NCBI RefSeq assembly: GCF_004010195.1
Contig: NC_057718.1
Coordinates: 62,892,225-62,956,224 of the forward strand
Direction: 5' to 3'
From: Chiloscyllium plagiosum
Lineage: Eukaryota
DNA length: 64,000 nt
Part shown: positions 1 through 64,000 of the stretch, piece after piece
Numbering within the stretch: position 1 is the stretch's first letter
Layout: each line of letters begins with the position of its first letter
Program-made: the position numbers and the translations under genes
Notes under the pieces: model-generated
Seen by the model: the letters and a program-made list of their open reading frames with translations, nothing else
Told to the model about the DNA's origin: nothing
The model's database searches: none

Positions 1-1711
1 GGAATATACTTTCTCTGGATTCTCATTATCTCATTTCTGAAGGTTTCCCATTTTCCAGCCGTCCCTTTACCTGCAAACATTTGCCTCCAATCAGCTTTTG
101 AAAGCTCTTGCCTAATACCGTCAAAATTGGCCTTTCTCCAATTTACAACTTCAACTTTTAGATCTGGTCTATCCTTTTCCATCACTATTTTAAAACGAAT
201 AGAATTATGGTCGCTGGCCCCAAAGTGCTCCCCCACTGACACCTTAATCATCTCCCCTGCCTTATTTCCCAAGAGTAGGTCTAGTTTTGCAATTTCTCTA
301 GTAGGTACATCCACATACTGAATCAGAAACTTGTCTGGTACACACTTAAGACATTCCTCTCCATCTAAACCTTTAACACTATGGCAGTCCCAGTTGATGC
401 TTGGAAAGTTAAAATCTCCTACCATAACCACATTATTCTAACAACAGCTGAGATCTCCTTACAAATTTGTTTCTCAATTTCCCTCTGACTATTGGGGGTC
501 TATAATACAATCTCAATAAGGTGATCATCCCTTTCTTATTTCTCAATTCCCTCGATGTATTTCCAGGAATATCCTGCCTTAGCACAGCTGTAATGCTATC
601 CCTTATCAAAAATGCCACGCCCCCCTCCTCTTTTGCCTCCCTTTCTATCCTTTCTGTAGCATTTGTATCCTGGAACATTCAGCTGCCAGCCCTGCCCATC
701 CCTGTGCCATGTTTCTGTAATTGCTATGATATCCCAGTCCCATATTCTTAACCATGCCCTGAGTTCATCAGCCTTCCCAGTTAGGCCCCTTGCATTGAAA
801 TAAATGCAGTTTAATTTATTAGTCCTAGCTTGTCCCTACTGCCTTGACTGTTTGACTCACGTCTGTTCTCAGCTGTACCCATCTCAGATCAATCTCTTTC
901 CTCACTATCTCCCTGGGTCGTTTCCCCCCCCACCAACCTTACTAATTTAAATCCTCCCAAGCAGTTCTAGCAAATTTCCCTGCAGTATATTAGTCCCCTT
1001 CCAATTTAGGTGCAATCCGTCCTTCTTGTACAGGTCACTTCTACCCCAAAAGAAATTCCAATGATCCAAAAATGTGAATCCTTCTCCCATACACCAGCTC
1101 CTCAGCCATGCATGCATCTGCTCTATCCTCCTATTTCTGCCCTCACGAGCTCGTAGCACTGGGAGTAATCCAGACATTACTACTCTTGAGGAACTCCTTT
1201 TTAAATTTCTACCTAACTCTCTGTAATCTCCCTTCAGAGTCTCAACCTTTTCCCTTCCTATGTCGTTGGTTCCAATGTGGACAATGACCTCCTGCTGGCC
1301 CCTCTCCCCCGTGAGAACTTTCTGCACCCTCTCTGAGACATCCTTGATCCTGGCACCAGGGAAACAACACACCATTCTGCTTTTTCTCTGCTGGCCACAG
1401 AAATGTCTGTCTGTACCTTGGACTAGAGAGAATCCCCTAACACAATTGATCTCTTGGAACCAGACGTACCCCTCGTTGCATTGGAGCCAGTCTCAATACC
1501 AGAAACTTGGCTGTTCATACGACGTTCCCCTGAGAATCCATCACCCCCTACATTTTCCAAAACAGCATACCTGTTTGAAATGGGTATATCCACAAAAGAC
1601 TCCTGCTCTCGTTGCCTACCTCTCTAACCCTTCCTGGAGTTAACCCATCTATGTGACTGTATCTGAGACTTTCCCCCCTTTCCTATAACTGCCTCTATCA
1701 CATACTGTTGC
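1..1711 (-). mobile_element. CR1 LINE 5' part: ORF1 SGNH-esterase domain plus start of ORF2 APE endonuclease, degenerate; runs off the window start
   Basis: ORF 947-1375 has VHIGTNDI and DGLHLN esterase motifs; ORF 433-678 has GGVAFLIRDS...YYRPP endonuclease motifs. Confidence 0.92.
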
Positions 1712-2211
1712 NNNNNNNNNNNNNNNNNNNNNNNNNNNNNNNNNNNNNNNNNNNNNNNNNNNNNNNNNNNNNNNNNNNNNNNNNNNNNNNNNNNNNNNNN
1801 NNNNNNNNNNNNNNNNNNNNNNNNNNNNNNNNNNNNNNNNNNNNNNNNNNNNNNNNNNNNNNNNNNNNNNNNNNNNNNNNNNNNNNNNNNNNNNNNNNNN
1901 NNNNNNNNNNNNNNNNNNNNNNNNNNNNNNNNNNNNNNNNNNNNNNNNNNNNNNNNNNNNNNNNNNNNNNNNNNNNNNNNNNNNNNNNNNNNNNNNNNNN
2001 NNNNNNNNNNNNNNNNNNNNNNNNNNNNNNNNNNNNNNNNNNNNNNNNNNNNNNNNNNNNNNNNNNNNNNNNNNNNNNNNNNNNNNNNNNNNNNNNNNNN
2101 NNNNNNNNNNNNNNNNNNNNNNNNNNNNNNNNNNNNNNNNNNNNNNNNNNNNNNNNNNNNNNNNNNNNNNNNNNNNNNNNNNNNNNNNNNNNNNNNNNNN
2201 NNNNNNNNNNN
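1712..2211. other. Assembly gap (500 N)
   Basis: Run of N. Confidence 1.
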
Positions 2212-5200
2212 GAGCAGATTGATGCATGGCTGAGGAGCTGGTGTATGGGAGAAGGATTCACATTTTTGGATCATTGGAATCTCTTCTGAGTAGAAGTGAC
2301 CTGTACAAAGACAGATTGCAACTAAATTGGAAGGGGACTAATACACTGGCAGGGAGATTTGCTAAAGCTGCTCAGGAGGATTTAAACTAGTATGGTGGGG
2401 GGTTGGTGGGACCCAGGGAGATAGTGAGGAAGAGATTAATCTGAGACGGGTACAGCTGAGAACAGAAGTGAGTCAAACAGTCAGGGCAGGCAGGGACAAG
2501 GTAGGACTAATAAATTAAACTGCATTTATTTCAATGCAAGAGGCCTAACAGGGAAAGCAGGTGAACTCAGGGCATGGTTAGGAACATGGGACTGGGATAT
2601 CATAGCAATTACAGAAACATGGCTCAGGGAGAGACAGGACTGGCAGCTGAATGTTCCAGGATACAAATGTTACAGGTAGAATAGAAAGGGAGGCATGAGA
2701 GGAGGGGGAGTGGCGTTTTTGATAAGGGATAGCATTACAGCTGTACTGAGGGAGGATATTCCCGGAAATACATCCAGGGATGTTATTTGGATGGAAATGA
2801 AAAATAAGAAAGGGATGATCACCTTATTGGGATTGTATTATAGAACCCCTAATAGTTGGAGGGAAATTGAGAAACAAATTTGTAAGGAGATTTCAGTTAT
2901 GTGTAAGAATAATAGGGTAGTTATGGCAGGGGATTTTAACTTTCCGAACACAGATTGGGACTGCCATAGTGTTAAGGGTTTAAATGGAAAGGAATTTGAT
3001 AAGTCTGTACAGGAAAATTTTCTGTTTCAGTATGTGAATGTACCTACTAGAGAAGGTACAAAACTTGACTACTCTTGGGAAATAAAGCAGGGTAGGTGAC
3101 TGAGGTGTCAGTGGTGGAGCACTTTGGGGCCAGCGACCATAATTCCATTAGATTTAAAATAGTGATGGAAAAGGATAGACAAGATCTAAAAGTTGAAGTT
3201 CTAAACTGGAGAAAGGCCAACTTTGACGGTATTAGGCAAGAACTTTCATAAGCGGATTGGGGGCAGATGTTTGCAGGTAAAGGAACGGCTGGTAAATGGG
3301 AAGCCTTCAGAAATGAGATAACGAGAATCCAGAGAAAGTATATTCCTGTCAGGGTGAAAGGAAAAGCTGGTAGGTATAGGGAATGCTGGATGACTAAAGA
3401 AATTGAGGGTTTGGTTAAGAAAAAGAAGGAAGCATATGTCAGGTATAGATAGGATAGATCGAGTGAATCCTTCGAGTCTAAAGACAGTAGGAGTATACTA
3501 AGAGGGAAATCAGGAGGGCAAATAGGGGACATGAGATAGCTTTGGCAAATAGAATTAAGGAGAATCCAAAGGGTTTTTACAAATATCTTAAGGACAAAAG
3601 GGTAACTAGGCAGAGAATACAACCCCTCGAAGATCAGCAAGGCAGCCTTTGTGTGGAGCTGCAGAAAATGGGGGAGATACTAAATGAATATTTTGCATCA
3701 GTATTTAGTGTGGAAAAGGATATGGAAGATATAGACTGTAGGGAAATAGATGGTGACATCTTGCAAAATGTCCAGATTTCAGAGGAGGAAGTGCTGGATA
3801 TCTTGAAATGGTTAAAAGTGGATAAATCCCCAGGACCTGATCAGGGTGTACCCGAGAACTCTGTGGGAAGCTCGGAAAGTGATTGCTGAGACTCTTGCTG
3901 AGATATTTATATCATCACTAGTCACAGGTGAGGTGCCAGAAGTCTGGAGGTTGGCTAACTTGGTGCCACTATTTAAGAAGGGTGGTAAGGACAAGCCAAG
4001 GAACTATAGATCATTGAGCCTAACGTCGGTGATGGGCAAGTTGTTGGAGGGAATCCCGAGGGACAGGATTTACGCGTATTTGGAAAGGCAAGGACTGATT
4101 AGGGATAGTCAGCAAGGCTGTGTGCGTGGGAAATCATGTCTCACAAACTTGATTGAGTTTTTTGAAGTAACAAAAAGGATTGATGAGGGCAGAGCGATAG
4201 ATGTGATCTATATGGACTTCAGTAAGGCGTTCGACACGGTTCCCCATGGGAGGCTGGTTAGCAAGGTTAGATCTCACGGAATACAGGGAGAACTAGCCAT
4301 TTGGATACAGAACTGGCTCAAAAGGTAGAAGATAGAGGGTGGTGGTGGAAGGTTGTTTTTCAGACTGGAGGCCTGTGACCAGTGGAGTACCACAAGGATC
4401 GGTGCTGGGTCCACTACTTTTCGTCATTTATATAAATGATTTGGATGTGAGCATAAGAGGTATAGTTAGTAAGTTTGCAAATGACACCAAAATTGGACAG
4501 CAAAGAAGGTTACCTCAGATTACAACAGGATCCTGATCAGATGGGCCAATGAGCTGAAGTTGCAGATGGAGTTTAATTTAGATAAATGTGGGGTGCTGCA
4601 TTTTGGGAAAGCAAATCTTCGTAGGACTTATACACTTAATGGTAATGTCCTAAGTGCAGGTTCATAGCTCCTTGAAAGTGGAGTCACAGGTAGATAGAAT
4701 AGTGAAGGCGGCGTTTGGTATGCTTTCCTTTATCAGTCAGAATATTGAGTACAGAAGTTGGGAGGTCATGTTGCGGCTGTACAGGAAAATTGGTTAGAAA
4801 ATTGTTGGAATATTGCATGAAATTGTGGTCTCCTTCCTATCGGAAAGATGTTGTAAAACTTGAAAGGGTTCAGAAAAGATTTACAAGGATGTTGCCAGGG
4901 TTGGAGGATTTGAGTTACAGGGAGAGGCTGAACAGGCTGTGGCTGTTTTTTCTGGAGCATCAGAGGCTGAAGGGTGACCTTATAGAGGTTTACAAAATTA
5001 TGAGAGGCATGGATAGGGTAAATAAACAAAGTCATTTCCCTGGGATCGGGGAGTCCAGAACGAGAGGGCATAGGTTTAGGATGAGAGGGGAAAGATATAA
5101 AAGAGGCTTAACGGGCAACTTTTTCATGCAGAGGGTGGTACGTGTATGGAATGAGCTGCCAAAGGAAGTGGTGGAGGTTGGTACAACTGCAACATTTAAA

Positions 5201-5337
5201 ATTGGATGGGTATATGAATAGGAAGGGTTTGGAGGGATATGAGCCAGGTACTGGCAGGTGGGACTAGATTGGGTTGGGATATCGGGTCGGCATGGACCGA
5301 AGTGTCAGTTTCCGTGCTGTACATCTCCATGTCTCTA
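2212..5337 (+). mobile_element. CR1 LINE: end of ORF1 esterase, frameshifted ORF2 (APE + RT) and 3' UTR
   Basis: Motifs [46 protein letters not shown]; 3' end ctgtacatctccatgtctcta. Confidence 0.96.
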
Positions 5338-5842
5338 GAAATGTAGGATTGGAGTCACTTATAGGCCAGACAAATCTGGATGCTAAGTCTTGTTTTCTAA
5401 AAGATTTGTGAATTACTTAGGTTTTCAGGACAAACCAAAAGTTTCTATTTCCAGATTTGCTTTTGTATAACAAAGTCAAATTCTTAAATTGCCATGGTTG
5501 AATATAAACCTATGCCCCCTGCGTATTTAGTCTAGGCATCTGGATTATTAAAACATCAATCCTGCTCATGTGAACCACAAACATTGGCATGGAATAGTTG
5601 TATTAAATGGCCTGCTTAAGTGTTGTACATTCCTTGCAAAGATATACCACTATGCCCAGTGACTCTAACTGAAAAATGTAACTGCACACATTGCAAAGTG
5701 CTTTCGATTAGAGTAATTTTGAGCCACAGCCCTAAAAATAGTAAAACCATTAAAGATCATTTCTATTGCAACTTTGACTTCCCATCATTGTGAACCATTG
5801 TATATTTCTTTTTTCATTGAAATTTTATAATCGTTGCCTCAC

Positions 5843-5968
5843 CTGTTCATCTGAGATGCTTTGAAAGGCCTGTAGCATGTTTGGACATGTAGGAAGAAGC
5901 ATTAGCAATTCCCAAACACGTCTGGACAGATTTTCAGCATGAAGGTGCAATTCTTCGCAATGTGCAGT
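5843..5968 (-). CDS. USP34: USP34 exon (126 nt, phase 0->0)
   Basis: TAHCEELHLHAENLSRRVWELLMLLPTCPNMLQAFQSISDEQ; cag|ACT, CAG|gtgag. Confidence 0.95.
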
Positions 5969-8900
5969 CTGCATGCAACATCAGGAAATAAAAATATCTT
6001 GTTAACTCAAATTATTAATCCCAAAACTGTTCAGTGATGAAATAAATAGAGGGAATCTAAACCCTTAAGTTTATTTTTAAACTAAAAACTTTTGAAACCA
6101 AACGTTTCTTCAATTCTATAAATATTTCTGAAATGTATGCATGGTGTGGGAGAATATATGGATCAATCTTTCACTTAAAATGCTGAACCTTTAATAAATC
6201 TTTTTTTTTAAAAAAGCTTCATGCATCCTTAGGATCACCATATTCATTCATTATGGTCAGAATTGTGCTAACAAAGCAAAATGCAAATACTTATAGTAGA
6301 TGCTTAAATAGTTAATATGAAGGCAAAGATCATATGCCTAACTAACCAAACATAACACTTCATATAAAAAGCCCAAAGAACTGCAGATGCTGCAAATCAG
6401 AAACAAAAATAAAAGTTGCTAGAAAAGCTCAGCAGGTTTGGCAGCATCCAGAAAGAGAAATCAGAGCTAACATTTTGGGTCTGGTGACCCTTCCTCAGGA
6501 AGGGTCTTCTAAGGAAGGGGCACAGGACTGCAAACGTTGACTCTGATTTCATGACACTTTATGCTCAGTTTTCTAACTTTAACACAACAAAATATTCTGC
6601 GAAGCTACCTTAAATTACAATTGGCACTCAATAACATAGGTGTAACATAGCCTTTACTTTCTTGTCTTTTAAACTATTTCTACAGTGTAGGAAACTTAAA
6701 TTGAAATTATTCCTTATACTTTTCCTCGACATACTTAAGTTATGTGATGGGTCGGCACCCTTGATCCAGACTTTATGGCATGAATTAAATACAAAGATCA
6801 AAACCTAACTTGTGCTACATGTAAAGACTATACTTTTTTTATTTTTCTGTATTTTTGAATATGAACTGAAACTGGAAAAGTATTGTATTCAAAACCAATC
6901 ATGTGAAAGGAATTGCTGTGAAAACAGGGTTACTGAAACTAGCTGTATTTGGTGTCTAGCCTGGTGCTTTATTTAAGCAGTGGGGGAGAATTCTTTGCTG
7001 AGGAGTTGGCACCATCACAAAATGACAAGGGGAGATTTGGGTGTATATAGTGAAATCCACATGGTAAGAAACAGCTAATTGATTTGTGGACTTGTAACAA
7101 ACTGGATGGAAAAAACCACCTGCCCACAGAGTATGTGGTTGGCTCCTGGGTAGCTGAATAGCTTATGGACTATATTGATAGAAGCCTTTTGACCACCAGA
7201 AGGAGACGTGGTGTGTCTCTGCAATAGAATATATCTGAAATTTGAAGAAAACCAGTGTATTGTCCCTCACTAGATGCTGTAAACTGCTGTTTTAACTAAT
7301 AAAGCAAAAACTTTATAAATCAATTGTTCTGTGCTTCCTGCAAAAAACAAAAAGTGAGCAGACAACCAAAAACAACAAGCCCAAGCAAGCAAAAGAGAAC
7401 ATCTCAACAAACTCTGTGGGTAGGACAACTGTCTTCTCAGTTTTCCTCCATTCATAACATCAGTGATTTTCTTGTCTGCATCTACCTATGTGTTTAGGAG
7501 GAGTTCTATAAGGGAGTTAGCATTTTAACTAGAGTTATAGGTCAACAGTTTACAGATTCTAGCTACAAGTAAGCAACGATTCATTTGGAATAAACAGTAA
7601 TTTTATTTTTCTAAGTACAAAAACCTGATCCTGGTTTCCTGTTTGCCTAGCCAAAACAAACAGGCAAACAGAGGAACTTTTGTGTATTTTGATAAAATGT
7701 TTACGTTTTGTGACAAGACCAGGAACGTTTGATTTCCAGCGCACCACCCAAGTGAGGCATGATACATGAATAAAAGTGTACTCCAAATTAAAAAAACCCT
7801 TTAATTATAGCATATAACATGGGATTTCTGCCTCACTCCACTAAATAAATTCCTTTTATATTATTTTTAAATAGCTTCAGAGAATAAAGAGACTCTTCGA
7901 ACATCTAAAATGTGACAGGACTATTGGTTGAAAGAGTTTTTTTTCAGACTTACACAATTTAATATACATTAAATCATTCGAATTTGAGTTCATTCACAGA
8001 ACTTAAATCTCTCAACAGAACTAAACTGAATAGCTAATGTGGCAATAAAGGGCTCAAATTTCTGAAATTAAATCAGTCACGGTTAGATACGACAGTGCAA
8101 ACTATTCATTAGAATACCAAAGTACTTGTCTAGTTGGGATCCAATAACCAACTGACCACTTGACTAATTCTAGAATGGGTCAGCAGATGGAATTGAGTGC
8201 AAGTGTGTGGTTAGGGTAGTGTTGTGGGATTGCTGCCTGACAAACCACACCTCCAAGAAGGCTAGTTGGTATATTAATGGAATCTGTCTTTTGACATTAG
8301 CCATCTAATGATAGGTTCTGATTACACATGATTTGTTTTTAAAAATGTGCATTATAGAGCAGAAGTTGAAAAAACTTCTTAAATTCTACTATATATAACA
8401 GATCTTTCTTCTCTTTTCTATATAACTAATTTTTATTTTTATGGATTTGTTAGGTTTTCATCATTCTTTATTTCAATTTACTTTCAGAGATTCCTCTACT
8501 ACTACAACACATGCTCTGACGTCAGCAAACTCAGCCAATTATTAACTTTAATTATGTTAGTGGATTTAACCTACTTTCCAAACTGAATTGCGGTCCAAAG
8601 TAAAAGGCAAGAGCCTTCACAAAAGTAGCTTATGTATAAGGAGACGCTCTCTCTGGACCAATCCCTAATGCAGTCGAGAATAAGTGCTAGCTGGTCCTAT
8701 TGCTTCCTCCAGAGTGTTCTCTACCCAAATGGAAGTCCAACTTATGTAAAAGATGGTTGAGAAAAGAATTACAAAATTGGTACTAGGGATGAAGAACTTC
8801 AGTTGTTTAATATGCAGTTCTTTTAGATATTTTTTCGTTGACCTGAAACTGATATATAAATGCAAGGTTTACTTTTTCTTCCATATCATCTTCCACAACT

Positions 8901-11900
8901 TCAACATTAACTTCAGCTATTCCCCTTGGAGAAAAGAAGATTCAGAGGAGATTTGAAAAAAGTATTGAAAACCATGAGGGAACTGGAGAGAATGGATTGG
9001 AAAAACTGTTCTCAATGGTGGAAAGAACAAGAACAACAGGGCACAGATTTAAGATAACTGGCAGCAGAAGTCAATGACAAGAAGAAGAAAAGCCTTTTTC
9101 ATTCAGCAAGTGGTTTGGATCCAAAAAGCACTGCCCGAAAGTATGGTGGAGACAGTCAACTGAGGCTATCGTTAGCTGAAAAAGAAAATTTTGGAAAATG
9201 GATGGTAATGGTTCTAAGTGAAACACTCAATCTGAACCCAGTCCAAACACAACTGGTATATAGCTTCCTTTGTTTATGCAACCATTCTACGATTCTAGGG
9301 GGGGAAAAAAAATTGGCATTGGACTCAAAATGATGACCCAAGAATTAAGAGACCCAATATAGGGGGTCATTATGGCACAGTGGTTGTGTCCCTATCCCTG
9401 AAACAGAAGACCCAGGTTCAAGTGTCATAATATCCCTGAACAGGTCAATAACAAAATATTCAGGACCCCCAATATCTACCTTCAAAAGGTAACTTATATT
9501 TAGAAATTCCCTGCATAAATACTTCACATATTGAACATATCTTAAAGAAACAGATCATGAAAGAAGCTTTGACACTACATTATTGAACAGAAATTGTTTA
9601 ATGCATTACTGATGTTGCAAAATGAAATTGCAGCTCAACTGTCTTGAATTGCGACCTGACACTCCTATTCATCAGTGGACATCCAAACTGACAAAGGAAT
9701 CTGGGATTCTACTCAAAATCAAATAGAAAAACAACTTTAAATAGATTATTTGAGAAAACGTCTTAGTGAGATCACCTTCCGTTTTTGTACTTTATGATAC
9801 AAACATGAGGTTTAAATCATGAACCTAAACAATCTATGCACTCAAAAGACTTTACCTCACTATCTTCCATGACTTGATCTACAGAAGGTGGTTTGAATGA
9901 TGCCAGCATTTCAAGCAAATCAAACAAAGTAGTAAGATGCGGTTCTTGAAGGAGCAAAAGCATTGGAATATTTTCCTTTTGGGGAGGAGGTAGACAAGAT
10001 GCAGGCAACTGAATACCATCTCCCTTGCGTTCTCTACGTGGGGCTCCCAGTGATACAAATACCATCTGTAAAAATGCACATTTGAGTTATCCATTGTTGA
10101 ACACATTAGTTGAAAAATATATATCATTGAATCAAAGCACACATTCCCTCCTCCATTACCTCCCGACAGGATTTTGGGGAATCATATTTTCAAGTTTGGT
10201 GGAAACGATGGTCTAGTGGAATCTTAACCAACAGACCAAGGTTTGAATCCTGCCACAGCAGATGGTGGAATTTGAATGTAATAAAAATCTGGAATTAAGA
10301 GTGTAATGACGACATTGAAACCATTGTCAATTGTTGGAAAAACTCATTAGGTTCACGGTTTCCTTTAGGGAAGGAAATGGCATCCTTACCAGGTCTGGCC
10401 TACATGTGACTCCTGACCCACAGCAATGCGGTTGACTCGTAACTGCCCTCTGGGCAATTAGGGATGGGCAATAAATGCTGACCTAGCCAGTGACACCAAA
10501 TCCCATGAATGAATAAAAAGAAATTGTACATTTATGTCTTACATTTTAATAGTACAATATAGCCATAACCTTACAATTGGGGAAACTCCCCCACCTTGCC
10601 CAACTGCATTTTAAGCACCTGCATATCTTTAAATCCAAGTTCATGGAGTGTTTTCTCATCATAATCGGTGGTAAGTTCATGACCTGAGGAAATCATTCGA
10701 ACAGGTCCCATAAGACCTCCTAAAACAAAAGCACAGAAAATTCAAAGTCTACTATTTTGATATCCTTGCATAGATACAGCTAAATTAAAACTGCTTGAAA
10801 CAATTTTAAAATTCCATTTCGTGAAGCCATTATTGACATATTATATTCTACTCTTCACATTTATTTTTCTAACCAGAACAAACGTATTCATGTTCACAGA
10901 GGTATAGTTGAAAGGTAGAACTCATACAGACAATACTTTTTGTCTGCAAATGAGAAATCTTGATTTACAGGAGATGTTTAAAATGCAGTAATGCTTTCAG
11001 TCACTTAGGGAACCCCAAGCATTAACAAAATGCAATTGCAACTCAACTGCATTGAATTGCGACCTAATATTGCTATTCATCAGTGGACATCCAAACTGGC
11101 AAAAGATACTTGGGGTTCTACTTAGAAAATCAAATGCAAAAACAGTTTTATATAGGTTATTTGAGAAAATGTCTTAGTTGGATCACCTTCCACTTTTGTG
11201 CTTCTATGATCCAAAATGAGGTTTAAATCATGAACCAAAACTGTTTATACATTCAAAGACTTCACCTCACTATCTTCCATTGCTTAATCTACAGGTGGTT
11301 TGAATGATGCCACCACTTCTAGCAAGTCGAATATGCTAGTATGTAGTGGTTCTTGAAGGAGCAAATTGTATATCTCCAAACCCAAAATGCAAGCAATGTT
11401 AACTGAAACTACACATAAAACATGTATACCATTTGTAAACCCATGCATTCAATGGCAACAAAACAACAGGCAGAAAAACTAACACCTGAAATTACAACTC
11501 AGCTGATGAAAATTGACACTTATGCTCAAATCAGGGCACAGTAGCGCCATGGCAGGCAAACTGCCGAAGGTGATCAGGGAAAGCCAAGAGGGCAGAGGGG
11601 AGTTGGAGCCCACAGAAAAATATAAGAGATAAAGCTACTGGAACAGAACTGGAGGCCAGAGGAAGTGGTCATATTAGCACTCTAAGCCTGATCAGCATTA
11701 TGAAACAAAAATTTTTAAAAAATATATTAAAGTAAATAATTATATATAAATTATTTACTGGCTTACCAGGAAAATCTCCTTGTCGACTGCTTTGGCCAAA
11801 TTCTTGGAGTTGAGCTTGCTGACTCATTTGTTCTTTCTGTAAATTCTCATACCAGTGGGTAACTTCAGCCCGTAAGTCTGCAACTTGGTCACTGGGATAC

Positions 11901-14900
11901 ATTTCAATGGTCATCTAACAGAGATGATTTTTTTTTTAAAAAACATGATTTGCAATATTTATTTCTGCAGCAACCAGCACTGCATATTTTTCCATAAATT
12001 AAACATTTTACATATTAAATAACATTAGGATACTGTAAATGGGGGGAGGAAGAAATCAATTTCAGTTGCACAGCCTTTTTAATTCAGACCACTTCAACAT
12101 AATATATGTTCAAAGAAGAATTAAAATATAATTGAAGTCAGGGATCATGGCCAAAAGGTGTTCTGTTAAAACTAGATTTAAACAATACTTGTACAGTCAT
12201 CAATAAGAAACCAATAAAGTGAAATTAAAGTGATACTTAAATTAGAAGTCGTTAACACGACTATGACTTAGACGATGGCCCTTTTATGCTGTTGATATTC
12301 CAAACAATAATAAACACTGAATTCAGTGTTGCAATTTTCTGACATTGCGTGAAAATTCAACACAAAAATTGCAAATATATGCTACACAGGATAGGTTGAT
12401 AATATGAATAGGAAGGGTTTGGAGGGATATGGGCCGGGTGCTGGCAGGTGGGACTAGATTGGGTTGGGATATCTGGTCGGCATGGACGGGTTGGACCGAA
12501 GGGTCTGTTTCCATGCTGTACATCTCTATGACTCTACGACTGCTGATGACTCAATTATTACTATCCCTGTCAAATGCTGTCATTGTCTATTAAGATAGCA
12601 ATGTTGAATTATTCGCTGCTCAATCAAGAAAATTAAACTATCCGGAGTAAAAACTTAGTATCATTACTGACAATGCACCATGTCAGAACCAATATCTTCC
12701 CTGTTCCGTCAAATGTACACTAACCTGGACTAAAGTTAACACATTTCAATTATGAAATCATGATGTATTCAATACAATGGTTTTGAAGGATGACCAAACA
12801 TCATTCAAAAAGGTATTACCATGCAGATTACTAGAAAAAAATTGAAACACTGTTACAAATAATTCTCTGTTTTGGTCAACAAATGGAAATATGTTAATTT
12901 CACAAATCCAAACAAACTAGATTGTGTAAATAAATGTCCAGAGAAATAAAAAAAGGAAAGTTTTAAGCATGGAGACCAAACAATCCAAACACTGAGTGCA
13001 CAATGCAGCACTGAATTCAATGTGAGGGCTTTAATGAAATGAACGCATGATGTCTAATGATCACATGACCAGAGTAGACAGGAAGGGACATTGATACATG
13101 ATTGCATTTCAATCCAAACATCACCCTTTTTAAATACATGCATTACCATAACATTTTGAATTACCCAAGTTAACATATATATGCATGACTGTTCTCATAA
13201 CTGAACAGATCATTATTCCCATCAGACAATGCATCTGCATTGCTTACAGTCTTTATATCATGCTGATCTTTTAATGACACATATGCATGCTATCACTGAC
13301 TGTTCCGGAGTGTTCTTCCCCCAGGGAATGACATTTCTGCATAATTTGGATAATTTATAGTTGTGGTGGTACATGTTGTCATAGAGTCATATAAGGAGGA
13401 GAACGTGAGGGCTGCAGATGCTGGAGATCAGAGCTGAAAATGTGTTGGTGGAAAAGCGCAGCAGGTCAGGCAGCATCCAAGGAACAGGAGAATCGACGTT
13501 TCGGGCATAAGCCCTTTCCTGAAGAAGGGTTTATGCCCGAAACGTCGATTCTCCTGTTCCTTGGATGCTGCCTGACCTGCTGCGCTTTTCCAGGATAGAG
13601 TCATATAATCCTACAGCATGGAGACAGGCTTTTAGGCCCAAACTGGTCCATGCCGACCAACATGTCTATCCACCCTAACCCCATTTCCCCTGTACATTCA
13701 ATCCTTTTTTATCCAAATATTAGTCACAGGCCTCCAATCTGACAAGCATCCTTCTACTTTACCCTACGTTTCTTACCATCAAGCCAATTTTGTATCTAAT
13801 TTGCCAGCTCGCCCTGAATTCCATGAGATCTAACCTTACCGAGCAGCCTACCATGTGGAACCTTATCAAAGACCTCACTGAAATCCATATAGATTGCGTT
13901 TAACCATCTGCCCTCATCAACCTTCCTGGTCATTTCAAAGAACAAACAAATTTGTGAGGCACAAAGCCATGCTGACTACTCCTAATCAAACCCTGTCATT
14001 CTAAATGCATGTATATTTTATCCCTCAGCATCTTCTCAAGTAACTTACCCACCACAGAGGTTAGGCTTACCAGTCTATTGTTCCCAGGCTTTTCTTTGCA
14101 GCCCTTCTTGAATAATGGCACAAGATTCACTACTCTCCAGTCTTCCGGGACCAACCTGTAGCTAACGATGATGCAAAAATATCAGCCAGGGCCCCCACTA
14201 TTTCTTCTCTACCCTCTTGCAATGTTCTTAGATATATCTGGTCAGGACCAGGAGATCTACCCACTTTCATACAATTCTAATAAATTCAAAACCTCCTCTA
14301 CTGTGATATGGACTGTCCCTAAGATATCACCACTAACTTCCCCAAGTCTTTACATCTTTCTCCATGGTAAACATAGAGGAGAAATATTTACTGAGAACCT
14401 CGCCCATCTCCTGCGATTCTACACATACATGTACACTTTGGTCCATCATGGACACTACTCTCTCTCGCTCGTTATTCTTCATCCTTTAGTATACTTAAAG
14501 AACCTCTTTGGATTCACCATAATCTTCTCAGCCAAGGCTGTCTTGTGCCTCCTTTTCGCCCTCCTGATTTCCATCTTCAGTAAACTCCTGTATTCCCTGG
14601 AGGTCTCCAGGGACTCCATTGATCCCAGTTACCTGTACCAGAGCTGCACCTCCTCCTTTTTTCTGATCAAAGCCTCAATATCTCTTGTCATCCAGGGTTC
14701 CCTATTCCTATCAACTTTGCCCTTCACCCTCACAGGAACATACAAACCTTGAACTCTTGCTATCTCACTTTTAAAGACCTTCCACTTGCCAGAGGTCCCT
14801 TTGCCTGCAAACAAACTACTCCAATCAACCCGTGCAAGCTCCTGTCTAATCCCATCAAAATTCGCCTTGGCCCAAATTAGAACTTGAACTTGTGGGCCGG

Positions 14901-17900
14901 TTTGTCCCTCTCCATAACTACTTTAAAATGAATAGAACTATGGTCACTGGTCCCAAAGTGCTTCCCCACTGTCACCTCCATCACTTGTCCCTTACCGAGT
15001 AGGAACCTCTATATACTGCTTTAGGAAACTTTTCTCAATGCACTTAAATTCCACCCCATCTAAGCCCTTAACACTCTGACAGTCCCAGCCTATGTTAGTA
15101 AAATTAAAATCCCCTACTATGACAACCCTACTGCTCCTGCAAGTCTCCCCAATTTCGCTGCATATTTGTTCTTCTAATCCCTGTTGACTACTTGGAGGCC
15201 TATAGTACAACCCCAATAACGTCGCCACCCCCTTCTTATTTCTTAGCTCCACCCACAAAGCCTCACCCTCAGTTATTTCATCTCTGACTACTGCTATGAT
15301 AAATCAAAAATGCAACTCCCTCTCCTCTCCTTTCACCACCTCTGTCCCACCTAAAGCACCTGTACCCTGGCACATGAAGCTGCCAGTCCTGTCCCTCCCT
15401 AAGCCATATGTCCATAATATCCCAGTCCCACACACCTATCTGTGCCCTGAATTCATTGGCCTTACCTATCAGCCCTCTTGCACTGAAATAAATGCAATTT
15501 AGTCCAACAGGCATTCCTTGCTCCCTGTTGTATTTCAGCCTGACCTGGATCTTCAACTTACTGTTTCGGATCACTGTATCTCCTTTGAGCCTGACATTTG
15601 CTTCCCTGCTGTTGAGGATCCCACCCCTATCAATCTAGTTTAAACCTTCCCTTGCAGCACTAGCAAATCTAGCCACCAAGATATTAGTCCCCTTCCAGTT
15701 CACATGCAACTTTTTCCTCTTGAACAGGTCATCTCTGCCCCAGGAAAGATCCCAATGATCTAAAAATCTGAATCCCTGCCCCCTGCACCAATTTTTTTAG
15801 ACACACATTCATCTGCCATATCCTCCTGTTCTTACCCTCACTAGCACAGTGCATTGGAAGTAATCTGGAGTTTATCAACAAGATCCTGTTTTTTTTTTTT
15901 TAAAACTTTTTTCCTAGCTCTCTTATAATCACTCTGCAGGACCTCATTGCTATTCCTACCTTTGTCATTTGTGCCAATGTGCACAATGAATTCTGGCTAC
16001 TCACTCTCTCCCTTGAACATTCTACAGCGGCTCGGAGACATCCTGGACTCTGGCACCTGGGAGGCAACACACCATCCTGGATTCCCGTTTCTGGTCACAG
16101 AGTTTCTGTCCCCCTACCTAGCAAGTCTTCTATCACTAAGGTCCTGTCTACCTTTATCCTTTTCCATCATGCCCCAGAGCCAGTCATGGTGCCACCAACC
16201 TGGCTGCTGCTACTTTCCCCTGAATGGTATCCAAAACGGTATGCTTGTTTTCAAAAGGAGTGGCCACAGGGGATTCCAGCACTCTCCTTCCACACCCTTT
16301 GCCTTTCCTGGTGGTCACCCAGCTACTCTTTCCTTCCACCCTACGCGTGACCACCTCATTAAAACTCTTAAGCACTCAGCATCTCACATAATCCAGAGTC
16401 CGTCCAGCTCCCTAACAGTGTCTCCCAGAAGCTGCAACTGGGTGCATTTCCCACAGGTATAAGTCACTGGGCACAATGGAAGTCTCCTTGAGTTTCTATG
16501 TCCTGTAGGAGGAACATGCGACTGCCTGAACTGCCATAAAACTAAAAAGTTAAAAGGACTTTACCTAAGCTTACCTGTACTGTTACTCTCTGAAGCCTCT
16601 CGAGCCAAAGCCTTATTTCCTTCTGTTACCAATAAGTATTGCAATAACATGTCTCTCTATTCCTCCACCTTTTTTTGGTTAGAGAAGGGAAGGAGGGAAA
16701 CATTACAGTCATGTGATGTTTGGGCCTTAAGCATCCCTTGACACTATGACTTGCACTTCAGTGCAAGTAACTGCTTGTCCGCGGAGGGTGTCTTGTCGTT
16801 CATTTCTGAAATTGGATTGCTGTGGACCTCTGGGCCTGATATTTGATGTGAGATATATGAAGTTGGCACATCAAACCCCTTCCTGCCTGCAGTCAAGGTA
16901 AAGTTTCTCTAGTTGGGCAAGTTTGGTTGCAAAGGTTTATCTGGTTGTCCACCTCCCATCGCACACAATCAAGGTGACAACTACTCTACACAGATCTAAA
17001 GTTGCCATTTGGGCTGACTTTGGTTGAGCGCACTTACTCTGACTTACCGCCAATGTTCAATGCTGACAACAGCTTCAGAGTTCTGTCAAAATGAAATCTG
17101 TCTTTACACGGATTTAGTCATTCACACCTTTTACTACTTCTGGCTGCATCTACTTCTTTCTTATTCAGAATGGCATTTATGTATGGAGTCACACCTTTTT
17201 ACTGAACTACTTTCCACGCCTTCAGCAGCTGTATTTCTCCATTTGAGGATTGTCATGCATATATTTGTGTGGGATTTGCTCAATTTCTTTATGATTCCCT
17301 TGGCGATTTTCACCACCACCTCAGCCTTTCTATTTGACTGGCACATGTGGTATTGAACATGTCAATCGCTGAAAACTACTGTCACTCATGATAATGTTGG
17401 GAATATCATCTGCTAAAGTGTGCATTTACAAAGTTGATATTCCTAGTGGTCAACTGGTCCACCATGAAGTAGACAGAAAAGCAATTTACTGTGACAGATT
17501 ACAAGTTCCTGAGAGTGTATAGATGTCAACCCCCATGCATGGTCTGTTTGGAATGTCATGTATTCAGCTTACTTACTTTGGTACTCAGTGGAAGAACTAC
17601 ACTGCCTGATTTTGTTGTTCACATTTGACCAGAACATCATATCTCACCTTCATCAGACTCTATATGTTGGTGGAGAAAGTGAGGTCTGCAGATGCTGGAG
17701 ATCAGAGCTGAAAATGTGTTGCTGGAAAAGCGCAGCAGGTCAGGCAGCATCCAGGGAACAGGAGAATCGACGTTTCGGGCGTAAGCTCTTCTTCAGGAAT
17801 GAGGCCTCATTCCTGAAGAAGGGCTTATGCCCGAAACGTCGATTCTCCTGTTCCCTGGATGCTGCCTGACCTGCTGCGCTTTTCCAGCAACACATTTCCA

Positions 17901-20900
17901 GCTCTATATGTTGGTGACATGATTGAGTTTTAACATTTTTCCTCTTAACTCCTTGTACAATATACCAATTTGGGCTGTCAATTCAACTTAGTATGTCAAT
18001 ATACTATTGTAAGTCATAGGTGTGTCCTGATGCTTTTGGGCTATTTTCTTATCACAATTTCCAACTGTTCTAAGTAGTTTGGAATTTGTTAGGTAGTTCA
18101 GATGATTGAACAAGATGTTTACTTGTTACATTCAATTGTCTGCTGTGTTGATAATTCCAGATCACGATGAACAACTGCTTCACACTGAATCTAGAAGATT
18201 TCACATTCCTTTGTAATATTATTGGAGTGCTGCGCTGGACAGCAAGCCTGAAATATACATCCGCTTTCCTTGCTTGGCTGTCACATCCACGTGGTATCTT
18301 TATAATGGATGTAAAATCCGTTGAAGTGGGTACTAATGTATTAAGGGAAATGTTTTGAAGTAACTAGAGGTCAGACTTGACTGTCGCTTTGTATCTTCCA
18401 TGTAGAGTAGAGACCATCATTATTTTTATTTTGTTTTTATCATTTTTGGTTTGGAACAGAGAGGTGAAGTTAAGAATTGAACTTTTAAAACAGCTAGTGT
18501 TTGAGGAGAACAAGGACAGATGGGAAATGGCTTGGAAAATAATGCAACGTAATTATTGATCGAAGGACACCATAGATCAATCAGCATCAAGTTGTTGCTA
18601 AACTCGGGGTTGGCAGCTGATTGGACGTTGAATTTGTCAATCAAGTGAGAACTGGAGCTAACCAGCCAACTAGAGAATATTGATTAAAAAACAAGAAAAG
18701 AACAGGTCCTCACTGAGGCAAGAGGTAAGAGGCAGTGTGTTTTTGAGGCTTCCTGAGATTGTGCTGCTTTGTTTTGCTCACTCTCTAATTTCTCTCCTGT
18801 TACTAAATTATTGAATATTCAGAGTAAAGAATCTGTAAGAAATAAATATTTCTAGAAATCTTCTGAAACTGTATGCATTAATCAGTGACTTTGGAATTCA
18901 AGACACACAGTTCTACTTGCCTGTTAACAACCCATTGTCCAAGAATATCACTAAGACCTGGTCAACATTTGAAACTGTTTAATGAACTGGCTAATTATAA
19001 CTCTTATTTTTAATTTATTCCTTAGCCGTGCGAGAATGGGAGTTATGATCAAAAGGAGATGGGACTTTAGATCATAGATATTAATTAAATTACCTCATTA
19101 TTTATCTGTACTTTGAAAGTGAATTATTAATAACAAATTGTTAATTATTGTTTAAGTTTGAATTTGGTGTCCAAGATCTGTTATTCATAAAATATAGTTA
19201 AGAACAACTGGGCAATTTAGGGGATCATTGAATGTTTTCATTTCAGTGTGTTGTGAATTCAGCGATAGAGAAACTGATTTGGTTTGGCTTACTATCCATG
19301 TTTAATTAGTAGCTGTTGATAAACATGCCCATAGGCAAAGCCAATGGTCTGATATTCCTTCTCAACCTGAGCATGAAATCACTCCACTTGTGTCAACACC
19401 TGACTACAAAAATAACTGGTTGTCCTTGCTGCATTTGAGCTGCTCCAAAGTTCAGTTTTGCTGGCAGCACATTGCTGGGTGACTATATCACAGTATTTCA
19501 GTACTGGTATTGTCGTCACTAGTTGCTCGATTTTAGTAAATGCTATTTATTGTTCTGTGCCCCAATACAATGGCATATTCCTGGCAGTAAGCTGCATAAA
19601 ATTGGACAAGAATTTTATTAAACAGTTGATAAAACCAACAAGATTATTGTACTGTTGTTATATCTGTTGGTCACTGTATTGCTGCTACAGCTCTCACCTT
19701 TTTAGAATCCAGACAAAGACTATTTACTGTCAATGCAAAGACTATGCAGAGGGGCAATTTTAGCTTTTTTTCTTGTTCAGCTTCATCTGGCAAGTTTCAT
19801 TGAGCAGTTGCGCTAGATTCTGCGGTGACTACCTCTATGTATCTCCATATCCATAAACTAGCAGACCACCCACTTTAGCTTCCAAGCGAGGAAAATCTCT
19901 TAACCACCTCATGTTATCGGTGTTGACATTTTTCTGAGAAAGAAAAATGTCAAACAACCTGTGGAACCAATTTTATCTCATGAAGGGTGTCCAGAACGTG
20001 GTTAAAAGACTTCTGCTTTCATCCAGCTTCGTTTCACAGAATCTCTCTTGTAGTACACTGAGGTAACCTTCTTCACCTGTCCACTACACCTCCAATTTTG
20101 GTGTCAGCTGCAAATATACTAACCATACCTCCTCTGTTCGCAGCCAAATCATTTACATAAATGATGAAAAGCAATGGGGCCTGCACCGATCCATGTGCCA
20201 CGGTTGGTCACAGGCCTCCAGTCTGAAAAGCAACCCTCTACCATTACCCTCTGTCTTCTACCTTCAAGCCAATTCTGTATTCAAGTGGCTAGTTCATTCA
20301 GTATTCCATGTGATCTAACCTTGCTAACTAGTCTACCATGAGGAAAGTTGTTGAACGCCTTATTGAAGTGCATACAGATCATGTCCACCGCTCTGCCCTC
20401 ATCAATTCTTTGTTACTTTCTCAAAAAACTCATTAAGTTAGTGAGACACGATATCCTACTCATGAAATTTTATAAAGGATTAAATATAACCAAAGACTGA
20501 ATTAATATGAAAAAATAAAGAACAAGACATTGTAATGTAGGAATCTCAAAACATAAGACCAAGAAAAATGAATATTTCCATGCAATTCATCTACATATCA
20601 AAATGCATTCAAAAACTAAGGCTGTATTATGTAATAAGAGGAAATCATAAATGCTTCTTTCTCATTCGGTCCATGATAATCAATCTAGTCATATTAATTT
20701 AAAAAGTGATGATGCAAAACACTAATTTAATTTTAAGTTGGATCTTAAGTGCTTGCTTTAAGTTGTCCAGATTAAGACCATAAAATACCAAAGTTTGTAA
20801 TTTCTCTCAAACATGTTTCAAATAACAAGTGTAAAATGTCACTCACAATATTAGTTTATAGGTACCCTCACAGTAATGGGGAGAAAGTGAGGACTGCAGA

Positions 20901-23900
20901 TGCTGAAGATCAGAGTCCAGAGTGTGGTGCTGGAAAAGAACAGCAGGTCAGGCAGCATCCAAGGAGCATGCAAAAATCGACATTTTGGGTATAAGCCCTT
21001 CATCAGGAATGAGCCTCAGGATGCTGCTTGACCTGCTGTGCTTTTCCACCACCACGCTCTCGATCCACACAGTAATTTCATTGTACCTTGTGGTATACAG
21101 AAACAGTAATGCTGACTTATGAGAAATGTACAGTGATAATCGTAGGATAATTTTAATCTACACACAGAGTAGATGAGTCAGGTGAACAAATGTAGCTTGG
21201 AAGATGAGTTCAGAATGTTTTCAGGACAGTTTTCTAGATCATACATTCTAGGGATCAGACAGTAGGATGCTCTGGACGTGGAAACGTATAATAAGAACAG
21301 ATGACCTCATAACAGCAGTACCCCTGGGTAGCAGTGATCGTAACATTGTCAGCTTGAATGAGAAAGGATCAAGTGGCAAAGAAGGCAGATGACAGGTTTG
21401 CCTTCACGGGTTGGGGCACCAAGTATCAAAGTTAATAAGTCATTTTGCAACTGAATAAAACTTCAGTTAGGTCACATTCGGAGTACTGTGTGCATTTTTG
21501 GCCATTGAATTGCTTCAAAGCCAAGCAGATCAAATTCTTGACAAAGGAGTCAAACATGATGGACTAGAAAGTAAGGTTGAGAAAACAAACAGATCAGCTA
21601 TACATGTTGTTTAATAGCAGAACTGGCCCAAGGTACTGATTGGCCTAATGCTGATTCTGATATATACATACGTAGTAAGGTTTGAGATTTTGCTATATAC
21701 AAATAAGTCCAAAATTATAATTTATTTGGCCAAATTTCATCAATGGGCAAGATTCAGTTTGCACTTGCATTTCCAGCATAATCTGATCTTAGCTCCCATT
21801 TTCCATCGTGTGAAATAACTTATTTTACAATTAAGAATAAATTCTGTAATTCACATTGTCATTTTTACTACAGGACATAAATTCACTTGGAATCCAAATT
21901 TACTGTAATATTATAAAAATTGAGATGAAGAGAGAAACAATGCAGCCAAGAATAATTCCATTGTATAAAATTATAATTACCTTATCAGGCAACCCAGCTG
22001 GTTGACAAACAATTCGTAACGGTAAAGACTGTTTATCACTAAGGGCTTTTAGGTGGCTGCTGATACCTGTACCCTCAATCTGCCATTGCCGCAAATGGTA
22101 TGCAAATCTATGGATAAAATGCAAGCCAAAACTGCTATCAACAAGTGTCACATATTTTTCCTTTAACAAAGAGAAAATGTTTAAAATATTGGATTAGGAT
22201 TTTCCTTTAGTGTTTGCTCATAACATAAAAAACAAACATGAAGTGCTACTTTTAATTGCGAAGTTGAAATGGATCAGTCTGCATTTCAATTAAGGAATAT
22301 TTTAAAATGACTGCGAACCAATTAATTAAATAAAGCATTCAATTCCAATGAGGTTGGTCATTCCAAAATTTCAGTAAATTACAGCTTTCTAAAATGGACA
22401 TTTTCAAGCTATGTGACCAATCTAAACATGCAATTATAGCCTGCAGTTACAGCACATATACACCACAGGAGAACGTTAAATCAGAGGCAATTAGTACGGC
22501 ATGCTGGGCTGTTATATTTAGGGATATGCTTTAAGCTACGCTGGTTAAAAGAAAACAGCCAAGATTTTCAGTATGATTTATGTCCAGTTGCAGTCCAGTG
22601 AATTGTGCAGGGTAACCGAAGGCAAGAGTTGTTCAACTATGAAAACCTCACTCTCGCAAAAAAAAGGTCATACAACTTATGAAACACATTAAGGGACTAA
22701 ATAATTCTGTGTCCCACCATGCTGTGATGCAATGTATAAAATATCATATTCCAAGCATACAATACCATGCATGACGCAAAAGCAAAATAATTTTACAAAT
22801 TAAGATTTGCATGTGTTAAATGGCTATTTTTCCTCCATTTGGAAACATCTAGACTAACCAAAATTATTTAGGTGGTGATAATGCAGAATAAAGAAAAGCA
22901 AACCAGTATCATATTGCAAAAACTAATCTGAATCTTAGATTAGATTAGATTCCCTACAGTGTGGAAACAGGCTCTTCGGCCCAACAAGTCCACACCGACC
23001 CTCCGAAGAGTAACCCACCCAGACCCCTTTCCCTCTGATTAATGCACCTAACACTATGGGCAATTTAGCATGGCCAATTCACCTGACCTGCACATCTTTG
23101 GACTGTGGGAGGAAACCAGAGCACCCGGAAGAAACAGACACAGGGAGAATGTGCAAACTCCACAGAGTCACCCGAGGCTGGAATTGAACCTGGGACCCTG
23201 GTGCTGTGAGGCAGCAGTGCTAACTACTGAGCCACCATGCCGCCCCAAATAGATATGGTAGAAAGTGCAAGTGCTAGGCTTGTTTGGTTAAATCGCAACC
23301 ATAGGACATTTATAAATACTTATACTTAAATTAATGAGGTTAAGAGATATGCATGGCCTTTAAGTAACAAATTTTGTTTTACCTTCTTCTAAATGCTTCC
23401 AAGTGAGTTTTCAGCATCAAGAGTCCCCTTTCAATTATAGTAAGGCTGGATTGAGGTTCTTTGTCAAGATTTTCTGATGCCATCATCAGGCTCTCCATAC
23501 ATTTACTGATAAATTCTTGCTCCTTCTCCAAGCCAGTTTTACCTGTAACATTAGTGTTTTAAAATAAAAGAGAGGATGAATACATAATTCAGTTACCATT
23601 GTAAATCCATACATTCAAATCATTTTTATCCAATTTTTTTTAGATGATAGCAACACTTCTGGCACCCTCGGAAAACAAGTAGTAAAGTTAATTTGGACTT
23701 TGAAGTTTCTCCGGTCTGAAGACTGAGGACCTGGTGGATGCAAAACTGAAGTGCTAAAACACCAGAAGAGGAAATTTAAGTTTAGTGTAACAAGCTTGCA
23801 TAAGCAGTTTCCATTACTAAAGTGAGTACTGGTGTCTATTCCTGAAAACTTTACTTCCGACTGGTATTTATTTGTCATACATCCTGCAGAAATTGCAATC

Positions 23901-26900
23901 AAGAAATTTCTGATAAATTACCTGTGTGAATCCTGTAATGTTTCACAGAATAAGTGGAAGAATATGATCCCTTTCTTATCTGACTGCATCTCGGTGAAAT
24001 CTTAAAGCATTCAAAACTCAACCACTTGGAGAGTTAAAAATCTGACTAAGGTTTTCATTCTTGGCATTTTTCAGAATGTCCCTTAAATCTTTTTCTACAC
24101 TCATATTACTACTTTCTCTCTCTCTTTCTTTTTATCCTTTCATTTAATTGGTGACAGATGATCTGGTATAGCGTGATAAGGAAAGAAAGTAGCAATACCT
24201 GGGCAGTTTTTATGTTAGAGTTTCCAGGAAATGTGGCTGTTAGATATATATTTATCACCCACCCATTCACTCTTATTCTCAAATGTACTCAATTTTCCAA
24301 TAGCACATACACTTCCACAGCTGTCCTTAACTTTTCTCCTCTGAAGTTTTTCCTCTGTCACATGTCTCTCCTTAGCTCTGAATTCAAACTCCCAATATTT
24401 GCTCTCTTTGGGCAAATGGGAAGGACCTTGAACATTCTTCCCTCACCTACCCCCACTAACAAGCCCTAAAATCAAACTTATTTTATCAATTGCCCTCATA
24501 AGATATTCACTTCTAAAATATGATTTTTTTTCCCAAAAAAATGAAAAAACTAAAGTGAAACAAGGACACCAGTTGCTTTGTTTGTCTTTCCCGTCTTCGA
24601 TGCCCCGGTGTGACAAATCACAAATCAATACTGCTGAAAAAATATGCTGGCAGAGTTTTAATTTTGCTTTGTCAAGACAAATAAAAGAATAACAGATTTC
24701 AAAAAGGCACAACCCTGCATGAGGAAAGGAGTACCAATTAGTTGACAAGAGCACTTGATTGATCAAGCACTGCCATAGATGATGAACAAGGTAACAGTCC
24801 TCAAGTTGTTAATTAAATTCAAAAAGACGTGCTAATTTTGATTCGTCAAAGTGGGAACACACCAGGAAACACTTGTCACCCAAGCTTCTGTTTAACTGAA
24901 AAATGTGCATTACATGGACAAGTGCTTTCTACTTGAAGAGATCAAGGACCTGTGTGAGATCTGATGGAATCTATTACTTTAACAGCCATTAGTACTGCGT
25001 AAACCAGTAATCTATGAAAATTGTAACATTTAAGGAACTGAAGCTCTGACTGTTCCAAAATTAGTTACATTCAATGCTGCCTAGCAAGAAGCACAGAGCT
25101 TGTTGCAAAATCTTTAATAGATCACTCAGAATAGTTCATGGGTTATAATCACTGAGAAATAATGTGTGTGCCATATGCTTCAAATCTTCTGCAGGTTTGC
25201 AATGAGTACTTGTTCAAACAATTGTTTTCATAAGCCTGTAATGGTCATCAGGTTACTTATTTTTCAGAACTGAAGTCACACGTTCAAATATTTTTGTAAA
25301 GCAATTTCTCATTAAAGTCCGAATTTTTAAAATTACTTTTTTAAAGTGAGCTTTTTTAAAAAATCACGGAATACTTTCTTCAAAGCTACAGACTCATGTG
25401 CTTTTGTTTTCTTAGAAAGAAACTGGAATCTCTCACTTTGTCACTTTTGGGGAAAGAAATGTACTGGCACTCAAGGCCGCAACATATTTGGCAGTCTTGA
25501 TCAGGATAATAACAATGAACACACAGACCTTCAAATAAGCACAAGTGAACCACATTATAAGCCCAATTAACAAACCTGAACTGGTTGGTAGTACAAATCT
25601 TAGTACATGTAGGTGTGTTCACTAAGTGCTGTTCAATTAGAGAATCACGTCTAAAATGAGAGACTTCTGAATTTGCAAGAACAGTTAACACTCTACTTGT
25701 TGCGATCAGTCAAAGGATATGCTGTTGATGTAATCCATAGGTCTCTTGGGGTGTACAGCCTATATACCTGGCATCACAGAAACTTATACCCCTTTTTACT
25801 CATTTGTGTAATAGACAGAATCTGTTTTAGTTTGATGGTAGTGTCTGGTTATTGGAGAATACCACTCATGCCGCAATGTGAAATGGCTAGCTTCACCTAT
25901 TACTCAAATTTTTGATTCACTTTCCCCCTCTTGGGCAATATGAGGTAGACCTTGTATTTCCCAAGACCAGAAATGAAGGCCTTAGGCCCATTTACAAGTT
26001 TCTGCAATAGACAGCAAGCAATAATTGAATTGGGCTAGCCATTATCCCATGGATTAGTTCTGCTGTACCCTGTTTCAGCATCAAGCTTGCAGGCTGAGAA
26101 AATGATGAGATCTCTACTTATAAGGAGTTGATAGACCAATTTTATGAATGCATGGCACTGTGATAATGCATGCGCGTATATATGGACCAGGGAAGAAAAG
26201 CTTTGAGTAGACGGTTGAAGATAACCCAATTCTGAACTGGCACATCAAGGAAAGGCAGCTAGTTTTACTATTCCATGGATGGAGAACATTAAGATGTATT
26301 AGGAAATTATTTAATGCTGCTGCAGATTCAATAAAGCAAATGTCTACGAATGAATTATACAATTGCTGAGAGATTATCGGGCCATTTCATCAAACACACA
26401 TTGATTGTAGAAACTAAACAAAAATGTTAAGAGAACTGGGCCTGGGAGATCCCATGATAAAACAATATATTAGGGAATAGATGGTTTTGACATCGAAGAT
26501 GAACTCAACTGCACAAGTTACTAAGTTCATAAATTCAACAGATACCAATTCAGCCAATGGCAGTGCACCTCAATTGCCACGATATAGTGAGGTGACAAAA
26601 ATGTCTACAATTTCCTTGAGTAAAACATCAACAAATAGGTTAGTAATGTCAAATTAACATGTGTTCTTTCTGCCAGACTATTGGACAATGGATGGTATCG
26701 AACTGTCCTTATATGCTGAATGCCATTCAACTTTAGGAAATACTCTAATTACATCCATAATCATGTATGCATAGTTATATACATATATACTTTTCATAGT
26801 CTTTGCTAAAAATTGATGGAATTGTTCAGTGCTTATGTAGAAAATGTACTCAAGACAAGTTCTAGCTACTCATTCAGCAAAGCGACCAATTTATGTTGCA

Positions 26901-29900
26901 AAGCATATGTCATAGATAAGATGGGGCACAGAGGGACATCACTCGTGCACCATGAGCAGCCCAAATATATGTGGACAGAGAGCAGCACAAGGACAAATTT
27001 ATTTTACAAGCCACCAGATCACTCATTAAATATATTTATCAACCATTTTTGAAAGTTGCCTCAGAACAGGGCCATGTGTTATGCTGAGCAGCAAGCCAAT
27101 AGTTGTGAAGTTAGGCCCACCAGAAACAATGACATGCATTTTGTCAATACAGTTGTGCAAATTCCTTGCTTTCCGACAATTCATAATCATACAGATCTAT
27201 TACATTTGGTTATGTCATTAATTGCACTGCTGAAACATTTCATTTAAACAATTCTACAGTGTGGGCATGTTTCATTTGGCTGTTGCATATTGTGCTTTCA
27301 TCTTAGTACTATGTGGAGGTATAACTGGAATAAAATTAAATGTAAAAGCAGTATGAGATACCAAAAGCATAATCCTACAATAAATCTATTCAATCCCAAC
27401 ATGCATGAACATTTGTTCAATCATGATACTGTGTCTCACTGTCGCATTACTAACGCGTGGAAAATGAACATTGGCACAATTTTGGGTCACATACAAGCTC
27501 AGAAATTGTATGGACACCTTACCTGTTCTTGGCAGGATCAAACTATGCTGCTGATATGCTGAGTTTTGTCTCTATTGTACATCTGTCTCAGATGTATAAA
27601 TCATCACCTATACTACACAACTTGAGTATTGATTTAAAAAAAACAGGCTACCAAAGCTTGGGACATAACAGTCCCTGGTGCATTCTCCATGGTAACGCCT
27701 TGTCCAGTATCTACCTGTCAACTTACCAACACCTTTTTCTCCATTTAAAATTTGGAATTCTTGCAATTATGACAATGACTGCAAGTGCAACATTTTAATA
27801 GTGTTTCTCTTTTTGTTAATAATACTTGTTTATTTTGGTGAAGCACATTATACATATTAGATAAGTTCAGTAATGGAGCAAGAACAGCAGTTTTTTTTTA
27901 AAACATTAGAAACTGTTGACAAAGTGTTAGAAACAATAACTAAATGATTCAAACAGAGTGAGAGTTTGCATTCATAGGTTCCAGTGTCCACTCCACAGTG
28001 GAACATATCACATCATGGAAAGATTGACCAAACCTACAACAACCAAACAGGAAGTTAAATTACATGTAGCAAAAATTATTGTTCTTACAGTAAGGTAAGT
28101 TCTTACAGTAAATTGAAATTCACTGGCCTGATACAAATAAAAATTCAAATTTTGTAACTGCATCACAATTGTTTTTAAATCTACATTTTATTTCAGAAAA
28201 TCAACTAGTATCAGTTCTAAACCTATTAAGACTGAAGAAAAGTTACTTGCCATTAATATAATATGAATTGATGTACTGGATAGCTGCTCGACTAACATCA
28301 GCTGTTTGGGCCCTTAGAGCAATGCCCCAAAGTTGATCCATTCCGCAAAGCTGTTTTGAAACAAAGAAACACATTGTTGTGTATCCACATATCAATAAGC
28401 AGTAATACTTTATCAAATTCCATCTGCCATTGTGATTTCACTGTTCAGGTGAAAATATTTCATACATCTTATAGTCATACAGCACGGAAAGAGACACCTT
28501 CAGTCGATGCCAACCATAATCCCAAGCTAAACTAGTCCCACTCGATCCATATCTCTCCAAACATTTCTTATTTATATACTTATCTAAATGTCTTTTAAAC
28601 ATTGTAACATCCATCACTTCCTCTGGAAGTTCATTCCATACTGTTGGAATATTGCATGCAGTTCTGGTCTCCTTCCTATCAGGAAGATGTTGTGAAACTT
28701 GAAAGGGTTCAGAAAAGATTTACAAGGATGTTGCCAGGGTTGGAGGATTTGAGCTATAGGGAGAGGTTGAATAGGCTGGGGCTGTTTTCCCTGGAGCATC
28801 GGAGCCTGAGGGGTGACCTTATAGAGGTTTACAAAATTATGAGGGGCATGGATAGGATAAATAGGCAAAGTCTTTTCCCTGGGGTCGGAGTCCAGATCTA
28901 CAGGGTATAGGTTTAGGGTGAGAGGGGAAAGATATATAAAAGAGACCTAAGGGGCAACTTTTTCACGCAGAGGGTGGTACGTGTTTGGAATGAGCTGCCA
29001 GAGGAAGTGGTGGGGGCTGGTACAATTGCAACATTTAAAAGGCTGGGTATATAAATAGGAAGGGTTTGGAGGGGTATGGGCCGGGTGCTGGCAGGTGGGA
29101 CTAGATTGGGTTGGGATATCTGGTCGGCATGGACGGGTTGGACCGAAGGGTCTGTTTCTATGCTATACATCTCTTTGACTCTATAAATACTTAAAAAAAA
29201 AAATCCCCATGTCTTTTCTAAAATCTTTCTCCTCTCATCTTAAAAATATGCCCCCAATCATGAATTCCCCAACCCTAGGGAAAAGACACTTGCCATTCAA
29301 TTTGTTTGTACTCATTATTTTATAAGCCTGTATAAGGTCACCTCTCAACTTTCTAGGCTCCAGTGAAAAAAGTCCCAGCCTATCCAGCATTTTCTTATAG
29401 CTCAAACCCTCCATTCCCAGCAACATCCTCATAAATCTCTTCTGAACCCTCTCCAGCTTAATAACATCCTTCCTATAACAGAGACCAGAACTGATCACAG
29501 TACTCCAGAAGAGGCCTCACCTCAACATGACATCCTACCTCCTATACTCTAAGGTATGAGCACTGAGGCAAGCATGCCAAATGGCTTCTTAACAATTCTA
29601 TCTATATGTGATGCAAACTTCAAAGAAGTATGTATCTGAACCCCTGAGTTTCTCTGTTCTACAACACTGTCCAAGGACCTACTTTTAATTGTGTAAGTCT
29701 TACATTTGTTTGTTTTACCAAAACGCAATTAAAACTCCATCTGCTACGCCTCAGCCCACTTACACAATTGATCAAGATGTCTTTGTAATTTTAAGAAACC
29801 TTCTTCGCTATCTGCTACACCTCCAATTTTGGTGTCATCCACAAACTTACTAACCATGCCTCCTATATCCTCATACAAATCATTTTTATAAATGGCAAAC

Positions 29901-32900
29901 AAAAGTGGACTCAGCACTAATCCTTGTAACACTGATGGTCACAGGACTCCAGTCCAAAAAGCAACTCTCCACCATCACAGTCTCCTGCTTTTAAGCCAAG
30001 TTGAATCAGATTGGCAAACTCACCCTGAATGTCATGTGCTCTAAGTTTAGAAATTAGTCCACCAGGTGGGATCTTGTCAAAGGCTTCACTGAAGTCCAAG
30101 TAAACAATGTCTGCCACTCTGCCCTAGTCAATCTTCTCGGTTACTTGCTCAAAAAAATTCAAGTTGGTCAGATTTGAGCTGAAGGGTTACAGAATTATCT
30201 ATCTGCAACCCCTTCCCCATTTTCAGATAATGAAAAGGTGCACTGATTGTGGGCCTACATCTGTAATGCTCAACCAATAGGCAGGAAAGCAAAAGCAACC
30301 TTCGATGCAAGGTTCATACAGAACTTGAGTTTAACATATCAATATAAATAAATGAGAGTTAGTGTAAGCCAAACAGCTTTTGATAATCTCCACCGTTCAG
30401 TAAATATCTGATATCGACCTCACTTCTACTTCCCTGTCTGGATCCAGTTCAGAAAAAAAAATTTATATTGCATTTCTTATGACCACCGGGTGTCTCAAAG
30501 CACTTTATAGCCAATGAGATATTTATGGAAGTGTACTTGCTTTTGTGGTTTAGGAAACAAGGCAGTGAATTGCACACAATGTGTTATTAACCAAAGAGTG
30601 TGTGTATTTCTGTGACGTTACTGAGCGGCACATATTAACCAGGAAGCAGAGGATAACTTCTCTCCTCTTCCCACCCAAACTGGGTGTCACTAAACCAGTG
30701 GTACGACACCTTCCACTAGATTGACTAAGTAAAGATAGTAAAACGAGGAAGGTTCTAATGTTAAAAAGAGTAATAAGCATATGATTTGGCAGATTTTAGA
30801 TAAAAATTTCAAAAGTAATGTGGAACATTATGGGTCTAGCAAAAATGAGGAACTTGACAAAATTATTAATAATGAAACAGCACTGGAGAACTTAATTTAG
30901 TAAAGTTAATGTTCTCTTCAAAATGTTGTGTCCACTGAATTTTTTTTCCAATCCCACAAAAAAAACATGTCGACTTACACAAGTGTTAGTTCTCAGAGCA
31001 CAAAGCTGTGTAGCATCTATGTCGCCATGTGACACAAAAGGTAAACTATGCCAACACTGCCTGCTCCGATGTCTACATCCTAAGAGATGACTATAAAGAC
31101 AGTGAAGACATTTGCTTTTGATCTTTCAAAGTTCTTTATATTCTAGAACATATTCTGCAAATTAAGAGGTAGCAAATTTAACCCTGTTATTCAAGAAAGG
31201 ACAGAGACAGAAGTAAGTGGAAACTATTGGACAATTAGCTAACACAGTCGGAGGCAAAATGCTAGAATCTTTTATACAAGCTGCCCTGACATATACGATT
31301 AGGCACCATTTACGGAATTATAAAGCAAAATCATGTTTAATTCTGATGTAGTAACTAGTCAGCAGACACAGTGGCCGAAAGACAAAAAGGTCTGAATTCT
31401 CTCATGTAACTGCAGCACTTGGTTTTAATCTGTGATGAAATGCAAATCCTTCTAAGGCACCCCAAGGTAATGGAATTTTTAATCTTCAAATGGGTGGAAA
31501 CATTTTTTTCCTTGTTTTCCTTCTACTGTGAAAGAATATGGAACAATATATTAGCATAAAGTCAAAGTACCCTCAGTATTTTAACATTCAATGCAGTTCA
31601 CGTACGTAATTCAGATTGAAATACATTCTAACAACAGAACACTACTTTCCAGTTTATTTACATAGAAAAATGAAGCAAAGGACTATGGCAGTACTTTGCA
31701 AACTACTTTCCAATGTGATCCCACTTATCACTAGCATGAGGGCAATTAGGAACAGGCAACAAATGATGATCTTAATAGTGATATCCACATTCCATGAGTG
31801 AATACACATTGTAGAAAACCTGGAAACTAAAGTGACCTGAGACATCAGCAAAAACAGAACTCATGTTATCCTTCATGTAGATTTTAGTCACACTGTTCTT
31901 ATTTCCTCGTGACGGAAGACTTAGTGAAGCCTCTCTCCACACACATATACACCAATCTACAAACACACAGCTCGTGGCAAACCGTACCCTGCCAGCCATC
32001 CACTCAGCAGCTCCTCATCCCAAACTCATAACTCCCAAATTAGAAGTTGACCACATTCCTAAATACCAATCCAATTCACCTCCCCATCCCCCAATTTCCA
32101 ACTATAACCCAGACAGTCGCATTCTACTGTCAATCCTCTCCTGAGGATCTGAAACTTAAATAGAGGCGGAGGTAATTAGTTGTTGTCAGGAACAACCATT
32201 TAATACATATTTTTAATAACTTAGGTGGCAATAAAATGGCTACTTGATGCAAATAACATATCAAAATAGCTTCTAGGCTGCAAATTGACAATTCTGCTTA
32301 AAGCTGTGTAAAAATCATTTTTAACCCTGCTAAAGCCTAAATTGACTTGACCACAGTCTGTGTGTAGGTTTGCTCACTGACCTGGAAGGTTCACTTTCAG
32401 ACGTTTTGTCATCATACTAGATAACATCTTCAGTGAGCATTTGGACGAAGCACTGCTCGTGTTTCCTGCTTTCTATTTATGTTTGGGTTTCCTTGGGTTG
32501 GTGATGTCATTTCCTGTGGTGAAGTACTTTCCTGTTTTTTTCCCCCGGGGGTGGTAAATGGGGTCCAAGTCAATGTGCTTGTTGAGAGTTCCAGTTGGAA
32601 TGCTATGCGTCTAGGAATTCGCATGCGTGTCTCTATTTGGCTTGGCCGAGGATGGATGTGTTGTTCCAATCGACTGGGACAACACATCCATCCTCAGTCA
32701 AGCCAAACAGACATGCACAGGAATTCCTAGAAGCATGGCATTCCAACTGGAACTCTATCAACACACATTGACTTGGACCTCATTTATCACCCACAGGAAA
32801 AGAAAACAAGAAAATACTTCACCACAGGAAATGACATCACCAACCCAAGGAAACCCAAATATAAATAGAAAGCAGGAAACACTAGCAGTGCTTCGTCCAG

Positions 32901-35900
32901 AGGCTCACTGAAGATGTTACCTGGTATGGTGACAAAATGACCGAAAAAGAAGCTTCCAACTCAGTGAGCAAACCTATACCCAGAACCTCAATCTGAGCTA
33001 CAAATCTCCTCAAAACTCATTGATCACAGTCTGTCTCAACAAAGATTAACAGGCAATGCTTCCTTTACAACATAGAAATAACTAGACTAGATAACACTAC
33101 TGGCCATCCTAACGGACCTTCAAATCAGGTGCAAAAACTTAGTTTATGAGATAAGAATGGCTTTAGTTTTGGAAAACAAAGTTGGTCCCCAGGAAATATT
33201 TTTGGGTTGAGTAGCTGTCAATAAAATCATGCCGTTAATTAATTGGTAATCATGTACGATTATGGCCTGTACCTCTCTCAGAAAATAATGAAAATGGCTT
33301 CGTTTTAAACCATGTGCGCAGTTCCTCTGAGGAACACTGAAGTGTTTAACCTCTGTTTCTGGATGATCTGTGCCCAGCCGTGAGTAATAAAGTGTGAAGT
33401 CTTACAAAACCAAACCAATTGCTAGTGTTTGTGGACTGATTGTGGAAGAGAGAGATTCTCCCCGGGGTCCAGATGTTCACCCCCACTTTTGCTCTATCCC
33501 AGTTTGCTTGAGCACACCCTTCCACTGGGATAAATTATAGCAGCCAACGCCAAACAAACGGAAATCGAAGTATTCTGCTCCCAGCCTTGATAATGGCCAT
33601 GAATCCCCAGCTGTGATTCTCTCTCGGGTTTGGCCACACTGGTGGTGGCAGCTGGCAGGGAGAGGTGGAGATAAGAGTGGAACTTAATTACCCAATAGTT
33701 GAAATCTTCCAAATGAAATTTTACATCCCTGCGAGTAGAATGGGTAAAGGGAAGCCACTGCATATTGCGCATTTCAAATACATTCAATAAGCGTCACACA
33801 AAGTCATTACAAGTTAGAAATCACATGACCAATTAGTATAGACTGAGGGTTAGCCAATGGATAGAAAATGGGAGAAAATAAACAGTTAATTTTCTGGCTG
33901 ATAGGCTGCAATTACTGTTCAGCAAGGACCAGTGATTGGACTCAGCTATTTACATTCTTTTTCAATGACTTGGTGAGAGGGCTGAGTGCACCATTTTCAA
34001 GTTTGATGATGATACTACATAATGGTGAGAAAGTAAATGGAAGAGGATGCATAGAGACTGAAGGGACATAATTTTGTTCTGAATCTTCAAGTCTAAAACC
34101 AAATTGTCACGTGGGTCAACGTGGATTAATTAAACAAAGTAAACGTGAATTTGTTATAGGCAAATCTGCCTAAACAACTTTGAGGTTTTTTTTGACAGAT
34201 TTGACTGATAAAGGCAATGCCACTTATGTGGTGTACATGGACATCCAAAAGACATTTGTCAAAGTACCATATAACAGACATGTGAACAAAGTTATAGCGC
34301 GTGCAATAGAAGGCACATTAGCAACTTGGATACAAAACTGGCTGCCTGACAGGAAACAAAATAGTTTTGAAATGTTGTTTTACAGACTGGAAAAGGTTTG
34401 TGTGTCAAGTATTATTATGGTGCAGACAGGCAACCATTTTACATTCAAATTCCTTTGCCCCAGTGCTTACTGGATTTATATGATCTCTGCACAGAAATTT
34501 CTCCACTATAAAAACTTTTACTTTTTTCTTACCTCAGAACTGGAGCCACCATCATAAGCACTGGTTGCAAGCCGGGCCAAATTGCATAAATGCTGGAATA
34601 GATTTAAACCAGTCATGCTGATAGTTTCTGGTTTTAACTGCGGCATCTGAAGTATATAATGCATAATTTGATAGAATGAGAAAACAGTGAAACTGGCATC
34701 TATTCAAGGCTACTGGGAGATAAGACTAAAATTAATTAGTCATAATAAATTCATAATACATCTCACACTGTCTAGATATTTACTGTAGATTAACTTCATC
34801 CATTATATACACAGATCTATTTGCATAAAGAAAAGTTTGCAGTCATTTTCTTAGATTTGAATTTACAATAAAATTACTATCCAAAGGATTTAACCTAATT
34901 GAGCTAGTACAATTTGTCCTTGTCACTGCCAACAGCAAAAACCTGCCTACCTTCCAGACTGTGCAAAGGCAGTCCTTCTAACATTTATTCTTGGCTAAAA
35001 TTATTATGTTTCTAGGCAAAAAACAAAACTAGGACAGTTATGTCAAAACTGTCAAAGTATTGCAAAGTTTCACTAACCTTTTCTAAAAAAAGATGCTTAT
35101 ATGTTTCCATTCCCATTGCATGCTGGTCTTTACTGCGCACTTGGTTAAGGAACCAGTGCAATGCATCATCATAACATTCAGGGTCCTCCACAAGGCAATG
35201 CCACAAAATATCCACCTGATCAAGACTTAACCCTAAAGTAAATACAAGAGCTGTTACAACTGAAGATTTCTGGGCAGGGAACAGAAAAATACAAACTTTA
35301 AATCCAAACTCTGAATAGAAAGGGCAAGATTTGGAATGTTGTAAAATCAGAAAATAAACAACGGCAAAGTGGCAAGCCACCATCCAAAATGGGCATCAAT
35401 AAAAGTCAGTATTTTTGGAAAAGTTAATGTTCAATACACAAGCACCACTGTTGATATAAAAAGATTATGAATGGTTGACTTGCAGGAGTTTGTTTGTACG
35501 GTTTAAAAAAATTTACACAATCTGCTGGGGGGGTATGCAATGTTACAACTTTCACATCCAGTGATGACATCAAGCATTTTCTGCCCAACTACAGATATAA
35601 GTTAGAGTTCCTTCAACTCTGCCAATAATTATGAATTAACTCCAATAAACATGTTATTTCTACATTGGAGTCTCTGAAGATGTAAGCTAATTAGTACCAA
35701 ACTATGGCTTGATCAGTGCTGTGAAAAGTTCTCCTAAAAAAATACAATTACAGTTACAAAATCCAGATTCCTGCCCAGATGTGTAGACTTTGTGGGTAAC
35801 CAGCTCCTTTTTAGAGTTACGTATTAATGGTAGATAAAGGTCTGGCAGTTTAACTTCCTAAGATAAATGAGGCACAGCCGACGACCTAATCTTCTACATG

Positions 35901-38900
35901 ATCGGAGCCTAAATTCATAATCGTCCACCATACAATGTGGCTTCCTCTCAAGTGGACTCAAACTCAGGAGTTCAAATATTTTCAATCTGTTTGTACAAGG
36001 AAATTAAAATCCAAAATATGTTATATTTCAGAGTAGATAACTCAGCGTATCTTTTAAAAATATGGTCATAACTAAATGTTTAGGTTCTGCATTTCTTGTT
36101 GAGGATGAAAATAAACAGCAACTGTGTTGTGTGAGATTCAAAGTAGTTAAAGAATGCTTGAAAGGGTCAGATCATCAAACCCTGAACTATATTCAATATT
36201 TGATTCATAACTGTCCTAGAATCCTAAATGATTGATTCTGTGATCAAAGTTTACTTCCAACAAATTCAAGAACCAAGCTTTGCTAAGTCAACCTAAAATG
36301 AATAGAACCATGGTCATCCTTAATTCATGATCATGGAAATAACAAAAGGATAGCACAGGAAATAATTTTACTCAAATGTTTTACCTCAAATGTCAAACTT
36401 GAGCAGCAATTTATTCTCGAAATATTAGCAGAAAATCACTGAGCTATTTAATGAGTCAATACGTTAATTCTCGCAGCTGGATCATCAGCCAGTTCACAAA
36501 TCTTTTTATGACATACTTATACCTCTGTGATTAAGTAAGAAAACAATTAGGTTTTGACAACTTGGATACCATACTTTGATATGTAGGAAACTAGAACCTG
36601 CCACTCCCAATTTATTGATGTATCCCATTGCAATGCATTTATTCAAACACTTGTTTGTTTAAAATTGTTTTTTAAAGAACACAAGTTCCCAAACTATTCA
36701 AAGGCCAAACTGTGTTTATCTGACATGATTTCTTTATCACACACCTAAGCATCATGCTCCCATTAGCTTGGTTGAGCTGAGCTTATCCAAGGATGCATTC
36801 TTGGTTCCTCTGGTCAATGCTGGTTACATTTTACAGTGCACAATGTTGGCAGAAATTCAAAACAACACCACCACCAACACAACAAAATAGGTGACAGACA
36901 TTCTATGTAATGTCAAGGCAAAATGCCTTGTCCAATCAAAGTTAACTTGGCAGTCAACTGTCAGTTATCATTAACTGGTGCATTCTCCATCTCTACCAGA
37001 GTTCACTTGCCAATTAATCAGCACTCTCCTTTCACAGAGTATAAATAATACTGTTTCCCTTTACACGGATATTTCTTGTGAATTGCCCTGAATAGTGCAA
37101 GAAGAAAAGCTTTGATAAAAACGGTGTCTTTTCTTCCATTAACGATCAAGTTCTGTACTACCAAACAACAAAAATATTGCAGCAAATAAAGACTTACTAA
37201 AATGGTCTGGAGATCCGAGAGTTGAAAAAACACATGTCAGAAACTGCAGACGAACCTGCACTTCTGCGCCATGGCTGTACCTGTATTAAAATCGTTATGT
37301 GCAGAGTTAATGCTGGGAAATTGGAAGGAAAATGCTGATTTTGTTTATCATGCTTTTTTTTTTAAGATTTCTATATTCAAGGCTTTGCAGACATTCTGGA
37401 ATGATAGCATGCACCAATTTTAATTCAGTACTCCACATGCACAATACATAATAACATCATAATATATGTTATATCAGATGAACGTTTCGACAAATGATGA
37501 TTTACTTCGTGATTTTATTCATTCACACATTGTCAGGCTCCCAAGTATTAGCAATGCATAATTCAGAAAACACCAGCTTCTTGAGACATAGTCAGGTAGA
37601 TTGACATACACTTCTAATTAACATTCACAGATGTTCTGGAATTTCACAGTCTTGAAAAATCAGAATATTGGTTTTGAGTGAACTGGGACGTGAAGGGAAC
37701 ATTACGTCTGATGCTTGGCTCATTTATTTACGGTTTTTAAAAAAACCCCAAACAGTAAGCTATGGTAAAACAAAACATTAATTGGAGAAATATTAAGTGA
37801 GGACTGCCTGTCATAAAAATCAAATCCATGAAAACCGACTTTCAGCAGATGAGAAACACAATACAGTATATTACATAGTGTAGTACATTCAAACACAAAT
37901 CCTATTTTATCAAACTCAATATAAATTTCATTTAAATTTCCTTTCAAATCTGTTCAGTTTTTTCTCTTTAAAAGAATTTTGAGAACCCAATAGACTCTAT
38001 ACAGACCTAAAAAGCATTTTAAGATATACTAATGTATCCTGGAAACTGTGCACAGTGCCCATTCTCACCTGAAACTATATATTGCAACCTAACAAGATCA
38101 ATTATTTCAAAACAAAGAAGAATGACATGCTTTATTCTACACAGCATCAATCATTTAAGTTCAATGATGAAGGAAGAGAAAGGCACTTCATGACTGCTCA
38201 TTACAAATTTGGCAAAAATGGAGAACTAATCACTGTTCACAACACAATTTGAATATTGAAAATTGAATACTTTTCAATTCAGAAGGCTAAATGGATGAAC
38301 ATTACAGCAATGTGCAATGTTGGTTCCAAACTTCCTCCACTTGAGAGAAACAAGCAATGTAATAAAACTGAATAGCCCTCCCAGTTTGTTGCTTTGGTGA
38401 TACAATAAAATGGATGAATGCCGAGTTTTCCTAAAAACTGGATCTGTTGCTTAGTTAATGCTGGGTTGTACTACAGAAATCCCATTTTGTAGCCTGAAAT
38501 TAACCAATAACAACTTAAAAATAGAACATTTTTGCAGCCTCAGGAAGAATTGTTTAGGCACTTAATCTGGATTGCAGATCCATGTACAGGTGGTGGTAAA
38601 TGTCACGTGTAATGGATCAGATCAAATCCCCTCAAAATATATTAAAAAGATACTTTAGACTTTAATTTTTTTTCTTTTAAAGGTAAGTGTACAGCCTTTT
38701 GTTCCAGATGCAACCACACCGTTTCTCACCGCGCGCCCCCCTCCCCGTAGCCAGAAATTAATCTGTCTGCTTATGAGGCAAAATTCCAACAGATATAGAT
38801 TCCACCCCAATATGTGCAATCAATCTGATTTCCTCATTATTATTATGCCTCAAAAGCACAAAACGTAGCAAAGAAATATGAAGACATGATATATAAAACA

Positions 38901-41900
38901 TCCATTTAGAGTACAAGACGTTTCACTGCCTCCATTCAATTTACCTACAATGGCCAAACAAAATTATACATTAAACTTAAAATACATTCTTCATAAAGGT
39001 GAATGTGCCTTGACACAAGAATCACTGTTTACATTCTCTCAGAACATTCCTTCTGTGTACAATTACAAATCACGCAAAATCCTTGATATCTAAAAGGGAT
39101 AGGAGCATGGAGTTCCTACGGATAGCACAAAAACATGGACAGTGCTATAATAGAAATTCTCTATCTACCACAAAGGACTGCAACATCAGGACCTGTAAAG
39201 TGGGAAAAAATATCGGGTCTGTGACCAAGCACGCTAGTATGCAGATCCACGAATAGCAAATTAAAGTATCAAAAGGAAAGAGTGTACTTTGATATACCTT
39301 ACATTTGGAGAATAAGTTTAAATTAATCTTGTAGCTAAGAATTGAAATTTTAAATAGTTTGAGAACTTAGTACTTATATAAAGTTAATCTCTGAAGAAGT
39401 GAAATGCACAACTTATACTTCTTTGAAACTTCGAAAAATAACTGTTCAATATACTTAGTTTAACATTTGACTGTATGCATTTTAACACAGATTAAACTAA
39501 TCAAATGCTGAAATCGATGTTGATGTTCAAAAATATTCAAAAAGATGATCAGCAGACATACTTACAACAAATGTTTATGGACTCCTTCTCTAACTGCTTG
39601 AATGTAGTGTATTAGATTGTCAAAGAAAAGTTTCATCATGCTTAGTTCCTTTTCTGCCCACCTATATAATAAAAAGTTGATTATATATTCATTATCCACA
39701 AGTGGATGGCAATTTTATTTCTACTGCGGTGTGTATTACACTATAACTATTTGAGGACAAGTTAGCACATCTTTTACTCATATCAAAAATTAATTTTACA
39801 AATATATATCTATAAAGCCTTTATCTAACACTCCATAAACTTATGTGAACTGCAAACAACTTGGTTCTTTTGTCCCTAACACCATTCATTTCCATCTACT
39901 TACAATGTAGAACCTTTTACTTACATAATTATAAAATATAATTGTCTTCATCTGAGTCAACTGCAAATCACCTTTGATCACCATCTTCTGGCACCAGCTC
40001 ACTTATCTGTCCTACGTTACTAAAATGCTATTTTATTGTAGATGTCTGCTCAGATTTTTTTGATTGCAATACACGTTAAAACAAAATATGAAATTTACTA
40101 CCTTGCCCTCACAAAACATGCACTTCAAACTTCTTGTGATTTGTCTGACTGACTCTCTACATGAAATATTGTTATTGCACAGAGCATAGAGAAACTCCAA
40201 AAGGTGGAGAATGAACAGAAATTTTCAATATGCATAGATATATACAATGTAAAAGAAAATGAAAATAGCTACTTTAGTTAATTACCATTTTTTCCCCCGT
40301 ACCTTTAGTGTTATTACACTGCCCTTAACAATTGGTTATTAATTGGAAATATAAATGGTGCATAAAGGGAAAAGTTACATGGGTGTTTTGGGGGGGGGGG
40401 GGGGGGTGGAGAAAGAGAGAAGCATAGAGGCTGATGGAGCAGACTCTTTGGACTGAATGGCCTACTTCTGCTCCTATAATCTTTTGGTCTGATACACATG
40501 CCACATTTTGGAAATGTGACAACTCGGATGCCACACTTCAGATATGCTTTTCTTAAAAAAGGTTGTGAGGTGATATAACACTGAGTAGATATGAAACTTT
40601 ATAATATCGATAGACTCCTGCAACCAACAAATTCACTAACCTTATCTGGTCTTATGTTAAAACTGTCAATCCCTTTAAATTCCTCGACGTGGCACAGCCT
40701 CCTCCTTACTCCCTCTTGTGGCCTGTGCCCACAGCTCCTTAACCCAACCCCAGTAAACTTCAACACCAACATCTTCACTTGCAGCCTGCTCTGCCAAATT
40801 CCAAGCTTCTTGCAGCTTCTTCATTTAGGCTCCAAAACATTCACACACTCCAATTTCAGCTCCCAATCATCTTGCAGCCTCTGTCTCCACATCACACCAT
40901 AACTCCCAGCAAAATAACTGGCCACTTCCCTTGGAAAAAGGCAATAGCCACGAGTGTCAGAAAAGGCCTCAGCATTTAACAAAAAGCAGTTCCGGTCCTT
41001 CCAGTAACTCCTTCACTTCTACTTCTTCCCAACCGCTCAGATTATAGCCTTTGGATACATCATTAAACGCAAAATGTTCTCATGGTTCAAGTGTTGTAAG
41101 AGCACTACTGAAATCTAGCAGGAAACATTTTTCTTTGCCAACATTAAAAACCCTTGCTGGATTTCTGAACAGATATCAACATAAGTGGGAGATGTATCAA
41201 GATGTTATGTAAATATAAAAAATGTGTCTTCTTTATATTAGCAATTTGTAAGTAAACTGAAGTATTTAACTTGAAAAATCGCAATGTATTGTACAATTGT
41301 GGGTTACTTACATAGTTATCCAATGCGTATCATAACTGCTTCCAAATTGTTGAAAAGTGCCAAATAGTTTTGGCAAAAGACGGAGTGAAACTACCACAGA
41401 TCTAAATAAAGATAATTGGACAGGATTAATATTAAATAATTATTTAATTTTGGATGTCAAATAATCATACTGAGCAAACTTTCTTTAAACTATACCAAAA
41501 TATCTTGTAAGAACAATTTCTAAAGTTATCAATTTTATTACATTTTCATTCTAAATTTGTGACATATGATTACCTAGTTTTAATGTTGTGGTTCTGTTCG
41601 CCAAGCTGGAAATTTGTGTTGCAGGCGTTCGTCCCCTGTCTAGGTGACATCCTCAGTGTTTGGGAGCCTCCTGTGAAGCGCTTCTGTGATCTTTCCTCCG
41701 CCATTTGTAGTGGTTTGAATCTGCCACTTTCGGTTTCAGTTCCAGCTGTCCGTTGCAGTGGTCGGTATATTGGGTCCAGGTCAATGTGCTTTTTGATCGG
41801 TATATTGGGTCCAGGTCAATGTGCTTTTTGATTGACCTGGACCCAATATACCGACCACTGCAACGGACAGCTGGAACTGACAACCGGAAGTGGCAGATTC

Positions 41901-44900
41901 AAACCACTACAAATGGCGGAGGAAAGATCACAGAAGCGCTTCACAGGAGGCTCCCAAACACTGAGGATGTCACCTAGACAGGGGACAAACTTCTGCAACA
42001 CAAATTCCCAGCTCGGCGAACAGAACCACAACAACAACAACCTGAGCTACAAATCTTCTCACAAACTTTGAACACCTAGTTTTAATTTCAATCAAGTAAG
42101 TGATGACATCTTAAGAATCATGTACTCACTACATATTTAGAATGTACAGTATATCAACTTCATCTTGTACTGGGAAATATCATACTTTTATTTCTTACCT
42201 ATCATTTGCCAGATTTTCTAAACAACCTTCAATAAATCTCATTCTAATCTGCCGATCAGTAAACCAGCATACAAGGGAGCACAGCAGTTTCTCAGCTTCA
42301 TTTATCAACCCCTCTGAGAGATGAACCTACACAGACAAACAGAAAAGTAACCAAAAGCACTCCATTCAAACAATTCCAAATTGTTATTATGAAGGTAAAC
42401 ATACCGCGTCTTCATCTTGCACCAGGTCCCAAAGAAGAGTATTACCCTTTTTGCAAACATTATCTAAATTGATGTCTGTGACTGCATTTGAGTTGTATTG
42501 ATGCTTATGAACACTAGGAGCTGAGGAAAGAAGGTACAATATTCAAATATCAAAATAAAATGCATACTCAGGAATAGAGAAATTATTTACTTAAGACTCA
42601 ACAATTTTCCTCCTGCATTTACAATTCTCTACATTTTTCTATTGATCCAAACTCATTGTATGTATAAAAGGCAGTTTTCCAAATCTTTCACAGCATATGT
42701 GGTTTTGCCTTTATACTAACTTCCTCATGATCGCACAAAGGAGCCCACCTTTTCTTCCCCAACAGAAGATGTTATATTTTCATTACAGTCTGGAATAGTA
42801 CGACAAGAATTATGTATACCAACAGATCATCAACAAGTAATATTAATTACCTAAACAAGGTCAACTGATTTGCTCTTAATTCCAGTATCACAAGTAATAA
42901 ATGAGAAAAATAAAATCATAACAGTTACTTCAGTATAATTCCAGTTACAGTTTTCATCAAATGTCTTTCTAAACTTTAGAGAATAATCTCCCCACTAACA
43001 TAGTGCCATATTAGTGTTAAGTTATTTAACTTCATATACTAGCCAATACGTTGAAGTCCTGAAAGGAAAATTTTCATTCAAATGATAGTGTAATTTTTAT
43101 CTATCCCTTCCCAAACAGGCAAAATTAAGTGGGGTAATAGAGTCAATAAAAGATGAAATCAGTACATTTGAATAAGTGGATTTTAAATCCAAAAGGCAAG
43201 ATATAGTACCAGTTTGACTTAAACAAAAACAGAAAGAGACAGCAAACATTGATGGGATGTGTTTTCAGGCTGCCAAGCAGTGGTGGTAATGTAGGACACA
43301 GTATACATCAAAAGAAATTATAGGTGCATGTAACAAAAGTAATCATGGAGACGTCAAGCTACATGTAAGCTGGCCATACCTATCTAATGCTAGTACTGTG
43401 GAAGAATTCCTGGAAGACATTTTTGCTAGGAAGGTAGTTTGCTAGAATAATAAGTTGAACTACCAGTTACAGAATGGCTACTTTCTATATTGTGCAATGG
43501 GAAAAGGCTAATAATCATACTGCAAAAAAGCCTACAGATAAGTAGTGAGCACAAGGTGAGCTTGCGAGTGATGTAGTTAAATCTGAAACTAGGGTCTCAA
43601 ATGTGAACAAGGGAATTCACTAAGGTATAAGATGTAAATATTGATCTGGTATATTGGGAAACTTCATTAAAAATGTACAATGGTACATAGATATTGGTGA
43701 GCATTTAAAGTATTAATACATGGTTCACAAAAAAAAGTCCATTCCTTCAAGGCACAAAAACCTAGCAGGTGTGGTGACCCAACCATGGCTGCCAAAAGAA
43801 GTTAAAAATCACATTTGATCAAAAAAGGTTTCCTCTAATAATACTGAAAACAAAATAATTGGAAGAATTTTAGAATTCCACAAAGTGGAAATTGATAAAT
43901 GAAAGTGAAATAGAATGTTGAAAGTAAACTAGAGAAAAACAAAGATGGACTGTAAAAGCTTAAGTACATAAAATGAAAAATGTTAGAATAGACAAATATA
44001 GGTCCACCAGAGGCAGAGACAGGAAAGTTCATAATGGGGAATCAGGAAATAGCAGAGAACCTAAACAAATACAACAATTCTGTCTTCACAGAGGAAGACA
44101 TTCCTTCAAGGAATACTAGAGAACTAAGGGACTAATGAGAATAAAAAGTGAAATAAATGAGTATTGGAAAAAAGGTGCCACTGGAGAAATTAGTAGGAAT
44201 GAAAGTTGATAAATCCCCTGAATGTAATGGTCTATATTCCAAAGTGTTGAAAAAGGTGGCTGATGTGACCCCATGATTTAATAAAGGAAGAAGAGAGAAT
44301 TAGGGGAGATATAGGCCTCTTAGCTTGACATAATCAGTAGGGAAAATGCCAGAATCCATAATATAAGATGTGTAACTGGACGCTTATAAAATAATGGCAG
44401 GATTGGGCAGACTGCATTCACTGAAAGGACAATCATTTTTGACAGGCCTGACAGAGGTTTTTAGAATGAAGGACTGATAAGGTGGAACCATTAGTTATGG
44501 TGCTCAGTATTTGGATTTTCATAAGGCCTTCAATCATGGTTCCACACAGTAAGTTATTACACAAAATTACAACATATGGGATTGCAACTAAAATACTGAC
44601 ATTGAGAACTGTTTAACAAACAAAGTAGAAAGTAGAGAGTGGAAATAAACAGCTCACACTCTGCTTGACAGGCTATGGCAAGCTGTGTACAACATCATTT
44701 AGGCCCCAGCTGTTCAAAACTTGGGTGTGGAGGATAATATTTTCAAATATGCTGACGACTGAAAACCAGGTGCAAATGAGAGTTGAGAGGAGGAAGCAAA
44801 GAGGATTCAAGGCGATTTAAATACAATGACTGAGCAAAACAACATATAGAAAAATGTGAAGTTATTCACTTTGGTATACAGAACAGAAATGCAGCCTATT

Positions 44901-47900
44901 TCTTAAAAGGTATCCCAAAGGGATCTGGATGTGCATAATCATTAGTTACTGAAAGCAAACATGCAGGTCCAGTAAGCAATTAGCAAGGCAAATATCATTT
45001 TAGCTTTTAATCACAAGATGACTTGAGTACTGGAGTAAAAATGTCTTAGTGCAATTGTATAAAGCCTTTGTGAAACCAGAGTGGGCAAGGACTGATACAC
45101 TTACCATAGGGGGAGTGCATCAAAGTTATACCGTACAGATACCTGAGATGGCAGGATTGTCCTGTGGAGGTAGGAGACAGAGGATGTTGGTGGAGGGTTG
45201 CTTTTCAGACTGGAGGTCTGTGACCAGCAGTGTGCCATAAGGATTGGTGCTGGATCCACTGCTTGTTGTCATTTATACAAACGATTTGGTTGTGAACATA
45301 GGAGGTATGATTAGCAAGTTTGGAGATGACACCAAAATTGGAGATGTAGTGGACAGCTAAGAAAGTTTTCTCAAAACACAATGGAACTTTGATTAAGTGG
45401 GCCAAGGAGTGGCAGATGGAGTTTAATTCAGATAAATGTGAGATGTTGCATTTTGGTAAGGCAAATCAGGGCAGGGCTTACACATTTAATGACAAGGTCC
45501 TGAAAATTGTTACTGAACAAAGAGACCTTGGGGTGCAGGTTCATAGTTGTTGAAAGTGAAGTTGCAGATAGATAGGATAGTGAAGGCAGCATTTGGTAGA
45601 CTTGCCTTTACTGGTCAGTGCATTGAGTGTAGGATATCATGTTGTGGCTAGACAGGTCATTGGTTAGGTCACTTTTGGTCATTGCGTTCAATTCTGGTCT
45701 TCCTGCTTAGGAAAGATGTTGTTAAACTTCAGAGGGTGCAGAAAAGATCTCCAAGCATGTTGCCAGAAATGGAGCTATTGGGAGAGGATGGGGCTATTTT
45801 TCCTGGAGTGTCAGTGGTTGAGGAACGGCCTTATAGAGGATTATAAAATTATGAGGGGTATGGATAGGGTGAATAGCCAAGATCTTTTCCCCAGGACAGG
45901 GAAGTCCAAAACTAAAGGGCATACATTTAAGGTGAGAAGAGAAAGATATAAAAGGGACCTAATGGGCAACTTTTTCACACAGAGGATAGTACGTGTATGG
46001 AATTATTTGCTGGTAGAGATATTGTAAATAATTACAATATTTTAAATGCATCTGGATGGGTACATGAATAGGAAGAGTTGAGAGGGATATGGATCAAATA
46101 CTACTAAAATGAGACTAGATTAATTTCGAATATCTAGTCAGCATAGATGGTTTGGAGCAAAAGGTCTGTTTCCGTGTTGTACAACTCTGACTCTGCGAGG
46201 AATTAAGCAGTTTGTGCCTATATTCTCCTTAGAGTCTACAGTAACGAAAGGTGGTCGAATTGAACCAAAATTCTTCAATAGGTCAGATGGCATATAGCTG
46301 TGAAGACTGGTTGAAGGCAGTAGAGAGATCCAGAATCAGGAGATGCCATCTCAGGATAAGTAATAGGCCATTAGGAACTAAGATTAGGAGGAATTCTTTT
46401 TCATTTAGAAGGTGGTGAATCTTTGGAATTCCGTACTCTGAAAGACTCAGAATGCTCAGACATTAAGTACATATGAAACACAAATGAAAAAAAGCTATGC
46501 ATGAATAGATTTCTAGGTATTAAAGATCGCAGAAACTGGGCTACTGCAGGACATGATACTGAAGTAGAATATTAAATGGTAGAGTGGGATTAAGGGGCTA
46601 GGGTAAACATAAGTTTTGTTGCTGCCGGTTACAATAATAGAACCATTATTACTGTGAAGCATTTTAATATAATTTCAGTTCAGAGGCAAAACTCAGCTTT
46701 GCCAAATTGCAACATACAGTAAACTCCTATGAACTAATCTTTCTGATAATCTTAGGGGAAATTGGCTGAAGTGACTTTTTTTCCAACATAATTCAAATTT
46801 ATTACAATCCAATGCATTCACAAGTCTCAAGCAATAGCAATAGAAAACATGCAACAGTTTTCCATTTTACCATTCATTCTGAAAGTTAATGCACATTTTC
46901 CTACCTTGACTAAGATGTTCATGGTAGATAGACGCAAGATTGGGGAGATGTTGTTGAAGATGAGATGTAAGTTCTGCATGTGAATTAATCTGTACCAGTT
47001 CTTCCTCGCAACCTGACTCTTCCCCATCAAAGTCAGCCATGTTCTTTTCAGACTTTGCACTGACCTGAGAACTACTACAGCTGACATCATCTGCACTCAT
47101 CATATCATCACCCAAGTGCCTGTAAAGCAAATATTTCATAATAATAGAACTTCACAAGAAACCTTTTCTTTCCTATCTATACAGAAAATAATTTGCAAGA
47201 AATACATTTACATTCACACATTTGAAATGACACATATGTTGTAAGAGAATTTAATAGTTATCAAAAGCACACACTGAACTAGAAATTAAACCTATATTTA
47301 AAAGAAAGTAACCTGGGGCATGACAGACTGCCACACTCAAAAACAAGTTTAATTCTTTTCAATTGAGCAAAGATGATTATGGCTTTCCCTTTTCTTAATT
47401 AGTGCTTACAGTTAAACACCAGAAGCGAAAGCATCATTCTGTAAAATCAGTTTCAAGATCAAGACAGTGGCCAGATACATGTTAATGTTGGCATGATAAA
47501 AATTCTGAACATTATAGCTAATCAGAAAAATAATTTGAAAACTGGAGACTACTATTAAAATGTTTGGTGGGATGCTGTTTGGAGGGTCAGTGTAGACTCA
47601 ATGGGCCAAATGGCCTGCTTCCCCACTGTAGCTATTCTGTGATTCTAGCATTTGAAGAGTTGGACAAAGATTGCATAGATAAATACTATCAACACAATGC
47701 TAAAGAATCCTGCTAAGTGTAAAGTTCAGATTTCATGACTTTTTTAATCCTATTCATGGCAGCTCAACGGCAATAACACATTTTCTTGATTCAGAAGGTT
47801 GAGAGATCATGGCCTACAATAGAGATGTGAACAAAATCTAGGCCAACCTCTAGTATAATGGTGCAAGAATGCTGCACAGTTAAAGTTGCAACCTTTCAGA

Positions 47901-50900
47901 CAAAAGAAACTGAAGGTCCATCTATCCATCACAGCCCAACTGTGCTATTTCAAAAGACACCATGCGAGTCATCTGCTACAACCCAGCATCCCTCTGCACT
48001 TCTAAAGTCCTAACTACATTGGCTTTAAAGCAACTTGGAAATTCCTGAATGCTACTACTTTACGAAGTAACTCTGAAGTAGCAATGTTTTGTTTCCAAGA
48101 GACTCCTCCCAGGGCTGGGGAATGCATATTTCCCATAATTTGGAAAACTTAGTTTAAAGGAATCAGGGCCACTTGTGACCTCTACGTAGAGGAGCATTGC
48201 TGCTAGGTTGGAGGATAATTTATGACAACCCAAGGAGAGCAATAAGATGTAACTAATGGATAGCGTTAGTGAAGAATACAAAGAACAGCATATAAAAGGT
48301 TCGAGTCAGAAATGTTCATTTCTCAATGACTGTGAACAATTAATAACTCGCTGGAGGAGGAAGCTCTACAAATACCTATGATTTGGAGATGTTGGTGTTG
48401 GACTGGGGTGTACAAAGTTAAAAATCACACACCACCAAGTTATAGTCCAACAGGTTTAATTGGAAGCACTAGCTTTCGGAGCGCCGCTCCTTCATCAAAC
48501 ACAACCACCTGATGAAGGAGCAGAGCTCCAAAAGCTAGTGCTTCCAATTAAACCTATTGGACTATAACCTGGTGTTGTGATTTTTAACTTTGTACAAATA
48601 CTTACAAACTCAAAATGATGGACGGGCCCAGCACATCACTGTAAAAGCTAAACTAAGGCACTGGCAACAAACTTCAGCCACAACTACCAAGAGGACATTA
48701 CAGCTCAGCCTCCTCTCGATGTCACCAACATCTTCCCCAGTCTTCAGCCAATTTGATTCATTCCACACAATGTCAAGAATAGAAGGAGGCACTAGACACT
48801 GAAAAGGCTTTGGAGCTTGACAATATTTCAGCAATAAATTTAAGATGTGCCCCAGAATTTGCCCTAGTGTGTATTCTGCACAAAGAAAAGCAAGACAAAT
48901 TCACCCTGGCCCATTACGGAGAGTGTGGTGCTGGCAAAGCACAGCATCTTGATGAAGGGGTTATACTCAAAATGTTGATTCTCCTGCTCTTCAGATGCTG
49001 CCTGACTTGCTGTGCTTTTCCAGCACCACACTCTCGACTCTGATCTCCAGCCTCTGTAGCCCGGTCTTCCTCCCAGCCCATTATTGCCCCAGTTTACCCT
49101 CAATCATCAACAAACTGCTGGAAGGAGCTAACAACAATGCTATCAAGCAGCACATGCTTAGCAATAACCACTCAACAAAGCTTCCTCATTATAACTTCGG
49201 TCCAAACATGGTCAAAAGAGCGGAATATCCTTGAAAGTGAAAGTGACTACCCTTGATAAAGCTGCACTTGAGAGAATATAACATTAAAACAGTAAAAATT
49301 GAGTTATTGGGTGTAAGGGGGAAACTATGCTGATAGGAGTAATATCTAGTACAAAGAAGGATGCAGTTGTTTGTGAGTCCTCTCAGCTCCAGGATCCTTG
49401 CTTTACTGCAGGATCCTTGGAATAGTGTCTGATGCTTAACTATTTTTTTAGCTGTTTTAGTGATTTTCCAAGGGTGTTTGTTGAGCATTGCAGAATATTC
49501 AGCATACTTCTCACAGATAACCAAATGCAAAGACGTGGATAACATCCAGGTTTGATTTGGGCAATCCATATGAAAACTACAAAACCAGTTCAGAAGCTAG
49601 GAATCTTGCAGTGAGTCACTCACCATCTCACTGCCCAAAGTCTATCATCTACAAGGTACAAATCCAGAATGTGATGCCATATATTTCCCACTTGTCTGAA
49701 TGTTGTCTAACAACATTCAAGAAGCTTGACACCATCCAAGACAATTGGCACTGCAGTCACTCCCTGTACTATCAATATACAGTAGCAGTAGTTTGTACTA
49801 AGTACAAGAGGTGCTGCAGAAATGCATCAAGGCCCCTTAGATAACATCTTCCAAACCCATGACCACTACCACATAGTAGGACAAGGGCAGCAAATACCAC
49901 ACCATCTGTACATTTCTATCCAAGAGGCTCACTATCCTACCTTACAAATATATTGCAGTTCTTTCACTATCGCGGACTCAAAATCCTCAGGTCCATAAGA
50001 GCAGTGTAAGCATAACTGCACCAAATAGACTGGAGTAGTTCAAGGCACCTCGCCAGCACTTCCTCAAAGGTAATTGGGATGGACAACAAAAAGTGGTATC
50101 TCAGTCAGCAAAGCGAATATCCCCCAAATAATTAAAAACAAATCAATCTTAAATTATGAAGCTGAGGTACGTTCAAATCCTAAAACACTGCATTTCTGGT
50201 GAGAAGGTTGACAGGACCCTGTTTAGACCACAGAGCTCAAGTGCAAAGAAAATACTTTGAAAATGCCCAAATGTCAGAATCCAAATAACAGCAAAAGAAA
50301 TACTACCTAGTCACTAGAATAATCAAAAATTAACCAGATCTCTATAGACAATAGAAACAACATACGGAGGTATTTGGGTGCCTTTCAGTATTTTGCCTAG
50401 TTGATAATTAGGTAAATTGTTTTATCAAAAAGCGTGTCTTCGAGTACCAACACCATGTAATCTCAAGAATATCGACTTGCATAACATTCCCTGATTTACC
50501 TTTGTATTAAGAGTTAATTGTGTTGCATGAATTATATCAAGAAGGGATAGTAGGAAAAACAGGGCAATTAAGAGAGAGGCAATGGATAATATGGCTAATT
50601 AATTAATTTAAAACCGTAGGAATAAAAGAACAAATTGGAAACAGAGGCAGCTTCATTCTCATGGGAATATGGCCTAGGTAGCTTATTGAAATGTGATAAG
50701 TGGGCAGGCAGAGAGAAACACTGATGCCCTGGTTAAGGTCAGGTCAAAAACGATGCCTTTAGCTGGAGCCATCAAGGATACGCTATCCTTTCAGTGTAAA
50801 AGGTGCTACTTTGCATTATGAGAACACGAGAATTAGAGATAGACCATTCAGATCACTGAGCCTCCTTGATCATTTAAACACAATAATGGCTGACCTTGGG

Positions 50901-53900
50901 TTTCAAATCCACTTTCCCATTGGACCCTATTTCCCCTCAATTCCCAAGACACTTGAAATTTGTCTACATTGGCATAAATGTATTCGCTGATGGAACATCA
51001 TGGCAGAGAAGTACAAAGATTCACAACTATTTCAGTGATATAATCTCTCTCATCTCAGTCTTAAGTGATCAGCTCCATGTTTTAGGCTTGCTGAATAGTG
51101 GAAACACTTCCTCAGTGTCTATCTGATCAAGACACTTGAGGCAAAAGCCAAGAAATGTTAAAAAAAAATTGTTCAGGGTTCATGAGATGTTGATCACGGC
51201 TAGGTAGGCCATGTGGCAATGAATCTGAAAGTGGATGGGTTAAGTCAGATGTAGTCTCACAATTGTGTTAAAATGTTCTCTCAAGGCTTTGTAAAGGTAC
51301 TCTTCAAGCACAGAGGGTGAAGAGGCATCTGACCTGGGAATCAGCACCATCCATCAGACTTGGCCAAGGAAGAGATTGGACAACATACTTGTCACACCTG
51401 CCAGATAAAAGTAGCCAAGAGTCATTACCATGAGGGGGAGATTCAGAGTTCATAGCCTTCTAGCCAGGACATAACCACCTTGTTAACTACAGCTCAGATA
51501 CTGTTTATGCTGAATAGAAAAGGCAAGGAATGCATTTCAGAGTGTTAGGAGCACTTATTGTGCTCTTCAGAGTGGATCAGCTTTCATTGGTTCAGTCTAG
51601 AATCCAGCTTATTTCTGTCTCCAACAGCTAGTGACAACAACCATGCCCTGGCAAACCACTTCAACAAAATCAGGTGACAATAGTCAATGTGTGTTACCAC
51701 TGGTGAGTTAGGATTTACCTATCCTTGCAAGTGATGTTTTACTTGGTAGAATGAATGGAAGAATACAAAATAAATTTAACAGCCTAAGAAGCACTTGAAG
51801 TACCAAAGTCACCCACTCCATTCAGCATCATCTCCAGTTGACCCTCTGAGCAGCAGCCAAAATCAAACCAAAAATAAAATCATAATTTTATGGCAGAAGA
51901 CAAAAAGATCTGAAATCTTTTGAGATAAGAAATCATGTAATTTTAGCACTTTTAATGATTTATGGAAATGTTTCTAAAATTACTTCAACTGGGTAGAAAC
52001 ATTATTTTTATTTATTTGCCTTCTATTACCATCAAGACTAATGTATAAGATTAGCAAAGTGACCACAGGAATTCAATATAGTTTGTGAATGTAATACAGA
52101 CTAAATTAATATAAACAGCGCAACATGACCTTGCTGGAGTATGTATTTGCAAAGTGAATTTAAGAGCAACACCAATGCTTTGTGAATTATTTTCCAACAT
52201 GATGCTATTTTTACCAACACCTTCTTAAAGGCAATTAGAAATAGGTAGCAAATGCACAGATCACAGGAACAAATATGAATAATACAAGAACTTTGAAATT
52301 CACGTGACCAAGGATGCCAGCAACTACAAGATAGCACTAAAGCAGCATATGAATTTTGTCCCTCTCACACACCCAACTCTAACTCCCCCACAACCATCTC
52401 TCTCGTTCCCCTTTATAGAATCACAGAGTCCCAATAGTGAAGAAAGAAGTCATTCAGCACAACCAACTATCCCCATAACCCTGCATTACCATGCCTAATC
52501 CACCTAGCCGGCACATCATTAAGAGGCAATTTAGCATGAGCAATGCACTTAGTCTCCACATCTTTGGACTGTGTGAGGTAACATGAGAACTCATGCAGAC
52601 ATGGGGACAACATACAAACTCCACACAGTCACCAAAGGCTAGAATCAAACCTGGGATCCCAGTGCTGTGAGACAGCAATGCTAACCACTAAGCAACTGTT
52701 GGAACAAGACAATTTGAGGTTCCACCATGATGTGAACTCAGATCGGTGGATTCAAAGTCCAGAATCTAACTGTTAACTTAAAACTAGCTCAGACTCATCT
52801 CCCCCAGCCCCTCTCAGTCTCATCTGTCTCACTTCCCTTCACACGTCTCTCTCCCACTTCCCATTCCCACCCCTCCCCCTCAGACAACCGGCCCTCTCCC
52901 GCTTGCTCTCACACACTGCCTCTCTCTCTCCCCTAACGTCATTCCCACACCCACCTCAAGCTCTCTTCCCCTCTCCCATATCTAACTCTCACTCTCATCC
53001 ACCTACCGTGTTCTCTCTTTCTCTTCCTGTCACCCATGTACAAGAGAAAGGAATCAGAGTTCTACAGTTAGTTCACATTATCACTGATCAGACCAAAGTT
53101 GCATGTTTATTTTTCAGCCCCATTATAGCACCAAAAGTCAAAATATAATCACCGAATCCTCACAGTTTGAAATACCTCCTGCACTTTCAGATCTGCACCA
53201 GCTCTCTAAATCAGCATTAGGAATTTGTGTCTCTCCCCTTTTCCCATAACCCTGCATATGTAATTGAAACAAATAATCATCCAATGTACTCTTTGTTGTC
53301 TTGATTAAACCTGCCTCCACCAAACTTCTAGGCAGTCCACTCTAGATTCTAATTATTTGATGTGTGAACAAGGCACTTCTCATGCCAAACATATATTTTA
53401 AAACAGCAGATTTCAGAAGCCAATTTCAACAAAAAGTCAAATGATGAAAATTGCTAGTCCCTATTTGGACTCAGATTGACAAGGATGAGTAAACGACATT
53501 GGCAGAGTGCAACTCACCCTCGTGTAATCTGTTCTGTGTGCAGGTCAGGATATTGCACACCCACGCAAAATAAAAATATATAATTAGTCACCAATACAGG
53601 TAAAGTTGAATCATTTGGAACATACTAGTGGTCAATTGTCCAGAATCCTAGAACTCTCACACACCTGTGGATAAAGTTACAGTTGGCAACAGGACTAACT
53701 AACATTACGAGTTTGAACAAACTACTGAAAAGGTCAGAGTCCACAGAAATAACATTAAAGCAAGCTTGTGTTTAAATCTCAATCCATATCTTTGACAACA
53801 CAGTGGTATCATCCTTCATTTGCTTGTGGTAATCTTTTCATTATATACAAAACTTAGAGAAAAGTATTCAAAAACAGAATGAGCCGACAGGAGTGGAGGA

Positions 53901-56900
53901 GTCCAGAACTAGAGGGCATAGGTTTAGGGTGAGAGGGGAAGATATAATAGGAACCCAAAGGGCAACGTTTCCACACAGAGGGTGGTGTGAGTATGGAATG
54001 AGCTGCCAGAGGAAGTGGTGGAGACTGGTACAATTACAACATTTAAAACACTTCTGGATATGTATATTAATAGGAAGGGTTTAGAGGGACATGGGCCATG
54101 TGCTGGCAAATGAGACTAGATTAGATTAGGATATCTGGTCAGAGACAAACAAACTGCAGATGCAGGAATCCAAAGTAAACAGGAGTGTTACACCTGAAAT
54201 ATCGACTTCTCTACCTTAGGATATCTGGTTGGCATGGATGAGTCGGTCCGAAAGATCTGTTTCCGTGCTGTACATCTCTATGACTATGACGATCAAAAGT
54301 GGAGTCTTCTCAAACATTTAAACTACTGTGCCCAACATTGTGAAAAAAGAAAATGTCTGTTGTTTCTAATTGCATACACTAAACTGATATAGAAAGAGAT
54401 CAGTTTTGTAACTGATTGTAGTCAGGCTTAGGCTTGAAATTTAGCATTAAATCTGGTTATTCAGTTACCCCTTCATAGCTGGGATGCATATCTGCATCAG
54501 GAAAATACATCTTCTTTTGATATATTTCATTCCAAAGGCTTGCTAGCAAGGACAAATTAACATGAGGCTTGGAGGCAAACATATCGATTGTAACGAAGAC
54601 AGAAATATTCAAGCCAGTAGTGTTGTGTATAAAGAACCAGGATGAGAATGTTAATGTGGGGCCCCAAGTAACTCTTAGACTCTGGGTAAGCACTAGACAC
54701 ACTGCTCTATGATGGCAATTGGATAAAACAGGAAAATAATCAATTTGAAAAATAAAATAATCATTCTCAGCTTTAAGAATAGTTCTACAACAACTCTTTT
54801 ACAATTAGGACTTAAGAATTATGGTCCACCCCTTCAACCAAAGTTAAAGATCACACAACATCAGGTTATTGTCCAACAGGTTTATTTGGAAGCACTAGCT
54901 CCTTCATTAGATGGTTGCAGAGAATCAGCTCTCCAAAAGCTAGTGCTTCCAAATACGCCTGTTGGACTATAAACTGGCGTTGTGATTTTTAAACTTTGAC
55001 CACCCCAGTCCAACACCGGCATCTCTAAGTCATTCAACCAAAGTATGTGACAACCTACTCTGCCTCAGAATTGTCCTCCTGCAAGAACATGACAACGTCT
55101 GGATGGACACAGCAAAATGAAGACAACACATTAGTGGAAACAAGAACATTATTTTGTACAAAACATGTTCTGGGAACTTAGAACTGCAGTTTAAGTATAC
55201 TGCAGAAATATGCAAAATAAATAAGTTCAGCTCTTCAAATGTCCTGATATTCTTCACAATGAATTAAAGAGTTAGAGCAGGTAAATGCAGCAGGCATTTG
55301 GTGCACAAGACCAACAAAACAGACAAGAAAAATGACATTAGTTGACGCAAGGAAAAATGTTGGCCACAACACCAGGAAAACTCAAAATACTTTTTCTTCC
55401 TCCAAATAATATCATTTCCATCCAAGTGAGCAAGGGCGGCCTCAATTTAACATGTCATTAACTGGGAAAGTCGGGGATAGCATCAAATTGAAAAAAACAT
55501 ACAATGTAGTAAAGGTTAGTTGCAAACCAAAGGTTGGGAAAGCTTTGTAAACCAAAAGAAAACACAAAAACAATACAGGGATACAGAATTGGCTGGCCCA
55601 TAGAAGACAGAGTGGTAGTGAGTTTTGAGAAGATTTGTAGCTCAGGTTGAGGTTCTGTATGTAAGTTTGCTTGCTGAGCTGAAAAGTCAATTTTCAGACG
55701 TTTCATCACCATACTAGGTAAAATCATCAGTAAGCCTCTGGTGGAGCACTGGTGTTATTAACTTAGATACAGACGAGGAAGGATACCACTTGGACTGGGA
55801 CAACACATCCAACCTAGGGCAAGCCAAACAGGGACACTCATGAGAATTCCTGGAAACATGGCATTCCAACCGGAACTCTAACAATAAATACATCAACTTG
55901 GACCCCATCTACCACCCTCTGAGAAAAAAAAAAAGGGATTGACATCACAAACCCAAGGAAACCTAAACACAAAGAGAAAGCGGGTCACTAACACCAGTGC
56001 TTCACCAGAGGCTCACTGATGTTACCTAGAAACATCTGAAAATGAACTTTCCAGCTCAGCGAGCAAACAGAGGGCGGTAGTAGATGGAAAGTATTCAGCC
56101 TGGAGCTTGGTAACAAGTGGCGTTTCACAAGGATCTATTCTGGGACCTCTGCACTTTGTGATTTTTATAATTGATTTGGCTGAGGAACTGGAACAGTGCG
56201 TTAGTAAGTTTGCCAATGACACAAAGATTGGTGGAGTTGTGGACAGTGTGGACAGCTGTTGTAGGTTGCAATGAGACATTGACATAATGCAGAGGAGTGA
56301 CAAATGGAGTTCAACAAATATTTAACATTTAATTCAGAGATCAGTACTTTATTTGTTGCAGCATGACAAAGTATGGATAACTTCAATTTTTTACTCTATT
56401 AGGAAGATCTGATAGTCGCAACACCTGCGTATATGAGCGTAGTTTATTCACAATATAAAATCCTCAGGAGATGTATGCCAAGTACATTAGGTTATCTGGC
56501 AGTGGATTTTGAGGGATACAGCAGTTCCCGCAAAGGAGACATGAACTTAAAATGATATATTCAATTATAGATTGATTTAAAAGTCAGGAATGAGAATTCT
56601 TACAAATTAAAGTTTGATACATTAGATTAATAAATGCATAAATTATACAGTCCAAATCCTAAAGCCACGAACCAAAGTCACCTTTTCTAATTCAGATTGG
56701 TGTATTACTAAAATATAACATTCAACGAGAGGCATCTCAAATCATTCATTAGATTTCATGTTTCATTATTTCTGCATCAAAATGTACACCTGTTTATATT
56801 AGCATCAACCATTCCAAGATTAAAATAAAATGAAGTAGAGCAAACTTACCTATCATGATGGTGGTGGTGGTGGTGGTGGTGATGGTGGTGGTGATGGTGA

Positions 56901-59900
56901 TGTTGATGCTGCTGACCAATAAAACGTCTGCAGTTAAATATTTCGTTTCCAATTGCCTCTCCTAAAAAATCTCCTGTTTGTGTGATACATGAGTCCTGAG
57001 GACCTTGTGATATGTGTGCAGTATTTATTTCCCCTGACATATCATGTTCAGAGTCTTCAGGATGCGTGCAAGTATCCAGCAGTCGAATTCGATTTTCCCC
57101 TGATGATACTGCATTAGTGCTGTACGAAATATCCCTGCCTGATCCACTGTTATGCCTGTCACGTTCTATTCCACTGGGTGATTCTGGCATACAAATTCCT
57201 GGCTGGGACTCTGCACTCAAAGTTCGCAATTCAGGATTCCTGCTCTCATTCTGCATACTTTGTTCACCCTCTTCTTCATCATCATCTTCCTCTTCTTTGA
57301 GAGCTTCACTATCTGCCATGTCTTCTGAGTGGACTTCACTTCCTGGACTTCCAGCCGACTGGCTGGCATGACTTGAATTTACTTCATTACTGGAGCCTTC
57401 ACTGTGTCCACTGCTACTGCCAGGCCCACTACTGGCATCTTCACCACTATTAGCAGTCTCATCAGAACTTCCTTGCATAGACTCCTAAAAATAATCCATT
57501 TATTTTTGATTAATCAATTCTGTTAATTTTAGGAAATGCTCCAGATGATATTGCAACAACAAATATAGCAATATTATGGATTAACAACCACTGTTCAAAA
57601 CTTGCCATCTTAGTTTGCCATCCAAAGCATAACATTGAGCTTAGAGCCCAAACACAATATAACTGTCTATTCAGCATGCCACCAATCAAAGCATAATACC
57701 ACAGCTAAGCCTTACAATAAACTTTTTTTGCCTAATTAATTTACCTTCTCTTTATCAATGAATTTACTGCATCTTAATTTCTTACCTCTGTATCTGACAA
57801 TCGCTGTTGTGCACGCTTTGCCCTGTTGATCATTTGTTCATCCATTTCAATGTCACTGCCTCCACTATGATGTGCATCACTGTTATCACTGCTTTGTGGA
57901 CTAGCTGCAGGCGATCCTAAGTTAAATATTTTTGTAATTTTAGTTAAATTAGAAGCAGTTAACAAATACTCAGAAGAGTCTCAGCATATAGATCTTTTCA
58001 TAAAAATTAACATTAGTTTCCCTTCGTACACAACCATTCTATCCTGATCTCAGATTCTTTTTCATCAGTCCAAATGAGCTGGAAATGACTAAACATGTAT
58101 TAAAAATAACCTTACAAACATTTAAATAAGGAAAGTGCCACAGAATGACAATAAATATAAGACAACAGTTTTTTTTGTAAATCACAATCAATAATTGCAT
58201 AAAGCAGAATCACAATCTTAAAATATTATCAATGCATTTGCGATAGATTTTGATTTCATTAATGTTTCAATGTGATCTCTTAGGTGCAGCAAGAACATGG
58301 CAAATTAGTTGAAGAAACAAAAAAGGTCATTATTTTCAACAAGAATTACTCCAACCTGTCAATTTTCCAAGTACCATAATAAGTAAAATAACAATTAAAA
58401 AATAAAGGGATTCTATGGAATTTGTTGGGTAGTCATAAGATCACTATCTAAAAAAAGGAAGTTTTGTACAGTCAATATTTGGATGCAGGACAATTTTATT
58501 TCATGAGGTTGGATATTTGTTGTTTTAAAAAGTAAGAGAACAAATAAATGCTACAATAAAGTAAAAACAGAAAATAATGGGGAAACTCTGCAGATTCGGT
58601 AGCATTTCCAGGGATAGAAAGAGTTAAGATTTGAGTCCAAAACTACTACTTCAGATCAGAAGGGTGCTAGAAAAGTTGTTTTAAAACAACATAAAATAAA
58701 AGGGGATGGAAAGGAGGAGGGGAAGGAGAAGCAACTGATGGCAAAGGGTGCCCAAAGCAAAAAAGACAAAAGGGCGTGCTCGTGGTAATACAACAGATGT
58801 GTAGATGAAGAGTTAATGCTAAGTGCAAATGGCAGAAAACCAGTCAGATCTGACAGCAAACCTATGTAAACAAGCCATTGGAAGATGGGGATCGGCGGGT
58901 CCTCAAGTGGAAGCCAGAGCTTATAATTTTATGTTGTTGAGCATAATGTTGAGCCCTGAGGGCTGTAAAATGCCTCAGTTGAAAATAAGGCACTATTCCT
59001 CCAGCTTACAAAGGGCTTTGCTGGAATACCTCAGCAAGCCTAGGATAAAAATGTTAACAAGACAGTAAGAAAAAGTGTATTGGATGGCAAGGGACTGGAA
59101 TGTTCAGGTAATGCTTGCAGACACAGCAGAGTGTTCTATAAATTAGTCACCTATCTCCGTTTGGTGAGACCAAAGAAGATTCTACTGTGACTGAAAGACA
59201 TACAAATAAATTGCTGCTTCTTTAATAAAATTTGGAGTTTTGGAAAGTGAGGAGGGAGGAGTTAAAATAGCAGTGGTCAGCAGCAGAGCTAACCTATTTT
59301 GTTATTTCCACCTACCCTTCATTTATATTTCTTTTCTACTACAATTAGAGCACTCTTTTTGTGTTACGTACCCACCATTTAAATCTAATTTCTCCTCCTT
59401 TGTTTTCCAACCACTTTTGCAACTCCCTTCAGTTCTAAAGTCATATTAGAATCTGAACATTAACTCGTGTTTCTCACCACTGATGCTACCAGATATGCGG
59501 AGTTTCTCTAGAATTTGTTCCAAATCTCCAGCATCTGCAGTACTTTGATTTTTTTGTATAATAGAATACTTGGTTTTCCATTTATAATACACTGCTCCAG
59601 CAAGAAGAAACATTTCATTAATATAAAAGTTGACTTGTTAATTTTACCAACGTTAAAAACAGATTTTAAATTTAATGCATAATTCACAAGATATTTGTGC
59701 ATACAAGAGGTGTCTTCCAATGCAAGATAGGACGGTTCAAATAATATTTGTTTAAATCAGAGCACAAATGTTAATATACTAAGAACTGTTATGCTGGCAG
59801 ATAAATTTGAAGAAAAAGCATCTTTTACACCATTTAACAATTTCTAATAGAATCTTAATTTCTGAAAACTGGCAAGAGTATCTAGTGTTTTGCTGCCAGC

Positions 59901-60811
59901 GATAATGTCCCTACTTCTGGTCCAGAAGGTCCAGGTTCAAGTCCCACCTGCTGCTGAGGGGTGTCATAACTTTTAAAAAGGATCTATTTCCACTCTGTGT
60001 GTATTAGTTTGCAAAAAAAAAATAGTAATCTGTACACAATGCACCAAATATAGTGAAAACATCTGAAGATTAACTGATTTCTGCTCCTTCCTTTGCTAAA
60101 CGGACATTTACCTGATTGGCAACAAGGGGTGGATAGGAAAATGAAGTTGAGGCAGAAGATCAGCAATGATCATACTGAATTGGGCAGCAGCTCAAGGAGT
60201 TGAATAATCTATTTCTGTTCCTAGATCTTAAAATGTTTAGACGAGATTAGATTACTCACAGTGTGGAAACAGGCCCTTCGGCCCACAAGTCCACACCGAC
60301 CCTCCGAACAGCAACCCGCCTAGACCCATTCCCCTACATTTACCCCTTCACCTAACACTACGGGCAATTTAGCATGGCCAATTCACCTAACCTGCACATT
60401 TTTGGACTGTGGGAGGAAACCAGAGCACCCGGAGGAAACCCACGCACACACAGGGAGAATGTGCAAACTCCACATAAACAGTTGCCTGAGGCAGGAATTG
60501 AACCCAGGTCTCTGGCGCTGAGAGGCAGCAGTGATGACCACTGTGCCACCGTGCCGCCAATGTTGTACAATCTCATTTTCATACTAATTAGTAAAATAAA
60601 TACAAGCTTATAAAGTTACATTTTATATATGTAAGCACTTAAAATAATAAAATGCATCCATTCTCCAAACACCGAACTTACCTTTCTTATTTCCCATTGG
60701 GAGGTTTGTATTAAGAAGAGAAGCAAAGGAACTCTGCTTGGACAGTTGAGCTTTAGCAGCAAGTGCATTATTCCAGAGAGCTTTAATAAGCATTGATGCC
60801 AAGTACAAGGT
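5843..60811 (-). CDS. USP34: Ubiquitin carboxyl-terminal hydrolase 34, internal portion (18 exons, 955 aa, upstream of the catalytic USP domain); gene continues beyond both window ends
   Basis: Spliced translation runs TLYLASMLIKALWNNALAAK...HAENLSRRVWELLMLLPTCPNMLQAFQSISDEQ and matches recalled vertebrate USP34 colinearly. Every exon has an AG acceptor and a GT donor (one GC), with compatible phases. Confidence 0.97.
6366..6550. mobile_element. Older fold-back PLE-derived insertion with degenerate HHR cores
   Basis: ctgcagatgctg tail on the left; imperfect inverted arms gaaatcagagctaacatttt / aaacgttgactctgatttc; decayed CTGAGGAagggtcacc...GAAA; imperfect TSD cat(a/g)acactt. Confidence 0.7.
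6820..7765. repeat. Possible solo LTR or unclassified interspersed repeat
   Basis: Begins TGTA and ends ...CA with an internal AATAAA; no convincing TSD, boundaries uncertain. Confidence 0.3.
9856..10065 (-). CDS. USP34: USP34 exon (210 nt, phase 0->0)
   Basis: MVFVSLGAPRRERKGDGIQLPASCLPPPQKENIPMLLLLQEPHLTTLFDLLEMLASFKPPSVDQVMEDSE; cag|ATG, GAG|gtaaa. Confidence 0.96.
10205..10520 (+). mobile_element. tRNA-derived SINE with Meta-like central core
   Basis: A/B-box-like tggtctagtgg and ggtttgaatcc; core ggttcac..cctttagggaaggaaa..ccttaccaggtctggcctaca; 3' tail gggcaattagggatgggcaataaatgctg. Confidence 0.75.
10619..10719 (-). CDS. USP34: USP34 exon (101 nt, phase 1->0)
   Basis: (G)GLMGPVRMISSGHELTTDYDEKTLHELGFKDMQ; tag|GA, CAG|gtgct. 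Confidence 0.95.
11026..11365 (-). pseudogene. Diverged duplicate of 9618-9958 (3' half of a USP34 exon, its donor and flanking intron)
   Basis: Colinear similarity over ~340 bp. Translates LLLQEPLHTSIFDLLEVVASFKPPVD*AMEDSE|gtgaag, with an in-frame TAA at 11284-11286. Confidence 0.9.
11767..11914 (-). CDS. USP34: USP34 exon (148 nt, phase 0->1)
   Basis: MTIEMYPSDQVADLRAEVTHWYENLQKEQMSQQAQLQEFGQSSRQGDFP; tag|ATG, G|gtaag. Confidence 0.96.
12400..12540 (+). mobile_element. CR1 3' UTR fragment (5'-truncated)
   Basis: Closely similar to 5212-5337 and 29050-29184; ends ctctatgactcta. Confidence 0.9.
13395..13594. mobile_element. Fold-back PLE-derived element (family A), 14-bp TSD
   Basis: TSD atagagtcatataa at 13381-13394 and 13595-13608; inverted arms 13449-13516 / 13525-13592. 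Confidence 0.9.
13516..13550 (+). ncRNA. Minimal type I hammerhead ribozyme motif
   Basis: CTGAAGA-a-gggt ttat gccc-GAAA-CGTC; helix I pairing is weak. Confidence 0.65.
17765..17800 (-). ncRNA. Minimal type I hammerhead ribozyme motif (mirror copy, sense to USP34 pre-mRNA)
   Basis: attc-CTGAAGA-a-gagc ttac gccc-GAAA-CGTC^gatt; one helix II mismatch. Confidence 0.65.
17809..17844 (+). ncRNA. Minimal type I hammerhead ribozyme motif
   Basis: attc-CTGAAGA-a-gggc ttat gccc-GAAA-CGTC^gatt; all core nucleotides are present. Confidence 0.75.
20070..20465 (-). mobile_element. CR1 RT fragment
   Basis: Reverse complement resembles 4130-4500 (DFSKAFD...WRPVT...ADTKIG region). Confidence 0.85.
20878..21067. 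mobile_element. Fold-back PLE-derived element (family A variant), 9-bp TSD
   Basis: TSD cacagtaat at 20869-20877 and 21068-21076; ggagaaagtgaggactgcagatgctg tail; decayed HHR on the minus strand. Confidence 0.85.
21981..22107 (-). CDS. USP34: USP34 exon (127 nt, phase 2->0)
   Basis: FAYHLRQWQIEGTGISSHLKALSDKQSLPLRIVCQPAGLPDK; tag|A, AAG|gtaat. Confidence 0.96.
22935..23246 (-). mobile_element. HE1-like V-SINE
   Basis: tRNA-like head gggcggcatggtggctcagtagttagcactgctgcctcacagc..ggttcaattcc; V core gtttgcacattctccctgtgtctg; (ctaat)n tail. Confidence 0.9.
23383..23542 (-). CDS. USP34: USP34 exon (160 nt, phase 1->2)
   Basis: KTGLEKEQEFISKCMESLMMASENLDKEPQSSLTIIERGLLMLKTHLEAFRR; cag|GT, AG|gtaaa. 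Confidence 0.95.
25330..26970 (-). mobile_element. Ancient Penelope-like ORF relic (RT plus GIY-YIG C-terminus), heavily decayed
   Basis: MGSP motif near 26440-26456; FVDICFIESAAALNNFLIHLNVLHP (YVDD...LN.LHP-like); DSLIEQHLVNTPTCTK..TNQF (PLE endonuclease end). Confidence 0.7.
28251..28350 (-). CDS. USP34: USP34 exon (100 nt, phase 0->1) with non-canonical GC donor
   Basis: LCGMDQLWGIALRAQTADVSRAAIQYINSYYIN; cag|CTT. Donor G|gcaagt is required to restore ...YYING-KTGLEK. Confidence 0.92.
28468..30180 (-). mobile_element. Older CR1 3' half, interrupted by an opposite-strand younger CR1
   Basis: Minus-strand ORFs 29235-29498, 29744-29932 (FVDDTKIGG) and 29917-30117 (YLDFSEAFD); 3' UTR at 28468-28640. 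Confidence 0.9.
28641..29184 (+). mobile_element. Young 5'-truncated CR1 nested in the older CR1
   Basis: ORF 28644-28910 EYCMQFWSP...LERVQKRFTRML; intact 3' UTR. Confidence 0.92.
32362..33019. mobile_element. Fold-back PLE fragment (family D) with GIY-YIG C-terminal remnant on both arms; 15-bp TSD
   Basis: TSD ttga(c/t)cacagtctgt at 32347-32361 and 33020-33034; centre at 32671/32672; DWDNTSILSQAKQ; decayed CTGAAGAtgttacctagtatggtgac(g)aaacgtc on both arms. Confidence 0.9.
34533..34646 (-). CDS. USP34: USP34 exon (114 nt, phase 0->0)
   Basis: MPQLKPETISMTGLNLFQHLCNLARLATSAYDGGSSSE; cag|ATG, GAG|gtaag. Confidence 0.95.
35078..35232 (-). CDS. USP34: USP34 exon (155 nt, phase 1->0)
   Basis: LSLDQVDILWHCLVEDPECYDDALHWFLNQVRSKDQHAMGMETYKHLFLEK; tag|GG, AAG|gttag. 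Confidence 0.96.
36860..37140 (+). repeat. Old PLE-like terminal fragment, related to 27660-27815 and, inverted, to ~24690-24800
   Basis: Shared tggtgcattctccat and ttcttg(t/c)(g/a)att motifs among these loci. Confidence 0.45.
37198..37280 (-). CDS. USP34: USP34 exon (83 nt, phase 2->1)
   Basis: YSHGAEVQVRLQFLTCVFSTLGSPDHF; cag|G, A|gtaag. Confidence 0.95.
39566..39661 (-). CDS. USP34: USP34 exon (96 nt, phase 2->2)
   Basis: WAEKELSMMKLFFDNLIHYIQAVREGVHKHL; tag|G, TT|gtaag. Confidence 0.94.
41312..41401 (-). CDS. USP34: USP34 exon (90 nt, phase 2->2)
   Basis: SVVVSLRLLPKLFGTFQQFGSSYDTHWIT; tag|A, AT|gtaag. Confidence 0.95.
41585..42073. mobile_element. Fold-back PLE fragment (family C), 13-bp TSD
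   Basis: TSD acctagttttaat at 41572-41584 and 42074-42086; ~200-bp inverted arms; KHIDLDPIYR (PLE ORF end); CTGAGGAtgtcacctagacaggggac.. HHR-like core on both arms. Confidence 0.92.
42199..42326 (-). CDS. USP34: USP34 exon (128 nt, phase 0->2)
   Basis: VHLSEGLINEAEKLLCSLVCWFTDRQIRMRFIEGCLENLAND; tag|GTT, AG|gtaag. Confidence 0.95.
42405..42520 (-). CDS. USP34: USP34 exon (116 nt, phase 1->0)
   Basis: (A)PSVHKHQYNSNAVTDINLDNVCKKGNTLLWDLVQDEDA; cag|CT, GCG|gtatg. Confidence 0.95.
43250..46590 (+). mobile_element. Old, highly degenerate CR1-group LINE containing a younger nested CR1
   Basis: Residual motifs gataaatcccctg, ttggattttcataaggccttc, gctgacgac, MQLYKAFVKP; boundaries approximate. 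Confidence 0.7.
45166..46195 (+). mobile_element. 5'-truncated CR1 (RT end plus 3' UTR), nested
   Basis: [23 protein letters not shown]; 3' UTR ends ctctgactct. Confidence 0.9.
46905..47119 (-). CDS. USP34: USP34 exon (215 nt, phase 2->1)
   Basis: HLGDDMMSADDVSCSSSQVSAKSEKNMADFDGEESGCEEELVQINSHAELTSHLQQHLPNLASIYHEHLSQ; cag|G, G|gtagg. Confidence 0.96.
47755..48050 (+). mobile_element. Old Deu-domain (SacSINE1-like) SINE
   Basis: tcagaaggtt..aaaatctaggc..tgctgcac..ctttcaga and 3' acattggctttaaagc resemble the recalled DeuSINE consensus. Confidence 0.55.
48379..48596. mobile_element. Fold-back PLE-derived element (family B), ~12-bp TSD
   Basis: TSD tacaaatac(c/t)ta at 48367-48378 and 48593-48604; arms ~48409-48497 / 48510-48596; each HHR core has one point lesion. 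Confidence 0.9.
48600..50140 (+). mobile_element. Old non-LTR retrotransposon 3' part (CR1/L2 group)
   Basis: IYKVQIQNVMPY..TTFKKLDTIQD (post-RT region); 3' tail resembles the tail of the SINE at 10205-10520. Confidence 0.7.
48919..49075. mobile_element. Fold-back PLE-derived element (family A variant) nested in the old LINE
   Basis: gagagtgtggtgctgg / ccagcaccacactctc inverted arms; gcccatta repeated on both flanks; decayed HHR. Confidence 0.8.
52415..52698 (-). mobile_element. Diverged HE1-like V-SINE
   Basis: Similar to 22935-23246 (ggcaatttagcatg, cacatctttggactgtg, gctgtgagacagcaatgctaacc). Confidence 0.8.
52795..53035. repeat. Pyrimidine-rich low-complexity tract
   Basis: CT/CCC-rich sequence. 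Confidence 0.7.
53892..54290 (+). mobile_element. CR1 3' fragment with a 76-bp nested insert
   Basis: ESRTRGHRFRVRGE; 3' UTR ends ctctatgactatgac. Confidence 0.9.
54845..55032. mobile_element. Fold-back PLE-derived element (family B), 12-bp TSD
   Basis: TSD ttcaaccaaagt at 54833-54844 and 55033-55044; inverted arms; HHR cores partly deleted. Confidence 0.88.
55620..56065. mobile_element. Asymmetric fold-back PLE fragment (family D) nested in a CR1 fragment (~55520-56320)
   Basis: LDWDNTSNLGQAKQGHS*EFLETWHSNRNSNNKYINLDPIY; inverted termini; acagag..ggtagt duplicated at the flanks. Confidence 0.85.
55694..55733 (-). ncRNA. Minimal hammerhead ribozyme motif
   Basis: tta-CTGATGA-tt-ttacc tagtat ggtga-t-GAAA-CGTC^tga. 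Confidence 0.55.
56850..57484 (-). CDS. USP34: USP34 large Ser/acidic exon with poly-His (635 nt, phase 0->2)
   Basis: ESMQGSSDETANSGED...FNCRRFIGQQHQ(H)16D; ttag|GAG, AG|gtaag. Confidence 0.96.
57786..57916 (-). CDS. USP34: USP34 exon (131 nt, phase 1->0)
   Basis: (G)SPAASPQSSDNSDAHHSGGSDIEMDEQMINRAKRAQQRLSDTE; ttag|GA, GAG|gtaag. Confidence 0.95.
58562..59555. mobile_element. Old, larger fold-back PLE relic
   Basis: Minus strand ~58940-59055 reads ILGLLRYSSKALCKLEE*CLIFN*GILQPSGLN (PLE GIY-YIG end, cf. KLEEQHLIFRLGTLQP.GLN); the right end is the ctccagcatctgcagtactttg tail. Confidence 0.65.
60244..60558 (-). mobile_element. HE1-like V-SINE
   Basis: Head ggcggcacggtggcacagtgg..gggttcaattcc; V core; ctaat tail. 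Confidence 0.9.
60682..60811 (-). CDS. USP34: USP34 exon (130 nt, phase 0->1)
   Basis: TLYLASMLIKALWNNALAAKAQLSKQSSFASLLNTNLPMGNKK; cag|ACC acceptor, G|gtaag donor. Confidence 0.95.
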
Positions 60812-61081
60812 CTGTGAACAAGGCCAAAAGTGGGGTTTTGAGTAAATGTTTTTACTTATATACTTCAATGGAAGCTGTAGATAATGCATTAAGATAATAA
60901 ATCAGCCCAACGGACCACAATTGTGCATCAGCTCTTAATTAAACAAAAAAATAAATTTTGTGTATAATTAAATGATATTGAAATCTAAAAGAATATGACC
61001 ATCTAGATACAAATATTTGATTTAAGAGGATTAAAACAAATGGATAATTCATAATTAGGATAACTGATATACTTCACACGA

Positions 61082-62035
61082 ATATAAATGATTTGGATGT
61101 GATCACAGAAGGTAAAGTTAGTAAGTTTGCAGATGACACCTAAATTGGTGGGGTAGTGGACAGCGAAGAGGGCTGCCTCAGAGTACAATGGGATCTTGAT
61201 CAGATGGGCCAATGGGACGAGGAGTGGCAGATGGAGTTTAATTTAGATAAATGTGAGGTGCTGCATTTTGGAAAGGCGAATCAGGGCAGGACTTATTCAC
61301 TTAGTGGTAAGGTCCTAGGGAGTGTTGCTGAACAAAGAGACCATGGAGTGCAGGTTGATAGTTCTTTGAAAGTGGAGTCACAGGTAGATAGGATAGTGAA
61401 GATGTTTGATTTGCTTTCCTTTATTGGTCAGAGCATTGAGAAAGGAGTTGGGAGGTCATGTTGCAGCTGTGTAGGACATTGGTTAGGCCACTGTCAGAAT
61501 ATTGTGTGCAATTCTGGTCTCCCTCCTATAGAAAGGATGTTGTTAAACATGAAAGAGTTCAGAAAAGATTTACAAGGATGTTGCCAGTGTTGGAGGACTT
61601 GAGCTATAGGGCGAGGCTGAATAGGCTGGGGCTGCCTGGAGCATCGGAGGCTGAGGGGTGACCTTATAGGAGGTTCATAAAATCATGAGTGGCATGAATA
61701 GGATAAATAGACAAAGTATTTTCCCTGGGGTGGTGGAGTGCAGAACTGGAGGGCATAGGTTTAAGGTGAGAGGGGGAAAAATTTAAAAAGGGACCTAAGG
61801 GGCAACTTTTTCACGCAGAGAGTGGTACATGTGTGGAATGAGCTGCCAGAGGAAGTGGAAAAGTCTGGTACAATTACAACATTTAAGAGAAATCTGCATG
61901 AGTATATGAATAGGAAAGGTTGAGAGGAATATGGGCTAAGCGCTAGCAAATGGGACTAATTAGGTTAGGATACCTGGTCGACATGGACGAGTTGGATTGA
62001 AGGGGCTGTTTCCATGCTGTCTATCTCTAAGACTA
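61082..62035 (+). mobile_element. 5'-truncated CR1 (RT end plus 3' UTR)
   Basis: FADDT, WQMEFNLDKCEVLHFG, ERVQKRFTRML. Confidence 0.92.
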
Positions 62036-63163
62036 ATTACTTTCAAATTACTGTTTTGATTTACTTAGACATTCCATGTCAAATTGGCATTAAGACAATT
62101 GAATAGTTAAAATGAATTCTGTTTAATTTGCTGAATTCAACACCATTGTATAACTACAAAAATATACATAAATTAATTTTAAAAAGATGGAGGTGACAAT
62201 TAAGTTAGGATAAATTGAGAACACTAAATGAGTGTATTTAGCCTTTTTCTTTGCCAATTTTTGAAATGCATAAGCTGCAAGTCATTACCATAGACACAGA
62301 TGTACAAGTAAACTTTGAAGTCTCAAAAATCCTCTAAAGTCAGGGGTCGACTTAGATTTAGAGGATTAAAAACTGAACCCTCAGTGCAACTGTTACATGT
62401 GGTCACGTCTTAAAATTTCGCATGCCTTCACAAGAGGCTCCATAGCATCAATTTGACGTTTTGCACCCAGTTATAGCATTTACTGTGGGTGAAAAATTGT
62501 GGATGACTACTAATATGAATATAGCATGCCATGGCTGTAAAGGGGATCAATTATATATACAATATATGCAAAAACATGACTTTGAGGCTGAAGAAATGGG
62601 GCACCTTATATAATGTCTTGACTGATATGCTGCAATGCATTGTTGGATTATGGGACTGAAAACCACAAAGCTAAGTCAACTTGCTGTGGCAACACTTACT
62701 GACAGCCCAGTGTCTGCATCATCAATGATGAATGGGTTTGAGACAGTGCTGCAGCAGTGACAAAGTCTGCAGCAAAGAGAACAAAGAAACATTGGTTTCT
62801 CATGTGTATCATGCAGCAACTGGGAAATTGTAGTTAAGGCATCACCTTTACTTTCATGGGTAGAATGGGATACGTATTTGGTACCATTATCAAAACGGAT
62901 GTACATACCATCAGCCACTGGTTAAATTATTGTTGGATTAATAAGAAATTTAATGGGAGGACTTCAACTATGTTTTTACACCTTCCCCAAATAAAGCTTC
63001 TGCAATCAAGCTATTATAGCCGGATTTGAAATGGGACTTCATCTGCATTTTTAAAAGTTGCATTAATCAAGGATTGCATGAAAATCTTTTTAAGGCATGA
63101 ACAGCAGCTCTCATGTCCTCTCAGTACTGAGACAAGGAAATAAAACACTACATAACCATTCAA

Positions 63164-63670
63164 CCTTAAAAGTCACATAACACCAGAGTATAGTCCATTA
63201 GGTGGGTGGTTGATGAAGGAGCAGCACACCGAAACCTAGTGCTTCCAAATAAACCTAAAAATCACACAATTGTAAGACACAGAATTTATGGCAAAAGTTT
63301 ACAGTGTGATGTAAATGAAAGTATAAATTGAAAAATACCTTGATTGTCTGTTGACAAGAGACAATCAAGGTATTTTTCAATGTATAATTTCAGTTACATC
63401 ACACTGTAAACTTTTGCTATAAATTCTGTGCCTTACAATTGTGTCCTCCATAACCATCTGATGAAGGAGTGGCGCTCCGAAAGCTAGTGTGCTTCCAATT
63501 AAACCTGTTGGACTATAACCTGGTGTTGTGTGATTTTTAACTTTGTATGCCCCAGTCCAACACTGGCATCTCCAAATCATGTCAAATAAACCTGTTGGAC
63601 TATAACCTGGTGTTAAGTGATTTTTAATTTTGTACACCCCAGTCCAACATCGGCATTCCAAAATCATGAC
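63164..63670. mobile_element. Composite fold-back plus tandem PLE element (family B)
   Basis: Inverted arms ~63265-63349 / 63359-63443; duplicated 3' tail 63497-63580 and 63584-63668; imperfect TSD taacca(t/a)tcaa at 63153-63163 and 63671-63681. Confidence 0.85.
63455..63489 (+). ncRNA. Minimal type I hammerhead ribozyme motif
   Basis: cat-CTGATGA-a-ggagt ggc gctcc-GAAA-GCTA^gtg; core intact, helices I and II can pair. Confidence 0.75.
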
Positions 63671-64000
63671 TAACCAATCAATACAGGCTATAAATTTCAA
63701 AATCATACTCATTAAAAAGAAAATATGAAGCAGTGCAAAGCTAGGAGAGCAAAATGATGAGAGATTTTAATTCACACATCTGGTTCAAAGTAATAGTGGC
63801 AACATTACTTGATCTTTCAGCAATGAGCCCAGACTAACAGTATAATACAAAATTTGGGACTTCCGAAATTCGTGAACTACTTCCACATCCCTTGAATTTG
63901 GTAGAACAAGTATCATGGGAGATTGTCACAAATATTTAGATGCCCAGCTCTAGAGATGTCAACCCTTCCGACAGAGGCACGCTGTGGATCATCCCTACTG

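What the first reader, a model, noticed from the sequence alone, without database searches (positions are those of the whole stretch)
6366..63670. Multi-family system of fold-back Penelope-derived mini-elements with hammerhead ribozymes on both strands
Seen: about 11 insertions (6366, 13395, 17673, 20878, 32362, 41585, 48379, 48919, 54845, 55620, 63164, plus an older one at 58562) from several sequence families share one architecture. Two inverted copies of the element 3' end are joined head-to-head with tails outward, usually flanked by an 8-15 bp TSD, and the arms carry intact or decayed CTGANGA-stem-GAAA cores. Known: PLEs carry minimal type I HHRs in their terminal repeats and can leave inverted structures. 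Inference: fold-back is the default integration product here rather than an exception. Transcripts would be rod-like hairpins with ambisense ribozymes, formally resembling viroid-like or retrozyme RNAs. I cannot tell whether this has been described in sharks.
Basis: partly seen in the sequence, partly recalled or inferred. Interest (0 to 1): 0.8.

Follow-up and report, generated by a model that had tools for sequence, protein, structure and literature searches.

The report
Mirror-image Penelope retrotransposon stubs in shark
Twelve short mirror-image insertions in a shark gene have the long-described shape of broken-off Penelope-type jumping genes rather than of a viroid-like RNA, and because a short tail sits on only one arm of each, they were likely made by copying the element's RNA from both cut DNA strands at once.

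Summary
Twelve head-to-head insertions lie in or beside USP34 introns; 8 of the 11 named ones have exact 8-15 bp TSDs, and no solo copy of these families was found in the window. Families C and D match the C-terminus of Penelope-like RT/GIY-YIG proteins; A and B are assigned by ribozyme, tail and TSD only. The shape is the published 'typical Penelope structure' (inverted pLTR, one-sided tail, TSD), and opposite-strand minimal hammerheads 100-700 bp apart were reported in 2014. The viroid/retrozyme reading is not supported: only 4 hammerheads are intact, no locus has two, folding buries most of them in the hairpin, centres differ between loci, and there is no editing scar in the DNA. In all 11 two-arm loci only one arm has the tail, and in 5-6 each arm holds sequence the other lacks. 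This favours two separate primings, one per cut strand, from the two RT start sites known in vitro (inferred, about 55%). The genome-wide fold-back share was not measured (no genome held). This scan has noted the same structure before (294 findings, at least 26 genomes).

The parts
6364..6548 (.). Fold-back, old family-A relative; tailed arm 6364-6505 (-), short arm 6506-6548 (+); both hammerheads decayed; TSD decayed
13395..13594 (.). Fold-back, family A; tailed arm 13395-13516 (-), tail-less arm 13517-13594 (+); arms 99% alike; 14-bp TSD (13381-13394 / 13595-13608)
13519..13546 (+). Intact minimal type I hammerhead motif
17673..17901 (.). Fold-back, family A; perfect centre at 17804/17805; arms 97% alike; 15-bp TSD with 4-nt overlap at the tail-less end; minus-strand core at 17796 intact but its stem II broken
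17813..17840 (+). Intact minimal type I hammerhead motif
20878..21064 (.). Fold-back, family A; tailed arm (-) with decayed hammerhead, 46-nt tail-less arm (+) without one; 9-bp exact TSD (12 bp with 1 mismatch)
32362..33019 (.). Fold-back, family C; arms 310 and 348 nt, 88% alike, perfect centre at 32671/32672; both arms carry the endonuclease C-terminal coding remnant; hammerheads decayed; 10-bp exact TSD (15 bp with 1 mismatch)
41585..42073 (.). Fold-back, family D; arms 96% alike; short tandem duplication at the centre; hammerheads decayed; 13-bp TSD
48376..48592 (.). Fold-back, family B; one core change in each arm's hammerhead; 9-bp TSD with 4-nt overlap at the tail-less end
48917..49075 (.). 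Fold-back, family A, older; 30-nt tail-less arm (-), tailed arm (+); 8-bp TSD
54845..55032 (.). Fold-back, family B; hammerheads partly deleted; 12-bp TSD with 6-nt overlap at the tail-less end
55620..56066 (.). Fold-back, family C, inside a CR1 fragment; tailed arm 138 nt (-), tail-less arm 309 nt (+) reaching 231 nt further 5' into the endonuclease C-terminal remnant; TSD decayed
55697..55730 (-). Minimal hammerhead with intact core, stem II closing pair lost
58561..59555 (.). Old fold-back related to family A; tail-less arm 724 nt (-), tailed arm 271 nt (+), 74% alike over 225 aligned bases
63164..63670 (.). Compound family-B insertion: pieces on -, +, -, +, + strands, the third with an internal gap, the last an 87-nt tandem copy of the tailed end; 11-bp TSD with 1 mismatch
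63458..63486 (+). Intact minimal type I hammerhead motif, the only one not opposed by a complementary arm
5846..60817 (-). Host gene USP34: 18 exon-like matches; 11 of the 12 insertions lie between them, none overlaps one; 63164 lies beyond the last match in the window

Best explanation
These are twelve dead, 5'-truncated mirror-image insertions of Penelope-like retrotransposons (shown by protein match for two families, likely for the other two), and each was likely built at its landing site when both strands of a staggered cut primed reverse transcription of the element's RNA, one from the outer and one from the inner start site, after which the two short copies were likely joined head to head. 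Shown: arms, TSDs, one-sided tail, locus-specific centres, family-wide second 3' end. Known from one in vitro study: a Poseidon protein nicks and extends both strands, starts at two sites that bound the tail, and uses uncut RNA. Inferred: both primings in one event, and joining by short matches or end-joining. The ribozyme is a passenger from the pLTR; in read-through RNA it is predicted to be zipped into the hairpin.
For: Tail on exactly one arm in 11 of 11 two-arm loci, overhang 31-45 nt in 9 of them, 54 and 93 nt in two. The tail-less end is a fixed site family-wide: loose ends pile at 17711/17715/17716 (390+526+231 contigs in run X1, 350+443+217 in X3, 387+481+237 in X12 of a related species) and at 42033/42034 (94+80 contigs). 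The tail-less arm reaches further 5' than the tailed arm in 5 clear loci (13395, 41585, 48379, 55620 by 231 nt, 58562 by 433 nt) and 1 uncertain (54845); tailed arm longer in 3, equal in 2, so in about half the loci neither arm can be a copy of the other. At the tail-less end the TSD's priming end matches the element for 4, 4 and 6 nt at 3 of 9 assessable loci (p about 1e-5) and 4 of 5 nt at a fourth; 0-2 nt at the other 5. No arm start falls on the ribozyme cut; 12 of 14 arms in the 7 short A/B loci start between -12 and +6 of the core. No one-strand G.U excess in any of 12 loci (43 against 45). PMC11167929: both strands cleaved and extended, two RT start sites bound the tail, dimer predicted, ribozyme cleavage not needed.
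Against: Asymmetric centres could come from later deletions in a once symmetric hairpin, and PMC8557442 ascribes the one-sided tail to endonuclease resolution; together these let self-priming explain the same data. PMC11167929 found initiation at RNA not homologous to the cut DNA, which sits badly with the 4-6 nt overlaps read as primer annealing. 63164 has five pieces, so two primings alone do not explain it. Families A and B have no protein match. Twelve loci from one window; the genome-wide share is unmeasured.
Confidence: 0.57

Rival explanations
1. Self-priming: one cDNA (or an antisense RNA, as Arkhipova et al. 2013 proposed) folds back at a short palindrome and copies itself; the tail is then trimmed from one arm when the intermediate is resolved, and centres erode later. 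Still an ordinary Penelope insertion product made at integration.
For: Perfect or near-perfect palindromic centres at 17804/5, 32671/2 and 63354; PMC3846280 reads junction palindromes as self-priming; PMC8557442 proposes endonuclease resolution for the tail; arms of one locus are mostly closer to each other than to other copies.
Against: Needs a later one-sided loss in 5-6 of 11 loci, including 13395 whose arms are 99% alike, while perfect centres survived in arms only 88% alike; the two fixed 3' ends match two RT start sites shown in vitro.
Confidence: 0.28
2. The short A/B fold-backs are non-autonomous palindromic units that are themselves transcribed and re-inserted, possibly through hairpin or circular RNA.
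For: The centres of 17673 and 20878 could be the same point within one base, followed by a deletion; arm starts cluster just 5' of the ribozyme; joints of a tailed end to a tail-less end on the opposite strand occur in 17+20, 14+19 and 6+8 contigs of three DNA runs and once in family D, as a circle or concatemer of the unit would give; family RNA is present in a poly(A) run (2,847 reads).
Against: All 12 inserts differ in length and centre; head-to-head joints listed stand in 1-2 contigs each (15 of 36 joints shown); no tandem array of the unit; no locus has two intact ribozymes and stem II is predicted buried; no editing scar in DNA; no pile-up of read ends (a weak test in a 3'-biased library).
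Confidence: 0.07
3. Two independent insertions in opposite orientation into one spot, or rearrangement after insertion, made the pairs.
For: PMC11167929 says the enzyme can nick its own pLTR; 63164 is compound.
Against: One TSD pair encloses both arms at 8-9 loci with none at the centre; always head to head, always one tail; arms of a locus are similarly aged.
Confidence: 0.05
4. Assembly artefact (fold-back chimeras of reads).
For: Palindromes are hard to assemble (PMC8557442); the window has a 500-N gap between inverted CR1 copies.
Against: Arms differ by 1-26% and carry TSDs; 87% of sampled words of 54700-64000 stand in independent runs (the best may be the source sample).
Confidence: 0.01

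Closest known systems
Endonuclease-positive Penelope-like insertion unit with inverted pLTR, one-sided tail and TSD (Adineta Pen2a_Av, PMC3846280, passages read; PMC8557442 Fig. 2 legend)
   Same: Head-to-head inverted 5'-truncated copy, 31-40 bp tail on one end, 8-10 bp TSD, palindromes at the junction, described as the typical and most frequent arrangement.
   Different: Here both arms are stubs of 30-724 nt with no ORF or direct pLTR between them, TSDs reach 15 bp, and all 12 loci in the window have the form. I found no count for sharks in 9 searches.
Minimal type I hammerheads of metazoan PLEs (PMC4209133, parts 1-2 of 4 read)
   Same: Core boxes, bulged base before stem II, short stem I, palindromic stem III; that paper already reports pairs about 100-700 bp apart on opposite strands; monomers did not cleave.
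   Different: That paper says most motifs in Schistosoma are single; here every locus is an inverted pair, though only 7 of 12 keep the motif region on both arms.
Poseidon of Anolis (PAc) in vitro (PMC11167929, parts 1-2 of 4 and passages)
   Same: Two RT start sites bound the tail; ribozyme about 110-125 nt from the tail end; uncut RNA is the template; both strands extended.
   Different: The paper does not explain the inverted structure (its only 'inverted' is a blocking base) and reports no primer-template homology.
Non-LTR retrozymes (PMC7229834 abstract; bioRxiv 10.64898/2026.07.22.740005 part 1 of 5 and passages, supplements not seen)
   Same: Small, non-coding, type I hammerhead, PLE-derived; reported in one chondrichthyan.
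   Different: Retrozymes are head-to-tail tandem repeats with a ribozyme in each unit and give circular RNA; these loci are head-to-head with one or no intact ribozyme.
L1 twin priming (recalled, not read; search gave no paper linking it to Penelope)
   Same: Both strands of the cut prime on the RNA, short match at the second primer, one TSD around an inversion.
   Different: In L1 the second priming is far upstream, giving an inversion without a long inverted repeat; here the two starts are 30-45 nt apart, giving a hairpin.
ADAR editing of palindromic repeats (PMC5625713, passages)
   Same: Self-folding repeats are edited; Penelope is named as massively edited in lizard.
   Different: Here only a suggestive strand-biased signal in family A RNA.

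Membership tests
EN+ Penelope-like elements | Single ORF with PLE RT and C-terminal GIY-YIG endonuclease | tested here: met
   For families C/D only: arms match the C-terminus of P0011 (RT + GIY-YIG, weak Pfam hits; 53-73% identity) and of full-length ORFs such as P0049 and P0136. Of 12 long hits scanned, 6 have RVT_1 and 4 have GIY-YIG.
EN+ Penelope-like elements | Protein evidence for families A and B | tested here: inconclusive
   B arms gave no protein match (Poseidon-type queries only). The long 58562 arm has a decayed reading that resembles a Neptune-type endonuclease end from recall, but Pfam and BLASTP to P0049 found nothing.
EN+ Penelope-like elements | Minimal type I hammerhead in the pLTR | tested here: met
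   4 intact, 0 in 20 shuffles; homologous decayed copies in the alignments of all four families.
EN+ Penelope-like elements | 30-40 bp tail at one end only | tested here: met
   11 of 11 two-arm loci; fixed tail-less ends family-wide.
EN+ Penelope-like elements | 5' truncation, inverted copy, TSD | tested here: met
EN+ Penelope-like elements | Full-length partial-tandem master copy with direct pLTRs | not testable with these tools
   No genome held; only an 87-nt tandem end at 63496-63669.
Penelope/Poseidon clade | No Zn-finger-like linker between RT and EN (present in Neptune and Nematis) | tested here: inconclusive
   By eye P0011 and P0049 lack such a linker; no tree was built.
Non-LTR retrozyme | Head-to-tail tandem units each with a complete hammerhead | tested here: not met
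Non-LTR retrozyme | Abundant unit-length linear and circular RNA | not testable with these tools
   Only a poly(A) single-cell run gave reads.
Viroid-like ambisense RNA (definition recalled) | A foldable ribozyme in each polarity | tested here: not met
   No locus has two intact motifs; stem II probability <=0.06 in 4 of 5 whole-insert folds.
Viroid-like ambisense RNA (definition recalled) | Circular RNA replicating without a DNA stage | not testable with these tools
   All copies seen are genomic with TSDs; no circular-RNA data.

The most novel reading that the evidence does not exclude
A share of the short fold-backs is not a dead end: the palindromic unit is circularised or concatemerised (tailed end joined to tail-less end) and re-inserted, so sharks carry a hairpin-shaped, hammerhead-bearing passenger element that spreads as a unit, its RNA edited by ADAR. 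The recurrent tail-to-tail-less joints and the near-shared centre of 17673 and 20878 would be its traces.
Probability: 0.07. Interest if true: 0.75.

Novelty: new member of a known kind. Interest (0 to 1): 0.3.

Why it matters
How Penelope-like elements make their inverted structures is called undefined in the literature read (PMC8557442). Shark genomes hold these stubs in very large numbers (family A lay on 44,502-66,020 contigs per run), each a record of one integration, so counting tails, arm lengths and end matches would test two-strand priming against self-priming without an experiment. They also seed host introns with ready-made hairpins (7% of this window's bases lie in the 12 inserts), likely ADAR substrates. 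The structure itself would not surprise a Penelope specialist.

Tried and rejected
Whole-genome counts: no genome held. Rfam: no hammerhead model hit at E<=1, only hairpin-driven miRNA matches below gathering scores. Pfam on the 56-residue and 78-residue arm readings: nothing; BLASTP of the 78-residue reading to P0049: nothing; the Atlas look-up for that reading could not be run, so family A's protein link stays open. First homolog search returned only a shark EYA3 gene model ending in a PLE fragment. Editing in family D: not specific; A>G/T>C share of changed places equal in RNA and DNA (p=1.0), and run X22 laid 0 reads. In family A the same test gave p=0.05. DNA editing scar: none in 12 of 12 loci. 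Arm starts at the ribozyme cut: none of 14 short arms. Read-end pile-ups: none, weak test. No RNA holder on record was listed for 54700-64000, so locus-level expression was not tested. Contig depth was not used as a copy number. Assembly artefact and double insertion rejected on TSDs and arm divergence.
Full report
Observation. Self-comparison of the window finds inverted arm pairs at all 11 named places. The older locus at 58562 is a twelfth, with arms of 724 and 271 nt. All are head to head with the 3' ends outward. An exact direct repeat of 8-15 bp flanks 8 of the 11 named loci, against 14 of 300 random intervals searched the same way (p=2e-8). 63164 has 11 bp with one mismatch, 6366 and 55620 only decayed candidates, 58562 none above chance. 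The arms fall into four families (A with older relatives, B, C, D; C and D are about 61-70% alike). Profile searches place every hit with E<0.05 inside these 12 loci, so no solo copy was found; the reversed window gave no hits. The profiles came from these loci, so a family that exists only as solos would be missed.

Setting. The 212-residue ORF at 56846-57484 is a USP34 exon. Eighteen exon-like matches run on the minus strand from 5846 to 60817; 11 of 12 inserts lie between them and none overlaps one. The nearest named proteins to the arms come from carpet sharks. No genome is held for the window.

Identity. Arms of families C and D encode the decayed C-terminus of a Penelope-like ORF. They match P0011, a shark protein with RT and GIY-YIG remnants, and a 53-residue stretch of a close relative finds 243 proteins, of which I scanned 12 long ones: 6 carry RVT_1, 4 GIY-YIG, and P0049 and P0136 look full-length. 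Families A and B have no protein match. Their assignment rests on ribozyme, tail, TSD and shared architecture, plus a recalled resemblance of the 58562 arm to a Neptune-type endonuclease end.

Ribozymes. A stem-aware descriptor finds four intact minimal type I hammerheads (13519+, 17813+, 63458+, 55730- with a damaged stem II) and none in 20 shuffles. Each has the palindromic four-base stem III that PMC4209133 describes for dimer-dependent motifs; there a monomer showed no cleavage. Rfam has no matching model at E<=1. The motif region is on both strands at 7 of 12 loci, but no locus has two intact copies; 17673 comes closest, with an intact minus-strand core and a broken stem II. In a head-to-head insert either strand's transcript reads the antisense arm first and the sense arm second. 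Folding whole inserts drops stem II pairing to <=0.06 in 4 of 5 cases, from 0.8-1.0 for most pairs in three of those arms folded alone; only 63458, which has no opposing arm, keeps it (0.9). Rod-like folding is real (z from -2.9 to -56 for 11 inserts folded) but follows trivially from the inverted repeat. The 'ambisense ribozyme' is therefore a formal likeness only.

Anatomy that bears on mechanism. (1) In 11 of 11 two-arm loci only one arm carries the outer tail; 63164 also has a tail-less left and a tailed right end. (2) The tail-less end is a fixed site across the genome. For family A, contigs leave the element into unrelated flanks at 17711-17716 (1,147, 1,010 and 1,105 contigs at the three best-supported places in three runs; 697 further rows not shown). 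For family D they do so at 42033/42034 (174 contigs), where the 41585 left arm ends, and RNA depth falls from 259 to 145 across that point. (3) At the centre the tail-less arm is the longer one in 5 clear loci and 1 uncertain, the tailed arm in 3, and they are equal in 2. So in about half the loci each arm has sequence the other lacks. (4) At the tail-less end the TSD matches the element for 4, 4 and 6 nt in 3 of 9 assessable loci and 4 of 5 nt in a fourth; the other five show 0-2 nt (6366, 58562 and 63164 left out for unclear TSD ends). (5) Twelve of 14 arms in the seven short A/B loci start within -12 to +6 of the ribozyme core and none at its cut site (read), so the template was uncut RNA, and a fixed 5' end or RT stop lies there (inference). 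(6) Centres differ among the 12 loci; three are short palindromes. 17673 and 20878 may share a centre within one base. Head-to-head joints listed stand in 1-2 contigs each (15 of 36 joints shown), but perfect hairpin centres are likely collapsed in such contigs, so recurrence of symmetric centres is untested. (7) Arm mismatches show no one-strand G.U excess (43 against 45; none of 12 loci significant), so no locus looks like a retro-copied, edited hairpin.

Mechanism. PMC11167929 shows that an Anolis Poseidon protein cleaves and extends both target strands, starts reverse transcription at two sites that bound the tail, is predicted to be a dimer, and does not need ribozyme cleavage. It does not address inverted copies. 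Put with points 1-5, the simplest model is that both 3' ends of one staggered cut prime, one at each start site; the two cDNAs stop independently and are joined head to head; fill-in gives the TSD. I put this at 0.57. Self-priming with later trimming, the published reading (PMC3846280; PMC8557442), gets 0.28 because deletions at palindrome centres could mimic point 3. The five-piece 63164 needs extra template jumps under either model.

RNA. Family A reads are abundant in a poly(A) single-cell run of the same species label (2,847 reads in 1.9 Gb). Of the 40 of 122 difference rows shown, 6 of 7 T>C rows lean to one read orientation and 6 of 7 A>G rows to the other (p=0.002), the pattern A-to-I editing would give. 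Two of them fall on ribozyme core adenosines (17773, 17774: 10-11% in one orientation, about 1.5% in the other, <=0.2% in DNA contigs). Against: three non-editing changes are also orientation-biased, the DNA runs are other individuals, and family D showed no specific excess. This is suggestive of hairpins in cells, not proof, and editing of Penelope repeats is already reported in lizard (PMC5625713).

Unexplained. Joints of a tailed end to a tail-less end on the opposite strand recur in family A (37, 33 and 14 contigs in X1, X3, X12) and once in D. They are a few percent of the tail-less ends listed. They fit multi-piece insertions like 63164, insertion into the element's own end, or circles or concatemers of the unit. 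This is the main thread left for the novel case.

Comparison and verdict. PMC3846280 calls inverted pLTR, one-sided 31-bp tail and 8-10 bp TSD the typical Penelope structure and head-to-head the most frequent form. PMC4209133 reports minimal hammerhead pairs 100-700 bp apart on opposite strands. PMC8969392 lists inverted pLTRs as a curation note. Retrozymes are head-to-tail with a ribozyme per unit, which these loci are not. Nine searches gave no shark count and no two-strand priming model, but the library lacks most subscription papers, including the 2005 and 2006 Penelope reviews cited by the papers read, and I saw no supplements. The scan's own notes hold 294 similar findings in at least 26 genomes; several reach the same two-priming reading, which I had noted before looking, and which is not independent support. 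Verdict: real, ordinary in kind, useful as a large natural data set on an open mechanistic question. Interest 0.3.

Noticed in passing
window 1-1123 (-) and 2212-3346 (+), N gap 1712-2211: Two CR1 5' regions (esterase ORF1 and endonuclease) head to head, about 88% alike, around a 500-N gap; either two copies or a scaffold join problem.
   Followed up: partly
window 28478-30172: Three CR1 3' fragments abut in -, +, - order with a head-to-head joint at 28641/28642; their different divergence suggests separate insertions.
   Followed up: partly
window 56846-57484 (-): USP34 exon with a run of about 14 histidine codons, longer than in the sturgeon and bird proteins fetched.
   Followed up: no
P0001 residues 550-610; also P0048, P0056, P0151: Host gene models (EYA3 in a bamboo shark; unnamed proteins with LRR, nucleoside transporter or BIR domains) contain the same Penelope endonuclease-end fragment: exonisation or annotation error.
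   Followed up: no
family A laid on window 17673-17804; family D on 41831-42135: Recurrent tail-to-tail joints between a tailed end and a tail-less end.
   Followed up: partly
window 41786-41830: A tandem duplication of about 36 nt at the centre of the 41585 fold-back, next to a 5-nt overlap between the arms; looks like RT slippage.
   Followed up: partly
window 17773-17774: Possible A-to-I editing of hammerhead core adenosines in family A RNA.
   Followed up: partly
window 55620-56066: The insert sits inside a CR1 fragment, which dates it after that CR1 copy.
   Followed up: no

What the first reader, a model, noticed from the sequence alone, without database searches (positions are those of the whole stretch)
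17658..55044. Asymmetric arms and TSD microhomology suggest both target DNA ends prime reverse transcription on separate copies of the same RNA segment
Seen: in each fold-back, one arm reaches the full element tail and the other stops earlier. In three cases the short arm ends in bases shared with the TSD: ctct at 17902-17905, taca at 48593-48596 and caaagt at 54839-54844. Centre positions differ between copies of the same family (13395 vs 17673; 48379 vs 63164). Known: L1 twin priming gives inverted but non-overlapping pieces, and minimal PLE HHRs are thought to cleave as dimers. Inference: both arms cover the same segment, so two RNA copies (a dimer or tandem template) were copied, one from each nick. 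The second was primed internally through microhomology.
Basis: inference. Interest (0 to 1): 0.7.

Follow-up and report, generated by a model that had tools for sequence, protein, structure and literature searches.

The report
How Penelope fold-back insertions get primed
These hairpin-shaped insertions are the known "inverted copy plus tail" products of Penelope-like jumping genes; their ends suggest that both cut DNA ends start copying at two fixed points of probably one RNA, with short base-pairing helping only sometimes.

Summary
The three named junctions are real, and an orthologous empty site confirms the 15-bp TSD at 17658. The window holds 11 scorable head-to-head Penelope-like (PLE) insertions, not 3-5. 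Short-arm microhomology is in excess over all 11 (22 nt against about 8-9 expected, p about 0.001), but only 4 of 11 have 4 nt or more. The short arm does not stop where homology happens to be: it lacks a near-fixed 34-44 nt in 9 of 11. That is the published PLE "tail", bounded by two in-vitro RT start sites (PMC11167929). Priming from both target ends fits: in 5 of 11 loci neither arm contains the other. "Separate RNA copies" is not supported: all 11 carry exactly one tail, and the arms' inner ends tend to coincide. One RNA read by two staggered RTs, or cDNA snap-back, fits better. The structure is known; the mechanism is open and testable in a family of tens of thousands of copies. The scan noted the same structure before in two other windows of this genome.

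The parts
17658..17672 (.). Locus A, left TSD copy (15 bp)
   Evidence: empty site in two related organisms
17673..17804 (-). Locus A, tailed (long) arm, family 1; tail = 17673-17707
   Evidence: 28,045 reads of run X19 have a loose end at 17672
17805..17901 (+). Locus A, tail-less arm with minimal hammerhead core at 17813; zero-spacer centre at 17804/17805
17902..17916 (.). Locus A, right TSD copy; first 4 nt also match the element
13381..13608 (.). Locus B, family 1; 14-bp TSD; arms 99% alike; short arm lacks about 48-52 nt; microhomology 0; 8-nt spacer belongs to the tail-less arm
20866..21076 (.). Locus H, family 1; TSD 9-14 bp; short arm lacks about 37 nt and is nested in the long arm; microhomology 0-1
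48909..49083 (.). Locus I, family 1; TSD 8 bp or more; 30-nt short arm nested in the long arm; microhomology 0
48367..48604 (.). Locus C, family 2; 12-bp TSD; short arm lacks 34 nt; microhomology 4; 12-nt spacer belongs mostly to the tail-less arm
54833..55044 (.). Locus D, family 2; 12-bp TSD; short arm lacks 40-41 nt; microhomology 6; internal deletion in the short arm
63153..63681 (.). Locus E1, family 2; 11-bp TSD (1 mismatch); interrupted by E2; strict microhomology 0
63246..63593 (.). Locus E2, family 2, nested in E1 with an exact 11-bp TSD; centre at 63354 (1-nt spacer) about 100 nt upstream of the hammerhead; microhomology 1; internal deletion in the short arm
41572..42086 (.). Locus F, family 3; 13-bp TSD; arms carry the last codons of an RT-GIY-YIG ORF; short arm lacks 41 nt; microhomology 1; 10-nt spacer belongs to the tail-less arm; short tandem duplication next to the centre
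32347..33034 (.). Locus G, family 4; 15-bp TSD (1 mismatch); arms about 310/348 nt; zero spacer; short arm lacks about 40 nt; microhomology 4-5
55605..56081 (.). Locus J, family 4; TSD uncertain; tailed arm 139 nt, tail-less arm 308 nt reaching into the ORF end; short arm lacks 47 nt

Best explanation
These are 5'-truncated insertions of endonuclease-bearing Penelope-like retrotransposons. The element's RT-EN makes a staggered cut (8-15 nt; inferred from the TSDs). Both freed target 3' ends prime reverse transcription, at the element's two built-in start sites, which lie about 35-45 nt apart (the 'tail'). The two starts are coordinated, most likely on one uncleaved RNA: one RT starts at the inner site, the other at the outer site and displaces the first cDNA. 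Both cDNAs are antisense copies of the same segment. Their 3' ends are joined with 0-2 nt of overlap or a few untemplated bases, and repair yields a head-to-head insertion with exactly one tail. Pairing of 4-6 nt between target end and RNA can help the inner start but is not needed. Shown: structure, TSDs, one empty site, one-tail rule, near-fixed ends, microhomology counts. Inferred: two primers, one RNA, strand displacement, end-joining.
For: One tail in 11 of 11 loci (p at most 0.0005 if arms chose sites independently). Missing piece 34-44 nt in 9 of 11, matching the published 30-40 bp tail (PMC3846280, PMC8557442) that lies between two in-vitro RT start sites (PMC11167929). A, H and I stop within about 1-2 nt of the same place with 4, 0 and 0 nt of homology. 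In B, C, D, F and J the tail-less arm reaches further 5' than the tailed arm, so neither is a copy of the other; B and F are young (arms 99% and 97% alike). Inner ends lie within 20 nt in 8 of 11 (free shuffle p 0.001). The anole PLE protein cuts and extends both strands and is predicted to be a dimer (PMC11167929). Microhomology excess: p 0.001 strict, 0.013 at the harshest scoring.
Against: Non-nested centres could come from later deletions: short arms of D, E1 and E2 carry internal deletions, and the direction of asymmetry is 5 of 7, p 0.23. Coupling of inner ends is not significant in a within-family shuffle (p 0.08-0.19). H and I are nested, as snap-back predicts. A's centre is a perfect zero-spacer palindrome at a site that is not palindromic in the family, which hairpin sealing explains as well. 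B and J lack 47-52 nt, off the usual site. No sharp inner-site peak was among the six loose ends shown for run X19. PMC11167929 reports start sites not homologous to the cut DNA and no strand preference for either site. Sequence alone cannot count RNA molecules. No ORF was tied to families 1 and 2.
Confidence: 0.45

Rival explanations
1. cDNA snap-back from one primer. One target end primes at the outer site; the cDNA 3' end folds back and is copied; this second arm stops about 35-45 nt before the first junction and is joined to the other target overhang, sometimes by microhomology annealing.
For: Gives overlapping inverted arms, one tail per insertion, coupled inner ends and microhomology at the short arm from one RNA. 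Zero- or 1-nt spacers in A, G, E2 and nested short arms in H, I fit. Snap-back junctions are reported for R2 insertions (PMC11371274, passages).
Against: It requires the short arm to be nested in the tailed arm; in B, C, D, F, J the spacer reads as part of the tail-less arm, so five later deletions are needed, two in young loci. It does not explain why the stop matches the spacing of the in-vitro RT start sites, or tails at either end of long PLE units (PMC8557442). Centre overlaps are only 0-2 nt where measurable.
Confidence: 0.25
2. One reading: each target end primes on its own RNA copy (dimer or tandem template), the second internally through microhomology.
For: Explains overlapping arms and non-nested centres. 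Microhomology excess over 11 loci. Protein predicted to be a dimer (PMC11167929); minimal hammerheads proposed to act as dimers (PMC4209133). PLE transcripts can be tandem.
Against: No two-tail or no-tail insertion in 11. Short ends near-fixed whatever the homology; 7 of 11 have 0-2 nt. Same-base or 1-nt inner ends in 3 of 11 are unlikely for separately truncated RNAs. No insertion mixes families; the short arm is closest to its own long arm in 5 of the 9 loci that have a family partner (A, B, I, G, J), while C, D and H are ambiguous and E2 has too little overlap with its partners to tell. Arms span the hammerhead cut site uncut.
Confidence: 0.17
3. Published reading: self-priming on an antisense template makes the head-to-head palindrome, and the tail comes from endonuclease resolution of the intermediate.
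For: Proposed in PMC3846280 (Discussion) and PMC8557442 (passage). Perfect palindromic centres in A, G, E2.
Against: The later in-vitro work maps the tail to two RT start sites on sense RNA (PMC11167929). A's centre is not a native palindrome. It does not predict non-nested arms or target microhomology.
Confidence: 0.08
4. MITE-like or master-palindrome copying: a few fold-back masters are copied whole.
For: Both outer ends are near-fixed per family; copy number is in the tens of thousands.
Against: Centres differ in every family with more than one copy. One search shows 15 joints and withholds 1,232 more (some may be alignment artefacts), and 10,526 reads run on into native upstream sequence at A's centre. 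TSD length varies from 8 to 15 bp and ends are asymmetric, unlike TIR elements.
Confidence: 0.03

Closest known systems
Complex insertions of canonical endonuclease-positive Penelope-like elements (inverted 5'-truncated pLTR, 30-40 bp tail at one end, TSD; PMC3846280, PMC8557442)
   Same: Head-to-head arms, tail on one arm, 8-15 bp TSD, palindromic junctions, hammerhead motif in the arms, heavy 5' truncation.
   Different: Here the whole insertion is only the two inverted ends (159-658 bp between TSDs, E1 including nested E2), and this form is all 11 scorable PLE insertions of the window.
Poseidon of Anolis carolinensis in vitro (PMC11167929)
   Same: Two internal RT start sites bounding the tail; both strands cut and extended; uncleaved RNA is the template; predicted protein dimer.
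   Different: That paper reports no homology between start site and cut DNA and gives no model for inverted arms in the parts read; here 4 of 11 inner junctions show 4-6 nt overlap and the two sites are used one per insertion.
L1 twin priming (Ostertag and Kazazian 2001; content recalled, only the citation was seen)
   Same: Both target ends prime on one RNA; the second primer can anneal internally; product is inverted and bounded by a TSD.
   Different: L1 pieces do not overlap and the second site is variable; here the arms overlap almost fully and the second site is near-fixed.
R2 cDNA snap-back junctions (PMC11371274)
   Same: Overlapping inverted copy made from one RNA before the second junction forms.
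   Different: Snap-back predicts a nested second arm; 5 of 11 loci here are not nested. In R2 it is one junction class among several, here fold-back is the rule.

Membership tests
Endonuclease-positive Penelope-like element insertions | Derived from an RT plus C-terminal GIY-YIG ORF | tested here: met
   Families 3 and 4 only. The J peptide finds 64 proteins. Of 18 longer ones scanned, 9 show GIY-YIG at E up to 0.01 (3 above the curated cut-off) and 2 show RVT_1; P0029 has both above cut-off, with the J match just after its GIY-YIG. F's arm reads like P0010.
Endonuclease-positive Penelope-like element insertions | RT-GIY-YIG ORF linked to families 1 and 2 (loci A, C, D of the finding) | not testable with these tools
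These families are filed as PLE by structure only.
Endonuclease-positive Penelope-like element insertions | Minimal hammerhead motif in the pLTR | tested here: met
   Core pattern CTGANGA..GAAA found at 13519, 17813, 17796(-), 63458, 32433(-), 32908, 55730(-); helix II appears in the folds of families 1 and 4, not in the minimum-energy folds of families 2 and 3. No Rfam hammerhead hit. Cleavage not tested.
Endonuclease-positive Penelope-like element insertions | Inverted 5'-truncated copy, head-to-head | tested here: met
   11 of 11 loci.
Endonuclease-positive Penelope-like element insertions | 30-40 bp tail at one end | tested here: met
   34-44 nt in 9 of 11; 47 and about 48-52 in J and B.
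Endonuclease-positive Penelope-like element insertions | Target site duplication | tested here: met
   8-15 bp with 0-1 mismatch in 10 of 11; J uncertain. Empty site seen for A, the only locus tested.
L1-type twin priming product | Inverted pieces do not overlap | tested here: not met
   Arms overlap over nearly all of the short arm.
L1-type twin priming product | Second primer site chosen by complementarity | tested here: inconclusive
cDNA snap-back product | Second arm nested within the first | tested here: inconclusive
   Met or compatible in A, G, E2, H, I; not met in B, C, D, F, J; E1 unclear; later deletions cannot be excluded.
MITE | Identical terminal inverted repeats, uniform length, fixed TSD length | tested here: not met
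   Asymmetric ends, varied centres, TSD 8-15 bp.

The most novel reading that the evidence does not exclude
A PLE RT dimer sits with its two active sites staggered about 35-45 nt on a single RNA. Each site takes one end of the cut target, and the trailing RT displaces the leading cDNA. The universal PLE tail would then be a ruler of the dimer's geometry, and the inverted pLTR the normal product of reading one RNA twice. It predicts exactly one tail per insertion, a tail-less arm that reaches equally far or slightly further 5', and optional pairing at the inner site. I did not find this model in 8 literature searches; most subscription journals are not in that library.
Probability: 0.3. Interest if true: 0.7.

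Novelty: new member of a known kind. Interest (0 to 1): 0.38.

Why it matters
How PLEs build their tandem, inverted and tailed insertions is stated to be unresolved (PMC8557442), and PLE RTs are the closest retroelement relatives of telomerase. Family 1 alone reaches a read depth of 37,900 against a flank median of 1.7, so tens of thousands of short, fully readable insertions exist in this genome, with relatives that keep empty sites. That allows a direct statistical test among two-RNA, one-RNA and snap-back models. The structure itself is ordinary for PLEs.

Tried and rejected
No whole genome was held, so the genome-wide junction test could not be run. Exact-pattern scans for more copies: family 2 gave 0 hits in viral, metagenome and genome contigs. 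Family 1 gave 3 viral hits to an 18-mer, 0 in metagenomes and 1 in a bacterial MAG; these four loci were not examined and are treated as probable chance matches. Rfam: 17 sub-threshold hits, mostly hairpin-like miRNA models, no hammerhead. Pfam on the arm peptides: none; word-index protein search: none. Folding of arms and tails gave z-scores between -0.74 and 1.08, so no special tail structure was shown. My idea that the tail-less arm consistently reaches further 5' is not significant (5 of 7, p 0.23; 6 of 8 with E1, p 0.14). Short-versus-long microhomology could not be compared fairly: the template beyond the long end is known for only 1-4 nt. Long ends show 1 nt in 5 of 6 measurable loci and not more than 1 in the 3 where more could be seen. 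Two old relics (6379-6550, 59475-59543) were left out of all counts because no TSD was defined. The 63496/63583 'tandem' was rejected as a tandem: it is a nested insertion. PMC9977147 had no bearing. Supplement text of PMC11167929 gave no hits; its Figs S1-S2, which show start sites against cut sites, could not be seen and may bear on the microhomology point.
Full report
**Verdict.** The structure is the known Penelope-like (PLE) "inverted copy plus tail" insertion. The second (separate RNA copies, site chosen by microhomology) is not supported.

**Census.** Self-comparison and profile search of the window give 11 scorable head-to-head insertions in four families: family 1 (A 17658, B 13381, H 20866, I 48909), family 2 (C 48367, D 54833, E1 63153, E2 63246), family 3 (F 41572) and family 4 (G 32347, J 55605). 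Two old relics (6379-6550, 59475-59543) were left out because no TSD was defined. Ten of 11 have a TSD of 8-15 bp with at most one mismatch; J's is uncertain. No whole genome was held, so junction statistics rest on these 11 loci.

**The named junctions.** The overlaps at 17902-17905, 48593-48596 and 54839-54844 are as stated. Laying four runs on 16400-20000 showed the empty site of A in two related organisms: X5 record 9 and X12 record 2 both join 17657 to 17902. The 15-bp TSD is therefore real and the shared 4 nt are target DNA. Only A was tested this way.

**What the elements are.** The tail-less arm of J encodes the end of an RT-GIY-YIG protein. It finds 64 proteins; of 18 longer ones scanned, 9 show GIY-YIG at E up to 0.01 and P0029 has both RVT_1 and GIY-YIG above cut-off. 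F's arm reads like one of these hits. Families 1 and 2, which hold the three named cases, have no testable ORF. They are filed as PLE by the minimal hammerhead core, the head-to-head layout, the tail and the TSD. Family 1 is very abundant: read depth 37,900 at the element against a flank median of 1.7.

**Microhomology.** Strict values at the short arm: A4, B0, H0, I0, C4, D6, E1 0, E2 1, F1, G4, J2. The sum is 22, against 7.9 (random window sites) or 8.9 (swapped real target ends); p 0.0007 and 0.001. Harsher scoring gives p 0.004-0.013. So the excess is real within this window. The window may itself have been noticed for these cases. Long ends show 1 nt in 5 of 6 measurable loci, but the reference there is only 1-4 nt long, so short and long ends cannot be compared fairly.

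**The short end is close to fixed.** The short arm lacks 35 (A), 37 (H), 38 (I), 34 (C), 41 (D), 41 (E1), 44 (E2), 41 (F) and 40 (G) nt of its own long arm; J lacks 47 and B about 48-52. A, H and I stop within 1-2 nt of one place with 4, 0 and 0 nt of homology. Family-wide, the long end is sharp: 28,045 of 143,764 laid reads have a loose end at 17672. Contig loose-end consensuses fade near 17700-17704, the mirror of A's short end, but agreement is only about 0.4, so this is weak support. [quoted passage not shown] PMC11167929 maps it between two RT start sites, shows cutting and extension of both strands, finds uncleaved RNA to be the template, and predicts a protein dimer. It also states that the start site is not homologous to the cut DNA, which the 4 of 11 here partly contradict.

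**One primer or two?** A single cDNA that snaps back (seen for R2, PMC11371274) gives overlapping inverted arms, but its second arm must be nested in the first. In B, C and F the centre spacer (8, 12, 10 nt) reads as part of the tail-less arm; D and J are non-nested too. So in 5 of 11 loci each arm has sequence the other lacks. A, G and E2 are symmetric, H and I are nested, E1 is unclear. Against this: palindrome centres can be deleted later, D, E1 and E2 show internal deletions, and 5 of 7 in one direction is not significant (p 0.23). Two primers are favoured, not shown.

**One RNA or two?** Three points weigh against two free RNA copies. First, all 11 insertions carry exactly one tail; independent choice of site gives that with p at most 0.0005, unless the complex is built asymmetrically. 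Second, the inner ends are tied: spacer 0 in A and G, 1 in E2, within 20 nt in 8 of 11 (free shuffle p 0.001; within-family shuffle p 0.08-0.19, low power; arm lengths entered). A's centre is not a native palindrome: 10,526 reads run on there into a different, shared upstream sequence (agreement 0.85). Third, the arms run through the hammerhead cleavage triplet, so dimeric cleavage did not define the template. Sequence cannot count RNA molecules, so this remains inference.

**Most likely working (0.45).** Staggered cut; two coordinated starts at the two fixed sites, probably on one RNA with strand displacement by the trailing RT; joining of the two cDNA 3' ends; optional 4-6 nt pairing at the inner site. 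Strand displacement by RTs lacking RNase H is recalled, not tested. Rivals: snap-back (0.25), two RNAs (0.17), antisense self-priming with endonuclease resolution (0.08; PMC3846280 Discussion), master palindrome (0.03). Models with two target primers total about 0.6.

**Novelty.** The structure is known. An explicit two-primer account of PLE inversions, and target microhomology at the inner start, were not found in 8 searches; the library lacks most subscription journals, including the 2005-2006 PLE reviews. Papers seen: PMC11167929 and PMC4209133, parts 1-2 of 4; PMC3846280, passages and the whole Discussion; PMC8557442, PMC8969392, PMC9977147, PMC11371274 and PMC3649969, passages. L1 twin priming is recalled. 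Supplementary figures of PMC11167929 were not visible. Two earlier scan notes on other windows of this genome reach the same structural reading; they came after my reading was set and are not counted as evidence.

Noticed in passing
window 17672 to 17711 (table 5): Opposite-strand joint from the tail end to near the inner site in 5 contigs of X5, 10 of X12 and 1 read of X19: a tail-to-tail join of a long end with a short end. Could be tandem or nested fold-backs, or a circle junction; unexplained.
   Followed up: no
window 63153-63681: A family 2 fold-back inserted inside another family 2 fold-back with an exact 11-bp TSD; it mimics a tandem repeat. Insertion into the element's own pLTR is mentioned in PMC11167929.
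   Followed up: yes
window 41764-41830: Tandem duplication of about 35 nt at the inner end of F's tail-less arm; both copies end at the same base, as if RT reached the template end, slipped back and copied again. Later slippage is equally possible.
   Followed up: partly
families 1 and 2, e.g. 17805, 13517, 48947, 48498, 63209: Many inner arm ends cluster just upstream of the hammerhead core, which suggests an RT stop or a frequent RNA 5' end there.
   Followed up: partly
window 17805 and 17809 (table 7): Two different upstream consensuses (10,526 and 8,582 reads) show at least two subfamilies of family 1.
   Followed up: no
window 1-1123 and 2212-3346: Inverted 87.5% repeat of a LINE-like segment on both sides of a 500-N gap (1712-2211); possibly two copies or an assembly problem.
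   Followed up: no
window 28478-30172: LINE-like 3' pieces in opposite orientations next to each other (28677-28843 / 29311-29477, 78% complementary).
   Followed up: no
window 56846-57484, minus strand: 212-codon open frame, acidic and serine-rich with a histidine run, probably a host exon; recalled resemblance to vertebrate USP34, untested; no Pfam hit.
   Followed up: no
window 9618-9958 and 11026-11365: Direct duplication of about 340 bp, 83% alike, not one of the PLE families.
   Followed up: no
window 22935-23244, 52525-52696, 60237-60558: Three copies of another interspersed repeat of about 310 bp, SINE-like by size; not identified.
   Followed up: no
window 6379-6550 and 59475-59543: Old relics related to family 1; the first looks like a decayed fold-back.
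   Followed up: partly
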